Positions 1-64,000 of a stretch of DNA of 64,000 nt are shown piece by piece. The number at the start of each line of letters is the position of its first letter. Position 1 is the stretch's first letter. Under the pieces are notes generated by a model, which worked only from the letters and a program-made list of their open reading frames with translations, had not been told where the DNA came from and searched no databases. The DNA comes from an uncultured Alphaproteobacteria bacterium. Lineage in GTDB: Bacteria > Pseudomonadota > Alphaproteobacteria > Rs-D84. The translations under genes and the position numbers were made by a program. The DNA lies in contig CATOOF010000002.1 in assembly GCA_951801825.1 (NCBI GenBank), forward strand, positions 31,058 to 95,057. The letters run 5' to 3'.

Positions 1-770
1 TAATTTACCCCGCATTGCTTAACGATGCAGTCGTTATATTCATTTCCGCAATTTATGATTTTTGTATATGCCGACAGTTTTGCATTCATGTCGCGGTCGG
101 CCTTAATCTCGGCGGCAAACATATTGTACTGTTTTCCAGTGCAATTTACATTGCGACGGCATGCGTCCATTTTGTCGCCCCATGCGGTATCGCCGTCTCC
201 TTTGCATTTGGAATAGTCGTCGCCGCATTTTTGTTTCATGCATTCGCGCAGGCCAATGTCACAGGCGCTATGTCCGCTGGCCAGTGATGCGGCCGCTGAC
301 TTTGTTGCTGTATCGGATGCATCGCGTGCATCCAGTGCGGCACGTTGGCGCCGTATCATTTCGGCCATATTTTCAGCCCCTAAATCACGCTCAGTAGATG
401 TAGAGGATGTGTTCAAACTGGTGTCAAACTGGGATGATTTGTTCTCTATAACTATCGGTTCTGCATCTGCCTCTGGTTCCGGTGTGGGGGCCGGTGCAGG
501 TTCTGGGGTTGGCTCTGGCGTTGCAGGGTCGGTTGATGCGGACGGTGTGCTAGATGTATTTTGTGCGCGTATGTTCAACGTTGGTATACGGCTTTCCGTG
601 TTGTTTGCGCGTGATACCGTCGGACGCGCCGTGCCGGCCGAACCGCGTGATACAACCGACGCGCCGTTTGCAGATGTGCCGATTGCCACAATCACGGCCG
701 CCAATGTGGTTTGCGCGGCCCTGCGCCCGTGGCGTGAAAGAAAATTAAAAACTGTATCTTGTGGCTTCAT
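1..770 (-). CDS. Exported Cys-rich hypothetical protein with Pro/Glu/Thr linker (3' end runs off the window)
   Basis: Not in ORF track; read manually from ATG at 770: MKPQDTVFNFLSRHGRRAAQTTLAAVIVAIGTSANGA...PEPTPEPAPAPTPEPE...ACDIGLRECMKQKCGDDYSKC..., open to the window edge; starts 12 nt after the stop of the 782-1651 gene. Confidence 0.85.
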   Translation of the reverse strand, partial: MKPQDTVFNFLSRHGRRAAQTTLAAVIVAIGTSANGASVVSRGSAGTARPTVSRANNTESRIPTLNIRAQNTSSTPSASTDPATPEPTPEPAPAPTPEPEADAEPIVIENKSSQFDTSLNTSSTSTERDLGAENMAEMIRRQRAALDARDASDTATKSAAASLASGHSACDIGLRECMKQKCGDDYSKCKGDGDTAWGDKMDACRRNVNCTGKQYNMFAAEIKADRDMNAKLSAYTKIINCGNEYNDCIVKQCGVN

Positions 771-781
771 CTTTATATTCT

Positions 782-1651
782 TTATTTCAGCGTATCGCAT
801 GCCAGGTCATGAAACTTGCACAGTTGGGTCGCCATCGAGCGTTCGGCCGCAAAACCGGCGCCGCATTTGTTTGGCATACTGCGTTCGCACACTGTGTCGA
901 TGCAGGATTCGCGGCCGGCGTTATTGGTACAGTTTGCCTTGGTTGTGGTTAATTTTGTGTTTCGCTGGGACTGGTATGATGCAACGATTGTATCAATTAT
1001 GTTGTCCGCATTTTTTATCGCAGTGTCGCGTGCGTCAATCAGCTCCGTGCGAATGGCGGCAATATGTTCGTCGCAACCGGTGGCATCCACGCTGCAGCCG
1101 GAAAAGAATTTATCAAAATCAGCATTTTGTGCACACGCGCTATAGTCGGGACCACAGCGTTTTGTATCAATAACGCATGCCATGATATCGGTTTGGCATG
1201 TGGATTTAGATTTGGTTTTTGCCGCCGCCGCACGCAGGGTCGCAACCTGGGCCGTGATGCCGGCCGCACGGCATGATTGTTCTATCAGGCTGTCATAATT
1301 ATCTGTGACGTCATCAGGGGTACAGCCCGCAACCTTTTTTATGCATTCTGCGGTGGCCCATGCATACCGGGCGCCCGGATCAGACGGGGCTGATTTCAGC
1401 TCTTTGGCGGAAAATGAATATTTTGCCGACGTGCCCACAGATACACTGCGCATGGCGTCGCCCGCCGCCGGTGCGCCCGCAGATGCTGTTCCGCAATACT
1501 GGCACCGGGCCGCAGGATTTGATGATATGTTTATCGCACATGCAGAATCCAGACAGCGCGTTAAATTTGCGCGTGAACAGGTCGTGACCGCATTTGCGGT
1601 TAGGGGGACTGCTGTGATAATAGCTGTTAAAAATATGTTTTTGATATTCAT
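782..1651 (-). CDS. Secreted Cys-rich hypothetical protein (289 aa)
   Basis: Signal peptide ending LTANA, many Cys; shares CxDxxC..RC and YxxxIEQxC motifs with the 24393-27482 protein. Confidence 0.85.
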   Translation of the reverse strand: MNIKNIFLTAIITAVPLTANAVTTCSRANLTRCLDSACAINISSNPAARCQYCGTASAGAPAAGDAMRSVSVGTSAKYSFSAKELKSAPSDPGARYAWATAECIKKVAGCTPDDVTDNYDSLIEQSCRAAGITAQVATLRAAAAKTKSKSTCQTDIMACVIDTKRCGPDYSACAQNADFDKFFSGCSVDATGCDEHIAAIRTELIDARDTAIKNADNIIDTIVASYQSQRNTKLTTTKANCTNNAGRESCIDTVCERSMPNKCGAGFAAERSMATQLCKFHDLACDTLK

Positions 1652-1717
1652 TTCTCTCTATGTATTTAACTATATCAAAAAAGCAGTCGGGGCGCAAAGA
1701 GAAAAATAAATTATTCT

Positions 1718-1746
1718 TTGACAAAAGCGTGTATTTTGTCTATGGT
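1718..1746 (+). promoter_or_regulatory. sigma70-like promoter
   Basis: TTGACA-17nt-TATGGT upstream of ORF 1779. Confidence 0.6.
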
Positions 1747-1778
1747 AAGTGTGTACTTAATCAATGATGGAGTAAAAA

Positions 1779-2390
1779 ATGAATCTTAGTCCTAAGATGA
1801 AATGGGGTTTGGCTTTCTCTGGTGGGGTTGCGTTGGCCCTGGTCAGTGCGCTTTTAATTTCCCGCTGCACAGATAAATCAGAGAGTGAGCGTGTGGTCTG
1901 CGATGCGCGTATGGATAGCTTGCGCAATGAAATCAGAATACGTGATGAACGCAGTGTTGAGTTTATGCATTTGGCCGCCGCTCGTGGCGATACAATCAAT
2001 GCGATGCGTCAGGAATATTCACGGATGAACGATTCGCTGGTTGTGCTGAATGATTCTGTTGTCACATTGGATTCTCTGCTTAATGATTGTCGTGGTAAAC
2101 GTAGCGCACAGGTGGCGAAAAAGAAAGTGCGGGCGGCAAAGAAATCTGGGCCGGTAAAAAATAATGGTGTATCATCTCATGGAAAGCGCCAGGTAACAGC
2201 GACTGCGACACCCGGCTGTATTACAATTAATGGCGGCAGTAATAATTCTGTGAATATCAACAATGGTGTTATTAATAACTATTATGGCGCCCAGCCGCAG
2301 CCGGTACGTAAAGACTCTGTGCATATCAAGGCCAGTGCGAGCGTACAGCAGACAGTTGTTGTTAAAGTGCGTCGCATACACTCTAGATAG
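1779..2390 (+). CDS. Hypothetical membrane-anchored coiled-coil protein (203 aa)
   Basis: GGAG RBS, N-terminal hydrophobic helix, own promoter and terminator. Confidence 0.8.
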   Translation: MNLSPKMKWGLAFSGGVALALVSALLISRCTDKSESERVVCDARMDSLRNEIRIRDERSVEFMHLAAARGDTINAMRQEYSRMNDSLVVLNDSVVTLDSLLNDCRGKRSAQVAKKKVRAAKKSGPVKNNGVSSHGKRQVTATATPGCITINGGSNNSVNINNGVINNYYGAQPQPVRKDSVHIKASASVQQTVVVKVRRIHSR

Positions 2391-2408
2391 CACATTTATT
2401 AAAATGCT

Positions 2409-2438
2409 AAAAACAGCCCGCCGTTGGCGGGCTGTTTT
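2409..2438 (+). terminator. Intrinsic terminator
   Basis: AAAACAGCCCGCC-GTT-GGCGGGCTGTTTT hairpin. Confidence 0.8.
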
Positions 2439-2498
2439 AGTTTTTTCTGGACAGATAATTGAAACATATGTTAATATTGTCGCTATAGAGAGATGTAT

Positions 2499-5400
2499 AT
2501 GATGAAATTTATTAGAATTTTCGCGTTCTCGCTGTTTTTTGTGCCTGTGTGCGCATTTGGCGCCACAAATGAATTCATGGTTGCCGCCCAGTTGCTGGCC
2601 GCGGCGCGTAATGCCGATATACAACAGGTCCAAATCCTGGTAAATAATGGGGCGGATGTAAATTTTACGGATTCAACCGGATTGTCGATTGTTTGTACTG
2701 CATTGATGAATAATGACGTAAGGGCGGCCCAGATACTGCAGATGTATGGTGCCGATGCGTCAAAATGTGACCAGCAGATAAAAAAATACAACAGCAGGAA
2801 CAAGAGTGAGCGAAGCGGCGGCCTGTTCAGCGGGCTGTCGTCCGCCCATAACCTGACATTGGCGGCGGCGGGGGCCGCCGTTGTCGTTGGGGGATTGCTG
2901 TTGCTGACCGATGTGTTTGATTCCGATAATAATAATTCATCCGGCGGCGGGGGCGACCGGCCCAATGGTGGCGGTGGGGACAATCCGGGCGGCGGAACCG
3001 CGACGGCAAAATTTACACTGCCATATGGTCCGGCAATGCCAAATGCGGAATCGGAAAACGCAAACTATTCAAACAACTTGAATTTTTATAGCCCATCTAC
3101 TGACGGTATTTTAAAGGATAACTTTGAATTAATGACCAAAAGCGGCCAGAACTATCTGTTGATGATGCATGGATATTCGCCGCTGGCACGTGGATATTTG
3201 GGAATGCGAACACTGCGTAAAACGGGTAATGTTCCTGTTGCGGCGGATGTGCTGGGGAAAATAAACATAAAAGGCGAGGTTGTTGGCGGTGGTCGGCTGG
3301 TTGGTGTCGCCATGGTAACATCCAATGGTATCAATGCCGCGCCAAAGCCGGTGGGTGGCATTACGGCGAAAAAAAATTCGCTGGATGACAAGTTATTGGC
3401 ATGGACCACCATTAGTGGTGATGCCGTTAATGAAAATCCAGAGGTAAGCAATCTGTCCAGCAAGTATTACAACAATATGATTGTTCTGGGGGGGAGTGGG
3501 GCCGAGATTACCAATTCCTCTACAACCGAAGACAAGAATTTTGTTAAAGATTTTGATTTGTCAGGCTGGGGGACGGCGGTAAACAATACAAACGCAACCG
3601 ACATGGATAATATGCTGGCCAAGGTGCTGGGGGGCAATGACACCGGATATACATCAGCGGATTATTTCGGATTTATTCCAAACGGACAAATGGGCATTTT
3701 TAGAACAGGCGCCGGCAAGGGGATAAAGGTTGTTTCCGGGGCATCGCCGTCGGGGGATTATACGATGGCGGGGGCGACATTGGCGGTGGGCGATAAAATA
3801 ACCTTGTTTGGTAAAGAGCTTACCGTTTCGTCTGTTACCGGTAATCATTTCGAGGCCCAAGACACCGGCATCGGCACATACAAGGGATATGTTGGTGCAA
3901 ATGGATATCTTTATATAAACAACACGCTGGGGGGGGATATAAACCAGGCTTATTCAATGTCCGACGGTAAACTGACACTGGTTGGGGAATATGGGGATAT
4001 TGATTATTATAATTATCGCGCGTTGTTAAAAGCGGGTGTAATGTGGTTGGCGGGTGATTTGGCCGGCGGGCGTTCGCGCATGGATATCTTGGCGAATGCA
4101 TCCGTGATAGAACCTCTGCACGGTCGCACGACAGAAATGATGGACAGTATTCTTGCCAATCCTACGGTAGAAAATTTTTCAGCGCTGATTAACAAATATT
4201 ATGATCGTGATACAACAGATGGCGATGGCGGGACGAACTTGCTGCCTTCTTCAGATGCCGTTGCCTTTTTTAACGGTCTGGGGTCTCGGTTTTTGCCGCT
4301 GGTACTGTTTTCTACCGGCGCATCCCAGACAAACAGTTCATATTCTGATCCAACCCAGGTGGCAACGTTTGAAAATGCCGTACCGCTGGTGTTCGATAAT
4401 CTAGAGCATTTATTCATGTCAATTGTTGCCGTCGGGATGACCGGAAATGGTACGTCTTCTGCAACAAGTGTTTCCGGATATACCCCAGGGAACAAGTTTG
4501 CAATAGCCCAGTGGGCCGACAAAGGCACAACGCCAGACGACCCCAGTGACGACAAATATTATAAGGCCCGTGTTTGTGGTATCGCGGGGCGCGGGGCAAA
4601 CGGCATAGACCCGTGGTGTTTTGCCGCAACCGGTATTACGGATGAATTGGCGGTTTCGTCTGCGGCGGGCGCGGCGGGCGCGGTAAAATCCGCATTTTCA
4701 TATCTTAGCAACAAGGAACTCTTTATTCTGTTGGCGTTGACTGCGGACGGGCCATATTTGGGAACGCTGACCGATGGGACGCCGCTGACAAAAGATGCAT
4801 TGCGTTCACATCTGCAGAATATGTATATTTTGCCGCCAGAATATCAGTATCGCGTGGACAAGGGGGGCGAGGAATATTTGGATGTCTTTAAAGAGGTATT
4901 CGGATATGGCCTGATAAATCTGGAGCGCGCAACCAAACCTGGGACAAAAGTTTATTTTTATAATGGCGCCAACGGCAAGATTGTATCGGCGTCCGGTAAT
5001 GCATATTGGCGTGCGGCGTCCCAGACACGGTTTCGCTCGTCGTCCGCGTTTAGTCCGCGTGTGGCGTCAATCAGTGCACCGTTCTTTGATATTTTAGAAA
5101 GTGCCGACGGCCAGTTGCGCATGCCGCGAATATGGGAAAACGAATTTGAAGTTGGGGCAGGGCGTCGCCGTGGATTATATTTAAGCGATGTTTTTGGTGA
5201 CTTGAAAACATCGGATGCGCCAGATACTGATTTTAAAATTGGGGCATTGAGCTTTTCAATGAAAACATCGGATCGGCCCTATGCAGACAATATGGGCGGC
5301 TTGGATTCAATGCGCCTGGGGTGGCATCGTGGCAACTGGGATTTTTCCGCCGAATATCAACATAATTTTACAGATGGCGCGGGATTGTTTGCCGGGATGG

Positions 5401-6179
5401 TAAATCCTGTGATGTCGTTGGCGCATGACGCAGTGTCCAGCGGGGCAAAATATGACGCAGGTAAATGGACGTTTAATATGCGTGCGTTTTCTGGTGCGAT
5501 AACGGATAATGAATTGTTGGAAAATGATCCGACTGTGACGGCACAATATACGCCGGCGCGTTTGGGACTGATGCATGGTGGCGCGTTTGGTGCGGGATTG
5601 CATACTGGGCGGATGTATTTTGATGCGTCGGCCGGTGTCGCACGTGAAACCCAAACTGTGTTGGGGGCTCAGACGGGGGGGCTGCTTAACCTGGGCGGTG
5701 GCGACACGACCTATGTTGATTTGCATGGCCGCTATAATTTGTGGGGCGATGTTGATATCCAGGCGCGTGCAACATTTGCCAGAACGACCGCTGATGCGTC
5801 GGGACAGTATATTTTGGGATTGTCATCTATTGAATCAAATGCGTTTGCATTGGGGATAAATGCGGGTAATTTCCAGTTCGTTGCGTCCCAGCCATTGGCG
5901 GCGCGGGCCGGACATATGGATTATGCACATGCAGAATATGATATTGTCGAAGATTCTGATGGCAGGTTTGATATCGCCGTATCCGAGATGGGGGCGCGTC
6001 GTGTGGGATTGCGGCCTGAAAAGCGTGAAACCCGTTTTGCCGCCGCATATCGGCACCGTTTTGGGGAATTTACCGACGGTGCGGTGGGATTCATATATCG
6101 TGTGAACCCCAATAATACAGATGAATATGGTAATGAATCCGTGCTGATGTTAAAACTGTCGCATCGGTTGGGAATATAG
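2499..6179 (+). CDS. Large exported protein: ankyrin repeats + degenerate S8 subtilase-like region + C-terminal beta-barrel-like domain
   Basis: Signal peptide; AAARNADIQQVQILVNNGADVN ankyrin; CG..WCFAATG, AVKSAFSYLS..LLALTA, FGYGLINLERATKPG align with the S8 protein at 46436; alternating beta-strand C-terminus. Confidence 0.8.
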   Translation: MMKFIRIFAFSLFFVPVCAFGATNEFMVAAQLLAAARNADIQQVQILVNNGADVNFTDSTGLSIVCTALMNNDVRAAQILQMYGADASKCDQQIKKYNSRNKSERSGGLFSGLSSAHNLTLAAAGAAVVVGGLLLLTDVFDSDNNNSSGGGGDRPNGGGGDNPGGGTATAKFTLPYGPAMPNAESENANYSNNLNFYSPSTDGILKDNFELMTKSGQNYLLMMHGYSPLARGYLGMRTLRKTGNVPVAADVLGKINIKGEVVGGGRLVGVAMVTSNGINAAPKPVGGITAKKNSLDDKLLAWTTISGDAVNENPEVSNLSSKYYNNMIVLGGSGAEITNSSTTEDKNFVKDFDLSGWGTAVNNTNATDMDNMLAKVLGGNDTGYTSADYFGFIPNGQMGIFRTGAGKGIKVVSGASPSGDYTMAGATLAVGDKITLFGKELTVSSVTGNHFEAQDTGIGTYKGYVGANGYLYINNTLGGDINQAYSMSDGKLTLVGEYGDIDYYNYRALLKAGVMWLAGDLAGGRSRMDILANASVIEPLHGRTTEMMDSILANPTVENFSALINKYYDRDTTDGDGGTNLLPSSDAVAFFNGLGSRFLPLVLFSTGASQTNSSYSDPTQVATFENAVPLVFDNLEHLFMSIVAVGMTGNGTSSATSVSGYTPGNKFAIAQWADKGTTPDDPSDDKYYKARVCGIAGRGANGIDPWCFAATGITDELAVSSAAGAAGAVKSAFSYLSNKELFILLALTADGPYLGTLTDGTPLTKDALRSHLQNMYILPPEYQYRVDKGGEEYLDVFKEVFGYGLINLERATKPGTKVYFYNGANGKIVSASGNAYWRAASQTRFRSSSAFSPRVASISAPFFDILESADGQLRMPRIWENEFEVGAGRRRGLYLSDVFGDLKTSDAPDTDFKIGALSFSMKTSDRPYADNMGGLDSMRLGWHRGNWDFSAEYQHNFTDGAGLFAGMVNPVMSLAHDAVSSGAKYDAGKWTFNMRAFSGAITDNELLENDPTVTAQYTPARLGLMHGGAFGAGLHTGRMYFDASAGVARETQTVLGAQTGGLLNLGGGDTTYVDLHGRYNLWGDVDIQARATFARTTADASGQYILGLSSIESNAFALGINAGNFQFVASQPLAARAGHMDYAHAEYDIVEDSDGRFDIAVSEMGARRVGLRPEKRETRFAAAYRHRFGEFTDGAVGFIYRVNPNNTDEYGNESVLMLKLSHRLGI

Positions 6180-6213
6180 ACCGGGTCGGTTTTAAGGCGG
6201 TAAGGTAAAAGTG

Positions 6214-6240
6214 AAAAAAACGCCCACTGGGCGTTTTTTT
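6214..6240. terminator. Bidirectional intrinsic terminator
   Basis: A7-CGCCCA-C-TGGGCG-T7 between convergent genes. Confidence 0.8.
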
Positions 6241-6800
6241 TATTTTGCGACAACAACCATCGCCGTTCGCAGGACCGTGTCGCCAAACATATATCCGGCC
6301 TGCATTTCTTCGATAATTGTATTTGGGGCCGCGTCCTTGGATTCTGCAACCTGTATCGCGTTATGAAACTGCGGGTTTAGCGGCTGGCCTATGGATTCAA
6401 TTCGTACGATGCCGATTTGGGCAAATGCTGCCTCTATTGCGCGTGCCATTGATTTTATTCCCTCGTCGTTGGGGGTATGGGACAGCGCGGCCTCTGCGGC
6501 ATCCATAACCGGAAGAAAGTATCCGGCAATATTCATTGCCCGACGGCGGGCGGTCGATTCACAATCCAGTGCGGCGCGCCTGCGCGTGTTTTCCAATTCC
6601 GCAACAGCGCGCATATATTTGTCGTTTAATTCGCGCACTTCGCCAATCAGGCTGTCGACCTGGGTGCCGCAATCCGCGGTTTGAACTGTATCGGCACCTG
6701 TTACCGTCGGGTGCGGTGCAGGCTCGGCGGTGTCTGTTGCCTGTGCGGTGTTTATAGAGACTTCTTCGATGTTTGTTTCTTTGTTTTCCATTTCAGCCAT
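6240..6800 (-). CDS. grpE: Nucleotide exchange factor GrpE
   Basis: RAVAELENTRRR, NPQFHNAI, QAGYMFGDTVLRTAMVVV motifs. Confidence 0.95.
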   Translation of the reverse strand: MAEMENKETNIEEVSINTAQATDTAEPAPHPTVTGADTVQTADCGTQVDSLIGEVRELNDKYMRAVAELENTRRRAALDCESTARRRAMNIAGYFLPVMDAAEAALSHTPNDEGIKSMARAIEAAFAQIGIVRIESIGQPLNPQFHNAIQVAESKDAAPNTIIEEMQAGYMFGDTVLRTAMVVVAK

Positions 6801-6861
6801 TGTTTACCGTCCATAAAAAGTGTGGGGGCGGCGGATAACACCCCCAGTTTATACTATATAT

Positions 6862-7566
6862 TTATTTCACGCTTGTTATTATAGGTATGAAGTCGTCCGG
6901 TTTCAAGGATGCACCGCCCACCAATACGCCGTCAACATTTGGAATGGACATGATTTCGGCCGCATTGTTTCCCTTTACTGATGCGCCATAGAGTACCGGT
7001 GTTCCCGCCAGGCCCATGGATTTCAGCGTGTCTGCAATCAAGGTGTGTGCGGCGGCAATTTCATCGGCGGTCGGGGTCAGACCCGCACCAATCGCCCAAC
7101 GCGGCTCGTATGCGATAACGATGGGGGCGTCAACGTTTTCTGGCACGGATTCACGAACGCCTGATTCAATAATCGCCATTGTCTTGCCCGCCTGTTTTTC
7201 ATCCATTGTTTCCCCAACGCATATAATCGGCGTTATTCCGGCGGCGATTGCCGCGGCGGCTTTTTCTCGTACCATATCATTTGTTTCGCCATGATACTGG
7301 CGGCGTTCGCTGTGACCTACAATTACATATTTTGCATTTACATCACGCAACATTTCTGCCGAAACTTCGCCCGTGAATGCGCCGTGGTGATGCATGCTTA
7401 CATCCTGGGCGCCCAGTGCCGCACGCCCGGCATCCGCCCCCAGCATGGTGTATGGAACACATAAAACAACCGTGTTTTTTGTATCAACATCACGCAGTGC
7501 GTCAATCATTGTCTGCAAGGCCGCGCGCGAACCGTTCATCTTCCAGTTACCTGCGATAAATTTCAT
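6862..7566 (-). CDS. tpiA: Triose-phosphate isomerase
   Basis: IAGNWKMN, GAFTGEVS, VGHSERR, AYEPRWAIG, GVLVGGASL; start placed at MKFIAG (7566). Confidence 0.97.
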   Translation of the reverse strand: MKFIAGNWKMNGSRAALQTMIDALRDVDTKNTVVLCVPYTMLGADAGRAALGAQDVSMHHHGAFTGEVSAEMLRDVNAKYVIVGHSERRQYHGETNDMVREKAAAAIAAGITPIICVGETMDEKQAGKTMAIIESGVRESVPENVDAPIVIAYEPRWAIGAGLTPTADEIAAAHTLIADTLKSMGLAGTPVLYGASVKGNNAAEIMSIPNVDGVLVGGASLKPDDFIPIITSVK

Positions 7567-7634
7567 TTGTTTTCCCCTTTTTTTCGTTGATTTTTCGTAT
7601 CTCGTTTTGCTATGGTAGCGCAAAAGGGGATTAA

Positions 7635-9047
7635 ATGCTAGAATATTTACGTAACGCGGCAGATAAACCTGTTGCAAAAGTTTTAATTGGAATTTTGGCC
7701 TTTTCTTTTGTTGGATGGGGCGTTGCCGAATGGGTGTTTGGTGGTGCGGTTGGCGATAATGCGCTGGTTCGTGTCGGGCCTGAAAAAATTACCATTGGCC
7801 AGTATAACCAGGCCCGTGCCCAGGAACTGGCAAAGCTATCCAAGGAGCAACAGCGTGCTGTTTATACCGATGTTGCAACCGGGGCAGAGTTTTCAAACAA
7901 GCTGATGGCGCGTCTTACGACAGAAACCATGGCCGAGGCACGTGCAAAAGATTTGGGCTTTTTTGTAACAAATGCCAGGGTTGCACGTGAAATCCGCGAA
8001 TTTCCGGAATTTCAAATAAACGGTCAGTTTTCGTCTTTTATGTTTGATAATTTGTTGGCCAATGCCGGCTATACAGAGGCTGATTTTGCCAATATCCTGC
8101 GCAGCCAGGTTTTGCGTTCAATGGTTCTGGGGGGGCTGAATGTTGCAGTTCCGGTTCCGGATTTTGCAGTGGATGCGGCATATAATGCACGATATGGTCT
8201 GCGGGAAATAGAATATGTCGCCGTGCCTTATTCTGATTTTAAGGCAGATAGACCAACTGATGAACAGTTGCGTGATTTTTATGCGCAAAACCCGCATATG
8301 ATTGAGGAAACAAGAACGGTGTCATATGTTATGGTGCCGGCTGAAATGGGAAAGCCGGATGCATATGATGCGGCGCTGGCCCGGGCACAAAAGGTGGAAG
8401 ATGATATAATCGGTGGTGAAAGTTTGGCCGCGGCGGCAAAAAATCACGGGGCAAAATATGTATCCCTGGGTCAGTTTGCACGCGATAATCGGCCGGTGGA
8501 TACTGTTTTAACCGATAAAATGGTTGCCAAAATATTTGATATGGATGAAGGCATGGAAAGTGAACTGATTGAAACCGCGAAAGGCTTCATAATAGTTCGG
8601 GTTGATAAAATAGTGCCGCGTCACAATGCTGAATATGACAGTGTAAAGGGGCGCCTGACATCCGACTGGGCGCGTGCCCAACAGCGCAAACAGGCGTATG
8701 TCCGGGCAAATGAAATGCTGACGGCGGCAAAGGGAAATGATAAACTGAGTGGTGCGAAAAAGGCAACTGTATCACGCACGTCGGGTGCACCGCTGAAAGT
8801 TCTGATGGCCGCGTTTGGAACGAATGTCGGCGACACCGGAATTATAGAGGATGATAATGCATTTTATGTAATGCAGGTTTCCCGTGCCATTGCGCCAAAG
8901 GCGGATGCGACCAAGAAAGCCGCCCTGCGCAAGGAAATGGAAAACTTGTCCATGCGTACGGTTGCAGATGACTATAATTCATTCCTGATGCGTGAGTATC
9001 CGATAAAGGTAAACCAGAAAGTTTATGACAAGGTGTTCGCCCAGTAA
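7635..9047 (+). CDS. ppiD: PpiD/SurA-type periplasmic chaperone (parvulin-like PPIase)
   Basis: MLEYLR..ILAFSFVGWG anchor, PEFQINGQFS, LRDFYAQN..EETRTVSYV; divergent from tpiA as in many alphaproteobacteria. Confidence 0.85.
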   Translation: MLEYLRNAADKPVAKVLIGILAFSFVGWGVAEWVFGGAVGDNALVRVGPEKITIGQYNQARAQELAKLSKEQQRAVYTDVATGAEFSNKLMARLTTETMAEARAKDLGFFVTNARVAREIREFPEFQINGQFSSFMFDNLLANAGYTEADFANILRSQVLRSMVLGGLNVAVPVPDFAVDAAYNARYGLREIEYVAVPYSDFKADRPTDEQLRDFYAQNPHMIEETRTVSYVMVPAEMGKPDAYDAALARAQKVEDDIIGGESLAAAAKNHGAKYVSLGQFARDNRPVDTVLTDKMVAKIFDMDEGMESELIETAKGFIIVRVDKIVPRHNAEYDSVKGRLTSDWARAQQRKQAYVRANEMLTAAKGNDKLSGAKKATVSRTSGAPLKVLMAAFGTNVGDTGIIEDDNAFYVMQVSRAIAPKADATKKAALRKEMENLSMRTVADDYNSFLMREYPIKVNQKVYDKVFAQ

Positions 9048-9052
9048 TGATT

Positions 9053-9080
9053 AAAGCCGCCGAACACAATCGGCGGCTTT
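9053..9080 (+). terminator. Intrinsic terminator-like hairpin
   Basis: AAAGCCGCCGA..TCGGCGGCTTT. Confidence 0.65.
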
Positions 9081-9090
9081 TGTTTTGTAA

Positions 9091-9747
9091 ATGAAATTAG
9101 AAACAGTTGGCATTTTAACGGATATACGACCCTTTAACGAGCGTGACTCTTTTGCGCGTATTTTCACGCGTGATTATGGACTGATGACGGGTATGATGCG
9201 TGGTGCGGCGGTGGCAAAAAAGAATCGTCCGCTGACAGGGCAGGTGGGGGCGGTATCGTGGAATGCGCGTCTGGATTCCCAGCTGGGGGTTTTTCATTGG
9301 GAACCCACGCGTAACCTGGCCGCGCCAATAATGGCAGATTTCCGGCGACTGTCGATGATGAATTCGGCGTTTGCGCTGGTGTCGGCGCTGTTGCCGGAAC
9401 GTGAGTGTTATGATATTCTCTATTCTCGGACCGCTGATTTTATAGATGCGTTGCCGGGGGCGGAAAATCCGGCGGAATTATACCTGGAATGGGAGATTGG
9501 TTTCCTGCGTGAAATCGGATATGCGCTGGATTTGTCCGCGTGTGCGGGATGTGGGGTGCGCACGGGGCTGGACTATCTGTCGCCGCGGACGTGTCGGGCG
9601 GTATGTGCGGCATGCGGGGCGCCATATGCGGACAAATTATATCCGTTGCCGATGACGCTGGGGGTGTCGGCGCGGCTAATAGAGCATGTGTGCGTCGCCC
9701 AGGGTGCGTCCATGCCCGCCGCACGACGAATGTTGCGTGATAAATAA
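9091..9747 (+). CDS. recO: DNA repair protein RecO
   Basis: OB-fold N-terminus (FTRDYG, WNARLDSQLG), LREIGYALDLSACAGCG..YLSPRTCRAVC Zn finger. Confidence 0.92.
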   Translation: MKLETVGILTDIRPFNERDSFARIFTRDYGLMTGMMRGAAVAKKNRPLTGQVGAVSWNARLDSQLGVFHWEPTRNLAAPIMADFRRLSMMNSAFALVSALLPERECYDILYSRTADFIDALPGAENPAELYLEWEIGFLREIGYALDLSACAGCGVRTGLDYLSPRTCRAVCAACGAPYADKLYPLPMTLGVSARLIEHVCVAQGASMPAARRMLRDK

Positions 9748-9838
9748 CATAATTTTTGGCACAGACACCTACATTTATTCCTTGTAATTTTATTCAGATT
9801 TGCTATCGTTTGGATGTTCAACAGAAAAGGAGAAAGCT

Positions 9839-10660
9839 ATGACTTGGACAATCTTGGTCTTGGTGTTGGCGATTGCTCTGTTCTTGTTTGGCGGCATGAT
9901 GCTGAAACAAGACAGTAAGAATCCCAGCATGGGCATTGCATTGGCAAAAAAGGTAATCAAACTGGTTGCCGTTATCTTAATCGCGGGTAGCGTATGCCGC
10001 CTGTTTGTGCCGTATTATCTGACATCGGTTAACCCGTTGATTCTGCAGGAAATGGTTGAAGGTATGCAGGAACAGCAGAATGCTGAAAAGAACAAGGCTG
10101 TTCGTCAGTATGTTCGTAGCAAAATGGATGTTATGGTTGCAGATGCACCGATTTGGGGCAATGTTGATGCTAAAAAGACAATCTTTTTGTGGTCTGACTA
10201 TTCCTGTCCGTACTGCCGCCGTGTTCACAACGAATTGGCGCGTGTAATGGCAGAGCGTGATGACGTTCGCGTTGTTCTGAAAAACTTCTCGATTCATGGA
10301 CCGCTGTCTGATGCACCGGCAAAGGCTGTAATTGCTGCAAAACTGCAGAGCAATGAAAAGGCGGCCGCGCTGGACAAAATGCTGATGAACCGTGAATATT
10401 ATACTCAGGAAGATATGCAGGATCAGTCCAAACTGGGTGACAAGGTTCACAAGAACGTTATGAAGTTTGCGAAAGAAGCAGGCTTGGACGTAGACCAGCT
10501 GGAAAAAGATATGAAGGGCGAAGTTGTTGCGCGTGAATTGGAAAATGTTCGTGACCTGGCCCAGCGTTTCGAAATCAGCGGTACGCCGTACCTGATTATC
10601 GGTGAACAGGCGTTCCCGGGTGCGATTCCGTACAACCAGATTATTGATGCGTTGAAATAA
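9839..10660 (+). CDS. Membrane-anchored DsbA/Com1-like thioredoxin-fold protein
   Basis: DYSCPYCRR active site, ISGTPYLIIG cis-Pro motif, two N-terminal TM helices; AGGAG RBS before ATG 9839. Confidence 0.9.
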   Translation: MTWTILVLVLAIALFLFGGMMLKQDSKNPSMGIALAKKVIKLVAVILIAGSVCRLFVPYYLTSVNPLILQEMVEGMQEQQNAEKNKAVRQYVRSKMDVMVADAPIWGNVDAKKTIFLWSDYSCPYCRRVHNELARVMAERDDVRVVLKNFSIHGPLSDAPAKAVIAAKLQSNEKAAALDKMLMNREYYTQEDMQDQSKLGDKVHKNVMKFAKEAGLDVDQLEKDMKGEVVARELENVRDLAQRFEISGTPYLIIGEQAFPGAIPYNQIIDALK

Positions 10661-10684
10661 TATTGTAACGTATTGGTATTTTGT

Positions 10685-10712
10685 AAAATCCCTGCATTTG
10701 CAGGGATTTTTT
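10685..10712 (+). terminator. Intrinsic terminator
   Basis: AAAATCCCTGCA-TT-TGCAGGGATTTTTTT. Confidence 0.8.
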
Positions 10713-10772
10713 ATTTGGTATGCGGTGTGAATTATGATAAAATAGTATCATTATAGCGGGGAATATACGGAT

Positions 10773-11672
10773 ATGAGAAAATTTAGTACTTTATTACTTT
10801 CCTTGGGGATGCTGGCGCCGACCATGTCGTATGCCGCCACAGCGGACTTAACGCGCAAGGTGCCTAATAACAAGTGCTATGGGACCAGGGGGGATACATA
10901 TACGGAAAATGTTCCTCAGTCCCCGGGATGGACCGAAAAGTGTAATTATCGTTTGTTCTTTTTTAATGATATTGACACCGTGGCTGAGGTGCCAGACGGA
11001 CAGTGCATTACTGAAATTCGCGATATTTTGAACGAGCAGTTAAAGGGGCTGTCGGGCAACGATGTCATGTATGTAATGGGGTTGGCGGATTCGCGCGGCC
11101 GTGATAAATATAATATTAATTTGGCAAAGCGTCGTATGGAACATGTTTTAAACATGCTGGACCCGCAGTTGCGCGACACAAAACATAATTCAAATAATTT
11201 GGAATATTTTGTTGCGGGCGAATCAGACGACATGGCGCAATATGGCGGCGATGGGCGCACCAGTAATCCGCGTGAACGTGCTGTTTGTGTGATTATCAGT
11301 TCTGCGGGTGCTCCAAAAGAATTTGTACAGATATCATCAGCGGTATCGGTTAAGCAAGATGCACACATAACAATAACAAAAGGCAACCATCAAACGTTAG
11401 AACAGCGTATAAAAAGTATTGTAGCATATCTGCGTAATGTCAGTGAAAGTCAGGGCACCAGCGTTTGGAAAAACAAAGAAGGAAACTTTAACTCATCGCG
11501 TCTGGTTTCTGATTCGGTTGCGGGTGTTGTATTGGGTACCGCGGGTGGTCTGATTACCAGTAATGTAATAAAAAAGAATCAGGTAAAGGGCGGATTTGAA
11601 GACATAAAATGCACGGTTGGCGGCCAGATTGTTGCAGAATTTGGCGATGATTTTTCTGTTGGAATGCGTTAA
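10773..11672 (+). CDS. Exported OmpA-like domain protein with C-terminal glycine-zipper segment
   Basis: Signal peptide; GLADSRG..YNINLAKRRMEHV..NPRERAV OmpA_C-like motif; AGVVLGTAGGLITS. Confidence 0.8.
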   Translation: MRKFSTLLLSLGMLAPTMSYAATADLTRKVPNNKCYGTRGDTYTENVPQSPGWTEKCNYRLFFFNDIDTVAEVPDGQCITEIRDILNEQLKGLSGNDVMYVMGLADSRGRDKYNINLAKRRMEHVLNMLDPQLRDTKHNSNNLEYFVAGESDDMAQYGGDGRTSNPRERAVCVIISSAGAPKEFVQISSAVSVKQDAHITITKGNHQTLEQRIKSIVAYLRNVSESQGTSVWKNKEGNFNSSRLVSDSVAGVVLGTAGGLITSNVIKKNQVKGGFEDIKCTVGGQIVAEFGDDFSVGMR

Positions 11673-11744
11673 ATGCATCCCGCCATGGCGGGATGTTTTT
11701 TATTGCAGGCCATTAGAAAGTCCCCGCAGATGCGGGGACTGATT

Positions 11745-12857
11745 TTATCTATTGGTAAGCTGCAGTTCTATGCGGCGGTTTTTCTGTAATGCGTCCGGAC
11801 TGTTGCCAAGCTCTACCGGGTACAGGTCACCAAAACCACTGGGTAACAGCCGACGTCTTGATACACCCGCGGCCGACAATGCATCCGCCACCGCCGTCGC
11901 ACGGCGCAAAGACAGTTCCATGTTATTTCGATATCCACGCGTTCCGGGAACAACCGGCTTTTTGTCCGTATGTCCGTCGACACGTATAATCCAGTTTACA
12001 TCCGATGGGATTTTGTTTTCAAAATCCTTTATAACATTCGCAATCAACCGCAGTTGATTTTTTCCCTCTGGCGACAGGGTGTACGAACCACTGGGGAACA
12101 GAATGTCACTGGATACTATAAAGCGGTCGCCGTCGGGCTGAACCGTGGTGCGGTCCCCCAGCGCTGTCTTTATTGCCTTGTAAAAGTCGGACTGGTACGA
12201 CTGAACATTTTTCAGCTCTGCCACTTTGTCCGCCAGCGCCTTGTTCAGACGGGTTGACATTTCTACATACTGGATTTCCTGGGTGCGTGATTTTTCCTCT
12301 GCCGCGTCCAATGCCGCCTGTAAATCGGCCAGCTGTTGTGACAGTTCCGCGCGCTGTGTCTGCATCTGGTCTTGCAGCTCTTTACGCTGTTGTTCCAATT
12401 CGGCCGCCGCCGCCTTGTCAATTGTTGCCTGGTTCAGCTGAGCGGTCAGGCTGTCGACCATTGCCTGCATGTCACGTCCCTGGGTTTGCAGTTCTGATAC
12501 CTTTGCCTCGTATGCGGTAACCAGGTCTTCGACACTCATGTCCATTTGATTTAATTCGTCGTTAAGTTCCGCATTACTGCTTTCCAGTGTTTCAAGTTCC
12601 GCACGGGCCAGAATCAGCAGGCGTTTTGCCTCTTGCTCGTCGGCGGTCATTTGCTGAATTTTTTCCATCTGTTCCGCGTTGGCCTGTTTCAGTTGTGTTA
12701 CTGTTTTTATGCCTGTGCGTTTGTTAAATACACTGGTCGTGGTCCACAAGAACACGAATACAATCAGCAGGAAAATCAGTATGATAACCAGGTTTGAAAA
12801 CAAATCCACAAACCCGGGCCATGTATTTGTTCTTTCACGAAAGCGAATATTGAACAT
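11745..12857 (-). CDS. MotB/OmpA-family peptidoglycan-binding membrane protein with coiled coil
   Basis: WPGFVDLFS + TM helix, VDGHTD, NMELSLRRATAV, KNRRIEL. Confidence 0.9.
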   Translation of the reverse strand: MFNIRFRERTNTWPGFVDLFSNLVIILIFLLIVFVFLWTTTSVFNKRTGIKTVTQLKQANAEQMEKIQQMTADEQEAKRLLILARAELETLESSNAELNDELNQMDMSVEDLVTAYEAKVSELQTQGRDMQAMVDSLTAQLNQATIDKAAAAELEQQRKELQDQMQTQRAELSQQLADLQAALDAAEEKSRTQEIQYVEMSTRLNKALADKVAELKNVQSYQSDFYKAIKTALGDRTTVQPDGDRFIVSSDILFPSGSYTLSPEGKNQLRLIANVIKDFENKIPSDVNWIIRVDGHTDKKPVVPGTRGYRNNMELSLRRATAVADALSAAGVSRRRLLPSGFGDLYPVELGNSPDALQKNRRIELQLTNR

Positions 12858-12881
12858 TTTTCTCCTCCCTCCGTTTTAATC

Positions 12882-13568
12882 CTAGGCCGCGTCTGTTTCG
12901 CGTATCCGCGTGCGGGCCGCCAGATAATCTTCTAGTTCGTTAAATATAGCATTTTGTGCCATTTGCACCTGTAGCCCTAAGAAACCCACGGTCAAACTGC
13001 CCGCCAGGCCCATCAGTGAACTGGTAAACGCCGTTGCCATACCCGACAGTGGCCGGGCCATTCCCGCCTGCATCGCATCCAGTACCGTTTCATCGTTAAA
13101 GTTAAGGGTGCTGATTAAATCTGCGAAACCGCCCACCGTTACAACCAGCCCCCAGAATGTCCCAAGCAGGCCCAGGAAAACAAGTGTGTTTGTTATATAA
13201 CGCACTGATTCGCGTGAATCTTCCATCCGCAAAAGTATCATATCCAGCATCGCCCCCAGTGATGTTACCGGGACCCGCCCGCCACGGCGTAATATAATTG
13301 CCATTGGCCGCAACAACCGCGGGGGCAGGGCGGCATTTTTATTTCCTTTGAAATATGCGCGCGCCCAGCGATATTCGGGCAACAGGCGAAACATTTCGAC
13401 AAAACACAACCCCACGCCGAACAACGTTGCGCCGATTATTATACCATTAAGGTAAATGTTTGATGTCGCAATCTGCATAAACGGGGCCCAAAATAAAATC
13501 AATCCACACGCCAATAATGCGGTAAACAGGGCCATGCGGTTTAAAATTCTGTGAAAGCGACTCGTCAT
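12882..13568 (-). CDS. MotA/TolQ/ExbB proton-channel family protein
   Basis: LGLLGTFWGL and GMATAFTSSLMGL motifs; upstream of the MotB-like gene. Confidence 0.9.
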   Translation of the reverse strand: MTSRFHRILNRMALFTALLACGLILFWAPFMQIATSNIYLNGIIIGATLFGVGLCFVEMFRLLPEYRWARAYFKGNKNAALPPRLLRPMAIILRRGGRVPVTSLGAMLDMILLRMEDSRESVRYITNTLVFLGLLGTFWGLVVTVGGFADLISTLNFNDETVLDAMQAGMARPLSGMATAFTSSLMGLAGSLTVGFLGLQVQMAQNAIFNELEDYLAARTRIRETDAA

Positions 13569-13657
13569 AAAATCTCTCTTTATAAACGAATCATAGTAAA
13601 TTTTATAAACCTAAGTCAATAAAGATTATATAGGGATTTTTACAACAAGGACGTCAC

Positions 13658-16147
13658 TTATAGATGCTTGTATGAAAAATCACAGCTAAGTGCCGGCCCG
13701 TGGTCATAGTCTTCTTTAAAATAATGACCGTTTCCATGATACCTAACTTTTTCGGTTTCTTTTACTCTGCCAAACGTTTTTTTGCAACGTAATGATGTGG
13801 ATGACGTCGAATTCGGGTCTGGAACCAAAACATATCCGTCTGGCATCAAAGTCTCCAAATCTGGGACGCTTGAAGCTTGCTTTACCTTGGCCAACTGTGG
13901 ATCTTTTTTACCACTGGCATTTGCATCGTCGGATTTTCGTAAGAATAAGCAGAATGCCTTTTGATGATAATTATCTGGCATGTTTACGAACCAGGGTTTA
14001 ACATTGTTATCAACAACAAACATGCCAATTGTACCATTGTCTTTATAGCTCTCACATGCTGTGACAAAATTGGCCATCTCTTTGCGCATTTGCTCTTCTG
14101 TAAGTGGCGTGAGTGACGTCTCGCTGTTTTGGGTTGCATTATTATTGGTGACCGATGGTGTTTTATTTTCAACAACCTCAGGCGTTATATTTGATGTATT
14201 GGTTTGATTAACCTGTGTTTTATTTTTATCAACCTCAGGCGTTATATTTGATGCGCCGTTTGATGATGTAACTTGTTCCCCGGATGTTTTTTTATCATAA
14301 TCAGCGATAATCTTGTCAGCTTTATTTTTATTCTTATCTCCGCTGTTGATGGCCAGGTTACCAACAACTCCTGCAACTACACCCGCACCAGCAACGATTG
14401 CACCGGTCTTTACCTTCGATGCGGTATCCGCTTTCTGCTGTGCCCAGGCTTTTGCATCTTCGCCGGTCTCGTCCATCAGCGCACGAGATATAGAGGCATA
14501 CGAGCCACTCTGGCGACCCAGGGCCACGTCGTCATACAGACCGGTTTCTGAGATGTCGTATATAATCTCAGACTCTATGCCAGGCTGTTTGCCCAGGGCC
14601 TCTTTGCGGGCTTTTAAATCTGCCGCAAGCGCCCTGTATTCATTTACTATCGCAAACATGTCATTGCCGCCGGGCAGGTCGATGTTATGCTCGCCGCCCT
14701 TGATGTTGCGGCCCTGGCCATAGTCACAGACAAATGTTGCAAGGTATGCTTTCATGTCCTCTTCGGCCGCCTGGTCTGCTTTTTGTTCCGCCAGCCCAGA
14801 CATCAGGTTCTTGCCGCCCATCCCCGTTGCGAAGGTTGAAGTGGCGCCCAGCATCCTGTTCTCGAATGATTGCTCTTTGGCTTTCATATTGTTTGCGTTG
14901 TCACGCAGTTCTGCAACCTTGTTTTTTGAATCTTCTTCGGAAAGCTGTGCTTTTTCGCATTGTGTGCCGTCATCAGATGGACGATAGCCATGGGCGCATT
15001 CTGTGATTATGCATTTACCTTTGCGCAGACTGCCGGATATGGCGTTGGAAACCAGGGCTATTTGTTCTGCTGTGCAGGGACCGTCACTTTCCTCACACTT
15101 GGTGTATGTGTCGTTGTGAATCCATCCGGGTTCTTCACACTTTGTTATTTTGCAGACTAGATTTCCGCCTTCCATCTGATATGAGGCATTGATGGCATGC
15201 GGTATTTTGGACGTACAGTCTTGGCCAACCTGGTCTATGCATTTATTGTCAACTAGCTTATATCTTTTTGGGTTGTTACATTCCTTTATAATGCATTGTC
15301 CGTTTTCAAGCGTTGCTGTCTTTGCGTTATCTGGCATAGGATCGCAATCGAGGCCGTTTGTATCAATACACTCTGCATATATTAAAATTTTTTGATCTTC
15401 GTCATCAAGCTCGAATTCGCCGTCGTCATCTGTTAAATATTCCTCGTTGCTTAGTTTATAATGGTCTATGCATTTTGTGGGGATACATTTTTCTTTTGTG
15501 GGAGACCAAATGAGTTCTGTCGCGTGTAGTTGCGTTTTAAGGTTCGCACTGCAAGCGGTAACTGTAACCCCGCTTAGCTCAGTTGAAGTTTCTGTCATTG
15601 TAATTTTTTCTGGAACATTAGTGGGGGAAAAATTCATTGTTTCCATGCCGATATATGAGATTTTTATACCGGTCGCGCCCGTGGGTATTTTTATTGTAAA
15701 TTTACCGTCCAAATCTGTCGTGGTGCCATGATTAGGGACGCCTTCAACTAAAATGGTTACACCTATAAGAGGCTCTCCTTTTTGGTCAACAATAGTACTG
15801 CTGATTTCAGTGGGCGTGGTTGTTTGGGTGGCTTGTTTGGAGCCCGCTGAGGTGCTTGCTCCTTGTTTGTTATTGGTTTTATTGCTACAATATTCACCTA
15901 TATCTTTTTTTACATCGTCAGTATTTATATCTTTTTTAAAGTCACAGTATAGTAAGTTTGTTGTACTATTACAGGAAATGCTGACATTTTTTGGATCTGT
16001 GCAGTATTTTTGTGCGATTTCTGTCAACGCATCATTAGTAAATAGTGAGGAGAAATCCGGGGCGGTTATAGCCCTTGCGGGTAATATTACGGACAATGCA
16101 AAAACAATAAAACAGGTTTTAAGGCCTGTATACCTGGTCAGGAACAT
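13658..16147 (-). CDS. Exported Cys-rich protein with carboxypeptidase-like regulatory (CarbopepD_reg-type) domain
   Basis: VDQKGEPLIGVTILVEG..GTTTDLDGKFTI..SYIGME motif, Cys-rich repeats, Gly-rich hydrophobic segments. Confidence 0.85.
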   Translation of the reverse strand: MFLTRYTGLKTCFIVFALSVILPARAITAPDFSSLFTNDALTEIAQKYCTDPKNVSISCNSTTNLLYCDFKKDINTDDVKKDIGEYCSNKTNNKQGASTSAGSKQATQTTTPTEISSTIVDQKGEPLIGVTILVEGVPNHGTTTDLDGKFTIKIPTGATGIKISYIGMETMNFSPTNVPEKITMTETSTELSGVTVTACSANLKTQLHATELIWSPTKEKCIPTKCIDHYKLSNEEYLTDDDGEFELDDEDQKILIYAECIDTNGLDCDPMPDNAKTATLENGQCIIKECNNPKRYKLVDNKCIDQVGQDCTSKIPHAINASYQMEGGNLVCKITKCEEPGWIHNDTYTKCEESDGPCTAEQIALVSNAISGSLRKGKCIITECAHGYRPSDDGTQCEKAQLSEEDSKNKVAELRDNANNMKAKEQSFENRMLGATSTFATGMGGKNLMSGLAEQKADQAAEEDMKAYLATFVCDYGQGRNIKGGEHNIDLPGGNDMFAIVNEYRALAADLKARKEALGKQPGIESEIIYDISETGLYDDVALGRQSGSYASISRALMDETGEDAKAWAQQKADTASKVKTGAIVAGAGVVAGVVGNLAINSGDKNKNKADKIIADYDKKTSGEQVTSSNGASNITPEVDKNKTQVNQTNTSNITPEVVENKTPSVTNNNATQNSETSLTPLTEEQMRKEMANFVTACESYKDNGTIGMFVVDNNVKPWFVNMPDNYHQKAFCLFLRKSDDANASGKKDPQLAKVKQASSVPDLETLMPDGYVLVPDPNSTSSTSLRCKKTFGRVKETEKVRYHGNGHYFKEDYDHGPALSCDFSYKHL
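14173..14252. repeat. Short intragenic direct repeat (SNITPEV x2)
   Basis: CAACCTCAGGCGTTATATTTGATG occurs twice about 56 nt apart. Confidence 0.75.
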
Positions 16148-16391
16148 AACATCTCTCTCGTACTAGTGCCCATAAAACGGTGGTTTTATGTGGCATTATA
16201 TATCATATTTATTTTATCACTTTTTTCAGCTATTACCAGTATAAATGCATATGCCAAAAAAAAGGACCGTTTTCTTATTTTGGGGCTGGCGGATAATAAA
16301 AAGCTTGATTTTATTAAAAATTTCGACATAATTGAAACCGTTCCTGCTGACGGCATGGGGTCGTCGGCTGTATAAGACCAAAGGAAATAAA

Positions 16392-16730
16392 ATGGCTTAT
16401 TATGAAAGCGTCTTGGTTTTCCGCCAGGACCTGACCGAACCGCAGGTTAAAGAAAAAGCGGCTAAATTTACTGAAATTATCAAAGAACTGGGTGGCGATG
16501 TTAAGGCGACTGAATTTTGGGGCTTGAAAAATCTGGCTTACATTATTCGTAAAAATCGCAAGGCTCACTATGTGATGCTGAACATTGAACTGCCGGGCGA
16601 AAAGATTACTGAACTGGAACGTCGTTCTCGTATTGATGAAGACGTAATCCGTTTCTTGAACGTTCGCGTTGATGAATTGGCGACCACTCCGTCGGTCATG
16701 ATGAAAAAGAATAACGAAGAGGCAGAATAA
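16392..16730 (+). CDS. rpsF: 30S ribosomal protein S6
   Basis: [28 protein letters not shown]. Confidence 0.97.
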
Positions 16731-16957
16731 TGGCAGTTCGTGCAGCAATTTATCGTAAAAAATCAAACCCGTTAAAGGGAAAGGTTATTGATTACAAAGA
16801 CATAAAGACTTTGTCGCACTATATCACAGAACGCGGCAAAATTGTACCGTCCCGTATCAGCGGTGTTTCCCAGAAAGACCAGCGTGCGTTGGCGACCGCT
16901 ATCAAGCGTGCACGTCACTTGGGCCTGATGCCGTTTGTTCGCAATAATATCGGCTAA
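16730..16957 (+). CDS. rpsR: 30S ribosomal protein S18 (Cys-less, C- form)
   Basis: [36 protein letters not shown]. Confidence 0.97.
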
Positions 16958-17009
16958 ATAAAAAAGTAAATTTGGGGTAATACCTCTAACTTGGAAAAGG
17001 ACAGATAAA

Positions 17010-17591
17010 ATGAAAGTTATTTTGACAGAAAAAATTACAAAACTGGGCAATATCGGCGACACGGTTGAGGTAAAGACTGGTTTTGCACGCAATTTCCTGT
17101 TGCCAAATGGCAAGGCGATGCGTTGGAGCAAGGAAAACGTTGCCTTGTTTGAGGCGAAAAAGGCTGAACTGCAGGCGCGCTTTGATGCGGCGAAAAAGAC
17201 GGCCGAATCGTATGTTGATGCGGTTAAGAATGCAAAACTGCACATGATTCGCCAGGCAGGTGATACCGGCCAGCTGTATGGTTCTGTATCCAGCCGCGAT
17301 ATCGCGCGTATGCTGACAGAGATTGCAAATGTTCCGGTTGTTTCTGCACAGGTTATGCTGGGCAGCCCGATTAAGTCTATCGGTTCATTTGATACAAAAA
17401 TTGCTCTGCATCCCGACGTTATCGTACCGGTTAAAATCTATGTTGCCCAGACCCAGGATGAAATTGATGCCTTGGTTGCGGGTAAGGTTCTGACATTCGG
17501 CACAAAGAAAGTCGAGGCAGAAGAGGAAGTCGAAACACCGGCCGAAGAAGCGGCGGCCCCGGCCACCGAAACAGAAGCGGCGGCGGAATAA
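17010..17591 (+). CDS. rplI: 50S ribosomal protein L9
   Basis: MKVIL..LGNIGDTVEVKTGFARNFLLP, GQLYGSVS. Confidence 0.97.
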   Translation: MKVILTEKITKLGNIGDTVEVKTGFARNFLLPNGKAMRWSKENVALFEAKKAELQARFDAAKKTAESYVDAVKNAKLHMIRQAGDTGQLYGSVSSRDIARMLTEIANVPVVSAQVMLGSPIKSIGSFDTKIALHPDVIVPVKIYVAQTQDEIDALVAGKVLTFGTKKVEAEEEVETPAEEAAAPATETEAAAE

Positions 17592-17611
17592 TCCCATCCG
17601 ATTCTATAAAA

Positions 17612-17642
17612 GAAAAAATCCCCGTTTGGGGATTTTTTTCTT
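17612..17642 (+). terminator. Terminator of the rpsF-rpsR-rplI operon
   Basis: GAAAAAATCCCC-GTTT-GGGGATTTTTTTC. Confidence 0.85.
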
Positions 17643-17678
17643 CTAGATTTTAAGGTGTTTTTAGGATATAATACCGAT

Positions 17679-17847
17679 TGTAATAGGGGACCTATTATGC
17701 GAGACTAACAACCTCGCTCAGTAGACGCCTGCAGGCGTAAAATGCCAATCTATATCGGGATTGGATGGTGGTGAATATTCAATAAACCACATGCATTCTA
17801 CTGTGCAGTTGTTAGCTCCAATCCCGTCCATATCACATGACGGTTTT
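17679..17847 (+). ncRNA. Structured X/Y double-pairing ncRNA, unit D1
   Basis: Promoter TAGATT-17-TATAAT (17644-17672); X CTAACAAC 17705-12 pairs X' GTTGTTAG 17808-15; Y CAGTAGA 17719-25 pairs Y' TCTACTG 17797-803; closing stem GGGATTGGA/TCCAATCCC; terminator CCGTC..GACGG-TTTT. Confidence 0.8.
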
Positions 17848-17903
17848 ATATTTGTACGGAAAAATATTGTGGAAATCATGCGTTCCGCACGGTATAATAA
17901 ATG

Positions 17904-18092
17904 CGTAATAGATTTTCTGTTGCAAAAGAAGGGGCGTGAGAAACCCTATCATCAGAACCGCCTGTGCAGGCGCAGGCGTATGCTTCAACCCATTGGTTGG
18001 AGGCCGGTGCTATATATTGAAGGCACCGGGGCAATTTCGTTCTGATGATTGTTTCTCAACCTCCAACCACCCATATTTCTCGGTGGTTTTTT
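17904..18092 (+). ncRNA. Structured X/Y double-pairing ncRNA, unit D2
   Basis: Promoter TGGAAA-17-TATAAT (17870-17898); X TGAGAAAC 17937-44 / X' GTTTCTCA 18051-58; Y ATCATCAGAAC 17948-58 / Y' GTTCTGATGAT 18039-49; stem GGTTGGAGG/CCTCCAACC; terminator ACCACC..GGTGGT + T-run. Confidence 0.8.
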
Positions 18093-18103
18093 GTTAACTT
18101 GTA

Positions 18104-18478
18104 ATGGGGAAACGCACTATGACCGGGCGCAGATATATTGCATCTGAATTTGACACAAGGCTGGGCCACGCAATATCAATACAGCGTCGGATACGCGGAC
18201 TGTCGCAAAAAGATTTGGCAAGACGTTTGGGTATTACACACCAACAGGTTCAAAAGTATGAATCTGGCGACAATCGTATGACGGCGGCAACATTATATAA
18301 AATTGCCGAAATGTTTGAAATCAGTGTCGATAAGCTGGTATATGACGCGACCAGCAAATTTACGAATGATAAAATAATCCAGCAAACAATGGATTTAATG
18401 TATACGAAAATGGATGTGGCGCAACGCCGGTTAATGTTTAGCATGGCAACATATGTGGCCGGCGTTGCAACCGCATAA
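18104..18478 (+). CDS. XRE-family helix-turn-helix transcriptional regulator
   Basis: RRIRGLSQKDLARRLGITHQQVQKYESGDNR. Confidence 0.9.
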   Translation: MGKRTMTGRRYIASEFDTRLGHAISIQRRIRGLSQKDLARRLGITHQQVQKYESGDNRMTAATLYKIAEMFEISVDKLVYDATSKFTNDKIIQQTMDLMYTKMDVAQRRLMFSMATYVAGVATA

Positions 18479-18480
18479 GA

Positions 18481-21261
18481 CTATTTCCCCCATTTGGTGC
18501 CGATTATATATTCCGCACGCAATGGTACGGACAGTTGGGCCACGTTTTCCATTTCAAATTTGATTTTTTCAGCAAAGTCGTGTGCCACAGATTCATCACA
18601 TTCGAAAATCATTTCATCGTGAACCTGCATAATCATACGTATTTTATCAGCGTTGGGGCGCATCAGCTTTTCATCAATCAATACCATTGCGCGACGCATC
18701 AGGTCGGCCTCGAATCCTTGAATTGGGGCATTGACCGCCGCACGCATTGCATATGCGCGCATGCGGGGATTTTTTGCCTCTGGTAACTCTATGCGGCGCC
18801 CCCACGGGGTGTACACGAATCCGTTGGCTAGCGCAAATTCTTTTGTGTCGTCTATGTATTTTTTTATCTCCGGCAGGCCCGCCATATAGGCGGATATAAT
18901 ATCGGCCGCCGCGGCGCGCGATACCCCCAGCTGGGTCGAAAGGCCAAACGATGATATGCCGTAAATAATTGAAAAGTTTACAGTTTTTGCCGCACGACGC
19001 AGGTCTTTTGGGACATTTTGGTCGGATGGAATGTTGAATATAGAGCGTGCGGTCTGCTCGTGTATGTCTGTATCGGCGGCAAATGTGTCTTTGAATGTTT
19101 TTACGTTTGCCACGTCTGCCAACAGGCGCAACTGAATTTGGGAGTAATCCGCCGATATCAACACGCGGCCATTTGGTGCGACAAAGCATTTTCTGATTTC
19201 TTCGCCAAGCGGTGTTTTAATCGGAATATTTTGCAGGTTGGGATCGCGTGATGACAGACGGCCTGTATTGGTGCTGGTCTGCAGATATGTGGTGTGTATG
19301 CGGCCGTCGGATGCAATCTGTCGCGGCAAGGCGTCCGCGTATGTTCCAGCCAGTTTTGCGATTGACCGCCAGTTAAGAATTTTTTCAATAACAGGATGTG
19401 CATCAATTAAATCATTAAGTGTTTCGGCATCCGTACTGCGCTTTTTATTGGCGGGCAGATGCAACTCATCAAACAAAATAGTCCCCAGCTGTTTTGGGCT
19501 GGCGATATTGAATTCGTGGCCGGCCATGTCCCAGATTTCGCGTTCCAGCGTTGCCAGCTGGGCGTGGAATACACCGGAAAGCTGATGCAACTCTGATTTG
19601 TTTACCAATACGCCCGCGCGCTCCATCTTTAACAGTATGGGCATCAGGGGCAGGTCGCATTCCATATACAGCTTTTCCAGTTCCGGTTTTGCGGCCAGCT
19701 GGGCATGCATTTTTTCATACAGGGCATAGCATATTGTTGCATCTTCGGCCGCATATGGCGCCGCCGCGGCGATTTCCAACATATCAAAATGTCTATCGGA
19801 ATCTTTTGTCTTTTTATCAAACAGCGATGCAAATGATATATTTTCATGCCCCAGATATCGCATTGATAATTCATCCAATCCGTGCATATGCGCCGCCCCG
19901 TGCAGAGCGTATGACAGTAACATTGTGTCATCAATCGGGGCTATTTTTGATGTATCCCATCCCTCGTTTGCCAGAATATGCAGGTCGAATTTCATATTAT
20001 GACCGATCTTGGTAATTTTTGGATTTGTGAACACAGGCCACAGTAATTCATATACTGTTTCAATATCCATTTGGTTCGGCGCCAGCGTGTTCGCCGCAAA
20101 CAAATCCGCGTCGCCAACGTGGTGTCTGATTGGGATATATGCGCCGTGTGTCGCATCCGCGGCCAGCGATATTCCAACCAGCTTGTCCGTCATCTGGTTC
20201 AGGCCCGTTGTTTCGGTATCAAATGCGATTATGGATTTTACGCGTTCTAAAAACGAGACCAGGGATTGACGGCTGGTAATAATCTCATGTGTTAGTTTGA
20301 ATTGTGGGGCGGGGGAAATAGGCGTATCTGTTTGTGGCAAATCCACAGGGCATTGCGAGCCTGGATAATTTTGAACCGCAGGCTGGGCGTCCGGATTATA
20401 GTTTTCCAGCGGAAACAGTTTTTCTATTTTTGCCACCAATGAGTTGCTTTCCAGTTTTTCACGCACAAATGCCAGTGCCGCCGGTGTGTTAAATACAAAT
20501 GGAGTAATGTTAAGACCGGCCAAGTCGACATCCGTTTTCAGTGTTACCAGCTGTTTGGAAATATATGCTTTGTCACGATTGTCATGCAGCAGATTGCGTA
20601 TGCGCTCGTTTTTTACCTGGTCCAGGTTTTCGTAAAGCGCATCGAGTGAACCGAACTGGTTTATCAGTTCGGCGGCTTTTTTCGGTCCAATGCCCGGTAC
20701 GCCCGGCACGTTATCCGATGAATCGCCCATCAGACTTTGTACGTCAACGACGCGGTCCGGGTTTACGCCGAATTTTTCCAGTACCTGGGGCTGGCGAATG
20801 TCGCGACCTTTCATTCCGTCATATAAATATACACAGTCAGATACCAGCTGCATTAAGTCCTTGTCACTGGTAATTACACGGGTTGCGTCATGCGTGGTAC
20901 AGTTTTCACGTGCCAATGTTGCGATTACATCATCGGCCTCGACCCCGGGGATGCACAGTACCGGCATTCCCAATGCCGCCATTCCGGCGCGTATCATTGA
21001 ACCCTGGGCAATCAAATCGGCGGGTGTTTCAGTTCGGTTTGCCTTGTAATCTTTGTAAATATCCTGGCGAAAAGTTATGCGTGATGCATCAAATATACAT
21101 ACGAACGCATCGCCCGGTTTGGCCGCGGCCAATACGGGTAATATCATGTTAAAGAACCCGTACACCGCCCCGGTGGGTGTCCCGTCGCTGCGCGTCAGTC
21201 GGCTGTGTACGCCGTAATATGCGCGAAAAAGTAAAGAGTTTCCGTCAATCAATGTCAGCAT
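18481..21261 (-). CDS. polA: DNA polymerase I
   Basis: LIDGNSLLFRAYY, EADDVIATLA, DTETTG, TGRLSSRDPNLQNIP, ADYSQIQLR, QVHDE. Confidence 0.98.
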   Translation of the reverse strand: MLTLIDGNSLLFRAYYGVHSRLTRSDGTPTGAVYGFFNMILPVLAAAKPGDAFVCIFDASRITFRQDIYKDYKANRTETPADLIAQGSMIRAGMAALGMPVLCIPGVEADDVIATLARENCTTHDATRVITSDKDLMQLVSDCVYLYDGMKGRDIRQPQVLEKFGVNPDRVVDVQSLMGDSSDNVPGVPGIGPKKAAELINQFGSLDALYENLDQVKNERIRNLLHDNRDKAYISKQLVTLKTDVDLAGLNITPFVFNTPAALAFVREKLESNSLVAKIEKLFPLENYNPDAQPAVQNYPGSQCPVDLPQTDTPISPAPQFKLTHEIITSRQSLVSFLERVKSIIAFDTETTGLNQMTDKLVGISLAADATHGAYIPIRHHVGDADLFAANTLAPNQMDIETVYELLWPVFTNPKITKIGHNMKFDLHILANEGWDTSKIAPIDDTMLLSYALHGAAHMHGLDELSMRYLGHENISFASLFDKKTKDSDRHFDMLEIAAAAPYAAEDATICYALYEKMHAQLAAKPELEKLYMECDLPLMPILLKMERAGVLVNKSELHQLSGVFHAQLATLEREIWDMAGHEFNIASPKQLGTILFDELHLPANKKRSTDAETLNDLIDAHPVIEKILNWRSIAKLAGTYADALPRQIASDGRIHTTYLQTSTNTGRLSSRDPNLQNIPIKTPLGEEIRKCFVAPNGRVLISADYSQIQLRLLADVANVKTFKDTFAADTDIHEQTARSIFNIPSDQNVPKDLRRAAKTVNFSIIYGISSFGLSTQLGVSRAAAADIISAYMAGLPEIKKYIDDTKEFALANGFVYTPWGRRIELPEAKNPRMRAYAMRAAVNAPIQGFEADLMRRAMVLIDEKLMRPNADKIRMIMQVHDEMIFECDESVAHDFAEKIKFEMENVAQLSVPLRAEYIIGTKWGK

Positions 21262-21307
21262 GGGCGGCCTTTTAGAATTTATTGGGGGCCGTGGCCCCCG
21301 GATTTTT

Positions 21308-21847
21308 TTAGAATATATAGCGTAATTTTACGCGGGCGTCATAATGGAGAATATCCGCGTCTTTTGTGGCAACGCTGTATGCGTCTGGTACGTACAAGGC
21401 GCGCGCCTCTGCATCAATTTTAAACGGCAATACCGGAATATCAAAGGTCAGCCCCAGCATACCCTGATACGCAACCGTTGTGTCAATATCCGGACCGTGA
21501 TCTATTTCGCCGTGAAACATGGCGCCAACACCCGCCCCAATATATGGATTGACAAGCAGCATCGGCATTTTCAAGTACACATTGCCCATAGCAATATGTG
21601 CAGTAATGTCTTTGTCGTTTAAGTAGTTATATTCGCCTTCTATGCGGATAAATGGCACATCCAAACCAATTAATGCGCCATAAGACTGTGCCATGTCGGA
21701 ATGTGTGTCGCCGTCAACAAATGTGGTAACCCCGCCAACACCCGCCGTGGCACCGATATACGGGTCAAACAACAGGTTTGCGCGTGCGTTTGCGGCAGAG
21801 AATATTATTGCCGCCGCAGTTAAAAATCCTGCATATTTTAATTTCAT
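21308..21847 (-). CDS. Small outer-membrane beta-barrel protein
   Basis: Signal peptide, PYIGAGVG, AYQGMLG, terminal YIF. Confidence 0.85.
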   Translation of the reverse strand: MKLKYAGFLTAAAIIFSAANARANLLFDPYIGATAGVGGVTTFVDGDTHSDMAQSYGALIGLDVPFIRIEGEYNYLNDKDITAHIAMGNVYLKMPMLLVNPYIGAGVGAMFHGEIDHGPDIDTTVAYQGMLGLTFDIPVLPFKIDAEARALYVPDAYSVATKDADILHYDARVKLRYIF

Positions 21848-21894
21848 ATTTATCTCCTTTCTATGATATTATAATAGAAAAAAGAGACGGATAT

Positions 21895-22416
21895 ATGCAA
21901 GAAAATAAACCTGTTTTAGTTGTAGGCCTGGGCAATCCCGGGGCAGAGTATGCGCGCACGCGCCACAATGTGGGATTTATGGCGGTGGTGCGGTTGGCCG
22001 GTGCGGATGCAACATGGAAAAATGAAAAGAATGCGCGTACGGCATCTGTAAATATTGACGGTCGGCGCGTAATATTTGCGATGCCGCAGACATTTATGAA
22101 TCTGTCCGGGAACGCGGTCCAGCCATTGATGGCGTTTTATAAAATACCGCTGGAAAATCTGATTGTAATTCACGATGACATGGATTTGCCGATTGGAAAA
22201 ATGCGTGAAAAAATCGGCGGCGGCAGTGCGGGCCACAATGGTATCAAATCCATAGACGCATCGGTTGGCAATGAATATCGCCGTATTAGAATTGGCATTG
22301 GTCATCCGCGCGAACTGGGCCTGGCCATGTCGCCGGCAGATTGGGTTTTGGGGAAATTTACCGACGCCCAGATGGATGAAATAGGGCGCATAATAAACGA
22401 TATAAAAATATTTTAG
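21895..22416 (+). CDS. pth: Peptidyl-tRNA hydrolase
   Basis: VGLGNPG..TRHNVGF, PQTFMNLSG, HDDMDL, GGSAGHNGIKS. Confidence 0.97.
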   Translation: MQENKPVLVVGLGNPGAEYARTRHNVGFMAVVRLAGADATWKNEKNARTASVNIDGRRVIFAMPQTFMNLSGNAVQPLMAFYKIPLENLIVIHDDMDLPIGKMREKIGGGSAGHNGIKSIDASVGNEYRRIRIGIGHPRELGLAMSPADWVLGKFTDAQMDEIGRIINDIKIF

Positions 22417-23562
22417 TTATTGTTTATAATATAATTTTATTCCCGTCGGCAGGTTAAAGCAGGAGTTACCGCTATCGTCACAAAATTGCGTGTTATTGTT
22501 GATATAACATTCCGATATTTCTTTTGCGCCGCTATTTGATGTAGACCCCATTGGGCAAGGATTTTTAGATCCTGCCGCACAATAATAGCCATTTGGGCAT
22601 GGTGCCATAACAGCGACAAGTTTTATGCTATCAGGTTTAGCAGAGCTATTAATAGGAAATGTATCGTTTGGGGATAGTTTTACATTTTTTTCCTCGCATC
22701 CAGAAGTACATTTCCAATAATCCAAATATTGACCATCTATATTACCGTTATAATCAAGTACTTTGCAACCTGACGTTGCTGTTTCTGAATCCGGGGCAGT
22801 AGTGCATGATTGCCGCTGATTTTCTGTAATTCCGTCTGATGCATAATAAATGACAGTAAAGTCTACTCCGTTCCATTGACCGTATAATTTCGTGTCGTCA
22901 GTAAAGCTTGTATTTGTTTTGCCATTGGTTAATTCCCCTTTGGCATTTATCCATAAATATCGGTCTTTTTCGCCGGCTGAATATCCATTAAAGGTTTGCC
23001 ACCATTTTATGCTTGGGGTCAGATTGGGGTTAGGCCTCCAGCTGGTTGCGTCCTTGGAATCAGCAAAACCGGAACCATATTTTACAAATACTGTTTTGGC
23101 TTTTTCCCATATATTGGTAAGATTTTTTTCAAGTGTTATTGTATATATGTTTCCCGTACAGGTATTGTTTGCACTTGGCAGACTAGACGTTCCGCCATTG
23201 AAAGTCAGTTGCTGTTGTTGTGAAGAGTGATAATTTTGGTCACATGACTTGCACTGTCTGCCGTCCCAGTAAAAATTTGCATTGCATTTGCCGGTCCATG
23301 AACAGCTATTGGATTCATTATTTGTTTTGGTGCCCCAGTTAAATGTTCCATTTTCTGTCGGCTTATTTGTACAGTTTGTGCACTTTTCCATAGTTGCATC
23401 GCTGTACTGAGAGTTGGAACAATTTTTACATACCCCGGACTCATCTGTTCCGCAACCTGCTGTTGCTCTGCAGCTTTCAAGGGAAAGGCCATCACAACTT
23501 GCGGCCCAGGTATTGTGGCTGGTCAGAAATATCAGTGCTATAATTATAATATTTACTCTCAT
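22417..23562 (-). CDS. Secreted Cys-rich protein with InlB-B-repeat-like segments
   Basis: Signal peptide, YTITLE, TFNGYS..DDTKLYGQW, C-terminal CPxGYYC..CPxGSTS..ISECY motif; AT-richer than neighbours. Confidence 0.85.
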   Translation of the reverse strand: MRVNIIIIALIFLTSHNTWAASCDGLSLESCRATAGCGTDESGVCKNCSNSQYSDATMEKCTNCTNKPTENGTFNWGTKTNNESNSCSWTGKCNANFYWDGRQCKSCDQNYHSSQQQQLTFNGGTSSLPSANNTCTGNIYTITLEKNLTNIWEKAKTVFVKYGSGFADSKDATSWRPNPNLTPSIKWWQTFNGYSAGEKDRYLWINAKGELTNGKTNTSFTDDTKLYGQWNGVDFTVIYYASDGITENQRQSCTTAPDSETATSGCKVLDYNGNIDGQYLDYWKCTSGCEEKNVKLSPNDTFPINSSAKPDSIKLVAVMAPCPNGYYCAAGSKNPCPMGSTSNSGAKEISECYINNNTQFCDDSGNSCFNLPTGIKLYYKQ

Positions 23563-23602
23563 CTTAGTAAGATGCTAAAACAAATTAGCTTACAAAGGCA
23601 AT

Positions 23603-23633
23603 AAAAAAAATCCGCCATATGGCGGATTTTTTT
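23603..23633 (-). terminator. Intrinsic terminator
   Basis: A8-TCCGCC-ATAT-GGCGGA-T7. Confidence 0.8.
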
Positions 23634-24057
23634 ACTTTTGCTTATGTTGATTAACCGTCCAGCCTTGTTTTACAAACCACAGGCTGTCCTCTTTTTCGAC
23701 GATACCAGGCAGAAATACAAAATTGCCGCGGCCGCGAATTTTATGTGGAGCAATTTGAATGCGTTCGTCCAAATATTTGCGAAACTGGCCAAGCCCAATA
23801 GGACCAAATGTTGTAAAATCGCCGCCGTTGATTAATACAAAGTAAATATTACGGACCGAAGGATCGTAGGCGTGCTGGCTTACAACTACAGGCTGTATTT
23901 CTTTATAATTATCTTGATAAAACTTTAACTCTACGTCGTGCTGGACGGGGGCTGGATCGTCGCCTTTATCGCACGATGACATCAGACCTGCACCCGCAAT
24001 TGCCAATATAGGCAGGGTGCGTTTAATATTGTATTTTATTTTTTTGTTAAAGCGCAT
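23632..24057 (-). CDS. Hypothetical lipoprotein (141 aa)
   Basis: AAGGAG RBS then MRFNKKIK..LAIAGAGLMSSC lipobox; ORF-track start at 24270 lies in the leader. Confidence 0.8.
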   Translation of the reverse strand: MRFNKKIKYNIKRTLPILAIAGAGLMSSCDKGDDPAPVQHDVELKFYQDNYKEIQPVVVSQHAYDPSVRNIYFVLINGGDFTTFGPIGLGQFRKYLDERIQIAPHKIRGRGNFVFLPGIVEKEDSLWFVKQGWTVNQHKQK

Positions 24058-24119
24058 TTTGTCGCTCCTTTGTTTTGTGTTTTTGTGGCGGTTCGGCGGA
24101 CAAAATTCCTGATATATAA

Positions 24120-24362
24120 ACGAAAAAATCCGGCAAAAGGCCGGATTTTCCCCAATCAGAACTTGTTCGCACCGAATTCGCCCCGGTGCATGGCAGGGCA
24201 CAGTGCTGAACCGCCGCATGCCGCCGAGCCACCCGGCGCATTTTGCGCCACTGTTTGATGGTAAAAGCATTTGTTCGGTTTTTGCAATACAGTAACCCTT
24301 TTGTTCAGGTAATTTTTTTACCTATGCATTATATTTTATCGCACAATGCGCATATTTGTCAA
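24120..24362 (-). promoter_or_regulatory. Promoter + long structured leader or sRNA ending in a terminator
   Basis: TTGACA-18-TAAAAT (24362-24333), several hairpins, terminator AAAATCCGGC..GCCGGATTTTTT at 24149-24123. Confidence 0.55.
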
Positions 24363-24392
24363 GTGGATAAAGTTCCTAATATATCTATTGCT

Positions 24393-27300
24393 TTATTTTG
24401 TGGTTGTTTGTGTTTTTGGAATATTTACCATCCAGCTGGATGGGTTTTCCATGCAACCCTCGGTCCATTGCCATTTGCCGTTTTGATAGCCATATGCACA
24501 TGTCGTAGACTGGGTTTGATATTGCATAAATGTATCTTGTCTGTGTGGGTCAATGTGATAGCCATTATTGTCGACGTATACAAAACGGCCGGCACATTTT
24601 ATGGTTTTTCCGTTGGGATATGCGGCTGTTACACTCGTTTCATCCCGGGATATTGGCGTACCATCATTGTCTGATATGCAGACCAAATCCATTGTTTTTC
24701 CGTTAATTGTAACACTGCCCAAGACCGATACGGCTTTTTTCATCTGGTTACAGGTTTGAACATTATATGATTCTGTGCCATAGAATACGTCTGTATCCTT
24801 TGATGTCTGGGCCGGCGTGCCGATACAGCACCATTCCGGATTGCCGGTCATATTACCGGGTGGCGTGGATGACAAGTCTTCATTTGATTCGGTGTCGCCG
24901 ATTCTGCAACAGTTGGTCAGATTCTCGCTGCCTGTGGGCTTAAACTTTTTATAGCCGCGTTCAATTGGGCAAAATAGACCGTTTGTATCCATATTTTCAG
25001 ATGATACGCACACGATGTCATTACCATATAACACCGGTGTATATCCGCTGGGGCAGGATGTGTCGCGACAGCTGTCGGTTACATTACTGCCGTCGGTTCC
25101 TGTATTTTTTGAGAACCACGACAACAGTGTTGAGGTTTTTTCATCGCGTGGTTTTAATATGTTGTTATGGCTGCCGTCTTTTTCAAGCGGTGATGCCGGT
25201 TCTGCTTCGCAGTTCCCCCAGATTTTTTCAGCCAATCGGCATGTTCGACACTCAAAAGACGTGGCGGCCGCACACTCTGTGTCGCCCTCGCTGCAGGCGC
25301 ATTTGTCGGTACAGATATCATAAACACACACAACAGAATTAGAGTTCTTTTTTTGGTAACATGTTGTGTCATGGGATATCGTAATCGGCTTTGATTCGCC
25401 ATTTTCAATAATTGTGCCGCCATATAGCTCTGTATAGAAATTACCGTTTTGGGGCGCCTCGAGTTCAAATATATTGTTTATGGCGTCAACACCGGCCTCT
25501 GCCACACAGTTCTTTACTTCGTTCCAGCAACTGATGCGGTTTATAATTGATTTGCGGTTGATAGAGTTATTATTGTTGCTCTCGCACATGCCGAAATTAC
25601 CAGATATGGATTTGCAGGCCTGAATGATGCATGCGCGGCCAACCTCTCGACAGGTTTGCATAATTGTTTCATATGTTTTATCTGTGGCGATTTGCGTCAT
25701 GCCGCCAACCCAGTCTGCATCGCCCTGGGTTGTCTTTAACAGTGCCGTACATGCGTTTTGCACGCTGGCACACATGTCGTTTACTGTTTTGTCTGCCTTG
25801 ACGCCAAATGTTGATAATGCACGCGCGTCAAAATCAGACAACGATTTTGCAGTATTTGCCAGGCATTGTGTGGTCAGTGTTGTACAGCTTTGGCGCACTT
25901 CCTCTAATTTGGCATCCTGGGCCAGTTTTATCTGGGCCAGGGCGTCTTCTATAAATGCATCCCACACGTATTCTGCAATATCCTGGCAGTTTTCCATTGC
26001 CGGTTCCAAGTATTTCTTTTTGGAATTAAGATAAGATACGAAACGGTCGTTGCCAGGTGCGCCCAGCCATGTCTGGTTACCCTCTGGCCGGGTAATAAGT
26101 GATGCCAGGTTGGCCAAATCGTTTGTTAAAAAAGCCTGGCCGGTGGACGGATCAATATATCGGCCCGACATGTCAAGGCACTTTTCCAAATTATCGCCGC
26201 AGACGGATGTCTCGGACAGCTGGGCCAGCATTTTCTTTTTGCATGTCAGAATGTCGTCAGAATTACGCTTTTGGTGTATGTCCAGACGTGAAATATCAAG
26301 CAGGGCCGCACCTTCGCGGACTTTTTCGCGGGCCTGGTCGGTCTGGGTTTCATATGATTTTGCGACAGTGTTACAATCCTGTTCGATTGTCATTTGATAA
26401 CCGCTTTCCGCCAGGGCCAGCGCATCGTCATCACATACCTCTGCCGCCATTTCCCGACATACGGGCAGGGCCGCGTTGTACAGAGCGGCGCCTTCTTTGG
26501 CGGTGGTTGATGCCCCCAGCAATGAATCAACACTGTCAAATGCCGCATCCGTATTAAGTGATAGTGAAATAGCGGAAAGATTCTGGCTGAACGAATCGCC
26601 CCCGCCTGCGTTCAGTTTTTTTGATATTTCATCAAGTATCTTTTTTGAGCCAGACGTATCCTTGGTCTGGTTATAGGCATTTTCGCCCTCTGTGGCGGTA
26701 AACAGCGCATCTGCGTCTTCCTTGTCCATATTTACCGTCAGCAGGCGCTGGTTAAAGTCAAGCAGTTTGTCCTCTACATTCGAAAGGCTTTTTTTTACGC
26801 GGTCAAATTCATGCAGGCGCGATGAACATGCGCAACGTTTCAGCTGTGAATCCTTGTTCGCACAGAATTCGTCCATACAATCATAATATACCTGGCGGCA
26901 TGTTTTGTAATCGCGACCCATAACGGCATCACGTAAATCAGTATTGGCGGCCGCACGTGATACCGTGGCTGATATTGCACTGCGTCCGCGGGATGCGGCG
27001 GATGTGGCCCCGCGTGACTGTGTTATTGCACCGCGGGGTTGTGTGACGATGCGCGTGGGGGCCGCACTGCGTGATTGGGATATTGGCGCGGTAATCGTCG
27101 TACGGGCCGTGTTGGATGCGCTGGGGCGTGCCTGAACATTTATAACATTTCCACTGCGCGGGGAAACAGCGGTTCGCGCATTGTTTTCCGCCGCCGTGCG
27201 GTTTGATTCAGAAACAGTCGCGGTTCGTGCCCCAATGGTGCGCGGCGATGTTGTTCCGGTGGCACTTTTTGTTGTTGCGGTATTTAGGCGTGATGTTGCC

Positions 27301-27482
27301 GCCTGCGAGCGCTGAGCCGTATCGGCCGATTTTACCTGCTGTCTGGTTTGGGTATTTGTTGCGGTGTTCCCCGCCACACGTCGCGTTGCCGCACGTGCGG
27401 CGGATGCATCATCATCAGCCATTGCGCCGCGAAACGCAATACAGCCAAGGCATACGGCAAAAAGCAGATGACGTCCTTTCAT
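24393..27482 (-). CDS. Large secreted Cys-rich protein (1029 aa) with Arg/Thr/Ala-rich N-terminal region
   Basis: Signal peptide, low-complexity RAAT region, CMDEFC..KRCACS, YQMTIEQDC. Confidence 0.88.
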   Translation of the reverse strand: MKGRHLLFAVCLGCIAFRGAMADDDASAARAATRRVAGNTATNTQTRQQVKSADTAQRSQAATSRLNTATTKSATGTTSPRTIGARTATVSESNRTAAENNARTAVSPRSGNVINVQARPSASNTARTTITAPISQSRSAAPTRIVTQPRGAITQSRGATSAASRGRSAISATVSRAAANTDLRDAVMGRDYKTCRQVYYDCMDEFCANKDSQLKRCACSSRLHEFDRVKKSLSNVEDKLLDFNQRLLTVNMDKEDADALFTATEGENAYNQTKDTSGSKKILDEISKKLNAGGGDSFSQNLSAISLSLNTDAAFDSVDSLLGASTTAKEGAALYNAALPVCREMAAEVCDDDALALAESGYQMTIEQDCNTVAKSYETQTDQAREKVREGAALLDISRLDIHQKRNSDDILTCKKKMLAQLSETSVCGDNLEKCLDMSGRYIDPSTGQAFLTNDLANLASLITRPEGNQTWLGAPGNDRFVSYLNSKKKYLEPAMENCQDIAEYVWDAFIEDALAQIKLAQDAKLEEVRQSCTTLTTQCLANTAKSLSDFDARALSTFGVKADKTVNDMCASVQNACTALLKTTQGDADWVGGMTQIATDKTYETIMQTCREVGRACIIQACKSISGNFGMCESNNNNSINRKSIINRISCWNEVKNCVAEAGVDAINNIFELEAPQNGNFYTELYGGTIIENGESKPITISHDTTCYQKKNSNSVVCVYDICTDKCACSEGDTECAAATSFECRTCRLAEKIWGNCEAEPASPLEKDGSHNNILKPRDEKTSTLLSWFSKNTGTDGSNVTDSCRDTSCPSGYTPVLYGNDIVCVSSENMDTNGLFCPIERGYKKFKPTGSENLTNCCRIGDTESNEDLSSTPPGNMTGNPEWCCIGTPAQTSKDTDVFYGTESYNVQTCNQMKKAVSVLGSVTINGKTMDLVCISDNDGTPISRDETSVTAAYPNGKTIKCAGRFVYVDNNGYHIDPHRQDTFMQYQTQSTTCAYGYQNGKWQWTEGCMENPSSWMVNIPKTQTTTK

Positions 27483-27556
27483 TCTTTATATAAAAGTGTA
27501 GCAAAATTATGAAAACCCGGGCAAGGAGAAAATAAGGTGTATATAATTAAAATCAG

Positions 27557-27641
27557 TGGTGCGGATAGGGGGACTTGAACCCCCAAGGATTGCTCCACAG
27601 CATCCTTAGTGCTGCGCGTCTACCAGTTTCGCCATATCCGC
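27557..27641 (-). tRNA. tRNA-Leu, anticodon AAG, CCA encoded
   Basis: GCGGATA acceptor stem, TGGCGAAACTGGTAGACGC D arm, CAGCA-CTAAGGA-TGCTG anticodon arm, long variable arm, GGGGGTTCAAGTCCCCC T arm, ACCA end. Confidence 0.95.
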
Positions 27642-27734
27642 GTTGGTTTAATATGTGTAAAAAAATTACGTTTTTATTTTTATCCTTTTTATGTTAAAAT
27701 GTCCATTGAAATTTATAACCCAGGGTACAAATAA

Positions 27735-29234
27735 ATGAATAAATTACCAAAATTCTTGTTAAGGTGTTCGATTTTTGCATTGGTGCCGATGGCGGCAAAT
27801 GCGGCGGGTACTTACTATACAGGCAACTATCAGTCGCCCCAGCAGCGCTATTCGAACCAGTCTTACTCGTCTCAGCGCGGGGGAACATACACCCAAAACG
27901 GTGTGACATATAACCGCGTGCCCCAGGGTGGATATAACAATGCGGCGTATGCGTCGACGCGCTATGGCCAGACGGCGCGCCCGAACACGACCCAGAATAA
28001 TAATGTGGCCCCTGCGCCGGCACGTAATGCATCGGCGAAGCAGGGCAACGGATTTACGTTTGGTGGCGGCATCTCGCGTGAGGCGGCAATGTGGAAGTTT
28101 GAGATGAAAGATTCCGCGTCGATTTTGCGCTATGACGATGTTGCGTGGAATGTTTTGGATTTAAATGGTGCGTACGAGTTTAATGCAGGCAGTCTGACGT
28201 TAAAGGTTGATGCCGGCTTTAAATACGGCATGCAATCGGGCGAGTCCAGCATGACCGACGACGATATATCCAAGGGCGGATATTTCATTACCCAGTGGAT
28301 TGATGCCAAGGATAACAGTGTAATCGGCGACCAGATTGGCCACGCCCTGTCGATTGGTACCAGTGACGGCGGCAAGATGTACGGGTTTAACGTTGGATTT
28401 GGTATGGTTGATGCGTTTAAACTGGGCAATGTAAAGTTTACGCCGTCTGTGGGATATCGTTACCTGAAGTATGAGCTGGAAACGAAAAAGAATTATGGTC
28501 TGGCGGTTGATACGGCGGCATGCTTTACCGTCGAGGGCAGTGACGAAGTTCAGTGTGACCCGGCGATAATTGTTCATTATAGCGACGGTTCACAGCAGAT
28601 TTTGTGGCGCGATAGTATTAACAACAAAATGGAAATCGCCCCCAATGCGCAGTATATAGACACCCAGGGCACATATTATTACCAGCAGCCCGGGACCAGC
28701 CACTCGTACGAGGTTGAATGGTCGGGGCCGTATGTCGCAATGGATATGGCGTATGATATTAACCAGTACAATTCGGTTACCGGTCGCGTAGAGTTGGGTT
28801 TCCCCGGATATAAGTCCACCGGCGACCAGCCGTATCGTTTTGACTGGAAACATCCCAAAAGCGTAGAGGACAAGGCGAACATGTTCTCGGCCCTGCATTT
28901 GGGTTTGGGGGCTCAGTGGATGACCGCGCTGACGGATATGGTTTCGCTGTCGCTGGGGGTAACGTATGATTATTATACGGTAAGTGATGCGGATGCGAAA
29001 ACATACCTGAATCCGGAATATTACACTGGTATCTATAACGAGCTGTTGAAACAGTGGGAGGCCGCCGGCAAGACCGAGGCCGACATGCTGAATCCGGAAA
29101 CCGGCGACCCGGCGGCGATAAATATCAAGAACCTGGAATCAGATTGTCCGGGATGGGTATGTTCGGCCAACGGCGAAATAGAATCGTTCTATAAATCACT
29201 GGGCGTGCGTCTGGGGATTGTGGCCCGGTTCTAA
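27735..29234 (+). CDS. Outer-membrane beta-barrel protein (omptin-like topology possible)
   Basis: Signal peptide, amphipathic strands, terminal VARF. Confidence 0.8.
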   Translation: MNKLPKFLLRCSIFALVPMAANAAGTYYTGNYQSPQQRYSNQSYSSQRGGTYTQNGVTYNRVPQGGYNNAAYASTRYGQTARPNTTQNNNVAPAPARNASAKQGNGFTFGGGISREAAMWKFEMKDSASILRYDDVAWNVLDLNGAYEFNAGSLTLKVDAGFKYGMQSGESSMTDDDISKGGYFITQWIDAKDNSVIGDQIGHALSIGTSDGGKMYGFNVGFGMVDAFKLGNVKFTPSVGYRYLKYELETKKNYGLAVDTAACFTVEGSDEVQCDPAIIVHYSDGSQQILWRDSINNKMEIAPNAQYIDTQGTYYYQQPGTSHSYEVEWSGPYVAMDMAYDINQYNSVTGRVELGFPGYKSTGDQPYRFDWKHPKSVEDKANMFSALHLGLGAQWMTALTDMVSLSLGVTYDYYTVSDADAKTYLNPEYYTGIYNELLKQWEAAGKTEADMLNPETGDPAAINIKNLESDCPGWVCSANGEIESFYKSLGVRLGIVARF

Positions 29235-29247
29235 AAAGTAAAAGAAT

Positions 29248-29862
29248 ATGTTGAAAAAAATAGCGTTTTTAATGGCGGCGTTGACGTTTGCAGATGTTGC
29301 AGGCGCCGCGCCGCGCATACTGTCTGGCACGGCCGCGGTTAATGTAACCAGTGAAACGGCCGCGGCGGCTAAAAATATTGCGATGGATAATGCGCGGCGC
29401 CAGATTGTGCGTGACGCACTGTCGCCGTATGCTGATAAAATTGCGCTGGCTGATTTGGTAAAAAACGCGTCTGCATCTGATTTGACGGCGCTGGTTGCGT
29501 CGTCGGGTATTGATGGCGAACAGCAGTCGGCGACCACTTACTCTGCAAATATTACAATGACGCTGGATAATGCGGCGGTGCGGCGCTGGCTGAATGCGAA
29601 TAATATACAAAGCTGGCTGCCGGACAATACGGACGGCGACCAGGTAATGGTTGTTGTTACCCTGCGTGACCGTGTTGGCGATTGGATGCAGCTGAATCAA
29701 ATCGCCCGGGGCGAAAATATTGATTTAAACACGCGCAATATCAGTGGAAATCAGTTAACCATGTCTATTCCCGAATCGGGGCGCCGTATGTTTATATCCG
29801 CCGCACGCAGTGCCGGCTGGCAGGCGACCGATGACGGTGGCGTATTACGTATCTGGAAATAA
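29248..29862 (+). CDS. Exported hypothetical protein
   Basis: Signal peptide; stop/start overlap with the next gene. Confidence 0.8.
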   Translation: MLKKIAFLMAALTFADVAGAAPRILSGTAAVNVTSETAAAAKNIAMDNARRQIVRDALSPYADKIALADLVKNASASDLTALVASSGIDGEQQSATTYSANITMTLDNAAVRRWLNANNIQSWLPDNTDGDQVMVVVTLRDRVGDWMQLNQIARGENIDLNTRNISGNQLTMSIPESGRRMFISAARSAGWQATDDGGVLRIWK

Positions 29863-30746
29863 TGTTTAAGAAAGTTTTACCGTTTTTTGTATTAACAGCA
29901 ATATTGCCGGCGGCGGCATACGCCGATAACCCGGATGAGATTGCATTGTACCTAAATATTCGTCGCATTGGCCTGGAAATGTCGAAAACCCAGGTACGCC
30001 ATGCCGCACAATATCAGGATTCGCCGATACAGGCCCTGAAGGCGGACAGCCAGGATTTTATAAAGGGCGTGTTGGACACCGCGCTGGAGTACAAGCGCAA
30101 CAAGTTCAAATGGGACAACAGCCTGTTTATGGAATACGGTAAAACAACGTTAAAGCCATATAACGAGCCCGCCACGACCAGTGAAAACGCCGACAAGATA
30201 TTGTTGTCGAGTGATATGTCATGGGCCTGTTGGAAATGGGGCCAGTTCAGCTTTGGTCCGACGGTACGCGGCGCGTATGAAACGGAATTCGTCGCCAGTG
30301 GCGATGCCCCGCGCCAGAATCTGGTTCGTGCGAATGCGGGTATGTCGCTGTTTGACCATCCGATAATAAAGAGTCTTTATTTAACCGGCGTATATGAATA
30401 CGATTTTACGTATTCTGATGATAAAATCAGTAAGACGGCGGCAGAACTGGGCTGGCGTTTGGAATACAAACTGCGTGAGGGGGTAAAGTTCCACAGCAAC
30501 GGATATTATCGCGAGTATTTGTCGTATTCCAGCTATATAGCAACCGACCTGGAACGGGATTTTAACGCAACCGTTCGTATGGATACGAATCTGTGGAACA
30601 AGTTCACATTGGGCCCATACGTACAATATCGTCGTGCCAAGGCACGCGGTGCCGACCAGTATGGCAGTAATTTTATAATCGGAATATCATTTAACTATAT
30701 AAATCGTTTTGGTATTATCGACGTTACAAACGATGATAAAAAATAA
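29862..30746 (+). CDS. Outer-membrane beta-barrel protein (DUF3078/DUF481-like)
   Basis: Signal peptide, WDNSLFMEYGK..ENADKILLSS, aromatic-rich strands. Confidence 0.75.
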   Translation: MFKKVLPFFVLTAILPAAAYADNPDEIALYLNIRRIGLEMSKTQVRHAAQYQDSPIQALKADSQDFIKGVLDTALEYKRNKFKWDNSLFMEYGKTTLKPYNEPATTSENADKILLSSDMSWACWKWGQFSFGPTVRGAYETEFVASGDAPRQNLVRANAGMSLFDHPIIKSLYLTGVYEYDFTYSDDKISKTAAELGWRLEYKLREGVKFHSNGYYREYLSYSSYIATDLERDFNATVRMDTNLWNKFTLGPYVQYRRAKARGADQYGSNFIIGISFNYINRFGIIDVTNDDKK

Positions 30747-30751
30747 TTAAA

Positions 30752-30928
30752 CCCGGCGGCAATGCGGCCCGGTACCAGCACCAGAGCCGGGGATAGCGCC
30801 GCCGGGCCATACAGTGTAAGACATTAAGGGGTCGGGGCCCGATACCGTTTCTGTGATTGGAGATGAGAAGACGGTAAAACAGGCCCCGACATTTATTTTT
30901 TACCCACGGATAAATATTTTATTTCCAC
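30752..30928. repeat. 177-bp two-hairpin element E, copy 1 (identical to 50785-50961)
   Basis: Base-by-base identity; hairpins CCCGGCGGC/GCCGCCGGG (30752-30806) and GTCGGGGCC/GGCCCCGAC (30831-30890). Confidence 0.9.
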
Positions 30929-30949
30929 CATAAAACATTCCCGCCGATA

Positions 30950-31126
30950 AAAAATGAACCGCTGTAAAATTTAAGCGGCTGGAGGTCTAAACTATATCAA
31001 TGAAATAGTGGGTTTATTTATGCATATCACCACCCTCCAACCATATAATATAGTCAGAGATTTTTAACGTGCCCCGGCACGCATTGATAAGAGGTTTAGA
31101 TTCCCCACACTAACATCGTTAGTGCA
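30950..31126 (-). ncRNA. Structured X/Y ncRNA, unit A1
   Basis: Promoter TTGCGC-17-TATTAT (31160-31132); + strand GTTTAGA 31094-100 vs TCTAAAC 30986-92, CATTGAT 31082-88 vs ATCAATG 30996-31002; closing stem 30977-31042; terminator CCGC..GCGG-TTCATTTTTT. Confidence 0.8.
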
Positions 31127-31175
31127 CATGAATAATATCATATATAGAAATGTAGCGCAAGAAAAAAATAAATGC

Positions 31176-31363
31176 AAAAACCACTCACTATGAAATGGGC
31201 GGGATTGGAGTATATAAACTATACCAATGATATAGAGCGGCTTATTTGAATCAAAGATTCTTATTCGCCTGCGCTCCAATCCCATAACATAGAGCTATGT
31301 TCATGCTTTTGCATGCATTGGTAAAGAGGTTTAGATTCCTCATATCTGCAACACGCCGATACA
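31176..31363 (-). ncRNA. Structured X/Y ncRNA, unit A2
   Basis: Promoter TTGAAA-17-TATAAT (31398-31370); CATTGGT 31316-22 vs ACCAATG 31223-29, GTTTAGA 31329-35 vs TATAAAC 31213-19 (1 mismatch); stem GGGATTGGAG/CTCCAATCCC. Confidence 0.8.
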
Positions 31364-31410
31364 TAGGTAATTATACATAAGATTTTATAGGATTTCAATA
31401 TATAAAAAGT

Positions 31411-31622
31411 GGTTGGAGCTACAATCTATCGTAAAGTATAGCGGGCTTATTCATGTATATCACCCACTCCAACCATAAAAAGTGGTTGGACGTTAAGAAC
31501 TACTATCAACGAAATAGAACGACTTATTGGTTATTCGTCGTCATCCAACCATAAAAGGCGCCGGGGGTAAGAAACTATCTCGATGGAATAGCCGATTTAT
31601 TTATATATCATCGGCCCCCGGC
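31411..31622 (-). ncRNA. Tandem array of three orphan 3' modules (A3 31411-31474, A4 31484-31550, A5 31560-31622)
   Basis: Each has the closing stem, the GA(A/T)(T/A)..AATAA hairpin and the CTAT-loop-ATAG hairpin; separated by ATAAAAAGT/ATAAAAGGC. Confidence 0.75.
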
Positions 31623-31627
31623 CATGC

Positions 31628-31656
31628 AAAAAAATCTGCCCCCGCGGGTGGGGCGT
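31628..31656 (-). terminator. carD terminator
   Basis: GCCCC..GGGGC hairpin followed by AGATTTTTTT on the minus strand. Confidence 0.7.
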
Positions 31657-31660
31657 GGAA

Positions 31661-32221
31661 CTACGATTCGTCTTCGATTTCTTCTTCTTCGTCGCCTTCG
31701 ACCGCGTTCAAATCAATTTCCTTTGGTATGCCCAAAATGTCTTCGATTTTATCTGATGCCTCGTCTAAATCTATTTTGTGTAATACCGCAAATTCCTGGG
31801 CCATGCGTTCCAGCGCGCGCAGGTACAGCTGGCGCGCAGAAAATGTCATGGTATCGGCCGCACTGCGCCGCTGCAGGTCGCGCACAACCTCCGCCAGTTT
31901 CATCGGGTCGCCCGAGTTTATGTTTTCTTCGTATTGTGCCGCACGGCGTGCCCATATCATGCGCTTGGCCCCGGCCTTGCCCTTGGCGGCGGCGATTGCC
32001 TCATCCATCTTTTTGGCCGATGTTAACGGACGCAGACCCGATATCTCGGCACGTTCGACCGGAACGCGCAGGGTCATGTGGTTGCGCTCAAAATCAATGA
32101 CCAGCATTTTTACCTTCTGGTCGCCAATTGTTTGCTCTTCGACGCGTAATAGTTTGCCGACGCCCTGGGTCGGATATACGACGTATTGTCCTGTTTTAAA
32201 GTCTAATTTCTTGCTTGCCAT
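31661..32221 (-). CDS. carD: CarD/CdnL transcription factor
   Basis: FKTGQYVVYPTQGVG, GLRPL, WARRAAQYEENINSGD..AEVVRDL. Confidence 0.93.
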   Translation of the reverse strand: MASKKLDFKTGQYVVYPTQGVGKLLRVEEQTIGDQKVKMLVIDFERNHMTLRVPVERAEISGLRPLTSAKKMDEAIAAAKGKAGAKRMIWARRAAQYEENINSGDPMKLAEVVRDLQRRSAADTMTFSARQLYLRALERMAQEFAVLHKIDLDEASDKIEDILGIPKEIDLNAVEGDEEEEIEDES

Positions 32222-32339
32222 TTGGCCGTACCCTTTAACGTTGCCATTCTCTCTGACATATCATGCATTATATCATAAAATAAGCAAAAAACAAACACTC
32301 GCGAAAAAAAATAAAGAAAAGCGCCCGTTCGGGCGCCTT

Positions 32340-32882
32340 TTATCGTGGCAAGCGGCGGCGAATCGCACCGGTGCGTCGCACACTGGATGCGCGACTGCCG
32401 ACGTCGGTGCCGCTGGACGTGGCACAATGCCATTCACCGTTCAGTAAAACCGCCGTTTGACCGCCGGGACAATCCGGCTTTTCCAGGCGCCATGCAAAAC
32501 AGCTGCCTTTTTGGTATGACTGGTATGTGGCGTTGTCGCCGCCGCCGCGTGTATATGCACCGTATTCCGCATTCCATATACCCGCCGCCTGGCCGCCGCA
32601 CCATTTACGCTCACCAAAACATTCGATGCAATTACCGCTGGCATCGCATAGCTCTGCCGGGGCGGATGTGGATTTGTAGCCCGACGCGGCCGTGTTGCCG
32701 TGGCCCATTGATTTACCAGTTTCCAAATCCATACACCACAGCTTTTGACACTCGGCCGCATTTATGCCGTCGATGTTGTTGTGGCTGGTTAAAATATAGC
32801 CCGGACCGCATGACGTAAACGCCGCGTTTGCGCCGCCGGCGGCTAAGATTATACTGGAAATTGCGAAAATAATCTGTTTCAT
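32340..32882 (-). CDS. Secreted Cys-rich hypothetical protein
   Basis: MKQIIFAISSIILAAGGANA signal peptide, paired Cys. Confidence 0.8.
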   Translation of the reverse strand: MKQIIFAISSIILAAGGANAAFTSCGPGYILTSHNNIDGINAAECQKLWCMDLETGKSMGHGNTAASGYKSTSAPAELCDASGNCIECFGERKWCGGQAAGIWNAEYGAYTRGGGDNATYQSYQKGSCFAWRLEKPDCPGGQTAVLLNGEWHCATSSGTDVGSRASSVRRTGAIRRRLPR

Positions 32883-32940
32883 CTCTCGGTATCCGTTTAG
32901 ATACATTTTACACTTTTTTCGACCAAATCGCAAACGTTTA

Positions 32941-33369
32941 TTACTGGCCCAGGCCCGCCGGCGTAAACCGCCCGATGTTGTTAAACAGCTCCTGCAGGGC
33001 GTTCAGCTCTATCGCGGCCGGAATCTCCGTCTCGCCGTCGGCGATGCGAACGTTTGGCAAATCATCATCGCGCAGGACGCGCGTCTGTGTTACGCGGTTG
33101 CCCGATACCCATGCCAACAGCACTGTTTTATTATCAAACGTATGGGGCAGGGGGCCGCAATAGTTTTCATCCGCACCGTAATAAATCCAGATTTCGTCGC
33201 CGTACTGGGTCTTTACCTGGGGCATGCCAATTTTTTCGGTCAGTGCGTTTGTTGTTTTTATATCCGCAACAACCGTATCCAAATCCGACGGGAATACGTA
33301 TCCGCGATGCTTGGTCTGAAATGTGCAGGCCGACAGGGCCGCTAAAAATATAAGTAAACTTTTTCTCAT
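32941..33369 (-). CDS. bamE: Outer-membrane assembly lipoprotein BamE/OmlA-like
   Basis: LSAC lipobox, HRGY, IGMPQ..WIYY, ELNALQELFNNIGR. Confidence 0.75.
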   Translation of the reverse strand: MRKSLLIFLAALSACTFQTKHRGYVFPSDLDTVVADIKTTNALTEKIGMPQVKTQYGDEIWIYYGADENYCGPLPHTFDNKTVLLAWVSGNRVTQTRVLRDDDLPNVRIADGETEIPAAIELNALQELFNNIGRFTPAGLGQ

Positions 33370-33429
33370 ACCGATAAAGTTACAACAATTCATATTGTCG
33401 GTGCAACCAAAAAAGATTCCGAATCGCCG

Positions 33430-34158
33430 TTACATTACAAAGTCTTCGCCCAGATAGACTTTTTTAACCATTTCATCTTTGACGATTTCGGCCGTGGTTC
33501 CGTGTTTTAGGATTTTACCGTCATGCAAAACATAACTGCGGTCGGTAATACCCAATGTTTCGCGAACATTATGGTCGGTAATAATAACCCCCAGGCCGCG
33601 ATTTTTCAGCTGGGACACCAGACTGCGGATTTCGTTTACCGCAATCGGGTCAATGCCGGCGAACGGCTCGTCCAGCAGGATGAACTTTGGGTCGTTGGCC
33701 AATGCACGCGCGATTTCAACGCGGCGACGCTCGCCCCCCGACAGGGCGGTCGCAGGACTGCGGCGCAGGGCCGATATTGAAAACTCGTCCAGCAAGGCAT
33801 CTAGCTTTATCTTGCGCTTTTTACGGCTGGGCTCTACCACCTCCAGTATCGCCATGATGTTCTGTTCCACCGACAGGCCGCGGAAAACACTGTTCTCCTG
33901 TGGGAGGTAGCCGATGTGCAGGCGCGCACGCTGATAAAACGGCAGGTGGGTTATATCCTGAGAGTTTAAAAATATTTGGCCGCCGGTGGCACCTATCTGG
34001 CCCGTGATGCAATAAAATGCCGTGGTCTTGCCCGCGCCGTTGGGCCCCAGCAGGCCAACCGATTCGCCCTGGCGTGCGATAAGTGAAATGTCGCGGATAA
34101 CCATACGCTTTCCGTATGATTTCGATAGGTGTTCGACACGTAATACCGATTGCTTCAT
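33430..34158 (-). CDS. lptB: LPS export ABC transporter ATP-binding protein
   Basis: GLLGPNGAGKTT, GYLPQENSVF, LSGGERRRVEIARAL, LDEPFAGIDP, ITDHNVRETL. Confidence 0.96.
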   Translation of the reverse strand: MKQSVLRVEHLSKSYGKRMVIRDISLIARQGESVGLLGPNGAGKTTAFYCITGQIGATGGQIFLNSQDITHLPFYQRARLHIGYLPQENSVFRGLSVEQNIMAILEVVEPSRKKRKIKLDALLDEFSISALRRSPATALSGGERRRVEIARALANDPKFILLDEPFAGIDPIAVNEIRSLVSQLKNRGLGVIITDHNVRETLGITDRSYVLHDGKILKHGTTAEIVKDEMVKKVYLGEDFVM

Positions 34159-34634
34159 AATTTTATCACCAGTTCTTTTGTTAATATGCGGTCGCCGTTG
34201 CTGGAATCGATGCGGACATCACCAATCAGGCGGATTGTTCGTTTCTTGCGGTCGTATTGCGCCGTGCGTGACGTTATATCCTGGGTTATGGTCTGGCCCC
34301 CGGATTTGCGCGTAATCGTGCCCGATACAATGTCCATGTATATTATGTCCGGTGTCTTGTATTCCTGGCGGGCGGTGGCCGCACGCAGGCGGAACGGTGC
34401 ACCGTTTTTATCCGTGCCGGCAAACGATGCACCCGACATTTTAAACTGGTTGCTGATTACGTCGGTCATGTTTATCGCGGATATCGGTGTCCACAACAGC
34501 TGCTTTGTAAACAGGGCGCCCGCAACCAGGGCCGCCACCATTACCAGCCCCCAGCCGGTAAAGAAAAACTGCCACAGGCGCATCCAGCGCCGATGCTTTG
34601 TGAAAATAATAAAACTGCGTTTGTCCTTTTGCAC
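34155..34634 (-). CDS. lptC: LPS export periplasmic protein LptC-like
   Basis: N-terminal TM, FAGTDKNGAPFRLRAATARQ, LIGDVRI; overlaps the lptB start. Confidence 0.75.
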   Translation of the reverse strand: MQKDKRSFIIFTKHRRWMRLWQFFFTGWGLVMVAALVAGALFTKQLLWTPISAINMTDVISNQFKMSGASFAGTDKNGAPFRLRAATARQEYKTPDIIYMDIVSGTITRKSGGQTITQDITSRTAQYDRKKRTIRLIGDVRIDSSNGDRILTKELVIKL

Positions 34635-34721
34635 ATACGCAGTTTAGACCGCCCGTACGAAAAAAGCAATTTTTATATTTGTACAGGCATCTTTTTATGT
34701 TATAATCATAGGCAAGAGAGA

Positions 34722-35534
34722 ATGAAAAAAACCTTACTTATTTTTGCCGCTATTGTCACAGTGTGTCCAAACTGGGCGCATGGGGCGGTAACAATTAAAA
34801 AGGCGGCGCCTGTTTCTACCAAGGCAACATCCCCCGTCGAAAGTACCGGCAGTTTGGTGCCAACGGTGCTGGGGCTGGTCGGTGCGGTAAAGCAGCTGGA
34901 CGCCAAGACCAAGGAATTAACCGCGGAATGTATTCCGACCGCGGCTGAAATTACATTTGTAAACAATACTGTAAAGGAATGGGCCAAAACAGGTGCATCA
35001 ACCGCAGACGAGGCCGAAAAGGCATTAGGTATGCGTCGGTGCAGGGATGTGTCCAGCGGCGGGTATGCGCGTATGGTTGAAATGAATGCCGGTGACGACG
35101 ATGACGAGTTTTTATGTACCGACTGGTTCGGCGGGCCCGGTAATGTCGGAATGGTATGGGAGAATTTCCCAATGGCGGCAAAGGCAACATATTGTGCCGA
35201 TGGTTCTTTTGAGTGCGGCAACTCGCAAAAGAAAACTGTTTCAAATATTTACAATATATTCAATTTAATTGATTTTAGTGATGCGGATTATACCCCGTCA
35301 GAGGCAAAAATGGCCAGCCAGCTGATGGCAAAGATTGAAAAGTGTTCGGATGCAAAACTGAGTGCCACAAAACGCGCCATGTGGGGTGAATTTTTGGTAA
35401 ATACCATCAGTAATGTTGGCCAGCCAACGAATACCGGTGCAATTATGCAGTCGGTCGGTAATATTTCAAACAGTGGTTTGGGCGGGGGAATATCATCCCT
35501 GTCGGGATTGGCAACCCAGCTGTTGAATAAATAA
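34722..35534 (+). CDS. Secreted hypothetical protein
   Basis: MKKTLLIFAA..WAHGA signal peptide. Confidence 0.8.
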   Translation: MKKTLLIFAAIVTVCPNWAHGAVTIKKAAPVSTKATSPVESTGSLVPTVLGLVGAVKQLDAKTKELTAECIPTAAEITFVNNTVKEWAKTGASTADEAEKALGMRRCRDVSSGGYARMVEMNAGDDDDEFLCTDWFGGPGNVGMVWENFPMAAKATYCADGSFECGNSQKKTVSNIYNIFNLIDFSDADYTPSEAKMASQLMAKIEKCSDAKLSATKRAMWGEFLVNTISNVGQPTNTGAIMQSVGNISNSGLGGGISSLSGLATQLLNK

Positions 35535-35626
35535 CTATCGCGGCACGTTACATGCCGCGTTTTTTCTGCTTTACTCGGACCCTTAAAAATCGTATAATAA
35601 GGGGGATAATATATAAAGGAACGGGG

Positions 35627-37168
35627 ATGAAAAACAAATCTGTTGCATCAACATTAGTTATTGCGCGTATGATTGCGCTGGCGTCGGTGGTGGGACTGGC
35701 CGGGTGTGCATCAATGCGTGGCGCTAATAATGGCGAATATGCGCCTGTGGCAACGCCCACTGTTGATTATGTGGAATCGTTGGATGTTTATTCTGCCCCG
35801 CACAAGGATTCATTCCTGAACCAGTTGGCGATGAATTATCGCTCTTATGCCATTTATAATGCCCGTACCAGCGGATATGCCGATATGGGCGAACTGTTCG
35901 CACAAAAGGCAGTGGCCGCATTTTCTGGGGAATTACCGTTCCCGGAAACGCTGTCTAACTGGCCCGTAGATGATGAGCAGACCGCGTTTGAGCTTAGCCA
36001 GGCGTACAATGAATTATTGGACGAGCTGAAAAACGATGCCAGCGAGAATAACCCGGAATTAGCCGCAGAGGCCCAGGCAAAATTTGACTGCTGGTTGTCG
36101 GCGGCGGCATCCGGCCAGAAATCTACCGCCCGCGAATGCCGTACGCGTTTTAACAAAACAATGACCGCACTGCGTGATTGTCGTGGCGGCAAAATAGTAA
36201 GCCCGCGTCCGACAAAAACAGTGACATCTACGGAAACGATTGCGGTTGAGACAACAACGCGTCGTGCGGATGCGCAAAATTATTATCCTGATACGCGTAA
36301 TATGTCTGCAATGACTGGTGCGGGACGCGCCCGCGAAGGTGTTATTATCGTTAATAATGTAAATGTTCCAGAGCACCTGATTAATCCTGTTCCGGTTCAG
36401 CCGATGGTGTTTAACCAAAATATTTACGGCGGCGACAAGTCTATGAGTAACAGTTTGAACAACAATGCAAATAATAATTCGTTGACGGATTGTGTTGATG
36501 ATGAATGCACCACGGTTGTTCAGATGCCAAACGCCCGTGCAGAGGCCCCGGCCGCCGCCGCAGAGATTCCGATGATGGGTGACGAATTCGTAAGCCGTGA
36601 CGAGTTTATAAATATGATGATGGCGATGCGTGCAGAGTTGCAGGCAATAAACGCCCGTCTGGACAAGATTCAGGCCGCCCAGAACGATAAAACCATGATA
36701 AAGGTTCAGCAGATTCCGCTGGAACCGTCCCAGCATATAATGGAAGAGGTCTTTGAGATTCACTTTGATTTCAACAAGGCCACTATAAAGCCGGAATATC
36801 AGGATTTAATCCGTAAACTGGCCGGTGCAACCCAGGCAAACAAGAATATAAAGGTATCTGTGGTCGGTCATACCGATACATCCGGTTCCAAGGATTATAA
36901 TTATTCGTTGGGTGGGCGTCGTGCAGAGGCGGTACAGAATATGCTGATAAAATATGGCATACCCGCCAGCCAGATTGTCGCAGTGTCTGCGGGCGAAGAA
37001 GATTTGGCGGTACCGACACCGGATGGTGTTCCAAATGCTCAGAACCGCCGTGTTCGCGTTGTAAAAGAGGTGTATTCCGAGGACAGGGCACAATCAGCGG
37101 CACCCGTCGCGATTGAGGTAACAGAGGTTTCCGCCGACGAATGCGGAATGTATGGTTGCGGCCAGTAA
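35627..37168 (+). CDS. OmpA-family lipoprotein
   Basis: LAGC lipobox, AQAKFDCW, IHFDFNK..VVGHTDTSG..YNYSLGGRRAEAV..NRRV. Confidence 0.9.
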   Translation: MKNKSVASTLVIARMIALASVVGLAGCASMRGANNGEYAPVATPTVDYVESLDVYSAPHKDSFLNQLAMNYRSYAIYNARTSGYADMGELFAQKAVAAFSGELPFPETLSNWPVDDEQTAFELSQAYNELLDELKNDASENNPELAAEAQAKFDCWLSAAASGQKSTARECRTRFNKTMTALRDCRGGKIVSPRPTKTVTSTETIAVETTTRRADAQNYYPDTRNMSAMTGAGRAREGVIIVNNVNVPEHLINPVPVQPMVFNQNIYGGDKSMSNSLNNNANNNSLTDCVDDECTTVVQMPNARAEAPAAAAEIPMMGDEFVSRDEFINMMMAMRAELQAINARLDKIQAAQNDKTMIKVQQIPLEPSQHIMEEVFEIHFDFNKATIKPEYQDLIRKLAGATQANKNIKVSVVGHTDTSGSKDYNYSLGGRRAEAVQNMLIKYGIPASQIVAVSAGEEDLAVPTPDGVPNAQNRRVRVVKEVYSEDRAQSAAPVAIEVTEVSADECGMYGCGQ

Positions 37169-37279
37169 GTTCGGAAATTCCTGAATTTTAGTCGGGAATT
37201 TTACGATTATGCTTGACAAAAAACGAGTGTTGGTATAAACTGGGCGTGTCAGAGAGATGTTTTTGAAGAGGCATTGAAA

Positions 37280-37450
37280 ATGACTGATAAGGTAAATATG
37301 TTTAATAAAGCGGGCGCTGCGATGCAGCAGGCGGCGGGTTATCGTCGTGGAATGGCACGGGTTCAGGCATTTGACCTGGCAAAGGCTTTCCAACGCCGTA
37401 ATATAACATTTGATGGCATGGATGTATTTCCGGGCCAGAACGAAAAATAA
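37280..37450 (+). CDS. Small hypothetical protein (56 aa)
   Basis: TTGACA-17-TAAACT promoter (37213-37241), GAAGAGG RBS, MTDKVNMFNK..FPGQNEK*, terminator 37473-37498. Confidence 0.7.
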   Translation: MTDKVNMFNKAGAAMQQAAGYRRGMARVQAFDLAKAFQRRNITFDGMDVFPGQNEK

Positions 37451-37536
37451 AACATCCGGTTCAATTTTTCTTAAGGGGGCATTGCGCCCCCTTGTTTTAT
37501 TGTCCGATAAAACTGACCTCGACCGGGTGCGAGGGG

Positions 37537-39912
37537 CTATTTTACGACCGTGAATCTCGATTCAGCGGCGGCGCCCATTTCATCAATCGCACGGACAGTG
37601 TGTGTGCCTATTGATACGTCGGCTGTTATGGTGTCGCCTGAATTTGTGGTTCCAATTACCGCACCGTCCATAAACCAAAATATTTTTGCATCGGTCATGT
37701 CTGTTGCGGCCTGGAATGATACCTGGGCGGTGTCTTCGTTTGTGACTATAACGATACGTGTGCCATCGGCCGGCGATGTTATAACGGGGGCGCTGCGTGT
37801 ATTTGATATGGTATCCAAATCACACCCAGGCATATACGGCGGCGGGGTGTTACGGGTTATTCCCGCACGGCGAAACATGTCCAGGTATTCTGAATCCCAA
37901 AATTCATAAACCGCCATATGCGTTGTGGCCGGATTGGGATTGCATGCACGACGGCCGCTGGTGTTGTCAATCGGTACTGCGCGATAAACTGACGACATTT
38001 CAATAGGCGATTTGCTCGGAATAAAATAAGATGGTCGTGTCGCAGGGCAATGCGTGCCGGCAATGCCGCCTACGTCTTGGCACATATCTATTTGTGATAT
38101 ATTTAAATCGTCGCGTAAAAAGTTGTTGTTTTTTATCGGTGTGCCGTGTGCCGCATAATATTCCAGCACGCTGTCGGCCATTGCAAAGTATATTGGTGCG
38201 GCTGTTTTTGCGCCTGAAAATGCGTTATTGGGGCGGCCGTCAAAATTGCCAACCCATATAATCAGGACAAAGTCGCCGAATATTCCGGCCGTCCAGGCAT
38301 CACGGTATGAGGATGATGTTCCTGTTTTCCAATAGTGGCGCAGTGGTATGGAATGTTTTTTTGCAAAAGGTATATTTTTATGGTGTGTTTTTTGTTGCGC
38401 CAGCATGTCCAGTGTCAGAAAATATGCCTCTGGCGATAACAGCTGTCTGATTTGTGTATCATCATCTGCAGTAGAAGTTCTTATTTCTCGCCGCAACCCC
38501 AGGTTGGCCATTGTTGAGTAAATATCGGCCAGTTCCCACATTGATACCTCTGCACCGCCCAGGGCAACAGATATTCCGTAATAGCCCGGCGATTTTAAAT
38601 TTGTAACGCCCGAGTGACCCAACAGTGTATGAAAGTTTGCCACCCCCAGCTGACGGACCAGATTTATTGCCGGAATATTTCGCGAATGAGTCAGCGCCTT
38701 GTACGCCAGTACCGGGCCGTAAAACTCGTTGTCTGCATTTTCAGGGGCATATACGCCAAAATTTACCCGTGCATCTTTCAGCAATGTCATGGAATGTATC
38801 AGGCCTGCATCGGCCGCCGCGGCGTATATTAGCGGCTTTAGCGTAGAGCCAGGACTGCGTCTGGCGCGTACGCCGTCATTTTCGCCGAAAATTTCCTTGT
38901 CAAAATAATCGGCGGAGCCAATATATGCCAATGTTTCCATTGTTTTATAGTTTATAAGAATCGCGGCGGCGTTTGTTATTCCAAAACGGCGGCGCTGATT
39001 GATTTGTGCGCGCATTGTTCGGGTTAACTTGTCCTGTAGCATTACATCCAGTGTAGTTGTTATTTCTGATTTTGTTGTTCCGCGCACCGCCAGTGCGCCG
39101 CCATGTTGGGCCGCCATGCGGTTTACGAAGTGGGGGGCCTTGAAGGGCAGGTCGCGCACACTCATTGCCGCCAGCGGCATGCCGGACATTGTACGCAGTG
39201 CCGCATTGTCGCCATTTGCCGCCGTCCAGCGCCGCACCAAATCCCCGCGCATTTGCATCATATTATCCAGACCGCCCGGTGTTGATATGTTACGGTGCGT
39301 CGGATTCTGGGGGATTGCCGCCAATGTTATTGATTCTATGGTTGTTAAATCTGCCGCACGTTTTTGAAAAAATATCAGGGATGCGGCCCCGATGCCCTCT
39401 ATGTTGCCGCCGTATGGGGCCAGGTTCAGGTATGCTTCTAATATTTCATTTTTGGAATGAAATGCATCAATATAAATTGCCGCGGCAATCTGTTTCAGTT
39501 TTCCTAAAGGATGCTTGGTATTGAGGTTATATCGCAGGCGTGCAACCTGCATCGTGATAGTGGATGCGCCAATTGGGCGCGGTGTGTTGCGAAGATATTC
39601 TGATGCCGCCTTTGCCAATGATACCGGGTTTACCCCAGGGTGTATACGAAAATATTTGTCTTCATATAAAATTATTGCACGGGCGGCATCGGGTGCGATG
39701 TCTTTTAGAGGGGTATAGAGTCTGTATTTGTCGTCCGCTGCCAGCGTCATCCGCATCAGGCGGCCATTGCGGTCGTAAAATGCTGTGGAAAAATACGTGT
39801 CCGACAATATGGGGGGGATGAAAAATATGCGTATAACCAGATATATCGTTATGATAAATCCCAATATGGACCATATTTTGTGCCGGCGAATGAAACTAAT
39901 CGTTGCTTTCAT
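37537..39912 (-). CDS. pbpC: Penicillin-binding protein 1C
   Basis: EDKYF..HPGVNP, GASTITMQVAR, SPGSTLKP, SRN, WKTGTS; coupled to alpha-2-macroglobulin. Confidence 0.95.
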   Translation of the reverse strand: MKATISFIRRHKIWSILGFIITIYLVIRIFFIPPILSDTYFSTAFYDRNGRLMRMTLAADDKYRLYTPLKDIAPDAARAIILYEDKYFRIHPGVNPVSLAKAASEYLRNTPRPIGASTITMQVARLRYNLNTKHPLGKLKQIAAAIYIDAFHSKNEILEAYLNLAPYGGNIEGIGAASLIFFQKRAADLTTIESITLAAIPQNPTHRNISTPGGLDNMMQMRGDLVRRWTAANGDNAALRTMSGMPLAAMSVRDLPFKAPHFVNRMAAQHGGALAVRGTTKSEITTTLDVMLQDKLTRTMRAQINQRRRFGITNAAAILINYKTMETLAYIGSADYFDKEIFGENDGVRARRSPGSTLKPLIYAAAADAGLIHSMTLLKDARVNFGVYAPENADNEFYGPVLAYKALTHSRNIPAINLVRQLGVANFHTLLGHSGVTNLKSPGYYGISVALGGAEVSMWELADIYSTMANLGLRREIRTSTADDDTQIRQLLSPEAYFLTLDMLAQQKTHHKNIPFAKKHSIPLRHYWKTGTSSSYRDAWTAGIFGDFVLIIWVGNFDGRPNNAFSGAKTAAPIYFAMADSVLEYYAAHGTPIKNNNFLRDDLNISQIDMCQDVGGIAGTHCPATRPSYFIPSKSPIEMSSVYRAVPIDNTSGRRACNPNPATTHMAVYEFWDSEYLDMFRRAGITRNTPPPYMPGCDLDTISNTRSAPVITSPADGTRIVIVTNEDTAQVSFQAATDMTDAKIFWFMDGAVIGTTNSGDTITADVSIGTHTVRAIDEMGAAAESRFTVVK

Positions 39913-42900
39913 TGATTACCGTGAATGTTCCGCCATTGCCGATTGCAAGTATTTCGGGGTTATACATTGATTGGCCGTATACGGGTGCAATGGTAAATGT
40001 ACCGCTTGTTCCGGCCTGGGCCATGTATTCGTATACAGATTCTTTGCGATTTATATCCGCATAGATTACGATGCGGTCTTCGCGTGTTTCTGCAAATTCA
40101 TATTCCCCGCGCAGTGATTCTGTATCCGCGATAAATCCGCCCGGCAACAGGTCCACGATTACGCCGCCGGGAACGTTTTTAACGTCCCCACGTGCGCGGA
40201 CAAATATTTTTACCAAAACACGGTCGCCGATTTTTGCGCTGGTAATGCGATTTCCGTCAACATCGTAATATTCGCGCGTTATTTCCATGCCCTGGGCGGC
40301 ATGTGCGATATGTGTTGGATATCCCTGGGCGGTTATTGTCCAAAATGGCGCCACGCTGGTTCCACAGTCGGGGCAACGTATATCTATTTTCTTGGCGCCG
40401 GTTGGGATTTTGGCAATAAATGCACCGCTTTTAGTTTCGCTGTGAACAGGTGTGCCGTCGGCTGTTACGGTCAGTAAATCCGTAATCTGGTTTGATGCGC
40501 CGATGTTGCCACTCTGGCCCAGTATGATGGATGCCGCCGTGAAAGATGTGTATTGGCCACTGTTTATATATTTCATTTGTTCCGGTGTCGGTTGTGATGG
40601 ATGGGCACCGAAATAGCGTGACGCCAAATACTGGTAAATAGAATTATTTGCAACTGTGTTGTTGAATTCGGACTCGTATTTTATCCGTGTTTCGGGTTTG
40701 TATGCCGATGCCAGGGATGCGGCGCGATCGTCTTGGTGCATGATGGAATATGCGGCCCCAATGTATGCACCCATCAGCTCTGATTGCCAGTTTTTAAGAT
40801 TGGCGTTTGCCCATTCTTCGAATTGGCCGATGTATGCGGTTGTGACAAATTCGTTTCGTGTAATGATATATATTGCAAATGCATGTGCCGCCGCGTCATG
40901 TGCATCGCGGATATTCGTTCCGGCGTATGTGCGCAGATAGTCCAGCGCACGCGATACCATTTCGCGTGGAACGTTGTAGCCGCGGTCGCGGGCGATGTTT
41001 AAAAACTCTACAACGTATGCGGTTATGTATGCCGCATCGGCGTCGGACTCATTGTTGCGTCCCGTGCCGCCGCCAGCCCACATTGCAAAAGAGCCATCAT
41101 CGTTTTGTCGATTTTTTAGAGTATTAACAGTATCAGTAATTTTTTTTGCCGCCATGTCATTCGTTATACCTAGAATATTGCTGGAACCGATGACGGCGTA
41201 TGGAATGGCGCGTGATATCATCTGTTCCGTACAGTTCCATTCGTAATGGTTCAGATATTCGACCAATGGGCGGACAACCGCATCAGAGCCATATGAGACA
41301 TACAAATTGTGTACCGCGTTTTCTGGATACATATCCGGCTTTTTAGGTTTCAGAACTGTTTTTTGTGAGTCCAGTCGGCCTATTTGAATATTGGTAATAT
41401 ATGGTGTCGCGGGGCGAACGGACATTGTTGCAACTGCACGGCCGATGGAATCGGGGCCGTTTGCAGATACATCTATGTCGGCAGAGCCCAGTGTGTTGCC
41501 GGCTGTGGCGTGATATGTTACCAATGAATCCGTGCCCTGGGCTATTTCAATGTCTGAGATTGGGCGCCCGGTTATATCTATGCCGGCGGAAGTTCCAGCG
41601 TTTACAGTAAACTTTTGGGGCTTTTCATTATCGGTCAGGTTTGTAACAACCGCATTTATATCGAATTTATCGCCGGGTGCCACGGCCAGTGGTGCGTTTA
41701 TTGTGACTATGACCGGGTGGCGGATTGTAACGGACGTGTCGGCGGCGCCGATGCTGGATTCGCCGGCGGCGATGGCAAATACGCGCAGTGTTCCGTTAAA
41801 CGAATCCGGGATTTGAAATGTTACACTGCCAGGTTTGCCGGCCGTGGCGGTTATTATTTTTGAATAGAATGCGACCGGCTTGTCCAGGCGGCGCGCAAAA
41901 GGATTGGCAATACCAGGCGTCGCACCGATCATGTCGTCATAATCTCCGCCGCCTGTTTTTGCAAATTCATGCAGTATTTTGTATTCGGGCAGTATCAGTG
42001 ACAGGATTTGGTATGTTTCAACCTGTAGTGCCGCTTTTTTAAAGAAGTGTTTTATCGGATTGGGAATCTGATAGCGTGCGACCTGCAATATGCCGTCGTT
42101 TACGGCAAATATCATCAAACGAGCATCGCGGTTGGTTTCATATTTAACGGTAAGCTTTGATTCCGCCAGTGTTTCCGGGGCATTCAGTTTTATTCCGATT
42201 GTGCGCCGCGCAGTGTCCGCCATAAAGGGCGCCACCGCATAAGTATATGGCGTTGTGAATATATCCCGACTGTTGATGTCGCGAACAAACGACACGTTTA
42301 CGTAACCTGTTCCCTCAAATCCTGCGGGAACTTCAATGTTTTGCACGGACTGGGTCGTGTCGGCCTTAAACCATTTATGGGCGTAAACTTTGTCGCGCTC
42401 TATCGTAATAAGGCCATATCCGGCATACGGGGATGTAACCGCTACGGATATGTTGTCACCGGGCGAATAAGATTGTGCGTTTAGTTTTATCTGTAATTGT
42501 GCAACGGTATCAGACCGCAGTTCGGTATTGACGTCGCCGGTAACAAAATATTCAATGTTTGCCATTGTTCGCCCGGCGGCGTCCATAACTTGCAGATAGT
42601 ATGTTCCCGGCGTTGTGGTGTCTAAATTTATATCCATCCCGTTTGCGGGCAGTGATATGTTTTCACTGGTAACGATTTTGTCGCGTGAAACAGTTTGATA
42701 TTTGTAATATCCCGCGCCATCTTTTACCAGGCTGGTTAAATTTTCACGGCGTATCAGACGCATTTCAATATCTGTTGCCGCGGTGCGCGTACCCGTGTGG
42801 TCAACCGCGATAAGATTAACGCTGCGTTTTGCGCCACGGTTTATATATGACAAATCAGAGTTGGCATGCCATCCGACAAGATATTTGGCGTTTGATATGC

Positions 42901-45646
42901 GACCGCTTAGCGCTGTTTGGACACTGCGACCGGCGCCGTTTTCAAATCCTTGGACAATAAGGGTCATGGAATATGTCGAATTGTCATATATTGCATCTGA
43001 TATGTCCATGTCGATTATGGCGCGGCCGTCGGAATCAGTCTTTATATCCTTGAATTCGCGTGTTATTGTTTTGCCGGCGGCATTTGCGGACATTCCACCG
43101 CCCGATATGAAATTGTCTGTAAATTTATATCCCGGAAATTCTTTGAACGAGAATGTTGTCGGGGTTAATATCACACGCGCCGCCACAATGTGGTCGGCCG
43201 CCGGTGTGCCGAACATGTTTCGCAATGAAACATCGGCGTTAATATTTGTCGCCGCCGACCAGCCGTTGTCGGTCATGCCGGCGATAGTGGCGCTTATTTT
43301 TAAATTGTCGGGGGTAAATTCTTCAACACGACAGCTGGTATAGCCCAATATTTCTTGCGGCTTGTTTTTCGCGTTCAGCGAAAACAGCTGGATATTGTAT
43401 TCGCCCAGCGGGGCATTTTCAGATATATCATACGAGATATCGAACATTCCGTCCGCGTTTAATGAAAATGTCTTTTCTAGCGCCAGGCGTCCGCGCGCGT
43501 CACGCATTTCCAGTTTAACAGGTATGCCGGGAATGCCTGAAAAGTTATCGCGTTTTACAATTCCGCCTATCATCAAATTTTCGCCCGGGCGGTATATTCC
43601 GCGGTCTGTGAACATAAATGCGTTTAGTGATGTCGTCGGTGATGCGTATACGCCGTCTATATCGAATTTGGAATATTCAACGTGTCTGTCGTATGGACTG
43701 TCGTACGGGATAAAAGAGACATCATCGCCATTGCGTGCCACGATGGCAACCGGTGCTTTTTCGTTTTTGTACTCATTCCAGGGCAGTGCCGGTATGTTGG
43801 CACGACCTGTATCGTCTGTTCTACCGGCCCATACGGGGTTTCCGTTGCGCCCCAATACATATATTTCTATATCGGCGGCCGGTGTGCCGGATGTTATACC
43901 GGAAACGAATACGGTTGATGACTGGTCTAGATTTACCTTTCGGATAATGCCAAAATTTGTCAGTAATATCAAACGGCGGTCGCTGAAATCTGTTTGGGAT
44001 TGTGTTGGGCCGGTTTGAATGATAAAGATTCCTGTCTTGTCTGAGTTAGTACGATCCAAATAGTCGCCCAAATCTACGGATGCATAGTTGACGCGTTTCA
44101 TGGATGTATCAGCAAAGCCGATACGCTTTTTGAAAACAACAGACATATCATATGTATCAAAAGACCAAGATTTAAACTCTATTGCGCCAAACACATTATA
44201 TGTTTGAGATATAAGATGATTTATTTCCTCAGACTTTACCTTGTATAGATTTACGTATGCCGCATCGGCCCCGCCGCGTGCCGCAATCCCAAGCTTTTTT
44301 TCGCCCCCCAGTGCTAATAATGCACCACTGCCCGCGATTTTTACCGTGCGTGCAGGATAGGGGACCTTTAATACGCGGCCGGCGCCGTTTTTTAATTCAA
44401 AGCCGGCGGCCGATTTGAATCCGGGCAGAATTTTTGCATAAATGAACCTGTCGCTTTTTTCGGATACATCGTACGAAAAAGCATACTGGTATGTGCCGGT
44501 CGGATTTTCAAAATCAATTTTCTTAAGTGCCAGTTTTTCTGATTTTTTTATTACTGCATCTGTAATTTCATCGGCGGCCCAGCTGTGCGGTTTTTCCTGG
44601 TCTGTGCTTCCATCGCGGTTTCGTGGCAACAAAAACAGCTCTATATATTGGGCCCATTTTGTGTTGTCGGCCGCGGCGGATGTCGTGTCTATTAATAACA
44701 GTTGCTGGGGCGTGCCGTTTGAATCATCTGCAACAGTGGTATTTATTTCAGATATTTTAAATATGTTGTCGGCAGATTCTATTGTTGTGTTTCCTGTTAC
44801 TTTTTGCGTCATTGCATCGCCCGTGGCGGCTGGAATTCGGTTAAGCTTTATACGCAGAACCTGGGGGGCGTCGGTTATGGCAACCGGTGCGGATGTTATA
44901 ATTGCCGTTCTGTGAAATCGATCGAATTTTACATTAAATTCAATGTGTTTGCCGTCCAGTCGCATTTTTACACGATCAGAAAACTTTTTTGTGTCCACGG
45001 GATAATTAAATGATATTACCGCGGCCGCGATTACAGATTTGTCGGCGGCGGGATATGTGTTAAATGATTCGACTGTTGCGACAATATCAGATGTTGTAAA
45101 TGCTATGCGGGATGTATTTGCGCGTATTTCGGTGTTTAATATGTTTGGATTTATTTTTACTGTGAATTTGGTATCGGCGGGCAGTTCGTGTTTTGGGCGA
45201 AAAACTAGTGCATTTGGTCCGCGGCGCATCCATGTTCCCTGGATGGCCGGGTCTATCTTTACGCCGGATTCAATGTCTGCATCTGTTAAATCCATGCGCA
45301 GGGCGGGGGCGTAATCGCCGGATACCTGGTCATATAATAATACAAGTTCGCCAGGCATTCCGATTTCTCGATTGTTGTTTGGTTCCGGTATTGCCGCGAC
45401 CCCTATAAAATCAGCGGCGGCGTTGTCTGAAAAGACGGACGGGGTCGGCGCAGTGACCGATATTTCAAATCGGGGCCGGTCGCTTTTTCCAATTATTGTC
45501 GTCAGGGCATATATCACACCGGCCAAACCGATAACGGTAAGAACTGAAATAATCGTTTTTTTCCATATTTTTTTTATGGCGGTTGGCTGATTTTTTACCT
45601 GTTTTCCGGAATTTATTCTTGATTTTTTCATGTTTTGCCCTTCCAT
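39896..45646 (-). CDS. Bacterial alpha-2-macroglobulin (YfhM-like)
   Basis: FTDRGIYRPGE, VEEFTPD, GGGD, thioester CTEQ, QNDDGSFAMW, VDLLPGGF, REDR. Confidence 0.95.
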   Translation of the reverse strand: MEGQNMKKSRINSGKQVKNQPTAIKKIWKKTIISVLTVIGLAGVIYALTTIIGKSDRPRFEISVTAPTPSVFSDNAAADFIGVAAIPEPNNNREIGMPGELVLLYDQVSGDYAPALRMDLTDADIESGVKIDPAIQGTWMRRGPNALVFRPKHELPADTKFTVKINPNILNTEIRANTSRIAFTTSDIVATVESFNTYPAADKSVIAAAVISFNYPVDTKKFSDRVKMRLDGKHIEFNVKFDRFHRTAIITSAPVAITDAPQVLRIKLNRIPAATGDAMTQKVTGNTTIESADNIFKISEINTTVADDSNGTPQQLLLIDTTSAAADNTKWAQYIELFLLPRNRDGSTDQEKPHSWAADEITDAVIKKSEKLALKKIDFENPTGTYQYAFSYDVSEKSDRFIYAKILPGFKSAAGFELKNGAGRVLKVPYPARTVKIAGSGALLALGGEKKLGIAARGGADAAYVNLYKVKSEEINHLISQTYNVFGAIEFKSWSFDTYDMSVVFKKRIGFADTSMKRVNYASVDLGDYLDRTNSDKTGIFIIQTGPTQSQTDFSDRRLILLTNFGIIRKVNLDQSSTVFVSGITSGTPAADIEIYVLGRNGNPVWAGRTDDTGRANIPALPWNEYKNEKAPVAIVARNGDDVSFIPYDSPYDRHVEYSKFDIDGVYASPTTSLNAFMFTDRGIYRPGENLMIGGIVKRDNFSGIPGIPVKLEMRDARGRLALEKTFSLNADGMFDISYDISENAPLGEYNIQLFSLNAKNKPQEILGYTSCRVEEFTPDNLKISATIAGMTDNGWSAATNINADVSLRNMFGTPAADHIVAARVILTPTTFSFKEFPGYKFTDNFISGGGMSANAAGKTITREFKDIKTDSDGRAIIDMDISDAIYDNSTYSMTLIVQGFENGAGRSVQTALSGRISNAKYLVGWHANSDLSYINRGAKRSVNLIAVDHTGTRTAATDIEMRLIRRENLTSLVKDGAGYYKYQTVSRDKIVTSENISLPANGMDINLDTTTPGTYYLQVMDAAGRTMANIEYFVTGDVNTELRSDTVAQLQIKLNAQSYSPGDNISVAVTSPYAGYGLITIERDKVYAHKWFKADTTQSVQNIEVPAGFEGTGYVNVSFVRDINSRDIFTTPYTYAVAPFMADTARRTIGIKLNAPETLAESKLTVKYETNRDARLMIFAVNDGILQVARYQIPNPIKHFFKKAALQVETYQILSLILPEYKILHEFAKTGGGDYDDMIGATPGIANPFARRLDKPVAFYSKIITATAGKPGSVTFQIPDSFNGTLRVFAIAAGESSIGAADTSVTIRHPVIVTINAPLAVAPGDKFDINAVVTNLTDNEKPQKFTVNAGTSAGIDITGRPISDIEIAQGTDSLVTYHATAGNTLGSADIDVSANGPDSIGRAVATMSVRPATPYITNIQIGRLDSQKTVLKPKKPDMYPENAVHNLYVSYGSDAVVRPLVEYLNHYEWNCTEQMISRAIPYAVIGSSNILGITNDMAAKKITDTVNTLKNRQNDDGSFAMWAGGGTGRNNESDADAAYITAYVVEFLNIARDRGYNVPREMVSRALDYLRTYAGTNIRDAHDAAAHAFAIYIITRNEFVTTAYIGQFEEWANANLKNWQSELMGAYIGAAYSIMHQDDRAASLASAYKPETRIKYESEFNNTVANNSIYQYLASRYFGAHPSQPTPEQMKYINSGQYTSFTAASIILGQSGNIGASNQITDLLTVTADGTPVHSETKSGAFIAKIPTGAKKIDIRCPDCGTSVAPFWTITAQGYPTHIAHAAQGMEITREYYDVDGNRITSAKIGDRVLVKIFVRARGDVKNVPGGVIVDLLPGGFIADTESLRGEYEFAETREDRIVIYADINRKESVYEYMAQAGTSGTFTIAPVYGQSMYNPEILAIGNGGTFTVINESND

Positions 45647-45814
45647 TCGAAAATTATTTTAAATCGCAAAGCCCGGAAATACAAGTTTTTTATTGGTTTT
45701 GATGCAGTTTTCATAAGATTCCTAATTATTTAGTTAAAACAGTGTGTTATAAAAGTCATGTGCGTCAGTCCGGAGGGCAATGTTTTTATGCCAACAGACA
45801 AAAGGAATAGTATC

Positions 45815-46435
45815 ATGATATATGGTTACATACGTGTTTCAACAGACCATCAGACAACTGAAAACCAGCGTTTTGAAATAGAGCGCTTTTTCGAAAAGCA
45901 GGGCTTGGTAATAGACAGCTGGATAGAGGAAATAATTTCCGCAACCAAGGATTTAAACAAGCGAAAACTGGGGCGCTTGATAAAGAAGGTTAAAAAGGAT
46001 GACTTGATTATCGCATCCGAATTGTCACGACTGGGGCGTAATTTGTTGCAGATTATGAGCATTTTGCATCATTGCATGGATATTGGTGCGCGCGTATGGA
46101 CGATAAAAGATAATTATCGGCTGGGTTCAGACATAACCAGCAAGGTTTTGGCATTTGCGTTTGGATTGTCTGCAGAAATTGAGAGAAATCTGATTTCCCA
46201 GCGCACAAAAGAGGCATTGGCGCGTTTAAAGTCAGAGGGCAAGCATGTTGGCCGTCCGCGCGGCAGCAGTAACGCATGCAAGCTGGAGGGGCGCGAGAAA
46301 TATATTATACAAAAGCTGAGCAATGGCAGTAGCAAGTACGAGATTGCACGGCGTCTGCGCGTTCATCGCGATACACTGACAAAGTTTATAGAACTTAATG
46401 GTATTGCGCCGGTGGCATCCGCACCTGTTGCGTGA
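45815..46435 (+). CDS. Serine recombinase (resolvase/invertase, Mpi-like)
   Basis: MIYGYIRVST, ELSRLGRN, AFAFGLSAEIERNLISQRTKEAL, GRP, C-terminal HTH. Confidence 0.92.
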   Translation: MIYGYIRVSTDHQTTENQRFEIERFFEKQGLVIDSWIEEIISATKDLNKRKLGRLIKKVKKDDLIIASELSRLGRNLLQIMSILHHCMDIGARVWTIKDNYRLGSDITSKVLAFAFGLSAEIERNLISQRTKEALARLKSEGKHVGRPRGSSNACKLEGREKYIIQKLSNGSSKYEIARRLRVHRDTLTKFIELNGIAPVASAPVA

Positions 46436-48253
46436 TTAAAACGCCATCGTGCGTTTTGCCAGGATAAAGAATTCGTCTGTGCCGGTCGGGTTGTCAACGA
46501 ATGCCGCTGTTACGAATTTGTACGTCAGCGAGTATTCAACCGCCGCGGCGCCGGCCAGGGATGCTGATGCGTCCTGGAACATCAGTGCGCCGTTGGCCGC
46601 GCGGCCTGTTGGCATGCGCATATGCATATCGCCCGACAGTATCATGTCTGTCATGGAAACATTCGCGCGCCAGTCGCCAATTTGTGCACCGGCGGATACA
46701 GATGCGGTATATATGCTGGAAAATTTTGTAATCATGGAGTCCGTGCGGCCGCGCGGATGTGTCGCGCCGACTTCCGGACGCAGGAATATTTTCGCGCCGC
46801 CAACATCAAATTCTTGATTTAAGGCGATAAATGTTATGGTTGTGTGTTCGTCTGTTCCCAACAGGCCGTCCGCGGCCAGGAATTCACTGCGGCGGAAACC
46901 GAATTCAATCGGGCCTGCGTTTGCGCTGGTCTTGGCGGGGTGGCGCAGGTGTTCGTATGCGCGGCCGTGATTTTTGATTTTGATATGGTCGTTAAGGTTT
47001 GTTTCAAACGCGCGGCCATAGTCGTCAACAAACGCCAGTTTTAAATCGGCCCCGCGCAGTTTGCGGCCGATTTGGCCCGGCACATGTGCCGCGCGCAACG
47101 GCGCGTTGCCGCCCGCGGCCAGCGGTACCGTTGCGGCACCCACCGGGCGTGTTGCACGTTCCAGGTCCAGCATTCCGTGGCCATATACGGCATCAACACC
47201 CGGCGTGCCCAAATCGCGTGCCGTTGTCAGCAACAGGTCTGTTATCTGGGGGGCGGTCATGTATGGGAATGCTTCACGGATAACCGCGACGGCGGCCGAT
47301 ACAATCGGGGCGGCAAAAGATGTGCCTGAGACAACGCGATTTCCGCTGTCGATGCCGGTTCCCGGCGCCGTGATGCAATATTCCATTGTTTCGCCGCATG
47401 CATTGCTGTAATCGGCCAAGCCTCCGCGCGTATCATCCCATGCAACAACATTGATAAAGTGGCCCTTCATCTCAGGTACAACGCGCGGCAACGCAGACAG
47501 CGCGCCAGACTGGCTAAGCCCTTCGTTACCGGCGGCCCATACGAAGATTGCGCCGTTGCCCGCGGCGGCGGCCAGGTTATCGATAAAGTTTTTATCGGTT
47601 AGGCGTTCCAGCTGCTGGCGTGAACGAATCTGGGTCGCGCGCATTTCTGTATTCCAGCTGGCGTTTATAATATCGGCATTTGCGGCGCGTGCCACAACAT
47701 CACCAATTTCGGCATAGGAAAAGAATTTATTATTAGCGCCGGCAATGTTGTATTTTTCAACCGTTGCATCTGCGGCAATCGGGCCCGCGGCAATGGCCGC
47801 CACCGCGTTGCCATGCCATGAATCAGCGTCCAGAACCGCGATAGTAGAGCCCTTGCCGGTATATCCGCGTGCCAGAGAATAGGCCAGGCGTATGCTGTCG
47901 TATTGTGCGTGATTTTTGTCATAGTCTTCGCGGGACATAACAGATGCAACGTGGGCTGCGCTGACGTCGGCACCGACATAGTCATATGCGTTCATTGTCG
48001 GCATCGGGCCGGCGTCATTGCCGCCGCCACCACCGCCGCCACCGCCGGCAAAAGCCATCGCGGCACCCGCGGCCGCGGCGCCGCCCAGTGCCAGGCCGGC
48101 ACCAATCCAGCCCTTGGAAATCTTTTTACATTCGTAGGGATGATTCTTTTTATATATAGGATTATCACAATTGTTATCATTGCGCGGCGCGGCATATGTC
48201 GCGATTGGTGCGGCGGTAACGGCGGCGATTAAAATCAGGCGTAATGCAAACAT
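46436..48253 (-). CDS. Secreted S8 subtilisin-like serine protease
   Basis: Triad motifs IAVLD, HGNAVA, GTSFAAP; AAGN oxyanion motif; YGHGMLDL. Confidence 0.92.
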   Translation of the reverse strand: MFALRLILIAAVTAAPIATYAAPRNDNNCDNPIYKKNHPYECKKISKGWIGAGLALGGAAAAGAAMAFAGGGGGGGGGNDAGPMPTMNAYDYVGADVSAAHVASVMSREDYDKNHAQYDSIRLAYSLARGYTGKGSTIAVLDADSWHGNAVAAIAAGPIAADATVEKYNIAGANNKFFSYAEIGDVVARAANADIINASWNTEMRATQIRSRQQLERLTDKNFIDNLAAAAGNGAIFVWAAGNEGLSQSGALSALPRVVPEMKGHFINVVAWDDTRGGLADYSNACGETMEYCITAPGTGIDSGNRVVSGTSFAAPIVSAAVAVIREAFPYMTAPQITDLLLTTARDLGTPGVDAVYGHGMLDLERATRPVGAATVPLAAGGNAPLRAAHVPGQIGRKLRGADLKLAFVDDYGRAFETNLNDHIKIKNHGRAYEHLRHPAKTSANAGPIEFGFRRSEFLAADGLLGTDEHTTITFIALNQEFDVGGAKIFLRPEVGATHPRGRTDSMITKFSSIYTASVSAGAQIGDWRANVSMTDMILSGDMHMRMPTGRAANGALMFQDASASLAGAAAVEYSLTYKFVTAAFVDNPTGTDEFFILAKRTMAF

Positions 48254-48394
48254 TTTTCCCTCTTCTCTTTTAAATATAGACACAAAACACTGTTTTGTCA
48301 ATATAGGAATGTAAATTTTTATTATTTTTACAAATATCAAAAAATACTTGATTTTTCAGGGGCACTGCGCTATTATCGGCGTACGCGCCATGCG

Positions 48395-48475
48395 CGAATA
48401 ACACAACCGTTGTGCCTAAAATTTCTGTCCAAGATATATTTGGTCTGATGCACACGGTGAGGATAACAACAGAAA
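48395..48475 (+). promoter_or_regulatory. Putative rpsB (S2) autoregulatory leader
   Basis: ACCGT(T)GTGC..GCACACGGT stem followed by GAGGATAAC upstream of rpsB, similar in layout to t44/S2 leaders. Confidence 0.45.
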
Positions 48476-48489
48476 AAAGGATAAAAATC

Positions 48490-49341
48490 ATGGCATTGCC
48501 AACCTTTACAATGAAACAGCTGATGGAAGCTGGCGTTCACTTTGGTCACCACACACGTCGCTGGAATCCGCTGATGACACCGTACGTTTACGGCGTAAAA
48601 GATAAAATTCACATTATCAACTTGAACAAGACGGCACCGTTGTTGCATCGCAGTCTGGTCGCGCTGGAGGCTATTGCGGCCGCCGGCGGCAAGGTTCTGT
48701 TTGTTGCGACCAAGCACCAGGCAAAAGATATTGTTAAAGATGCGGCGGAACGCTGTGGCCAGTATTATGTTAACAACCGCTGGTTGGGTGGTATGCTGAC
48801 AAACTGGACAACGGTATCCCAGTCTATTCGTCGTCTGAAAAAGATGGAAGCAGACATTGAAAACGCGGACAAATTGGGGCTGACCAAGAAAGAAGTTGGC
48901 GTCATGACCAAGGAAGTTGAAAAACTGCGCAGCATTTTCGGCGGTATTCTGGAAATGCATGGCACACCCCAGGCGATGGTTGTAATCGATGTACCGCGTG
49001 AAATGAACGCCGTACGCGAGGCGAAAAACCTGGACATTCCGACGGTTGCAATCTGTGATACGAATGCGAATCCGGAAATGGTCGATTACCCGGTACCGGG
49101 CAACGACGATGCGGCCCGTGCGACCCAGCTGTACTGTGATTTGTTCGTAGATGCGATTTTGTCCGGTATTGAAAAGCGCCTGGGCGGCGTTGCCGGCAAG
49201 AAAGTAGAATCCGATATGAAGGCGGCGGCGGCCGATGATTTCGAATCGGAAACAAAAGAACGCGAAGCGCGCGCAAAGTCCAAAATGACCGAAGCCCGCG
49301 CAGAACGTCGCGGCAAATTGGCTGAAAAAGCGGATAAATAA
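48490..49341 (+). CDS. rpsB: 30S ribosomal protein S2
   Basis: LMEAGVHFGH..RWNP, RWLGGMLTNW, DTNANP..PGNDDA. Confidence 0.98.
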   Translation: MALPTFTMKQLMEAGVHFGHHTRRWNPLMTPYVYGVKDKIHIINLNKTAPLLHRSLVALEAIAAAGGKVLFVATKHQAKDIVKDAAERCGQYYVNNRWLGGMLTNWTTVSQSIRRLKKMEADIENADKLGLTKKEVGVMTKEVEKLRSIFGGILEMHGTPQAMVVIDVPREMNAVREAKNLDIPTVAICDTNANPEMVDYPVPGNDDAARATQLYCDLFVDAILSGIEKRLGGVAGKKVESDMKAAAADDFESETKEREARAKSKMTEARAERRGKLAEKADK

Positions 49342-49416
49342 TAATACCCTGTGGCGTCCGGGCGTATGTCCGGGCGCCGGCGGGAATATCAATCAAATAA
49401 TTAACGGGAGAAGACA

Positions 49417-50286
49417 ATGGCAGAAATAACAGCAAAATTGATTCAGCAACTGCGTGAAAAAACAGCCGCAGGTATGATGGATTGTAAGAAAGCGCTGACT
49501 GAAAATAACGGCGATATCGAGGCCGCTGCCGATTGGCTGCGCCAGAAGGGTATCGTAAAGGCCGCGTCCAAGGCGGGCCGCGTTGCGGCATCGGGCCTGG
49601 TTACGGTTGTAAAGTGCGACAACATGGGTTGCGTTGTTGAATTGAACGCGGAAACAGATTTCGTTGCAAAGAATGACAAGTTCCAGAAGTTGGTTGCGGA
49701 TGTTGCCGCACGCGCGCTGGAACTGAAGGGTGATTTTGATGCAACGCTTAGCGCGGTCAAGGACGACATTGCCGCCACGATTTCCACAATTGGTGAAAAC
49801 ATGAACCTGCGCCGTATCGCAAAGGTATCGGGCGACCATATCTATACATACGTTCATAATGCCATGGTTCCCGGCATGGGCCAGATTGGTGTTGCGGTTG
49901 CAATTGACGGCAATGGTGCGGGCATTGATGAAATTGGGCCGAAAATCGCGATGCATATTGCCGCGAACAAGCCGGAATTCATGACAATCGATGACGTTGA
50001 CCCGGCGGCGGTTGAACGCGAAAAGAAAGTGTTTATCGAATCGGGTGCCACCGCGGGCAAACCGGAAATGGTTGTTGAAAAAATGGTAGCGGGCCGTATT
50101 TCCAAATACTATGCGGAATCCGTACTGGAAGAACAGCCGTTCGTTATGGACCCGTCGAAAAAGGTTAAGGATGTTGTCGCCGAAGCGGGTGGAAAACTGG
50201 CCGGTTTTGCGTACTATGTCCTGGGCGAGGGTATCGAAAAGCAAGAAGATAACCTGGCCGACGAAGTCGCCAAGATGTTAGGATAA
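49417..50286 (+). CDS. tsf: Elongation factor Ts
   Basis: LREKTAAGMMDCKKAL, ELNAETDFVAKN, AMHIAA. Confidence 0.98.
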   Translation: MAEITAKLIQQLREKTAAGMMDCKKALTENNGDIEAAADWLRQKGIVKAASKAGRVAASGLVTVVKCDNMGCVVELNAETDFVAKNDKFQKLVADVAARALELKGDFDATLSAVKDDIAATISTIGENMNLRRIAKVSGDHIYTYVHNAMVPGMGQIGVAVAIDGNGAGIDEIGPKIAMHIAANKPEFMTIDDVDPAAVEREKKVFIESGATAGKPEMVVEKMVAGRISKYYAESVLEEQPFVMDPSKKVKDVVAEAGGKLAGFAYYVLGEGIEKQEDNLADEVAKMLG

Positions 50287-50357
50287 AGTAAGGCTTGGTG
50301 TTAGGAAAACAGATAAATCCGGTTTTTGCCGGATTTATTGTTGCAGTGGTGATTAGA

Positions 50358-50759
50358 ATGGAAAGTTATAAAGTAGGGGCGATAACGCCCAATGGACGTG
50401 GGGTTCTGAATGTGTGGTTGCGCAATGGTGGTATGGCGCCCGTGCATATTCCCGATGCGTATTTAGGATATCTAAAGCGTGGAATGCGCGTAATTGTGCA
50501 TCGTAATCGGGGTGGCACCGCGGTTGCATACAGCTTTGGCGGATATATGTATTTTAATATGATGCCAACCACGCGCGATACGGCGCATCAGTTTATTCAA
50601 AACTTTAAAGACATATACAGCGGCAGCCTGGACAGTTTGGTATTTAAGTATGAGCTGAACAAGGCCCTGCGCAAGTTAGAGATGCGCCCGACGCGCAGCC
50701 CGGTAACGAATATCATGCTGTATAAAGAGGCGCACCGAAAATATCAGGTGCAGCGCTAA
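50358..50759 (+). CDS. Hypothetical protein
   Basis: 133-aa ORF after the tsf terminator; no motif recognised. Confidence 0.65.
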   Translation: MESYKVGAITPNGRGVLNVWLRNGGMAPVHIPDAYLGYLKRGMRVIVHRNRGGTAVAYSFGGYMYFNMMPTTRDTAHQFIQNFKDIYSGSLDSLVFKYELNKALRKLEMRPTRSPVTNIMLYKEAHRKYQVQR

Positions 50760-50784
50760 CGCGGCGTGTCGGCTTGATTATTTT

Positions 50785-50961
50785 CCCGGCGGCAATGCGG
50801 CCCGGTACCAGCACCAGAGCCGGGGATAGCGCCGCCGGGCCATACAGTGTAAGACATTAAGGGGTCGGGGCCCGATACCGTTTCTGTGATTGGAGATGAG
50901 AAGACGGTAAAACAGGCCCCGACATTTATTTTTTACCCACGGATAAATATTTTATTTCCAC
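50785..50961. repeat. 177-bp two-hairpin element E, copy 2
   Basis: Identical to 30752-30928. Confidence 0.9.
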
Positions 50962-50982
50962 TAACAAACATTCCCGCCGATA

Positions 50983-51157
50983 AAAAATGAACCGCTGTAA
51001 AATTTAAGCGGTTGGAGGTTAACAACTATATTAAGGTATAGCCCAGTTCATTCAAGTATATCACTGGCCTCCAACCAAAGAAGTTAGAGTTTTATCACGC
51101 CCCGGCGTGTTTCCTTAATAAGAGGTTGTTATGCCTCGCACTAACATCGTTAGTGCA
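50983..51157 (-). ncRNA. Structured X/Y ncRNA, unit B1
   Basis: Promoter TTGCGC-17-TATTAT (51191-51163); GTTGTTA 51125-31 vs TAACAAC 51020-26; CCTTAAT 51113-19 vs ATTAAGG 51030-36; stem 51010-51076. Confidence 0.8.
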
Positions 51158-51206
51158 GATGAATAATATCATATATATAAATGCGGCGCAAGAAAAAAAT
51201 AAATGC

Positions 51207-51383
51207 AAAAACCACTCAATGGAAAATAGGTGGGGTGGGAGAATAACAATCACTATTAAGAATGACGCAGTTTATTGGTTATTCACTGCTCTCCAACCCC
51301 AGAACATCCAGAGTCAATCATACCTTGGTATGATAATCTTAATAATAGGTTGTTATGCCTAATACCGACAACACATCGATACA
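51207..51383 (-). ncRNA. Structured X/Y ncRNA, unit B2
   Basis: Promoter TTGAAA-17-TATAAT (51418-51390); TTGTTAT 51350-56 vs ATAACAA 51243-49; TCTTAATA 51337-44 vs TATTAAGA 51254-61; stem 51232-51300. Confidence 0.8.
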
Positions 51384-51423
51384 TAGGTAATTATACATAA
51401 GATTTTATAGGATTTCAATATAT

Positions 51424-51584
51424 AAAAAGTGGTTGGAGGTTCTAAACTAACATAAGATTAGCGGATTTATTGAGCCAAAGGCTTTATTCATCGCCCTCCA
51501 ACCCCGTGGTTACCAGAGTTTTATCATAATAATATGCTATGTGAAATGGGTTTAGAAGCCCAATACCGACAACACATCGATACA
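51424..51584 (-). ncRNA. Structured X/Y ncRNA, unit B3
   Basis: Promoter TTGAAA-17-TATAAC (51619-51591); GTTTAGAA 51550-57 vs TTCTAAAC 51440-47; TATGT 51538-42 vs ACATA 51450-54; stem 51431-51503. Confidence 0.75.
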
Positions 51585-51692
51585 TAGGTAGTTATACATA
51601 AGATTTTGTAGGATTTCAATATATTTAAACATCTGAAAAAGTTGCGTGGACGCTAAAAAGCTGATATCATTTGGGCAAAAGGGATTTTAGGT

Positions 51693-52907
51693 ATGCAAAA
51701 CGAGCTGTTGCGCGAGTTGACTGCGCGCGGATTTATAAATCAGGTGTCTAATATCGATGCGCTGAACGATGCGCTGAATGCAGGCCGGATTGCCGCATAT
51801 TTGGGGTCGGACCCGACGGCGGATTCTCTGCATGTGGGGCACTTGGTGCCTGTGATGATGATGCGGTGGCTGCAAAAATACGGGCATCGGCCAATTATGC
51901 TGGTCGGTGGCGCAACGGGGCGCATCGGCGACCCGTCGGGCCGTGATAGCGGGCGCCCCATGATGACAGAAGAAGTGCTGGCTCATAATATTGCAGGACT
52001 TAAAAAGTCTTATTCTAAATTTTTTCGTTTTGGCGACGGTGCGTCCGATGCCATTATGGTTGATAACTATGACTGGATGAAGGGGTATTCCCATCTGGAT
52101 TTCCTGCGGGATTTTGGTACTGATTTTACCGTGCCGCGCATGCTTAGCATGGAAAGCGTAAAGCGTCGTCTGGAGACGGGAATGACGTTTCTGGAGTTTA
52201 ACTATATGACGTTCCAGGCGGTCGATTTCCTGACGCTTTATAAAGATTATGGCTGTATATTGCAGACATGTGGTGCAGACCAGTGGGGCAACGCCATTAT
52301 GGGGATAGAGCTGATACGTAAAAAGCTGGGGAAAGAGGCGTTCGTTCTGTCCACGTCGCTGATTACCGATTCTAATGGTAAAAAGATTGGGAAATCGGCC
52401 GGAAATGCTATCTGGGTGAACGAAGATAAAACATCCCCTTATGAATACTATCAATATTTCCGCAATACGCCGGATGATTTGGTGGAAAAGTTTTTGAAAA
52501 TATTTACGGAAATCCCACTGGCCGAGATTGAGCGCCTGGCGGCGCTAAAAGGGGCCGAGCTGAACGAGGCTAAGAAGATTTTGGCCTATGCCGCGACAGA
52601 GATTGCGCATGGCACCGCGGCGGCGGATGCGGCGGCGGATGCGGCGGCGGCGCTGTTCGGCGGCGGGGCCGATATGTCAAATGCACCGTCTGTGGAATTG
52701 CCGATGAATGCACCAATGGGGGTTGTGGATTTTCTGTGCGCGGCGGGGCTGTTCCCGTCTAAGTCAGAGGCACGCCGCATGGTAGAGCAGGGTGGCATCC
52801 AAATAGACGGCGTAAAAATAACCGACCCGCGCGCCATGATTGCCCCGGCGTGCGATATCATGGTTCAAAAGGGCAAGAAAACCTTCCTGCGGGTGATGTG
52901 TAAATAA
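51693..52907 (+). CDS. tyrS: Tyrosine--tRNA ligase
   Basis: DPTADSLHVGH, GGATGRIGDPSG, EFNYMTFQAVD, GADQWGN, KIGKS, S4-like C-terminus. Confidence 0.98.
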   Translation: MQNELLRELTARGFINQVSNIDALNDALNAGRIAAYLGSDPTADSLHVGHLVPVMMMRWLQKYGHRPIMLVGGATGRIGDPSGRDSGRPMMTEEVLAHNIAGLKKSYSKFFRFGDGASDAIMVDNYDWMKGYSHLDFLRDFGTDFTVPRMLSMESVKRRLETGMTFLEFNYMTFQAVDFLTLYKDYGCILQTCGADQWGNAIMGIELIRKKLGKEAFVLSTSLITDSNGKKIGKSAGNAIWVNEDKTSPYEYYQYFRNTPDDLVEKFLKIFTEIPLAEIERLAALKGAELNEAKKILAYAATEIAHGTAAADAAADAAAALFGGGADMSNAPSVELPMNAPMGVVDFLCAAGLFPSKSEARRMVEQGGIQIDGVKITDPRAMIAPACDIMVQKGKKTFLRVMCK

Positions 52908-53983
52908 TGCGGCGCTGGGCGATAATCTTTGCAGCATTTGTAACGATTGCCGGCCCGGCAATGGGGGCCAGTGAACTGGCTAAAATCAATGCCCAGATAA
53001 AGCAGACCGAACAGCAGGATAAAAAACTGGCCCAGCAGGTAAAAACATCCGAGCGTGATGTTGCCGCAACGAAAAAGAAGCTGGTCCGGGCCGCCGACCA
53101 GGTCAGTACACTGGAAGAGCAACGCGGCGCCATCGCAAAAAAAATAGCCGAACTGGACGATAAAATAGAAAAACTGTCGGCGGAAATTGACCGCAACAAA
53201 GGCCGCATCGCAGATGCCGCCGCCAGCGTTTTATTCGTTGCATCGCATCCCAGCTTTGATACCGAAGATATGCGGCAATACGCACTAGTATCGTCCGTGC
53301 TGTCGGGGGCTGCAATCAGCTTTGATGAAGAAATGCGCCGCGCCGAAGAGCAGATAAAACAGCTTAGCGAGATGCGTGACGCGCGCGCGATTGAAAAGGA
53401 AAAACTGGACCGGACGGCGAAAAAATATGCCGCTGAAAAGACGCAACTGGACAAACTGTTGCGCCAGCGCGCGGCCCAGAATGAAAAGCTTAAAAATGAA
53501 CAAATGGCGGTTCGCAAAAAGCTGCGCGATTTGTCCGCGCGTGCGAAAAATATATCCGAACTGTCCGCAGGCGTGGGGAGTTCCAAGATGTCATCCGATG
53601 CGCGTTTTTCACGGCGAAAACTGAATACACCTGTGCGCGGGCGCCTGGTTGTGCGATTTGGCGAGAAGACGGCCCTGGGGCTGAATTCGGATGGATGGCG
53701 CATACGTACGCGTGGCGATGCACTGGTTATGGCGCCCGCCGACGGCGAGGTAAAGTTCGCCGACAGCTTTCGCGGATTTGGCAAGGTTATCATTATGTCG
53801 CATAAAAACGGATATAATACTGTTATGACAAATCTGGGGCAGATTGATGCTGTTATCGGCCAGGATGTTCTGGCGGGGGAGCCGATTGGACGTATGGACC
53901 CCAACAAGCCGGAGATGTATCTGGAGGTGCGCCGCGGCAACAAGGCTGTGGACCCGGCCAATATGTTTAAGGAGCCGGACTAA
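52907..53983 (+). CDS. envC: EnvC-like murein hydrolase activator (coiled coil + degenerate M23)
   Basis: Signal peptide, long coiled coil, PVRGRLVVRFG, APADGEV, YLEVR without the HxxxD/HxH Zn ligands. Confidence 0.85.
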   Translation: MRRWAIIFAAFVTIAGPAMGASELAKINAQIKQTEQQDKKLAQQVKTSERDVAATKKKLVRAADQVSTLEEQRGAIAKKIAELDDKIEKLSAEIDRNKGRIADAAASVLFVASHPSFDTEDMRQYALVSSVLSGAAISFDEEMRRAEEQIKQLSEMRDARAIEKEKLDRTAKKYAAEKTQLDKLLRQRAAQNEKLKNEQMAVRKKLRDLSARAKNISELSAGVGSSKMSSDARFSRRKLNTPVRGRLVVRFGEKTALGLNSDGWRIRTRGDALVMAPADGEVKFADSFRGFGKVIIMSHKNGYNTVMTNLGQIDAVIGQDVLAGEPIGRMDPNKPEMYLEVRRGNKAVDPANMFKEPD

Positions 53984-53993
53984 GGCGTGCCTC

Positions 53994-54170
53994 TTGACAA
54001 AAAATGCTGTATGTGCTATATTTAATAGGTAAATAGTTGCGCACGAATAAAAGCCACCGTTTTGATTAGGCAACTGAAAAGACATAAAAAAGGCGGATTT
54101 TCGCGCGCAGACACAGGAATAAAAACAGCCACCAAAAACGGTGGTTTGGATTAGGCATATATTCCGGGAG
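53994..54170 (+). promoter_or_regulatory. Promoter and structured 5' leader of the APH-like gene
   Basis: TTGACA-17-TATATT (53994-54022); internal duplication and alternative pairings. Confidence 0.5.
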
Positions 54171-54179
54171 GATACGGAC

Positions 54180-55094
54180 ATGAAAGACATAGGAAAACTG
54201 CCGCATGGGCGCGAAAGTTATGTGTCTTACTATGGCGATTATGTTTTGAAACGGCCGCTGCCGTGGCTGGGGGATGATGCGCGTAATGCATGGCTGGCGA
54301 AACAGCACCGGACCAAGGATGCGATTGATTCTATTCGTGCGGTTAATAATCCTATCTATAATGTTCCGCAAATGCATTATATCAATGATGTGGAATACCA
54401 GATTTTGGAACAACGCGCGCAGGGTGTGCCCCTGACCGCACAGTTGTTTAATGGTCTGACACGACGCCAGCAGGTAGAGATTGTAAACAGCATCGCCAGC
54501 TTTTTAGTCGATATGAATGAATCGCGTCCGGTAGAGGACTGGCGCCGGCATAAAATTGCAGACGAGCTGAAGTTTGCGCGTCTAGAGAACTTTATAGGCG
54601 GGAAAATGGCGCGTTTTTTTACCGACGGCGAAGTGCGATATATGGCCGGTATCTGTGACGAGATTGGTAAATTTGAATATGAAACACGACCCGTTTGGTC
54701 GCATTGTGATTTAAATCCAGGCAATGTTTTGTATGATGCACGAACCAGCCGTCTGTCATTTATTGACTTTGCGGAGGCGAACTATCGCTTTGTTTATCGT
54801 GATATTTTTTCGCCTGTTTCAATGGAGCTGGGGGTTGGGCGTCGCATTTACGATGCGTACAAGGAAATACATAACGACGACCTTTATGATATGCCGGATG
54901 CCAATAATCCAAATATTCAGAAAATTATGAAGTTTAGACTGATGACGGTTCTGTTGCGTCGCTTTATAAAGGCGTCGGACGATTTGCGTGTGAATCCCGC
55001 CAACGAAAAAAGTGTTTATAACAATGCTAAAAAAGTTGATTTTATGCGTGATTTAATGGCAAAACTCAAAGAGATAGAGGCGCCAGCCAAATAG
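54180..55094 (+). CDS. Aminoglycoside phosphotransferase/choline kinase-like (APH) protein
   Basis: GGAGG RBS; YVLKR, HCDLNPGNVL, FIDFAEA. Confidence 0.88.
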   Translation: MKDIGKLPHGRESYVSYYGDYVLKRPLPWLGDDARNAWLAKQHRTKDAIDSIRAVNNPIYNVPQMHYINDVEYQILEQRAQGVPLTAQLFNGLTRRQQVEIVNSIASFLVDMNESRPVEDWRRHKIADELKFARLENFIGGKMARFFTDGEVRYMAGICDEIGKFEYETRPVWSHCDLNPGNVLYDARTSRLSFIDFAEANYRFVYRDIFSPVSMELGVGRRIYDAYKEIHNDDLYDMPDANNPNIQKIMKFRLMTVLLRRFIKASDDLRVNPANEKSVYNNAKKVDFMRDLMAKLKEIEAPAK

Positions 55095-55135
55095 TAATAG
55101 AGCCAATAAAAACGCCGGAATCTTTCCGGCGTTTT

Positions 55136-55846
55136 TTATTTCGAGCGTTGGCGCCCCATGGCCGCGATTTGCAACAGCCGATTTTCAATATTGTTTTGGG
55201 TGCGGCGCATTACTTCCAGGAATATCTGTTCGTAATAGTTCTTTTGATTTTTGTTTTTTATCGCATCAATATACATTTCGCGGTCGCCCGGCTCGCTGAA
55301 AAATATAGGGGTCAGACCGTTTTGAATCAGATAACCGTTCATGATTGTACGGGCGGTGCGCTTGTTAAAATCTGCAAAAGGCTGAATGGAAACGATTTCA
55401 TAATGTATCTGGAGTGCGGTGCGCAGCGGGTCGTTCGACGGTTGACCCAACGTGTAATACACGTTGTCCATCCGCTCATAGATTTCATTGAACTGAGGCA
55501 CTTCGATATTAAGTGAACTTAAATCCACAGGGCGCGTGCGCATTGCGCCGCCGGGAACCTCGGTGCCGCGACAAATTAACTGATGTATTGTGCGGACGGT
55601 GGCGGCGTCAAACGTTTCGTTGTTGTGCAGCAAAATGTAATCCATCGCGCGCGCCAGGCAGTTTTTGCGCATTTTGTTTTCGTTACTGTGAATAAAGTAA
55701 TCGCTGGATTTCGGGCATAATGCCTGATTTTCGCGGATAAGCTGGCTTTTCAAAAATTGAGGATAGGCCAGCCAATAAACCGGACTGCTTAGCGTCTCGT
55801 ATATGTCGCGGCTGTTTGTTTTTATTCTTGCTTTTAGTTTTCTCAT
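55136..55846 (-). CDS. Fic/Doc-family protein with a non-canonical active site
   Basis: IHQLI..GGAMRT, HYEIVSIQPFADFNKRTARTIMN. Confidence 0.88.
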   Translation of the reverse strand: MRKLKARIKTNSRDIYETLSSPVYWLAYPQFLKSQLIRENQALCPKSSDYFIHSNENKMRKNCLARAMDYILLHNNETFDAATVRTIHQLICRGTEVPGGAMRTRPVDLSSLNIEVPQFNEIYERMDNVYYTLGQPSNDPLRTALQIHYEIVSIQPFADFNKRTARTIMNGYLIQNGLTPIFFSEPGDREMYIDAIKNKNQKNYYEQIFLEVMRRTQNNIENRLLQIAAMGRQRSK

Positions 55847-56000
55847 GGTGGTCTCGGTTCTTTATACTAAAATTATAGTCCAAAAATAATATTTGTCAAT
55901 GTTTTTTGTGAAAAACACACTTGCGATGCGACCGTTTTTGTTTTAAGCTTTGCTTACAAGTATTTGTTATGGCGTAGTATAGGAAAGGTAAGGGGATAAA

Positions 56001-57458
56001 ATGCTTAAAAAGTTACTGGTTTTGTTGGTTATGGCCGTGCCTGTGGCCGGGATTTGTGCACCAGGGGGGAACAAGAAAAAAGAAGAACCGGTTGTTCATT
56101 TGACGGATGAACAGATTTATGAAGAGCTGAAAAAACTGGCCATGGTGTTTGAGGTGGCCCGCGAAAACTTTGTAGAAGAGGCAGACGAGAAAAAAATGCT
56201 GGAAGGTGCCATGAACGGCATGCTGGGGGCGCTGGACCCGCATTCTTCGTATCTGTCGGCGGATGATTTCAAGGACTTTAACGACAAATCGCATGGAGAA
56301 TTTGGCGGCCTGGGGATTCAAATAACCAGCGACCGCGGCGCGGTGCGCGTAATTGCGCCTATTGATGACACACCGGCGGAAAAGGCGGGAATAAAGGCTG
56401 GGGACTATATCACTCATATTGATAACGAACAGGTATTTGACATGACCCTGAACCAGGCGACGCAAAAAATGAAAGGGCGCCCCGGAACAAAGGTTAAGCT
56501 AAAGGTTGTCTCAGATGGACAGGAACCGCGCGATGTTACCCTGAAACGTGCAATTATTAAGGTAAAATCAGTCAAGTATGAGGATAAACAACTGGCGGAT
56601 GACGATTCTGAAAATCCGGATAAAATTGGTTATATTCGTATATCTGATTTTGGTGCGACAACCACCAAGGAGCTGAAAGAGGCGATTGATGCGCTGGAAA
56701 AGAAAAATGTAATAGGATATGTTTTGGATGTTCGCAACAATCCGGGTGGATATCTGACGGCGGCGATTGATGTATCTGATGCATTCTTGGACGGTGGGGA
56801 AATAGTATCTACCCGTGGCAAGGGCAAAACGGATATAGAGCGCAGTTTTGCAAAACCCGGTGATCGTACAAATGGAAAGCCAATAGTTGTTTTGATAAAC
56901 CATGGCTCTGCATCGGCGTCTGAAATTGTGGCGGGGGCACTGCAGGATAATGGGCGTGCGCTGGTTATGGGATCCCAGTCTTTTGGCAAGGGCAGTGTTC
57001 AGCAGCAAAAACCGCTGGGGGATGGTACCGCGATACATATTACAATCGCAAGATATTATACGCCATCGGGGCGCTCTATCCAGAACGAGGGCATAACCCC
57101 GGATATAGAGGTTTTGCACAGTAAAGTAGAGGTTCTTGAAAAGAAAGAGAGCATGTATTCTGAGGCGTCATTTAAAAATTCATTGAAAAATGAAACGGCT
57201 AAAAAGAAGGCTGACAAGAAAGACAAGGATGACGAACAGAAAGAAGAGCTTAGCGATGAGGAAAAAGATGCGCTGGATTATCAGTTGCAACGCGGAATGG
57301 ACATGGTGCGTGCCATGGCAAAAATGAAAGCACGCGCCGTTGTGGTGCCCGTTGGCGCAACCGGAGAACAGATGTCTACCGATGGCAAGGGCGACAAGCC
57401 GGCCCCAGACAGCGATATGCGTGCCGAGAACAAGGAATCAGAAACAAAGAAAAAGTAA
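56001..57458 (+). CDS. ctpA: S41 C-terminal processing peptidase
   Basis: LDPHSSYL, FGGLGI PDZ, DVRNNPGG, SASASEIVAGALQD, SFGKGSVQ, YYTPSG. Confidence 0.95.
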   Translation: MLKKLLVLLVMAVPVAGICAPGGNKKKEEPVVHLTDEQIYEELKKLAMVFEVARENFVEEADEKKMLEGAMNGMLGALDPHSSYLSADDFKDFNDKSHGEFGGLGIQITSDRGAVRVIAPIDDTPAEKAGIKAGDYITHIDNEQVFDMTLNQATQKMKGRPGTKVKLKVVSDGQEPRDVTLKRAIIKVKSVKYEDKQLADDDSENPDKIGYIRISDFGATTTKELKEAIDALEKKNVIGYVLDVRNNPGGYLTAAIDVSDAFLDGGEIVSTRGKGKTDIERSFAKPGDRTNGKPIVVLINHGSASASEIVAGALQDNGRALVMGSQSFGKGSVQQQKPLGDGTAIHITIARYYTPSGRSIQNEGITPDIEVLHSKVEVLEKKESMYSEASFKNSLKNETAKKKADKKDKDDEQKEELSDEEKDALDYQLQRGMDMVRAMAKMKARAVVVPVGATGEQMSTDGKGDKPAPDSDMRAENKESETKKK

Positions 57459-57480
57459 AAAACGGGGATTTTCCCCGTTT

Positions 57481-58014
57481 TTATCTGGTTTTTATTAAAC
57501 CGTTGCTTAAAAATACCGTATCGCAAATATTGTGTTTCAGGGCGTGGTCCGGCGATATGATTATTGGATTGTCGGTTATAATTTCAGTACGCTTCTTCTG
57601 GATATTGTATGATGCGGGATAGTAATAATGGTATCCTGTGTCGTATAAGTTCCGGAAACCGGGTGTTGCAATATGTTTTATCAACCAACCCGCCCAGCTG
57701 TTTAGGCATATGGGTTCTACAACATTGGTTTCAATAATGATTCCATAATGCCGTGCCAGGTTCAGCAGTTTGAAAAAACGCTCTGACTGACTTGTGTATT
57801 CTTTTGTGTCGGGGCACCCCAGATTTATATGAATGACGGGCATCTGGGTACCGCCACGGCGTTTAATTTCCGCCGCCAGATTTATTTTCTGGTCCAGCAT
57901 TTCCGATATGGCATTGTAAAAGCGATAGCGGTTTGTATAGTTGATTGTATCCATAACATCAATATTGTCGTGCCATACATCGTTTTTGTTGGTTTTGTCA
58001 AAGGGTCTTTTCAT
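57481..58014 (-). CDS. Hypothetical protein, degenerate ClpP-like
   Basis: PVIHINLG, IETNVV..NSWAGWLI..TPGFR, ISPDHALKHNICDTV resemble ClpP blocks. Confidence 0.6.
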   Translation of the reverse strand: MKRPFDKTNKNDVWHDNIDVMDTINYTNRYRFYNAISEMLDQKINLAAEIKRRGGTQMPVIHINLGCPDTKEYTSQSERFFKLLNLARHYGIIIETNVVEPICLNSWAGWLIKHIATPGFRNLYDTGYHYYYPASYNIQKKRTEIITDNPIIISPDHALKHNICDTVFLSNGLIKTR

Positions 58015-58147
58015 AATATAGTCTCTGTTTATATTATGATGACACAAAATGAAAGTTTGTCAACAGTAAAATGTGAAGTAACTCTTGCCTTGGACAATGA
58101 TTGGCGGTATTATTTGCGCGTTATAAATTTTATGGTAAGGAAAAACT

Positions 58148-61100
58148 ATGTCAAAACTGATAGTGGATGGAAACTGGGCGGCGGCGGACGTTGCGTACAG
58201 ATGCGTTGATTTTGCGGCGATTTATCCCATCACACCCAGCAGTACAATGGGTGAATTGGCTGATGAATGGTCGTTTCAGCATAAAAAGAACATATGGGGG
58301 GCAATCCCGCAGATAATTGAGATGCAGTCAGAGGCCGGCGCAGCCGGTGCAATGCATGGCGCGTTACAGGTCGGATCGCTTGCCACCACGTTTACGGCAT
58401 CCCAGGGATTGTTGCTGATGATTCCGAACATGTACAAGATTGCAGGTGAACAGACCCCGTTTGTAATGCATGTTGCGGCACGCGCATTGGCGACGCATGC
58501 ACTGTCTATTTTCGGCGATCACAGTGACGTTATGGCCGTGCGTCAGACGGGATTTGCGATGTTAAGCAGTCATAATGTTCAGCAGGCCTCTGATATGGCG
58601 GCAATCGCGCATGCGGCGACACTGCGTGCACGTGTTCCGTTCCTTCACTTTTTTGACGGATTTCGGACCAGTCACGAAGAATCGCGTCTGACGCGTATTA
58701 CGGACGATGTTTTGCATGAAATGATTCCGGACAATCTGGTTCTTGAAAATCGTGCGCGTGGTATGACGCCTGATGCGCCCACAATTCGTGGCACGGCGCA
58801 AAACCCTGATGTGTATTTCCAAGGACGCGAGGCCGCGAACCCACTGTATGTCAAAACACCAGAAATAGTTCAGGAAATGATGGACCGGTTCGCAGAGCTG
58901 ACGGGGCGTCGGTATAACCTTGTTGACTATGTCGGCGACCCGGCGGCGGAAAATGTTATTGTTGCCATGGGCAGTGCATGCGAGACGATAGAGGAAACAC
59001 TGGCGCACCTGCCGGCGGGGCTGGGGCTGCTGAAGATTCATTTATATCGTCCGTTCCCGGCGGCGGCATTTATGGCGGCATTGCCGAAAACAGTAAAACG
59101 TATAGCTGTGCTGGATCGCACAAAAGAGCCCGGCGCCCTGGGCGAACCACTGTACCAGGATGTAAAAACAATTGTCGGCGACAGTGCCCAGGTGTTTGGG
59201 GGCCGCTATGGATTGGGGTCGAAAGAGTTCAAGCCGCGCGATGTAAAGGCCGTATATGAAAACCTGATGCGCGGGGAGTTAAAACATAACTTTACCGTCG
59301 GGATAGAGGATGATTTGACGGGCCTGTCACTGAAAACCGACCCGGCGTTTGCGGTAGAAGACCCGAATTTTAAAACCGCGATTTTGTATGGTATTGGTTC
59401 GGATGGAACCGTTGGTGCGGTAAAAAATATTGTAAAGATTGTCGGGGAAAATTCCGATTTGTATCCACAGTCTTATGCCGTATACGACTCTAAAAAGTCG
59501 GGTGGTTTGACCGCGTCTCATATCCGCTTTTCTGATGCGCCGATAAAGAGTCAGTATTTGATAGAAGTCGCTGATTTCATCAGTGTTTCCAACTTTATGA
59601 TAGCTCAACGTTTTGATGTCTTTAAAGGATTGCGCGCCGGCGGAACGGTAATGATAAATACATCGATGGCACCGGATGTGGCGTTTGCAAACCTGCCCAG
59701 AGACGCGCAAGAGCATCTTATAAGAATGCGTGCAAAGGTGTATTTCCTGGATGCAAACCGTGCTGCGCGCGAATTGGGACTGGGGAACAGAATTAACACG
59801 TTTATCATGTTAAATTTCTTTAATTTAACACATGTAATCGATCCGGCGGTTGCGGCGCAGTCGGCAAAAGTTGCGATTGAAAAAACGTACAAGAAAAAAG
59901 GTATGGATATTGTAGAGGCCAACTGGGCCGCGGTTGACAGAGCGTCAGAATTTCTGCACGAGTACACCTTGCCGTCGTCGGTTTCTAATTTTGCGCCGGA
60001 TTTTGTCCCCGCAATGACGGCGGATGCACCGGCCGAGATTGCCGGTACCCTGGGTGAAATTGCGGCCCAGCGCGGCGATGCGATTCCGGTATCTCGTTTC
60101 AAGGTTGATGGCGAATTTGGTGCCGGTCAATATCCGGTTGGCACGGCCAAATATGAAAAGCGTGCGATATCTGAAATGGTTGCAACATGCGATTTGGACA
60201 AGTGTATCCAGTGTGGCAAGTGCGCGATGCTGTGCCCGCATGCCGCCATCCGTATAAAGGCAATGACCGCGGCCGAGGCGGAAAAGGCCCGGGCCGAGGG
60301 TATAATCGTTGTTCCGATGAAGACACCGGAACTGGGGCCGGATATGTACTTTACGTTGAATATTTCGGCGGCGGATTGCACGGGATGCAATATATGCGTT
60401 AATAATTGCCCGGTAAAGGCACTGGCGCTTAAATCTGCCCGAGAGGTTGGCACCCAACAGCAGGCGCGATTTGATGCGGCGGAAAAACTGCCGGATATGC
60501 CGCGTGAAAAGCTGAACCTGAATATTCCGAAACACGTGGAACTGTTGCCGCATTATTTTGAATTCCCGGGGGCGTGCGCGGGATGCGGGGAAACGCCGTA
60601 TGTTCGGATGTTGTCACACCTGTTTGGTGATAGAATGGTTGTTGCAAATGCAACCGGCTGTTCGTCTATTTATGGGGCGAATCTGCCGACAACGCCGTGG
60701 ACAACCGATGCAAACGGCCGTGGACCGGCATGGTCTAACTCGTTGTTCGAAGATAATGCAGAATACGGACTGGGGATGCGTTTGGCGCTGAATCAAAAGC
60801 GTGAAATGCTGAAAAGTTTGCTGTTTGAACTGGGGGTTGAAGATATAGAGCAGATGTTTGACGAGACAGATGCGGCAAAATCGCGTGCGAATGCCGAAAT
60901 GTTGCGTGAAAAACTGCGCAAAATAGAGGGGCCGCGTGCCAGACTGGCCGAAAGTTTGATTGGCGAAATCGTTGACAAATCTGTATGGATTATCGGTGGC
61001 GACGGCTGGGCATATGATATTGGATATGGCGGCCTGGATCACATACTCCATAGCGGGGAAAATGTAAATATTCTGGTTCTGGATACAGAGGGATATTCCA

Positions 61101-61657
61101 ACACCGGCGGCCAGCAGTCCAAATCCACGCCATTTGGCGCCAGTATGAAATTCGCCATTGGCGGAAAAGAGCATGCAAAAAAAGATTTGGGTATGATTGC
61201 AATGATGTCGGGTGCATATGTTGCACAAATTGCAATGGGCGCAAACCAGGCCCAGGCAATTAAGGCCTTCCGTGAGGCAGAGGCATATCCGGGACCTTCA
61301 ATTATTCTGGCATATGCGCCATGTATCGCACATGGATACGCTCTGCAGAACGGTCCCCAGCACCAGGCAGACATGGTTAACACAGGGGCATGGCCGCTGT
61401 ATCGCTTTGACCCGCGCAGGGTGGCCCAGGGGGAAAATCCACTGATGATGGATTCCGCGGCGGTTGCAACGGTTCCGTTAGAAGATTTCCTGGCGTCTGA
61501 ATCACGTTTTAAGGCGGCGCGTGCGGCAAATCCTCATTTTGACGCACTGGTTGAAATGGCAAAGGCAAATAACAAGTACAAGGCAGAGCTGAAAAAATAT
61601 ATCGCTCAGTTCGCCATGCACGATATGCCGGCCAAGAAAGAAAACGGCCAGGGCTAA
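58148..61657 (+). CDS. nifJ: Pyruvate:ferredoxin (flavodoxin) oxidoreductase
   Basis: IYPITPSS, EMQSEAGAAG, DGFRTSHE, two CxxCxxCxxxCP, GACAGCGETPY, GGDGWAYDIG. Confidence 0.97.
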   Translation: MSKLIVDGNWAAADVAYRCVDFAAIYPITPSSTMGELADEWSFQHKKNIWGAIPQIIEMQSEAGAAGAMHGALQVGSLATTFTASQGLLLMIPNMYKIAGEQTPFVMHVAARALATHALSIFGDHSDVMAVRQTGFAMLSSHNVQQASDMAAIAHAATLRARVPFLHFFDGFRTSHEESRLTRITDDVLHEMIPDNLVLENRARGMTPDAPTIRGTAQNPDVYFQGREAANPLYVKTPEIVQEMMDRFAELTGRRYNLVDYVGDPAAENVIVAMGSACETIEETLAHLPAGLGLLKIHLYRPFPAAAFMAALPKTVKRIAVLDRTKEPGALGEPLYQDVKTIVGDSAQVFGGRYGLGSKEFKPRDVKAVYENLMRGELKHNFTVGIEDDLTGLSLKTDPAFAVEDPNFKTAILYGIGSDGTVGAVKNIVKIVGENSDLYPQSYAVYDSKKSGGLTASHIRFSDAPIKSQYLIEVADFISVSNFMIAQRFDVFKGLRAGGTVMINTSMAPDVAFANLPRDAQEHLIRMRAKVYFLDANRAARELGLGNRINTFIMLNFFNLTHVIDPAVAAQSAKVAIEKTYKKKGMDIVEANWAAVDRASEFLHEYTLPSSVSNFAPDFVPAMTADAPAEIAGTLGEIAAQRGDAIPVSRFKVDGEFGAGQYPVGTAKYEKRAISEMVATCDLDKCIQCGKCAMLCPHAAIRIKAMTAAEAEKARAEGIIVVPMKTPELGPDMYFTLNISAADCTGCNICVNNCPVKALALKSAREVGTQQQARFDAAEKLPDMPREKLNLNIPKHVELLPHYFEFPGACAGCGETPYVRMLSHLFGDRMVVANATGCSSIYGANLPTTPWTTDANGRGPAWSNSLFEDNAEYGLGMRLALNQKREMLKSLLFELGVEDIEQMFDETDAAKSRANAEMLREKLRKIEGPRARLAESLIGEIVDKSVWIIGGDGWAYDIGYGGLDHILHSGENVNILVLDTEGYSNTGGQQSKSTPFGASMKFAIGGKEHAKKDLGMIAMMSGAYVAQIAMGANQAQAIKAFREAEAYPGPSIILAYAPCIAHGYALQNGPQHQADMVNTGAWPLYRFDPRRVAQGENPLMMDSAAVATVPLEDFLASESRFKAARAANPHFDALVEMAKANNKYKAELKKYIAQFAMHDMPAKKENGQG

Positions 61658-61684
61658 GCTAAAATAAAGCGCGAATCTTAAATA

Positions 61685-61718
61685 AAAATCCCCCCGGATG
61701 TTTTCTGGGGGGGATTTA
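61685..61718. terminator. Bidirectional terminator
   Basis: AAATCCCCCCGGA..TCTGGGGGGGATTT between convergent genes. Confidence 0.75.
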
Positions 61719-61722
61719 ACTG

Positions 61723-62328
61723 TTAACTGCCGCTGTAATAGCAATTATTTGTCCAAGAGAAAGTGCCGCTGTTATCATTGTGTGTTGTTCCGGTCGGCTC
61801 ATAGCATTGTGTTATATATTTTGATGCAGCCGCTGATGTTCCCTGGGATGGGCAGGACGTGCATATGGTGTCTGATATGCCTGTGCCGGTCGGGCTGCCA
61901 TAGTATCCTGGGACGCATCGATATTCATATGTTGCATTGCATGTGTTACAAACACATTTTCTGGTAGCTTTTTGTTGTACGCCGGTATTCAAAATGGGTT
62001 CGGACCAGTCTGTGTCGCTGACACAATTATTGCAGCCAGTGCATGGTTCTTGACATTCATAGTATGTTACCTCGTTTGAGCAGCCAGGGGCTAATACGCT
62101 TTTTTGCACCCGCAGAAATCCTGATGGACATACATCACATGTTATTACTTGATTAGAGCCCCAATAAAAAGAACTCCGCTGTTCGCAATATATTAATGAT
62201 ACATTAATTTGCGGGCATTGATTATAGCCCAACGGACAGCTGATCTGCCTCTGGCATAGTGTATTTGCAATTGTCTGTGTGGTAAAGAGAAAGGCAATTG
62301 CGCTTGTAAGGAAAAAATATTTTTGCAT
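61723..62328 (-). CDS. Secreted Cys-rich hypothetical protein (201 aa)
   Basis: AGGAG RBS, signal peptide, C-terminal CxPGYYG..CTSCP..TS..ITQCY..DNSG..CYY. Confidence 0.85.
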   Translation of the reverse strand: MQKYFFLTSAIAFLFTTQTIANTLCQRQISCPLGYNQCPQINVSLIYCEQRSSFYWGSNQVITCDVCPSGFLRVQKSVLAPGCSNEVTYYECQEPCTGCNNCVSDTDWSEPILNTGVQQKATRKCVCNTCNATYEYRCVPGYYGSPTGTGISDTICTSCPSQGTSAAASKYITQCYEPTGTTHNDNSGTFSWTNNCYYSGS

Positions 62329-62357
62329 AAATCAATCTCCTGAATCTTTTACAAAGT

Positions 62358-62575
62358 AAAAACCACCAATCATTGGTGGTCAGGAGGTTAACGACAATTG
62401 TTGGAATTGTGCCGCTTATTCAATATATTCGCGAGCCCTCCTGACCCATAAGTGGGTTTTCAGGAGTTGTTTTTCGTCATCGATAGTAAAAAGGGCGCAA
62501 ATTGCGCGCCACTGGTATCTATTCCCGACGCCAACATAGAGGTCGTTACACCCCATCCACGGAACACCCGTGAAC
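62358..62575 (-). ncRNA. Structured X/Y ncRNA, unit C (long linker)
   Basis: Promoter TTGCAT-17-TATAAT (62610-62582); GTCGTTA 62542-48 vs TAACGAC 62389-95; CCAACA 62531-36 vs TGTTGG 62399-404; stem GGTCAGGAGG/CCTCCTGACC; terminator ACCACCAAT-G-ATTGGTGGT + T-run. Confidence 0.8.
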
Positions 62576-62644
62576 CATATAATTATACTGCGTGTGAAAT
62601 GGGAATGCAATATTAAAAAGCGACCCAAACGGGCCGCTTTTACA

Positions 62645-64000
62645 CTAGAACCGGTAAGAGCCAGACAGTTTTATCTTATGCATTTGTATATCTGCATTGT
62701 ACTGATAGCGGTAATCCAATCCAACCTGAACGCCGGTTGCCGACAAGAATTCCACACCACCACCTATATTGGCCCACAGCGGGTCTATATCAATATCATA
62801 TTTTGTAAAGCGGTTGGCCACGGCAAACTTATATTTTGCATTATCCGGCGCACCCAGTACATCGTACTCTACACCTATTGATGCATACGGGCGCATCTGG
62901 AACCAGGCGGACGGATAGATACGCTTTTGTGCAATTAAGCTATAGCCGGGCGTCAAAATCAGGTATCCGTCAGATTTTAATTTCATATAGTCGTCGCCGC
63001 CGGCTTTTTCCGTTACAGAAAATCCGAAATTATATCCAACACGTGCATAAACATTGCCGACAATATATTGATTCAGCCAGTCATGCATCAGCCCCCATTC
63101 GGATATCAGACTGAATGCAGTCCCATCGCCGTCAATCTTGGACATATATGTTTGGTCGCGTGTCACATCCAGCCAATGCAAATCCAGGAACGCGTTTCCG
63201 TATGCACGCATTTTTGTCCCCAGATTCTGTAGCAAGTATGCGCCTATGCCAAAGTTTGTGTCAGATACATCGACACTCACGCGGCCCGCAATAGACTGAC
63301 CGGGCAGGTAACCCAAATCAATATTGTCCTCGTTGTCGCCGGATGTATGTGATACGCGCCCGGCCAGCCCCAGAATCAATGTTTCTGTTTCCTGCCAGTC
63401 ATATCCGCCGGTAAAGCTGAAACGGTTTGATGCCGCGCGTTTGCCATCCGTTACCTTTTGACGAACCATGCCAAAATCAAATTCACCCCATGCCTTGCGC
63501 AGATTACGGTTACGGTTCCATATGAACTCGTCCAGCATATGGTCTTCAAAGTCGCGGAATGACGTGTGTTCGTTTAATACTATGTTGCCTGCGAACTGTT
63601 CTATCTCGCGCGGTTGGAACAGCCGGCTGAACCGGGCCAGACCGCGGCCGTCGCGCGATGTGGTATAGTATTCCATGCGCTTGAACAGCTCTTTTGACAT
63701 TTCTTCCATGTTTGTTCCGGCAAATGCCACCGGTATCGCCTCTATCGGTGTGCGGTTATTGAATTTTGCATCAGCCAGACCGCCCGCAATCAAGTCATCC
63801 AATGCGCCCGCGGTGATATATTCGCCCTTGGTGTGTGTGCCTTCGCGGTCAACGATGGGCTGAATTTTGAACACCTGAACTGGTCCGCCAAAGCGTGGAT
63901 CAAACACCAGATACAGGCTGTCCGCGGTACCGTCGCCGTTGTAATCACGAACGGATATGTATGCGGGCAAATCTGTGCCTGTTTCATTCAGGCCGGGTGT
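62645..64000 (-). CDS. Autotransporter-type outer-membrane beta-barrel protein (5' end outside the window)
   Basis: Frame open to the window edge; AWGEFDFG, FTGGYDW, PYASIGVEYD, terminal SYRF. Confidence 0.85.
   Translation of the reverse strand, partial: TPGLNETGTDLPAYISVRDYNGDGTADSLYLVFDPRFGGPVQVFKIQPIVDREGTHTKGEYITAGALDDLIAGGLADAKFNNRTPIEAIPVAFAGTNMEEMSKELFKRMEYYTTSRDGRGLARFSRLFQPREIEQFAGNIVLNEHTSFRDFEDHMLDEFIWNRNRNLRKAWGEFDFGMVRQKVTDGKRAASNRFSFTGGYDWQETETLILGLAGRVSHTSGDNEDNIDLGYLPGQSIAGRVSVDVSDTNFGIGAYLLQNLGTKMRAYGNAFLDLHWLDVTRDQTYMSKIDGDGTAFSLISEWGLMHDWLNQYIVGNVYARVGYNFGFSVTEKAGGDDYMKLKSDGYLILTPGYSLIAQKRIYPSAWFQMRPYASIGVEYDVLGAPDNAKYKFAVANRFTKYDIDIDPLWANIGGGVEFLSATGVQVGLDYRYQYNADIQMHKIKLSGSYRF

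What the first reader, a model, noticed from the sequence alone, without database searches (positions are those of the whole stretch)
17644..62610. Dispersed multi-copy family of self-contained structured ncRNAs with two co-varying lock-and-key pairings
Seen: eight complete units at four loci (D1, D2 on +; A1, A2, B1, B2, B3, C on -). Layout in each: sigma70-like promoter with 17-nt spacer; 5' hairpin; a short stem (GAGG/CCUC, UAGG/CCUA, UGGG/CCCA, GCGAG/CUCGC, i.e. compensatory) whose loop holds segment X; single-stranded segment Y; a linker hairpin; a 3' domain closed by GGUUGGAG/CUCCAACC (variants GGGAUUGGA/UCCAAUCCC, GGUCAGGAGG/CCUCCUGACC) containing an A-rich GAAUA..AAUAA hairpin, a hairpin whose loop is Y', then X'; then a terminator or U-tract. 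X/X' and Y/Y' vary between units yet match within each unit: D1 CUAACAAC+CAGUAGA; D2 UGAGAAAC+AUCAUCAGAAC; A1 UCUAAAC+AUCAAUG; A2 UCUAAAC (1 mismatch)+ACCAAUG; B1 UAACAAC+AUUAAGG; B2 AUAACAA+UAUUAAGA; B3 UUCUAAAC+ACAUA; C UAACGAC+UGUUGG. Inference: a double-pseudoknot or kissing fold maintained by selection across many paralogues. I do not recognise it as a known Rfam class. Candidate roles: ribozyme, RNA oligomer or cage built by intermolecular loop pairing (as in phi29 pRNA), protein-sponge RNA, or programmable guide scaffold. No obvious partner protein is encoded next to the arrays.
Basis: partly seen in the sequence, partly recalled or inferred. Interest (0 to 1): 0.95.

Follow-up and report, generated by a model that had tools for sequence, protein, structure and literature searches.

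The report
Self-addressed antisense-RNA leaders, massively amplified
The repeated units are real structured RNA leaders, distant relatives of the phage-type antisense RNAs sRNA-Xcc1 and c4, each carrying its own matching two-part address, and about 48 of them sit in front of genes in a genome of only 0.9 million bases.

Summary
All 8 units exist, plus 3 stand-alone 3' domains beside locus A. The 897-kb genome carries about 48 such elements. The family occurs in 23 of 24 genomes sampled from the genus and in some sister families.

X/X' and Y/Y' pair far better within a unit than between units (-16.0 against -6.1 kcal/mol). They covary at every position tested. A near-identical strain has swapped them wholesale while staying complementary.

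The family is not unknown in kind. The 3' domain is a sub-threshold relative of Rfam sRNA-Xcc1 (28-41 bits, cut-off 53), detected in both directions. It shares the same helices and the same GAAUA...AAUAAG loop. The upstream X-Y partner matches the a1/b1 layout described for phage P1 c4 and the seqA layout of P4.

New here are four things. One is the copy number. Another is an extra segment 'a' that competes with the closing stem. Another is a terminator overlapping that stem, with a start codon 41-59 nt further on in 22 units. The last is loss of the ribosome-site copy that canonical sRNA-Xcc1 loci keep.

My best reading is a two-state leader that sets termination before small HTH and cysteine-rich secreted protein genes. 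Expression and mechanism are untested.

The parts
17644..17847 (+). Unit D1, from -35 to the terminator T-run. -35 17644-17649; -10 17667-17672; 5' hairpin 17680-17698; stem with X in its loop 17699-17717 (X 17705-17712); Y 17719-17725; hairpin 3 17726-17737; segment 'a' 17745-17750; 3' domain 17757-17825 (Y' 17797-17803, X' 17808-17815); terminator 17824-17847.
   Evidence: Sequence read; promoter; pairing -23.5 kcal/mol, rank 1 of 38; model hit 49.7 bits.
17870..18092 (+). Unit D2, the leader of the HTH gene. -10 17893-17898; X..Y 17937-17958; 3' domain 17995-18068 (Y'..X' 18039-18058); terminator to 18092.
   Evidence: pairing -26.1 kcal/mol, rank 1; 51.7 bits.
18104..18478 (+). Gene directly downstream of D2: a small Cro/C1-type helix-turn-helix protein.
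   Evidence: Pfam HTH_3, E 5.5e-14. An SD-preceded ATG lies 50 nt after the 3' domain.
31557..31623 (-). Stand-alone 3' domain As1, with a GGCCGGGGG/CCCCCGGC closing stem and no 5' domain.
   Evidence: model hit 50.9 bits; no cognate upstream partner (rank 19 of 38).
31484..31550 (-). Stand-alone 3' domain As2.
   Evidence: 62.9 bits; rank 8 of 38.
31411..31474 (-). Stand-alone 3' domain As3.
   Evidence: 54.2 bits; rank 25 of 38.
31176..31398 (-). Unit A2. -10 31375-31370; X..Y 31333-31312; 3' domain 31282-31202.
   Evidence: 51.5 bits. Weakest cognate pairing in the window: -11.3 kcal/mol, rank 9.
30966..31160 (-). Unit A1. -35 31160-31155 and -10 31137-31132 (read by eye); X..Y 31100-31082; 3' domain 31042-30977.
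   Evidence: 56.7 bits; rank 1.
30752..30986 (-). 235-nt structured repeat that follows A1 in place of an ORF.
   Evidence: 98% identical second copy; fold -95.3 kcal/mol, z -5.9; third, diverged copy after another tandem pair of units.
51424..51619 (-). Unit B3. -35 51619-51614 and -10 51596-51591 (read by eye); 3' domain 51503-51431.
   Evidence: 62.6 bits; rank 2.
51223..51418 (-). Unit B2. -10 51395-51390; X..Y 51356-51337; 3' domain 51298-51234.
   Evidence: 62.5 bits; rank 2.
50999..51191 (-). Unit B1. -10 51168-51163; X..Y 51131-51113; 3' domain 51076-51010.
   Evidence: 73.8 bits; rank 1.
50785..51019 (-). Second copy of the 235-nt structured repeat, following B1.
62358..62610 (-). Unit C, of the GGUCAGGAGG/CCUCCUGACC class, with 'a' = CUCCUGA. 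-10 62587-62582; X..Y 62548-62531; 3' domain 62446-62378; terminator to 62358.
   Evidence: 63.3 bits; rank 1.
61723..62328 (-). Gene directly downstream of C: a 201-aa cysteine-rich protein with an N-terminal hydrophobic, signal-like stretch and no Pfam family.
   Evidence: ATG 49 nt after the 3' domain; 0 families.

Best explanation
Each unit is a transcribed leader RNA built from two parts.

The 3' domain is a divergent member of the sRNA-Xcc1 / c4 type of antisense RNA. It has a 9-bp closing stem b:c, a hairpin H1 with a conserved GAAUA...AAUAAG internal loop, a hairpin H2 presenting Y', and single-stranded X'.

The 5' domain carries the matching address, with X in a hairpin loop and Y just after it. 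This is the position that published work gives to a1/b1 in phage P1 and seqA in P4.

The leader can take two mutually exclusive folds.

- Extended fold: GAGG-X-Y pairs with Y'-X'-CCUC. An extra segment 'a' (CUCCAAC) pairs with b. The freed 3' end of c completes an intrinsic terminator.
- Cloverleaf fold: b pairs with c. X and Y' sit in loops, and the terminator loses its outer 2-4 base pairs.

The balance between the folds sets how much transcription reaches the gene that starts about 50 nt downstream. These genes encode small XRE-type HTH proteins and orphan cysteine-rich secreted proteins.

Shown here: the elements, their covariation, the near-orthogonal addresses, the geometry relative to genes, and the kinship to sRNA-Xcc1.

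Inferred: that termination is what is regulated. Also inferred is what flips the switch. My leading guess is the unit's own released 3' domain (terminated or RNase P-processed) acting in trans on the X-Y site of nascent transcripts. That would be RNA autoregulation of the P4 CI or IsrK kind.

Odds by step: homology to sRNA-Xcc1 about 0.85; leader or attenuator role about 0.6; trans self-regulation about 0.3.
For: Family size. The model R1 finds 41 loci in the own genome. A second class with a GGUCGGGG closing stem adds 7.

Structure. 12 of 16 predicted pairs of the 3' domain show compensatory changes. X:X' shows them at 5 of 5 pairs and Y:Y' at 7 of 7.

Addresses. For the 33 full units of alignment A1, the cognate mean is -16.0 kcal/mol against -6.1 (sd 2.6) for non-cognate. 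Only 18 of 1056 non-cognate pairs come within 2 kcal/mol of the cognate value. Six of those 18 are between units of the same tandem array.

Ortholog swap. The nearest strain, G198, has flanking proteins 95.5-98% identical. In its D1-D2 region the D1 promoter and 5' hairpin are 90% identical. D2's closing-stem 3' strand, terminator and leader are 98% identical. The X/Y and Y'/X' segments are only 22-47% identical, yet each new pair is again complementary and a, b and c change together (pairings read by eye).

Kinship. RF02221 hits reach 28-41 bits against a cut-off of 53, with the same helix order. R1 in turn hits 9 of 30 sRNA-Xcc1 loci from other Proteobacteria exactly at the annotated RNA, and the GAAUA...AAAUAAG loop aligns.

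Leader geometry. 23 of 48 units are followed by an SD-preceded ATG ORF of at least 45 aa. In 22 of these the start lies 41-59 nt after the 3' domain, which leaves no room for a separate promoter. The products are 6 HTH proteins plus D2's, and proteins with no Pfam family.

Switch. In 38 of 48 units the hairpin after the domain uses 2-4 nt (6 in one unit) of c. In one of these (As2) the pairing is with the next repeat. Segment 'a' changes with b across classes: CUCCAAC, CUCCUGA, CCAAUC, CCAGUUC, CCCGAC. The minimum-energy fold of the full leader has a:b in 34 of 37 units evaluated. It has the extended X':X helix in 33 of 37. Forcing b:c costs a median of 11 kcal/mol (24 units). The isolated 3' domain folds as the cloverleaf.

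Literature, passages read. P4 CI RNA pairs with seqA and seqC and causes premature termination, and IsrK acts in trans on its own read-through transcript (PMC4825925, sections 12 and 21). c4 has a' and b' loops and is processed by RNase P at GGW, and Acinetobacter has a large family of C4-like sRNAs (PMC5320573). A 'c4-a1b1' motif is listed in PMC2864571.
Against: No transcription data of value exist. Only assembled contigs were available. One 217-nt contig of an RNA run covers 17679-17895, and contigs cannot show ends or strand, and DNA may be present in that library.

Unlike c4 and canonical sRNA-Xcc1 loci, there is no second address copy at the downstream ribosome site (-10.8 against -9.9 kcal/mol). 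So the known translational mechanism does not apply here, and termination control is inferred from geometry alone.

Nested folding energies ignore pseudoknots and co-transcriptional kinetics. X:X' and Y:Y' are sterically compatible with either state of b, so it is not clear how docking would decide the outcome.

About half of the units (25 of 48) have no ORF by my criteria. These are upstream members of tandems, or units followed by a 235-nt structured repeat.

I ran no shuffle control for a:b.

Among paralogues the address positions are only slightly less conserved than the rest (73% against 79%, p 0.017). Selection for orthogonality is therefore not shown, and the ortholog swap could be plain gene conversion.

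The C4 model itself finds nothing in the genome.
Confidence: 0.6

Rival explanations
1. The units are genes for independent trans-acting small RNAs. The 3' domain, released from the precursor, pairs through X' and Y' with distant mRNAs or with incoming mobile DNA transcripts. The 5' domain only masks it or guides its processing. Read-through into the next gene is incidental.
For: sRNA-Xcc1 was detected as an 88-nt RNA and is described as trans-acting (PMC2996969 passages; title of Chen 2011 as cited in PMC12189769). Five stand-alone 3' domains exist, two of them with their own promoter. The Acinetobacter C4-like RNAs were proposed to have host targets (PMC5320573).
Against: When the addresses are replaced between close strains, both sides change together while all flanking DNA stays the same. 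No conserved external target is therefore needed. A genome-wide search for bipartite sites gave many equally good chance sites and no convincing target, including for the stand-alone domains. The constant 41-59 nt spacing to a start codon in 22 units argues for a cis role.
Confidence: 0.2
2. This is a purely cis-acting sensor. X:X' and Y:Y' are ordinary long-range helices of one fold. A common factor decides between terminator and read-through in all units. That factor would be a protein or small ligand bound by the invariant GAAUA...AAUAAG loop of H1.
For: The H1 internal loop is the most conserved single-stranded part, from this genome to distant sRNA-Xcc1 loci. The a:b, b:c and c:terminator arrangement looks like a classical attenuator. 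Helices constrained on only two sides can drift or be swapped without any selection for specificity.
Against: No candidate binding protein was found beside the units, and Hfq was not found in the genome (genome 95.7% complete). Non-cognate pairing is almost entirely absent (1038 of 1056 pairs). The known relatives work by RNA-RNA pairing.
Confidence: 0.15
3. The repeats act at the DNA level, as miniature mobile elements or attC-like recombination sites whose inverted repeats happen to fold.
For: X ends in AAC and X' begins with GUU, which recalls attC core sites (from memory). Copy number varies from 2 to 50 between genomes of the genus. Interiors are exchanged between strains. sRNA-Xcc1 is often found in integron cassettes (10.1101/2025.06.18.660453, passages).
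Against: The structure is strand-specific, with many G:U pairs. Scores are 70-83 bits on the sense strand against 20-28 bits on the antisense strand. Every unit has a promoter upstream and a terminator downstream, in fixed orientation relative to the following gene. I saw no terminal inverted repeats or target duplications. I did not search for an integrase.
Confidence: 0.03
4. One reading: a self-cleaving ribozyme, an RNA cage or oligomer built by loop-loop pairing, a protein sponge, or a programmable guide scaffold for a nuclease or recombinase.
For: The RNA has variable loop sequences on a constant scaffold.
Against: No ribozyme or guide-RNA family matched in Rfam, even at E up to 10. No effector gene lies nearby. 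The addresses pair within a unit and not between units. That leaves oligomers of identical molecules untested but unsupported.
Confidence: 0.02

Closest known systems
sRNA-Xcc1 (Rfam RF02221), first found in Xanthomonas campestris
   Same: The order of elements is the same: a 9-bp closing stem, hairpin 1 with a GAAUA...AAUAAG internal loop, hairpin 2, a single-stranded linker, then R-C-C and a U-run. Detection works in both directions below threshold. Canonical loci also carry an upstream stem-loop with X, followed by Y. They also lie upstream of a gene in the same orientation; the Xanthomonas integron preprint reports sRNA-Xcc1 upstream of symE (passages read).
   Different: Scores stay below the curated cut-off (best 41 against 53 bits). 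Canonical loci have a terminator right after the 5' X-Y element and a second X-Y copy flanking the Shine-Dalgarno of the next gene (plus reading). Here that copy is missing and the terminator sits after the 3' domain. Copy number is 1-6 per genome in the 35 genomes with matches, against about 48 here.
c4 antisense RNA of phages P1/P7 with its a1/b1 and a2/b2 sites (Rfam RF01695; 'c4-a1b1' motif of Weinberg 2010)
   Same: Both use two short variable segments on a three-helix scaffold. Both have complementary copies upstream in the same transcript. In both, specificity is changed by co-variation of both partners, as in P1/P7 heteroimmunity (passages in PMC5320573 and PMC12197685). The 5' end of the closing stem begins GGU or GGA, like the reported RNase P site GGW.
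   Different: The C4 model gives no hit at E up to 10. There is no a2/b2 at the downstream ribosome site, no phage genes nearby, and no blastn match to phage or plasmid collections. Processing was not tested.
P4 CI RNA (seqA-seqB-seqC) and Salmonella IsrK/STnc1160
   Same: In both, an RNA made from a leader pairs with a site in the same leader, and the outcome is premature termination or activation of the read-through transcript. Alternative folds of one transcript decide expression (PMC4825925, sections 12 and 21, read).
   Different: The isrK model does not hit the units. There is no downstream seqC-like copy. Whether pairing promotes or prevents termination here is unknown.
Acinetobacter baumannii 'Group 1' C4-like sRNAs
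   Same: This is also a large family of c4-type RNAs inside one bacterial genome. They are made from longer transcripts with an upstream region and vary in the address loops (PMC5320573 passages).
   Different: That family meets the C4 model. Self-complementary upstream addresses and a leader position before genes were not described in the passages I read. The host is a free-living gammaproteobacterium with a genome several times larger.
Classical transcription attenuators (1:2, 2:3, 3:4 helices, for example the trp leader; from memory)
   Same: Three overlapping helices, a:b, b:c and c:terminator, cannot all form at once.
   Different: There is no leader peptide. The deciding input appears to be an RNA-RNA address, not a ribosome, tRNA or metabolite.

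Membership tests
sRNA-Xcc1 (RF02221) | Score at or above Rfam's gathering cut-off (53 bits) | tested here: not met
   No hit in the window at gathering. Ten sub-threshold hits of 28-41 bits in the own genome. None of the window's own units is among them.
sRNA-Xcc1 (RF02221) | Secondary structure: closing stem enclosing two hairpins and a single-stranded linker, followed by RCC and a U-run | tested here: met
   The alignments to the model place all helices. The consensus of 38 copies agrees.
sRNA-Xcc1 (RF02221) | Reciprocal recognition by a model built only from this genome | tested here: met
   R1 hits 9 of 30 loci holding RF02221 matches, all at the position of that match, with E from 6.5e-6 to 0.35 and eight below 0.01.
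sRNA-Xcc1 (RF02221) | Second copy of the address flanking the Shine-Dalgarno of the downstream gene. This feature was seen here in canonical loci and is not part of Rfam's definition. | tested here: not met
   Canonical loci: cognate -19.2 against -14.6 kcal/mol, 11 of 24 ranked first or second. This genome: -10.8 against -9.9 kcal/mol.
sRNA-Xcc1 (RF02221) | Exists as a discrete RNA of about 88 nt | not testable with these tools
   Only assembled contigs of RNA runs were on hand.
C4 antisense RNA (RF01695) | Match to the covariance model | tested here: not met
   0 matches at E up to 10 in the own genome.
C4 antisense RNA (RF01695) | a' and b' complementary to a1/b1 upstream in the same transcript | tested here: met
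   The analogous X/Y and X'/Y' pairing is present.
C4 antisense RNA (RF01695) | a2/b2 target at the ribosome site of the next gene, in a phage immunity context | tested here: not met
   No downstream copy. Neighbouring genes include L9, PolA, TyrRS and CarD. No phage match.
C4 antisense RNA (RF01695) | 5' end made by RNase P at GGW | not testable with these tools
   36 of the 38 aligned 3' domains begin GGU or GGA; the other two begin GGC. RNase P RNA is present in the genome. Cleavage was not tested.
isrK (RF01394) / P4 seqA-type leader RNA | Match to the covariance model at the 5' domain | tested here: not met
   35 weak hits in the genome, none at a unit.
Integron attC sites | Imperfect inverted repeat acted on as single-stranded DNA, next to an integron integrase or in a cassette array | not tested
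   I considered this because of the AAC/GUU ends of X and X'. I set it aside on strand specificity, promoters and terminators. I did not search for an integrase.

The most novel reading that the evidence does not exclude
A reduced, apparently Hfq-less alphaproteobacterial lineage may have turned a phage-type immunity RNA into a general gene-control device. About 48 leaders would each carry a private two-part address. Each unit's short RNA would then act only on its own nascent transcript to set termination. That would put roughly 1 gene in 20 under protein-free, mutually insulated RNA feedback loops. The addresses could be exchanged as cassettes between strains.

A corollary is that the whole sRNA-Xcc1 family, across Proteobacteria, would be a three-site c4-like module: upstream decoy, antisense RNA, and ribosome-site target. 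It would control the gene downstream of it, for example symE.
Probability: 0.3. Interest if true: 0.8.

Novelty: new variant of a known kind. Interest (0 to 1): 0.6.

Why it matters
The finding links an orphan Rfam family of unknown mechanism (sRNA-Xcc1) to the c4/P4 logic of address-matched antisense control. It also shows that this logic can be multiplied to dozens of insulated copies in a very small genome that seems to lack Hfq.

If the switch works as proposed, it is a natural set of orthogonal RNA-only regulators, each about 150-230 nt long. That would interest people working on gene regulation in uncultured gut Alphaproteobacteria and people designing RNA circuits.

It also gives a concrete, testable hypothesis for the canonical sRNA-Xcc1 loci found upstream of genes such as symE.

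Tried and rejected
Rfam. At gathering score over the whole window, only a tRNA was found. E-value scans of locus A gave only noise, including a C/D-box snoRNA look-alike at E 2.4 that I do not credit.

Earlier ideas I dropped:
- TIGR or CRISPR-like arrays, box C/D or H/ACA guides, group II EBS/IBS pairs, and T-box. None matched in the Rfam scans, there were no effector genes nearby, and I saw no box C/D-type sequence motifs by eye.
- attC sites (see the rivals).

Downstream copies of the address were not found.

Trans targets. The first genome-wide scan timed out with no output. The second listed only the trivial antisense strand of each locus. The third gave many chance sites as good as the cognate one and no convincing partner for the five stand-alone domains.

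Test for faster change of address positions among 12 hand-picked paralogue pairs: 73% against 79% identity, p 0.017. The comparison is unclean because the 'rest' includes promoter flanks, so this is not evidence for diversifying selection.

Synteny. Only 1 of 29 related loci (G198) keeps L9-D1-D2-HTH-PolA together. Orthologue-level covariation therefore rests on that one strain.

RNA evidence. All 8 runs offered hold only small shares of the stretch (0.05-0.10 of its sampled words) and are kept as contigs. Four were laid. Nothing can be said about starts, ends, strand or level. Parts without cover mean nothing.

Phage and plasmid collections gave no blastn match with D2.

Hfq family: no match in a genome that is 95.7% complete.

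Not in print, as far as these searches reach. 'sRNA-Xcc1' appears in 24 papers. I read passages in four of them, and none describes this lineage or the three-site layout. 'c4-a1b1' or 'C4 antisense' appears in 28 papers. Chen et al. 2011 is not held. Weinberg 2010's Additional file 1, which describes c4-a1b1, could bear on novelty and was not seen. The same holds for the candidate lists of the human-microbiome RNA screen (PMC8040213, listing only).

An earlier count said 21 of 38 ranked first. The count is 20.

Full report
**What is there.** Read on the RNA strand, each unit has these parts in order:

- a -35/-10 pair with a 17-nt spacer;
- a 5' hairpin;
- a 4-5 bp stem (GAGG/CCUC and variants) whose loop holds X;
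- Y immediately after that stem;
- usually a third hairpin;
- a 65-80 nt 3' domain.

The 3' domain is closed by GGUUGGAGG/CCUCCAACC or a co-varying variant. Inside it are hairpin H1 with a GAAUA...AAUAAG internal loop, hairpin H2 with Y' in its loop, and single-stranded X'. A hairpin and T-run follow. They stand head to tail just upstream of A2 (31623-31411, - strand).

**Size of the family.** I aligned 38 copies of the 3' domain. RNAalifold gave 16 consensus pairs, 12 of them with compensatory changes. The covariance model R1 built from that alignment finds 41 loci in the window's own genome, 11 of them in the window. Sense scores are 42-83 bits for all but two weak copies. The antisense strand of the same loci scores 20-28 bits.

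A second class with a GGUCGGGG/CCCCGACC stem and a longer H1 adds seven units of the same design. That makes about 48 units in 897 kb, of which five are 3' domains alone.

R1 matches 23 of 24 other genomes of the genus, with 2-50 matches each under the stricter filters. It also matches 7 of 16 genomes from five sister families of the order. Sources name close TyrRS relatives 'Alphaproteobacteria bacterium' MAGs.

**The lock-and-key pairings.**

- Against whole upstream regions, the cognate mean is -15.2 kcal/mol and the non-cognate mean -9.7. 20 of 38 rank first and 29 of 38 rank in the top three. The five stand-alone domains rank 8th to 37th, as expected.
- Restricted to the address site, the 33 full units give -16.0 against -6.1 (sd 2.6). 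Only 18 of 1056 non-cognate pairs come within 2 kcal/mol of the cognate value. Six of those are between units of the same tandem array.
- The usual geometry is 7 bp, a 2-3 nt gap, then 7 bp.
- On 11 aligned full leaders, all 5 X:X' and all 7 Y:Y' pairs change on both sides. 92.9% of cells pair against 32-54% in slid controls. No shuffle of 500 reaches the observed values. Kinship inflates that last figure.

The sharpest evidence comes from the nearest strain, G198. Its L9, HTH and PolA proteins are 95.5-98% identical. In its D1-D2 region the D1 promoter with 5' hairpin is 90% identical. D2's closing-stem 3' strand with terminator and leader is 98% identical. The segments carrying X/Y and Y'/X' are only 22-47% identical. 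Even so, each new X pairs with its new X' and each new Y with its new Y'. Segment a and both closing-stem strands change together (pairings read by eye).

**Relation to known RNAs.** No Rfam family reaches its gathering score. With E-values, the 3' domain matches sRNA-Xcc1 (RF02221) at 28-41 bits against a cut-off of 53, in 10 places in the genome. Every helix is aligned.

The reverse also holds. RF02221 passes its cut-off in 24 of 151 genomes sampled across the phylum. R1 hits 9 of the 30 loci fetched from that search, exactly at the RNA. The GAAUA...AAAUAAG loop lines up.

Reading those canonical loci, I found the same upstream element: a GGGG-X-CCCC stem-loop followed by Y. There it is followed by its own terminator. 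I also found a second X-Y copy flanking the Shine-Dalgarno of the next gene. Cognate against non-cognate energies were -29.2 against -22.0 kcal/mol upstream and -19.2 against -14.6 downstream.

Papers describe that three-site layout for phage P1 c4 (a1/b1, a'/b', a2/b2) and, with seqA/seqB/seqC, for P4. I read passages in PMC5320573, PMC12197685 and PMC4825925, and the motif list in PMC2864571. The C4 and isrK models themselves do not hit the units. I therefore file the family as a divergent branch next to sRNA-Xcc1 that works like c4, not as a member of C4.

**What differs here.** The downstream address copy is absent. Three other features stand out.

- A segment 'a' just upstream of the 3' domain is complementary to the 5' strand b of the closing stem. 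It changes with b from class to class.
- The hairpin before the T-run borrows the last 2-4 nt of the closing stem's 3' strand c (6 nt in one unit) in 38 of 48 units.
- An SD-preceded ATG ORF follows in 23 of 48 units. In 22 of them it starts 41-59 nt after the domain.

The ORFs encode small Cro/C1-type HTH proteins and signal-peptide-like, cysteine-rich proteins with no Pfam family. Most of the other units are upstream members of tandems. A few are followed by a 235-nt structured repeat in place of an ORF.

**How it probably works.** Nested folding of the full leader puts GAGG-X-Y against Y'-X'-CCUC as one interrupted helix. That helix encloses hairpin 3, an a:b hairpin and H1, and the terminator is complete. 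This 'extended' fold is the minimum-energy structure: a:b in 34 of 37 units evaluated and X':X in 33 of 37. Forcing b:c costs a median of 11 kcal/mol (24 units).

The 3' domain alone folds as the closed cloverleaf. So does one of five leaders when cut before the terminator's 3' half.

Covariation supports helices from both folds: b:c, H2 and the X stem on one side, and a:b on the other. This points to a two-state leader in which the closed state weakens the terminator.

What tips the balance is inference. By analogy with P4 CI and IsrK, I favour the unit's own released 3' domain acting in trans on nascent X-Y sites. That would also give a reason for the near-orthogonal addresses. A common factor binding the invariant H1 loop is a live alternative.

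Evidence for diversifying selection is weak. The strain-level swap could be gene conversion.

**Expression.** Expression is not shown. Only contigs of runs holding small shares were available. One RNA-run contig spans 17679-17895, beginning 7 nt after D1's -10 box. Contigs cannot define ends or strand.

**Verdict.** This is a real, strongly supported RNA family. It is a new variant of a known kind (sRNA-Xcc1 / c4-type address-matched antisense leaders). It is notable for its amplification to about one gene in twenty in a minimal genome and for its terminator-linked two-state design.

Noticed in passing
window 30752-30986 and 50785-51019 (- strand); also G000:C1:282120-282269 and a 36-nt piece at G000:C2:280085-280120: A 235-nt, highly structured repeat (98% identical copies; -95.3 kcal/mol, z -5.9) follows the last unit of arrays A and B. 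A 79%-identical copy follows a third tandem pair on contig C1. It takes the place that an ORF has after other units. It has no Rfam match and holds only tiny ORFs.
   Followed up: partly
loci L069-L092 (other Proteobacteria): Canonical sRNA-Xcc1 loci carry three copies of a two-part address. One is an upstream stem-loop plus flank with its own terminator. One is the sRNA itself. One flanks the Shine-Dalgarno of the next gene. This is a c4-like layout that the sRNA-Xcc1 papers I read do not mention.
   Followed up: partly
G000:C2:338974-339061, 235671-235756, 325330-325413, 150813-150893, 169038-169131; G000:C1:103522-103607, 120797-120874: A second class of units has a GGUCGGGG/CCCCGACC closing stem and a longer first hairpin. 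These are the best sub-threshold matches to RF02221 (up to 41 bits). They have the same promoter, X/Y, 'a', terminator and downstream-ORF design.
   Followed up: partly
genus-wide: The number of model matches per genome ranges from 0 or 2 up to 50 within one genus. Only the closest strain keeps the D locus in place. The family is gained, lost and exchanged quickly.
   Followed up: partly
L042 (G017:C18:584-652, - strand): In this unit of a related genome, X and X' do not match by eye, and Y seems to be missing. It may be a decayed or hybrid copy.
   Followed up: no
whole genome G000: No Hfq family match in a genome that is 95.7% complete. RNase P RNA is present at C2:182248-182577.
   Followed up: partly
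window 27560-27641 (- strand): An 82-nt tRNA with a long variable arm is the only Rfam match in the window at gathering score.
   Followed up: no
window 14158-14253: Two 39-nt direct repeats (95% identical, 57 nt apart) lie inside the long ORF 13658-16147 (- strand).
   Followed up: no
window 62645-63970 (- strand) and 39896-45646 (- strand): An autotransporter beta-domain protein lies just upstream of unit C. A 1916-aa ORF lies elsewhere in the window. Together with the many cysteine-rich secreted proteins, these suggest a surface-rich, host-associated way of life.
   Followed up: no

What the first reader, a model, noticed from the sequence alone, without database searches (positions are those of the whole stretch)
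30752..51619. Two duplicated ncRNA cassettes keep their scaffold and promoters nearly identical but have re-coded the pairing segments
Seen: clusters A (30752-31420) and B (50785-51620) are collinear about 20 kb apart. Element E, the terminator, the promoter block CACTAACATCGTTAGTGCA..GCGCAAGAAAAAAATAAATGCAAAAACCACTCA and the block GATACATAGGTAATTATACATAAGATTTTATAGGATTTCAATATATAAAAAGTGGTTGGAG are identical or nearly so (a third near-copy of the last block is at 51579-51624). The RNA bodies between these blocks are strongly diverged, with matched changes in X/X' and Y/Y'. Inference: near-identical flanks around hypervariable but compensated cores suggest cassette shuffling or gene conversion of whole units, or diversifying selection for orthogonal specificity, rather than drift.
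Basis: partly seen in the sequence, partly recalled or inferred. Interest (0 to 1): 0.8.

Follow-up and report, generated by a model that had tools for sequence, protein, structure and literature searches.

The report
Tandem sRNA-Xcc1-like leader RNA arrays
The two look-alike clusters are tandem copies, read from the opposite strand, of a small folded leader RNA distantly related to the known sRNA-Xcc1 family; this tiny gut bacterium carries about 45 copies, mostly just in front of genes, and their internal pairing segments change in a compensated way while some shared flanks are kept alike by exchange between the two places.

Summary
The repeats are real. Identity between A and B is 100% over E and the spacer, 43-73% over the RNA bodies, and 87-100% over the blocks between them.

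The bodies are not a private pair. They belong to a 57-82 nt three-way-junction RNA with 41 copies in this 0.9 Mb Candidatus Enterousia-like genome, plus 4 of a sister type.

The working strand is the window's minus strand:
- G-U pairs outnumber A-C 42 to 10.
- 41 of 41 units have a T-run downstream.
- 34 of 41 have a terminator hairpin overlapping P1.
- 22 of 41 are followed by a ribosome-binding site and start codon 44-74 nt on.

A 7-8 nt junction J pairs with the loop of an upstream hairpin H1. This holds in 29 of 36 own copies and 51 of 56 relatives' copies, against about 5% of mismatched controls.

The unit is a divergent, sub-threshold relative of Rfam sRNA-Xcc1, RF02221.

Best reading: tandem transcription-attenuating leaders that run into a conserved hairpin RNA (E). 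Across species, E groups by sequence type and not by locus, which supports gene conversion. Orthogonal specificity is untested.

The parts
30752..30905 (-). Element E, copy A. Two hairpins, including an invariant 32-nt hairpin at 30844-30875 whose minus-strand loop reads CAUCUCCAAUCAC. Strand inferred, not shown.
   Evidence: 100% identical to 50785-50938. Four copies in the genome. In all 18 E copies seen in 6 genomes and L006, E lies next to a unit and downstream of it in the unit's sense. In 5 of 6 short (D-type) copies the hairpin is followed by a T-run only on the minus (sense) strand. No Rfam match.
30949..31160 (-). Leader A1. Promoter -35 at 31155-31160 and -10 at 31132-31137; H0 hairpin 31108-31124; H1 hairpin 31091-31106 (loop AAUCUAAA); P4 hairpin 31068-31081; anti-P1 31053-31059; three-way-junction core 30975-31043 (J at 30986-30992); terminator hairpin plus T-run 30949-30978, overlapping the P1 3' strand.
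   Evidence: Coordinates; core from the R1 hit (58.2 bits); J:H1 complement of 7 nt. The terminator is read from the sequence (CCGCU-10 nt-AGCGG, then UUCAUUUUUU); one search's fold for A1 paired differently. Its twin B1 folded as this hairpin.
31176..31398 (-). Leader A2. Promoter -35 at 31393-31398 and -10 at 31370-31375; H1 31326-31341; P4 31297-31318; anti-P1 31290-31295; core 31201-31282 (J at 31212-31219, one mismatch to H1); terminator 31176-31203.
   Evidence: (TTGAAA-17-TATAAT, 11 of 12). The orthologue in G097 appeared about 97% identical on reading (not computed) and has a perfect J:H1 match.
31404..31624 (-). Three abutting short units, A3 (31409-31475), A4 (31482-31551) and A5 (31557-31624). 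Each is a core with P1 followed directly by a T-run and has no cis H1 partner.
   Evidence: R1 hits of 55.2, 67.7 and 51.8 bits; 'P1 itself + T-run' class; no cis H1. A3 is absent from contigs of runs X14/X15 (73-nt skip from 31401 to 31475 with 16 nt of shared sequence).
50785..50938 (-). Element E, copy B (invariant hairpin at 50877-50908).
50982..51191 (-). Leader B1. Promoter 51163-51191; H0 51139-51155; H1 51122-51137 (loop CAUAACAA); P4 51096-51109; anti-P1 51083-51089; core 51008-51077 (J at 51019-51026); terminator 50982-51011.
   Evidence: (75.9 bits).
51207..51418 (-). Leader B2. Promoter -35 at 51413-51418 and -10 at 51390-51395; H1 51346-51361; P4 51318-51333; core 51232-51299 (J at 51243-51249); weak terminator 51207-51233.
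   Evidence: 11 of 12 promoter match; 64.9 bits; -4.1 kcal/mol.
51424..51619 (-). Leader B3. Promoter -35 at 51614-51619 and -10 TATAAC at 51591-51596; H1 51547-51562; P4 51524-51544; core 51429-51504 (J at 51440-51447); P1 followed directly by a T-run.
   Evidence: (59.3 bits).
17758..18478 (+). The same family elsewhere in the window. Two tandem units (17758-17825 and 17994-18070), followed 48 nt later by a 119-aa XRE-type helix-turn-helix gene (18119-18478).
   Evidence: Pfam HTH_3 at 5.4e-14.
61723..62446 (-). The same family elsewhere in the window. One unit (62377-62446), followed 48 nt later by a 201-aa gene for a predicted secreted cysteine-rich protein (61723-62328).
   Evidence: this protein was not sent to Pfam (7 paralogous class-3 products gave no family).

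Best explanation
Clusters A and B are tandem arrays, on the window's minus strand, of a transcription-attenuating leader RNA. It is a divergent branch of the sRNA-Xcc1 (Rfam RF02221) kind.

Each long unit has its own sigma-70-type promoter. Next come a 5' hairpin H1, a short strand ('anti-P1') that can pair with the 5' strand of P1, and a three-way junction (P1, Pa with a conserved GAAUA...AAUAAG loop, Pb). A 7-8 nt junction J is complementary to the H1 loop. Last comes an intrinsic terminator whose 5' arm overlaps the 3' strand of P1.

Two folds exclude each other. In one, P1 forms with the J:H1 contact and weakens the terminator. In the other, anti-P1 pairs with the P1 5' strand and the terminator forms. 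That both helices exist and are conserved is shown. That they switch termination, and what triggers the switch, is inferred.

Elsewhere in the genome the same unit sits 44-74 nt before the start codon of small XRE-type regulators and predicted secreted cysteine-rich proteins. In A and B (and in C and D elsewhere) the arrays run instead into element E, a conserved hairpin RNA.

The 're-coded' segments are ordinary compensated covariation of the J:H1 helix and the stems among old paralogues. The near-identical E and spacer flanks result from gene conversion between loci A and B. For the shared promoter and terminator blocks, recombination and purifying selection cannot be told apart here. Unit number changes by recombination between the shared blocks.
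For: - Family: the covariance model R1 finds 41 sense-strand copies in the genome. 35 of the 37 nhmmer hits lie clear of any ORF of 120 aa or more; the other 2 overlap only the over-extended 5' end of the downstream ORF.
- Structure: 91.7% of 709 cells are paired against 75.7% in shuffles; 15 of 19 pairs show double changes; 0 of 500 shuffles reach the observed values.
- Strand: 42 G-U cells against 10 A-C. A T-run lies within 45 nt downstream in 41 of 41 units in sense against 20 of 41 in antisense. A -35/-10 pattern lies upstream in 20 of 41 against 2 of 41.
- Terminator: its hairpin overlaps the P1 3' strand in 34 of 41 units. P1 is followed directly by a T-run in 4 of 41. There is 1 separate hairpin and 2 are unclear.
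- What follows each unit: 22 of 41 an ORF with a ribosome-binding site at +44 to +74; 13 another unit; 4 element E; 2 none of these.
- J:H1 pairing: an exact complement of 7 nt or more in 29 of 36 own copies against 69 of 1242 mismatched controls. In other genomes it is 51 of 56 against 131 of 2852, with 24 distinct J 7-mers.
- Anti-P1 follows P1 variants: CUCCAAC with GGUUGGAG, CUCCUGA with UCAGGAG, CCUUUUUGCC with GGCAGGAAGG, CCUUUCAGUU with GACUGGAAGG.
- Folding: the minimum-energy fold of a full leader shows the anti-P1 hairpin plus the terminator, z = -5.1.
- Spread: 33 of 36 genomes of the genus (2-51 matches each) and 13 of 24 genomes of other families of the order have it at the E<=0.001 threshold. 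So do 10 of 149 genomes of other families of the class at E<=1e-4. Twelve best matches in genus relatives and four in other families were read. They keep core, J:H1 and terminator wherever the flanks are present, and a promoter-like -10 in most (one has no upstream flank). A ribosome-binding site and ORF follow in 9 of the 12 and 3 of the 4.
- Link to RF02221: the Rfam model matches 6 of my units, full length, same strand, at 28-35.6 bits, and two units in L160 at 35 and 31.6 bits. R1 matches 5 of 20 canonical RF02221 loci at the RF02221 coordinates at E<0.01. Canonical members also have an upstream hairpin loop complementary to J, 17 of 20 against 51 of 380 controls.
- Gene conversion.
Against: - No strand-specific expression data. 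The RNA-library runs are kept only as contigs, which show neither strand nor ends.
- No window unit in A or B reached even E<=10 against RF02221. No copy in the genome reaches Rfam's 53-bit cut-off; the best is 41 bits. The family link therefore rests on chained and reciprocal sub-threshold matches.
- The terminators of A2 and B2 are weak (-7.3 and -4.1 kcal/mol).
- A3, A4, A5 and B3 end with P1 plus a T-run. In them P1 would promote termination, not oppose it.
- 9 of 41 units have no cis H1 partner of 7 nt or more.
- The near-invariant P1 sequence GGUUGGAGG/CCUCCAACC within the genus is unusual for a helix that needs only to pair. It hints at a further partner.
- The structure was derived from the same sequences on which it was counted, so the slid-partner control is biased in its favour.
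- E's strand is not settled. Single G-U versus A-C cases in two E types point in opposite directions (my reading).
Confidence: 0.62

Rival explanations
1. Address-coded antisense system of the phage P1 c4 / P4 CI kind. The core, released or made without H1, carries a free J. It pairs in trans with the H1 loop (and, in canonical sRNA-Xcc1 loci, with a second copy of that sequence beside the ribosome-binding site) of transcripts that bear the same 7-8 nt address. The variable addresses would then define separate regulatory channels.
For: - Canonical RF02221 loci show a three-part layout. The upstream hairpin loop is complementary to J in 17 of 20. A downstream complement of 6 nt or more lies within 70 nt, often abutting the ribosome-binding site, in 12 of 20 against 60 of 358 controls.
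- 4 of 10 downstream proteins are antirepressor-like: Bro-N+P22_AR_C twice, Bro-N once below Pfam's cut-off, Phage_pRha once. C4 RNA controls the Ant antirepressor in P1 (PMC8201110, passages read).
- In Xanthomonas an 88-nt RNA accumulates (Northern blot and end mapping; PMC2996969, passages read). If it corresponds to the 87-position Rfam core (my assumption), it would lack H1.
- The genome holds cores without a cis H1. The J of A4 and A5 match the H1 loops of two XRE-gene leaders, C1:195682 and C1:264652.
- The a1/a'/a2 and seqA/B/C layouts of P1 and P4 are recalled, not read here.
Against: - Enterousia units next to ORFs show no enrichment of a downstream complement: 4 of 21 against 62 of 412.
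- The Rfam C4 model gives no match in the genome even at E<=10.
- Cores without a cis H1 are no more often trans-compatible (5 of 9) than the others (17 of 32).
- Neighbouring units in an array share addresses, so they are not orthogonal.
- No evidence of processing.
Confidence: 0.2
2. A classical metabolite- or ion-sensing riboswitch. The three-way junction with the J:H1 contact is an aptamer, and ligand binding stabilises P1 and prevents termination.
For: - A conserved junction and loop, GAAUA...AAUAAG, nearly invariant in 60 copies from 56 loci, 52 from genomes of the genus and 4 from other families of the class.
- An expression platform with mutually exclusive helices.
- Tandem arrangement.
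- Conservation across several alphaproteobacterial families.
Against: - The controlled genes are XRE-type regulators, unannotated predicted secreted proteins, antirepressors and a hairpin RNA, not transport or metabolism.
- Up to 51 matches per 1 Mb genome.
- The P1 sequence itself is conserved.
- The genome has no GGDEF or RelA/SpoT match, so two obvious global signals made by the cell itself are unlikely.
Confidence: 0.12
3. A selfish miniature repeat (MITE/REP-like) spreading at the DNA level. The inverted ends GGTTGGAGG/CCTCCAACC would be terminal repeats, with no RNA function.
For: - Copy number varies widely among genomes of one genus, from 0 to 51 matches.
- Units are gained and lost between close species and strains.
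- The ends are inverted repeats.
Against: - Strand asymmetry of G-U over A-C, 42 to 10.
- Fixed orientation and spacing relative to promoters, terminators and start codons.
- Covariation in three helices and in a long-range contact lying outside the 'element'.
- Unit gain and loss looks like recombination between shared blocks (16 nt shared at the 73-nt skip).
- Target-site duplications were not examined.
Confidence: 0.04
4. One reading: plus-strand ncRNA genes with plus-strand promoters, and E as their shared upstream element and terminator.
For: In this genome E's second hairpin is followed by ATTTATTTTTT on the plus strand. The P4 hairpin of B1 scores as a weak plus-strand terminator.
Against: All the strand evidence above. 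In other species E has no plus-strand T-run. The best promoter matches are on the minus strand.
Confidence: 0.02

Closest known systems
sRNA-Xcc1 (Rfam RF02221), first found as an 88-nt sRNA in Xanthomonas campestris
   Same: - Same layout: a 9-10 bp P1, a first hairpin with an AAUA.../...GAAUAA internal loop, a second hairpin and a 6-8 nt junction before the P1 3' strand (alignments).
- Reciprocal sub-threshold matches at the same coordinates and strand.
- Lies upstream of a gene on the same strand: symE in integron cassettes (preprint 10.1101/2025.06.18.660453) and an ORF6N protein in APSE phages (preprint 10.1101/2020.03.17.996009); passages read in both.
- Occurs in tandem: five homologues about 381-386 nt apart in Xylella (my subtraction of the listed starts; PMC12189769, passages read).
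- An upstream hairpin loop complementary to the junction in both.
   Different: - No copy here reaches Rfam's 53-bit cut-off; the best is 41 bits.
- P1 has a different, nearly fixed sequence.
- The Enterousia units are followed by intrinsic terminators that overlap P1. The canonical loci examined instead have a second complement beside the ribosome-binding site.
- Copy number is 41+4 in 0.9 Mb, against at most 6 matches (not all over the cut-off) in any of the 150 other genomes sampled from the phylum.
- The downstream genes differ.
- The literature calls sRNA-Xcc1 a trans-acting sRNA. I found no paper among those listed whose title or abstract start treats it as a leader; Chen et al. 2011 is not held.
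Phage P1/P7 c4 RNA and P4 CI RNA (Rfam C4, RF01695)
   Same: A small structured RNA embedded in a leader, with a short variable segment complementary to sequences upstream and downstream in the same transcript. It controls an antirepressor or premature termination. Specificity is changed by compensated substitutions. These layout details are recalled; C4 control of Ant was read in PMC8201110.
   Different: No match to the C4 model (also none). No downstream target copy in the Enterousia units. Processing by RNase P and action in trans are unknown here.
Three-way-junction riboswitches with terminator platforms (e.g. the purine class)
   Same: P1 closes a three-way junction, and the P1 3' strand is shared with a terminator hairpin.
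   Different: No match to any riboswitch model in Rfam 15. An extra anti-P1 strand and an external hairpin contact. Non-metabolic gene context. No known ligand.
Riboswitch-controlled non-coding RNAs (EutX/Rli55; recalled)
   Same: A terminating leader placed in front of a non-coding RNA and not an ORF, as A1, B1, C and D stand before E.
   Different: E's function and strand are not established, and no ligand is known.

Membership tests
sRNA-Xcc1 (RF02221) | Score at or above Rfam's gathering threshold (53 bits) | tested here: not met
   Own genome: 10 matches at 28-41 bits; 6 coincide with my units (at most 35.6 bits). The A and B cluster units gave no match at E<=10.
sRNA-Xcc1 (RF02221) | Secondary structure: P1, two hairpins and a single-stranded junction before the P1 3' strand | tested here: met
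   Full-length (1-87) alignments to the model with the same helices. R1 aligns full length to 5 of 20 canonical loci at E<0.01. Covariation.
sRNA-Xcc1 (RF02221) | Conserved internal-loop sequences of the first hairpin (AAUAcA... / ...GAAUAA) | tested here: met
   Consensus GAAUAUA...UUGAAUAAG in 60 copies, aligned to the Rfam consensus.
sRNA-Xcc1 (RF02221) | Accumulates as a discrete RNA of about 90 nt | not testable with these tools
   Only contigs of RNA libraries were available.
C4 antisense RNA (RF01695) | Match to the family model | tested here: not met
   0 matches at E<=10 in the whole genome.
C4 antisense RNA (RF01695) | Variable segment complementary to both an upstream and a downstream site in the same transcript (recalled definition) | tested here: inconclusive
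   The upstream site is present (29 of 36). A downstream site is not enriched in Enterousia units (4 of 21 against 62 of 412) but is enriched in canonical sRNA-Xcc1 loci (12 of 20 against 60 of 358).
Riboswitch (generic) | Conserved structured domain plus an expression platform with mutually exclusive helices | tested here: met
   The terminator overlaps P1 in 34 of 41 units. Anti-P1 follows P1 variants.
Riboswitch (generic) | Binds a small-molecule ligand | not testable with these tools
The gene context gives no candidate.
MITE/REP-type DNA repeat | Strand-symmetric element without fixed relation to genes | tested here: not met
   G-U 42 against A-C 10. Fixed sense orientation with respect to promoters, terminators and start codons.
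MITE/REP-type DNA repeat | Target-site duplications and empty sites | not tested
   Not examined.

The most novel reading that the evidence does not exclude
The sRNA-Xcc1 kind, including these 45 copies, is not a set of ordinary trans-acting sRNAs. It is a leader-embedded, address-coded RNA control system analogous to P1 c4 / P4 CI. A 7-8 nt junction with about four freely variable positions pairs with an upstream hairpin loop (and, in mobile-element versions, with a site at the ribosome-binding site). In Enterousia the system has been domesticated and expanded into a genome-wide network. In that network, cores without a cis partner (A3-A5) and the E hairpin, whose minus-strand loop CAUCUCCAAUC is complementary to the shared P1 5' strand, would act in trans on groups of leaders.
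Probability: 0.2. Interest if true: 0.85.

Novelty: new variant of a known kind. Interest (0 to 1): 0.62.

Why it matters
A bacterium with a 0.9 Mb genome, and no match to the Hfq, GGDEF or RelA/SpoT families, places one RNA device in front of at least 22 genes and 4 hairpin RNAs. This points to a major control layer particular to this lineage in an uncultured gut group.

The analysis also changes how a catalogued family may be read. The sRNA-Xcc1 members examined here share an unannotated upstream hairpin that pairs with the junction, and they sit directly before genes. That reading suggests a leader or c4-like device and not a free sRNA, and it can be tested in Xanthomonas or Xylella, which can be grown.

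The A/B loci also give a clean natural example of gene conversion homogenising parts of an RNA locus while the structured cores keep diverging with compensation.

Tried and rejected
- **tRNA-like or split tRNA/tmRNA.** ARAGORN finds 45 ordinary tRNAs in the genome and none at the units. The only tmRNA signal is a chance-level partial match at 31163-31228 (12.2 bits against 47).
- **Rfam at gathering thresholds.** Only one tRNA in the window.
- **My first orientation (window plus strand).** Used for and dropped. That call showed gene starts on the opposite strand and A-runs in front of the hairpin that abuts P1, which read on the other strand as terminator T-runs.
- **Second-messenger riboswitch and Hfq partner.** No GGDEF, RelA_SpoT or Hfq match in the genome, which is 95.7% complete. 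Absence from a near-complete assembly is not proof.
- **Synteny of cluster B.** Among the 80 best tyrS loci, only 2 (L005, L006) have minus-strand units just upstream of tyrS. The orthologues used later came from the E search.
- **Control for anti-P1.** It did not discriminate well, because most P1 types share GGAGG. I rely on the listed variant pairs, not on that control.
- **H0/promoter block matrix.** My segment boundaries failed for win_B, G099_A and G099_B, so that matrix is discarded. From the unit-1 body matrix I use only the rows whose boundaries were found.
- **First terminator parse.** It mis-set T-runs lying inside loops and was replaced.
- **RNA-library contigs.** X16 and X17 cover 30752-31339 and show almost no cover (depth 0.06-0.26 in the first bin, then 0) from about 31340 until 31478-31548 (X17) or 31620 (X16). 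X14 and X15 give contigs of kilobases that may be DNA. None of this shows strand, ends or level, so I draw no conclusion on expression.
- **Literature.** The search for Enterousia listed 15 of 16 papers; in the one read (passages, PMC12306168) there are no occurrences of riboswitch, noncoding or repeat. The search for the P1 words gave only unrelated papers. A six-term riboswitch search gave one review. No listed sRNA-Xcc1 paper (titles and abstract starts only) treats the RNA as a leader. Supplements are closed, so the target tables of PMC2996969 and PMC12189769 were not seen. Chen et al. 2011 is not held and is known to me only through citations.
- **The search of earlier findings.** Closed.

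Full report
**1. The observation**

- The repeat finder reports three repeat families:
  - 30752-30986 against 50785-51019 (235 nt, 98%);
  - 31084-31214 against 51115-51245 (131 nt, 85%);
  - 31324-31418 against 51344-51438 (88%) and 51545-51639 (76%).
- A global alignment read in 30-nt windows gives a clear mosaic:

| Stretch (A coordinates) | Identity A vs B |
|---|---|
| E and spacer, 30752-30976 | 0.90-1.00 |
| Unit 1, 30977-31105 | 0.60-0.73 |
| Block between units, 31106-31193 | 0.87-0.93 |
| Unit 2, 31194-31347 | 0.43-0.77 |
| 31348-31407 | 0.90-1.00 |

**2. The bodies belong to a large family**

A crude search for the inverted ends found many copies across the genome.
- An nhmmer profile found 37 distinct places at E<=0.01. 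35 lie clear of any ORF of 120 aa or more. The other 2 overlap only the over-extended 5' end of the downstream ORF.
- I aligned 38 copies (A1) and built a covariance model R1. It finds 41 copies on one strand, plus 4 weak mirror matches caused by the palindromic P1.
- The genome has 897 kb in 4 contigs. Titles of related records name Candidatus Enterousia, order Rs-D84, a gut lineage with reduced genomes (PMC12306168, passages read).

**3. Structure**

The unit is a three-way junction.
- P1 is 10 bp (usually GGUUGGAGG/CCUCCAACC).
- Hairpin Pa carries a conserved GAAUAUAUUGAAUAAG loop, and hairpin Pb follows.
- A 7-8 nt junction J lies before the 3' strand of P1.

On alignment A1, 91.7% of 709 cells pair, against 75.7% in shuffles. 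15 of 19 pairs show changes on both sides. No shuffle of 500 reaches any measure, and sliding the partners drops pairing to 27-53%. The structure was derived from these same sequences, which favours it in the slid control.

**4. Strand**

I first read the units on the window's plus strand. One search showed that, read that way, most copies are preceded by the reverse complement of a ribosome-binding site and start codon, with an A-run in front of the hairpin that abuts P1. Read on the other strand, every line of evidence agrees:
- 42 G-U cells against 10 A-C cells.
- A T-run within 45 nt downstream in 41 of 41 units, against 20 of 41 on the other strand. A -35/-10 pattern upstream in 20 of 41, against 2 of 41.
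- A hairpin plus T-run whose 5' arm overlaps the P1 3' strand in 34 of 41. P1 itself followed by a T-run in 4 of 41. One separate hairpin and 2 unclear.
- An ORF of 60 aa or more with a ribosome-binding site starting 44-74 nt downstream in 22 of 41. Another unit within 350 nt in 13. Element E in 4. Nothing in 2.
- The independent consensus scan puts its best promoter matches (TTGAAA-17-TATAAT, 11 of 12) on the minus strand at 31398-31370 and 51418-51390.

So the RNAs of clusters A and B lie on the window's minus strand.

**5. The long-range pairing**

J is exactly complementary to the loop of a hairpin H1 that lies 25-100 nt from the core, upstream in the RNA's sense.
- Own genome: 29 of 36 units have a complement of 7 nt or more, against 69 of 1242 mismatched unit pairs. 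With the final set, 32 of 41 do.
- Fifty-six copies from other genomes (52 from genomes of the genus, 4 from other families of the class): 51 of 56, against 131 of 2852, with 24 different J 7-mers.
- The H1 stem also covaries (GAGG/CCUC, GCGAG/CUCGC, GGG/CCC).
- The variable part is about four central positions of a G-U-N-N-N-N-A helix (my reading).

It is real, but it is a property of the whole family.

**6. A second, competing helix**

Just upstream of P1 lies a strand complementary to the 5' strand of P1. It changes together with P1 variants:

| Anti-P1 | P1 5' strand |
|---|---|
| CUCCAAC | GGUUGGAG |
| CUCCUGA | UCAGGAG |
| CCUUUUUGCC | GGCAGGAAGG |
| CCUUUCAGUU | GACUGGAAGG |

- 78 of 96 units have 7 or more contiguous pairs with it. 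The swapped-type control was weak.
- The minimum-energy fold of a complete leader shows this hairpin, a long H1:J helix and the terminator (z = -5.1).
- P1 and anti-P1 exclude each other, and so do P1 and the terminator. That is the anatomy of an attenuator. That it switches, and on what signal, is inference.

**7. Genes served**

- Of 10 small products downstream, 7 hit helix-turn-helix families at E<=0.01, 3 of them above Pfam's cut-off.
- Ten others gave no family. Seven are 129-228 aa with signal-peptide-like starts and many cysteines; the other three are products of 84-92 aa that lack such starts.
- The 12 best-scoring matches read in relatives keep the core, J:H1 and terminator wherever the flanks are present, and a promoter-like -10 in most. 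A ribosome-binding site and ORF follow in 9 of the 12.

**8. Distribution**

- R1 matches 33 of 36 other genomes of the genus, with 2-51 matches each.
- It matches 13 of 24 genomes of other families of the order.
- It matches 10 of 149 genomes of other families of the class, with the same layout in three of the four matches read (the fourth has no upstream flank). Three of these precede predicted lipoprotein or pilin-like genes, judged from their N-termini alone.

**9. Relation to a known family**

A permissive Rfam scan of full leaders gave sRNA-Xcc1 (RF02221) at the exact unit coordinates and strand. Scores were 35 and 31.6 bits in L160 and 28 bits in L099.
- Over the whole genome RF02221 gives 10 matches at 28-41 bits, against a cut-off of 53. 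Six are my units. Four are a sister type with P1 GGUCGGGGG and the same leader layout.
- Conversely, R1 matches 5 of 20 canonical RF02221 loci at E<0.01, at the RF02221 positions.
- The A and B units themselves gave no RF02221 match at E<=10. They are linked to it only through the family.
- Canonical members are over the cut-off in 24 of 151 genomes sampled from the phylum.
- 17 of 20 canonical loci also have an upstream hairpin loop complementary to J, against 51 of 380 controls.
- 12 of 20 have a second complement within 70 nt downstream, often touching the ribosome-binding site, against 60 of 358 controls. The Enterousia units next to ORFs do not (4 of 21 against 62 of 412).
- 4 of 10 canonical downstream proteins are antirepressor-like.

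Papers describe sRNA-Xcc1 as follows (passages read in each):
- an 88-nt sRNA seen on Northern blots (PMC2996969);
- lying upstream of symE in integron cassettes (10.1101/2025.06.18.660453);
- upstream of an ORF6N protein in APSE phages (10.1101/2020.03.17.996009);
- five tandem copies in a Xylella island (PMC12189769).

The layout recalls the c4 RNA of phage P1 and the CI RNA of P4. That comparison is recalled. Only C4 control of Ant was read (PMC8201110). The C4 model does not match here.

**10. Element E**

- E has four copies in the genome and is found in 6 of 121 genomes of the genus.
- In all 18 copies seen, E lies next to a unit and downstream of it in the unit's sense.
- A 32-36 nt hairpin is 97-100% identical across species even where its outer stem differs.
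- In 5 of 6 short copies the hairpin is followed by a T-run on the minus strand only.

I therefore read E as the non-coding payload of the arrays. Its strand is not proven.

**11. Evolution of A and B**

Flanking proteins show that A, B, C and D are orthologous loci in G032, and A and B in G085, G097 and G099. Yet the E+spacer segment groups by type and not by locus:

| Comparison | Identity |
|---|---|
| win_A vs win_B | 0.99 |
| G097_A vs G097_B | 0.97 |
| G097_A and G097_B vs G085_B | 0.97, 0.96 |
| G099_A vs G099_B, and both vs G085_A | 0.98 |
| Between different types | 0.50-0.68 |

That is the signature of gene conversion between two loci 20 kb apart.
- Unit 1 at locus A stays orthologous: win_A, G097_A and G085_A share 0.77-0.82.
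- On reading, the Pb hairpin of G099_B's first core matches the A1 type. Its identity figure rests on a failed boundary and is not used.
- Unit number differs: 2 or 3 long units in B orthologues. A3-A5 were not seen in the two A orthologues read, G097 and G085.
- Contigs of runs X14 and X15 skip exactly the 73 nt of A3 between 16-nt repeats.

At the orthologous B1 position, four species carry four different compensated addresses: TAACAAC, TAAGAAAC, TTAGAAC and TAAGAGC.

**12. Verdict**

- Right: gene conversion (shown for E and its spacer) and compensated change.
- Wrong or unproven: strand, promoter roles, uniqueness of the pair and orthogonality.

The object is a new, greatly expanded, terminator-coupled variant of a catalogued RNA kind. 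Its mode of action, in this lineage and probably in the canonical family too, is better described as a leader device than as a free sRNA.

Noticed in passing
window 30844-30875 and 50877-50908; also L003, L004 and loci L139-L155: A 32-36 nt hairpin inside E is 97-100% identical across six genomes, even where the surrounding stem differs. Its minus-strand loop CAUCUCCAAUC is complementary to the P1 5' strand (G/A)UUGGAG shared by nearly all units. This suggests a trans contact with the leaders.
   Followed up: partly
window 31401-31475: Contigs of runs X14 and X15 join 31401 to 31475, removing the 73 nt of unit A3 between 16-nt direct repeats. This is a strain-level copy-number variant of the tandem units.
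   Followed up: partly
G000:C2:338974-339069, C2:235671-235763, C2:325330-325420, C1:103515-103607 (outside the window): A sister subfamily (P1 GGUCGGGGG, 91-96 nt) scores higher against RF02221 (29-41 bits). At least one copy shows the same H1:J pairing and terminator. Two copies precede genes for predicted secreted cysteine-rich proteins of 258-261 aa.
   Followed up: partly
L141, L147, L148, L151 (relatives), beyond the clusters: A different palindromic repeat (TGTCATTGCGAG...CTCGCAATGACA with CTGGATTGC ends) fills the place that A3-A5 occupy in this genome and also lies before tyrS in relatives. I did not see it in the stretches of the window that I read.
   Followed up: no
whole genome G000: ARAGORN finds 45 tRNA genes but no tmRNA gene in a genome estimated 95.7% complete. 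I did not search with the alphaproteobacterial two-piece tmRNA model.
   Followed up: no
window 30752 (run X16, record 13): An RNA-library contig that matches cluster A from 30752 to 31339 at about 98% carries, before 30752, letters that match the left flank of cluster B and not that of A (table 7). This is either a chimeric contig formed across the shared E or a strain in which the arrays are exchanged.
   Followed up: no
L201-L220 (canonical sRNA-Xcc1 loci in other Pseudomonadota): In many canonical loci the sequence beside the ribosome-binding site (for example CCCCGAAAAGGAG) repeats the upstream hairpin loop and is complementary to the junction. This three-part layout is not part of the Rfam model.
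   Followed up: partly
window 30922-30947 and 50955-50980, minus strand: A 12-codon ORF lies between the A1/B1 terminator and E (MFYGGNKIFIRG in A, MFVSGNKIFIRG in B). It has no convincing ribosome-binding site and is not kept in G097, so it is probably not coding.
   Followed up: partly

Follow-up and report, generated by a model that had tools for sequence, protein, structure and literature searches.

Stand-alone 3' domains of a C4/a1b1-like RNA family form a tandem array behind carD in Candidatus Enterousia

Directly behind carD in a Candidatus Enterousia genome lie three short tandem modules that resemble the 3' part of a structured RNA, each with two variable segments (guides) and none with the 5' half that such segments pair with elsewhere in the same genome. 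What are these modules, and on what could they act? A sequence-only reading of the window, that is, the whole 64,000-nt stretch of DNA analyzed here, had described them as tandem minus-strand copies of one scaffold placed after the carD terminator, and both the coordinates and the description are correct. The locus comprises the following features:

31661–32221, minus strand: carD, encoding 186 aa and located upstream of the array (ORF; Pfam CarD_C 3.3e-16, CarD_TRCF_RID 4.9e-12)
31628–31654, minus strand: intrinsic terminator of carD, GCCCC-loop-GGGGC plus U7 (hairpin 31654–31638 plus T run; consensus scan)
31559–31623, minus strand: module A5 (covariance model [CM] match, E 2.3e-6; stems 31561–31621)
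31615–31621 with 31561–31567, minus strand: stem P1 of A5, CCGGGGG/CCCCCGG
31610–31614 with 31592–31596, minus strand: P2 of A5, CCGAU/AUCGG
31588–31591 with 31575–31578, minus strand: P3 of A5, CUAU/AUAG
31579–31587, minus strand: guide X' of A5, the P3 loop UCCAUCGAG
31568–31574, minus strand: guide Y' of A5, the single strand UUUCUUA
31484–31550, minus strand: module A4 (CM, E 8.1e-10)
31544–31550 with 31484–31490, minus strand: stem P1 of A4, GGUUGGA/UCCAACC
31537–31541 with 31519–31523, minus strand: P2 of A4, ACGAC/GUCGU
31514–31517 with 31503–31506, minus strand: P3 of A4
31507–31513, minus strand: guide X' of A4, the P3 loop UUCGUUG
Within 31491–31502, minus strand: guide Y' of A4; UAGUUCUUAACG comes after P3
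31411–31474, minus strand: module A3 (CM, E 6.8e-9), with P2 GGGU/GCCC
31467–31474 with 31411–31418, minus strand: stem P1 of A3, GGUUGGAG/CUCCAACC
31438–31441 with 31426–31429, minus strand: P3 of A3
31430–31437, minus strand: guide X' of A3, the P3 loop ACUUUACG
31419–31425, minus strand: guide Y' of A3, the single strand AUUGUAG
31370–31398, minus strand: promoter of complete unit A2, TTGAAA-17-TATAAT (11 of 12 consensus positions)
31203–31369, minus strand: complete unit A2 (5' half 31316–31369, an extra hairpin, module 31203–31282)
30977–31134, minus strand: complete unit A1 (5' half 31081–31134, module 30977–31042)

In the module scaffold, a closing stem P1 of 7–9 bp encloses a P2 hairpin of 4–5 bp with a conserved A-rich loop (GAUAUA..AAUAA), followed in the 3' part by a CUAU/AUAG hairpin with the variable loop X', the variable 7-nt strand Y' and the second strand of P1. 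A5, A4, and A3 stand head to tail with nothing between them except U-rich linkers of 9–10 nt (CGCCUUUUAU and ACUUUUUAU), which leave no 5' half within the array. The sequence ACUUUUUAU also follows A3 directly, and the module-plus-linker units measure 73–75 nt. Five occurrences of the motif AATAA-N4-8-CTAT-N6-12-ATAG were counted in the window (0.04 expected), all of them within 30992–31601. Tandem Repeats Finder returned no row on the array because the module copies are too diverged. The stretch from carD to A5 has the canonical carD terminator ahead of the array and no detected promoter, and no ORF lies between the array and the A2 promoter. When the array is folded as a whole, the P1 strands of A4 and A3, which are identical, become mixed (z −3.13).

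The P1 stems run into U4–U5 within 2 nt, which could make A3–A5 extra transcription stops or insulators that reinforce termination after carD and protect the A2 promoter, their guides being irrelevant. A complete unit at C2:82488 likewise ends in P1 plus ACUUUUUAU, without a separate terminator hairpin. However, carD already has a canonical terminator, the module stems enclose ~50 nt, a span that makes a poor intrinsic terminator, and the consensus scan calls the carD terminator only. Strains without the array have the same neighboring genes, and a function as stops leaves the retention of P2, P3, and the conserved loop unexplained. We consider it very unlikely.

The modules belong to a large family. 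A CM built from five copies other than A3–A5 matched the genome (897 kb, four contigs) at 41 loci (43 CM rows minus two opposite-strand echoes), a density of about one per 22 kb in the reduced genome of a gut symbiont. Within the genus, 23 of the 24 genomes sampled gave a match, as did 5 of 16 genomes from other families of the order and 3 of 60 from other families of the class, the last with one weak match each. Enterousia, a genus of gut Alphaproteobacteria, is placed in the order Rs-D84 and has reduced genomes, and the available part of an account of the genus does not mention RNA (PMC12306168). By title and abstract, none of the Enterousia papers found concerns RNA.

Covariation argues that the scaffold is a genuine RNA fold. 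In a model-fitted alignment of 80 matches from at least three genomes, standard pairs fill 99.2% of 1,296 cells and both sides have changed in 14 of the 18 base pairs. None of 500 shuffles reached the observed covariation values, and slid controls were 29–52% paired. The P2 stems of A5, A4, and A3 differ in sequence and are all paired. These data back the earlier description of a constant scaffold with two short variable guides, as does the pairing of the guides with the 5' half in complete units.

Stem P1 and the P2 loop are conserved in sequence, whereas the other helices covary freely. Such a pattern would suit decoys, A3–A5 titrating a factor that recognizes the scaffold (P1 GGUUGGAG or the A-rich P2 loop) away from ~36 leaders. 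This factor could be a protein or the ribosomal anti-Shine-Dalgarno, and the 5' strand of P1 contains GGAGG, the ribosome-binding site (RBS) of the downstream gene being UGGAGG. However, the idea comes from sequence inspection, has no candidate factor, and sits poorly with the unstable copy number of the array, which makes it highly improbable.

Complete units, in which a 5' half lies upstream of the module, account for 36 of the 41 loci. They are ordered as promoter, two-hairpin 5' half, module, and then usually a terminator and a gene. The 5' half consists of a 7-bp hairpin, a 4-bp hairpin whose 8-nt loop (Y) complements Y', and, immediately following it, a strand (X) complementing X'. A second CM, for the 5' half, was run on this genome and gave 31 good matches, all directly upstream of a module, eight of them in the window; one further row (E 1.08) lies away from any module. 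In-register pairing between cognate 5' halves and modules scored 14.45 on average (n = 31, minimum 13.0), against 7.91 for non-cognate combinations (n = 1,240, SD 1.58, 99th percentile 12.5), and the top-ranked 5' half was the cognate one for 30 of the 31 modules. In A1, both Y (UCUAAAC) and X (UAUCAAUG) are matched between 5' half and module, and in A2 the X/X' pair is intact and Y' is mutated relative to strain L053. The single-stranded guide of A2 (31219–31228) reads UUUAUAUA and its L053 counterpart (2860–2875) reads UUUAGAUA; the latter pairs with the loop AAUCUAAA of the L053 5' half, a pairing partly lost in the window copy.

Against all 31 5' halves of the genome, A3–A5 reached best in-register scores of 10.0, 12.5, and 11.5, below the cognate minimum and within the non-cognate tail. 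Having no matching 5' half, their guides are therefore unoccupied. The partner sequences that the sequence-only reading had predicted for A3–A5 do follow from their guides, and it was right that none of the eight 5' halves in the window fits them.

The downstream genes of complete units fall into a few classes. Most units have a terminator hairpin after the module, and the start codon lies ~50 nt downstream of the module, which leaves no space for a separate promoter; for this reason, we infer that complete units are leaders read through into the downstream gene. Modules of the GGUUGGAGG type precede genes for small XRE-type helix-turn-helix proteins (Pfam HTH_3/19/31). Those of the GUCAGGAGG type precede genes for Cys-rich secreted proteins, with no Pfam family in the one tested. 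Two further downstream families, both small, have no Pfam match, and no gene lies behind two unit clusters, A1–A5 among them.

Several details of these leaders can be added. At 17672–18068 (plus strand) of the window, two tandem complete units lead into a 124-aa helix-turn-helix-like ORF, and paralogous pairs occur in G000 at C2:7141–7533 and C1:418294–418610. The leader subtype with the closing stem GUCAGGAGG/CCUCCUGAC precedes paralogous Cys-rich proteins of 129–242 aa with signal-peptide-like starts, as exemplified in the window by this pair:

62379–62445, window: module of a GUCAGGAGG/CCUCCUGAC leader
61726–62328, minus strand, window: ORF of the same leader

Further leaders of this subtype are found in G000 at C1:3620, C1:455381, C2:11765, C2:128577, C2:140726, and C2:276775. 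The GGAGG in the P1 5' strand of complete units (e.g., 30977–31134) resembles the downstream RBS (UGGAGG or CAGGAG), and a copy of CUCCAAC or CUCCUG is located just upstream of P1. In 19 of 22 parsed hairpins, the terminator 5' arm extends 1–4 nt into the P1 3' strand, a rough count that comes from 33 attempts, the other 11 having been misparsed. The sequences around P1 suggest that strands may pair in alternative ways, which could link folding with termination or translation.

The layout of these units has a close counterpart in phage P1. According to the phage record and the Rfam alignments, a1 lies in the 8-nt loop of a second hairpin and b1 is a single strand just downstream. The 77-nt C4 RNA of the phage forms a three-way junction; b' occupies the loop of the second hairpin in it, and a' a 7-nt strand before the closing stem. 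Y thus takes the place of a1, X of b1, Y' of a', and X' of b', with the same crossing, and the a1b1 element and the Enterousia 5' half share a first hairpin of 7 bp and a second of 4 bp that presents the target in an 8-nt loop. In the immI regions of phages P1 and P7 (RF01695 plus RF03163), as in Enterousia, specificity resides in two short segments that differ between relatives. A1–A5 start with GG after AU, like the RNase P site of phage P1. The fold and guide placement of the module are those of the C4 three-way junction (RF01695); the upstream element of c4-a1b1 is missing from A3–A5, and the corresponding architecture is present in 36 of the 41 family loci.

The two systems also differ in several respects. 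The closing stem has 9 bp in Enterousia versus 17 in the phage, the loop of the first hairpin is a conserved A-rich stretch of 13–15 nt versus a tetraloop, and a terminator and genes for XRE-type or secreted proteins follow the module versus icd/ant. Unlike the phage RNA, the Enterousia family has about 41 chromosomal copies, A3–A5 among them without a1/b1. The Rfam C4 model (RF01695) scores 68.8 bits on the phage c4; it gave no match at gathering score in the window and none at E up to 10 in 30800–31700 or the whole genome. In 30800–31700, c4-a1b1 (RF03163) was not matched at E up to 10, and no Rfam family matched the array region at gathering score or at E up to 10. Reciprocally, our module and 5'-half models find neither c4 nor a1b1 in phage P1. 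A site like a2/b2 of the phage after each module was ruled out: complementarity to the 110-nt downstream flank shows no excess (10.77 for own flanks, 10.66 for those of other units), and the upstream control gave 13.93 own and 10.89 other. By likeness of layout, not of Rfam score, the Enterousia family is predicted to work like C4 with a1b1, and A3, A4, and A5 can be securely identified as stand-alone 3' domains of a C4/a1b1-like family.

Multiple chromosomal C4-like RNAs have a precedent. The available part of a study of Acinetobacter baumannii describes the Group 1 small RNAs as many C4-type folds per genome with variability in the guide region, as in Enterousia, and suggests that they are processed out of longer transcripts at a GGW site and are directed at phage or host targets (PMC5320573). 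These RNAs are recognized by Rfam C4, unlike the Enterousia modules, and in that part of the study a cis partner of the a1b1 type, a leader function, or module-only tandem arrays are not reported (PMC5320573). None of the C4 papers found concerns the present lineage.

Other tandem systems were compared with the array. In type III toxin-antitoxin loci, ToxI-like arrays consist of near-identical repeats of ~36 nt before a toxin gene, made as one precursor. They resemble A3–A5 in being tandem structured RNA repeats. However, the A3–A5 units of 73–75 nt are diverged and no ORF lies behind them, and this identification was rejected: Tandem Repeats Finder gave no row and the position of the toxin ORF is not filled. 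CRISPR arrays alternate a constant part with variable "address" segments; in Enterousia, by contrast, the variable parts of 7–9 nt lie inside a folded scaffold and there are no phage-derived spacers. A mobile element of the MITE type was dropped in view of the promoters and terminators, the specific gene classes downstream, and the RNA-type covariation. The earlier term "guide array" holds as an analogy only, the variable parts being 7–9 nt long and the array size unstable between strains.

Stand-alone modules are not restricted to carD. This genome contains two further module-only copies, C1:472236 and C2:16880, both with a −10 box immediately upstream and both at the head of a tandem cluster; the promoter of C2:16880 is conserved in the related genome G041. 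In another species (G013:C4), a two-module array is driven by a promoter. Because of these three cases, we regard module-only RNAs as a recurring form. None of the five module-only copies of this genome has a cognate 5' half, and for this reason an action of modules on resident 5' halves is not supported.

The reading that we tentatively prefer, a possible one somewhat short of probable, takes A3–A5 as free modules that arose by tandem duplication and act in trans in the manner of C4. It is favored because the fold is intact in all seven array modules of two strains, because promoter-bearing module-only genes exist, and because the closest known system acts in trans through exactly these two segments. 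The array would have arisen by tandem duplication of a module with its 9-nt U-rich linker before the A2 promoter. It may be transcribed by read-through from carD, each P1 stem with its U tract serving as a leaky terminator or 3' end, and the released modules would serve as trans-acting antisense RNAs of the C4 kind against transcripts with a matching pair of the a/b type. Such targets are expected outside the resident 5' halves, for example in leaders of other strains or of mobile elements, by analogy with the heteroimmunity of phages P1 and P7; this expectation follows from the lack of a resident partner together with fast, guide-focused turnover between strains. The sequence-only reading had also proposed action in trans. 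The match in layout with the phage C4 and a1/b1 makes it a reasonable idea, but no target was recovered in the scans described below and no cognate 5' half is among the 31 detected in the genome. The precedent in A. baumannii and the presence of RNase P RNA also speak for the trans-acting reading. Against it stand the carD terminator before an array with no detected promoter, the unstable copy number, guides of A5 and A4 that differ in L048, the lack of Rfam C4 scores, and the lack of an a2/b2-like site.

Six runs recorded as RNA contain the stretch as Logan contigs, which neither show nor exclude transcription. The contigs over the locus in runs X2 and X4 measure 3.5–38 kb and may be DNA carry-over. 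In X11, the Logan contig with carD ends at 31623, and in X12 it extends to 31543; neither run covers ~31340–31540. The genome encodes RNase P RNA (184.5 bits) and the modules begin with GG, and runs available as contigs only cannot show 5' ends.

Partners of the guides were sought widely. Within the genome, the search for Y..X partners is without power, as shuffled guides score 13–19, equal to true cis partners; the best candidate for A5 (C1:444646) lies inside a coding frame. The A5 pattern has no exact match in 256 other Enterousia genomes. An exact-match scan of IMG/VR gave 55 stretches with the partner pattern for A5, at least 118 for A4, and 70 for A3. A loose hairpin filter retained 31 of the 243 matches listed, and by eye none of these shows a promoter, a P0 hairpin, or the GAGG..CCUC stem. 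In metagenome contigs, the A3 pattern with a CCUC stem occurs in at least 117 stretches, none of the 117 listed being in the context of a 5' half or a module. Among the matches listed, both the viral and the metagenome exact-match scans are at chance level. The partners that the sequence-only reading had anticipated elsewhere in the genome or beyond it were thus not recovered.

The recent history of the array can be followed in other assemblies. Among 80 carD loci, 13 have a module match in the flank, and a module-only array behind carD is present in L048 only, whose CarD is 99% identical. This array comprises four modules, B1–B4. B1 has the scaffold of A5 and the guides of unit A1; B2 has the scaffold of A4 and guides one base off those of A5 in each segment; B3 equals A3 apart from two differences; and B4 has guides equal to those of complete unit 51010–51076. 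The guides of A5 and A4 are not conserved in L048, module A3 is, and all three helices are kept in the seven array modules of the two strains. In the ~800-kb L048 assembly, the partner search for the array modules matched only their own antisense strands, and the contig ends within the 5' half of the next unit. The idea of a reservoir of specificities gains indirect support here: the same scaffolds in a near-identical strain carry other guides, some of them equal to those of complete units in the present genome.

In strains L053 and L049 (CarD 97% and 96% identical), the array is absent and the same neighbors are kept; carD is followed by an inserted small ORF and other repeats, and then by A2-like and A1-like units. 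By eye, this ORF has a GIY-YIG-type look. Behind it, within the inserted stretch (L053 2100–2680, L049 2100–2573), come copies of another element with inverted repeats (…GTCATTGCGAGG…CAATCCAG…), which also adjoins the G013 module array (L412, G013:C4, 20–260). In contigs of a related strain from two runs of one study, 31401 is joined to 31475, skipping exactly the 73 nt of A3 plus linker, and the remaining differences from the window are mostly in the X' loop of A5. Array size across close strains is thus 0, 2, 3, or 4 modules.

This turnover raises a second reading of the array, in which A3–A5 are by-products of recombination: unequal crossing-over and gene conversion among ~40 similar units would have left partial copies of module plus linker. 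These would be silent or almost silent, and would at best form a passive reserve of cassettes from which conversion could transfer guides into active units. The variable copy number would be expected of such by-products, as would the identical junctions (ACUUUUUAU/GG), the lack of a detected promoter behind a strong terminator, and the lack of a partner in the genome, the genus (for A5), and the viral and metagenome scans. Positional orthologues share their scaffold but differ in their guides, some of which match complete units, a pattern as expected of conversion tracts that end in conserved scaffold. However, every helix is kept in all seven array modules of the two strains, A3 is conserved between strains, and module-only genes elsewhere have promoters. 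A switch of specificity in a complete unit involves the 5' half as well as the module, and an orphan module cannot supply the two together. On balance, we judge this reading, the main rival, somewhat unlikely.

Complete units show the same contrast in tempo. Sixteen G000 units, exemplified in the window by the one at 51010–51165, were compared with those of G041 (CarD 99% identical), and fifteen have a positional orthologue. Four units underwent a coordinated replacement of Y/Y' and X/X' with essentially identical flanks (360559/L133, 100740/L142, 405338/L140, and 191743/L135), and two carry single compensatory doubles (394360/L137 and 17292/L156). Three units are identical, and the others either differ little or lack orthology; in the sixteenth comparison, 195683/L134 (83%), a paralogue was set against the orthologue of 264654. 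Because Y/Y' and X/X' switch together or by compensatory doubles between strains, the pairing is under selection in complete units, and guide cassettes move or change much faster than scaffolds.

C4 has so far been described as a phage immunity RNA and as a multi-copy small RNA in Acinetobacter. Here, its fold and pairing logic occur in another setting, beyond the reach of the Rfam models, expanded in number, and as the leader of genes for regulators and secreted proteins, with specificity pairs that switch in coordination between near-identical strains. The array behind carD, which has no partner, is a natural place to test the action of modules in trans. If they do act in trans, they would represent a simple programmable RNA–RNA recognition system in an uncultured lineage and suggest how these bacteria vary the expression of surface or regulatory genes; if not, the array records the speed at which the repeat family recombines. 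In a wider and doubtful proposal, Enterousia would possess an RNA "address code": ~40 leaders would close on themselves through private kissing pairs, free modules would be trans-acting keys or blockers for the addresses of leaders in other strains, in mobile elements, or not yet resident, and gene conversion would shuffle guide cassettes between arrays and leaders. Were this joint claim true, an RNA-only system of compatibility or immunity built on the C4 fold would govern XRE regulators and secreted Cys-rich proteins.

Modules also occur on contigs filed as viral, four of which (L408, L409, L410, and L411) each carry one. On the IMG/VR contig L408 (11990–13164), the gene behind a complete unit encodes 316 aa of secreted type, and nearby ORFs resemble, by eye only, a phospholipase-D-type nuclease and a DNA methyltransferase. 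At gathering score, the window as a whole has a single Rfam match, a tRNA gene:

27560–27641, minus strand: tRNA gene
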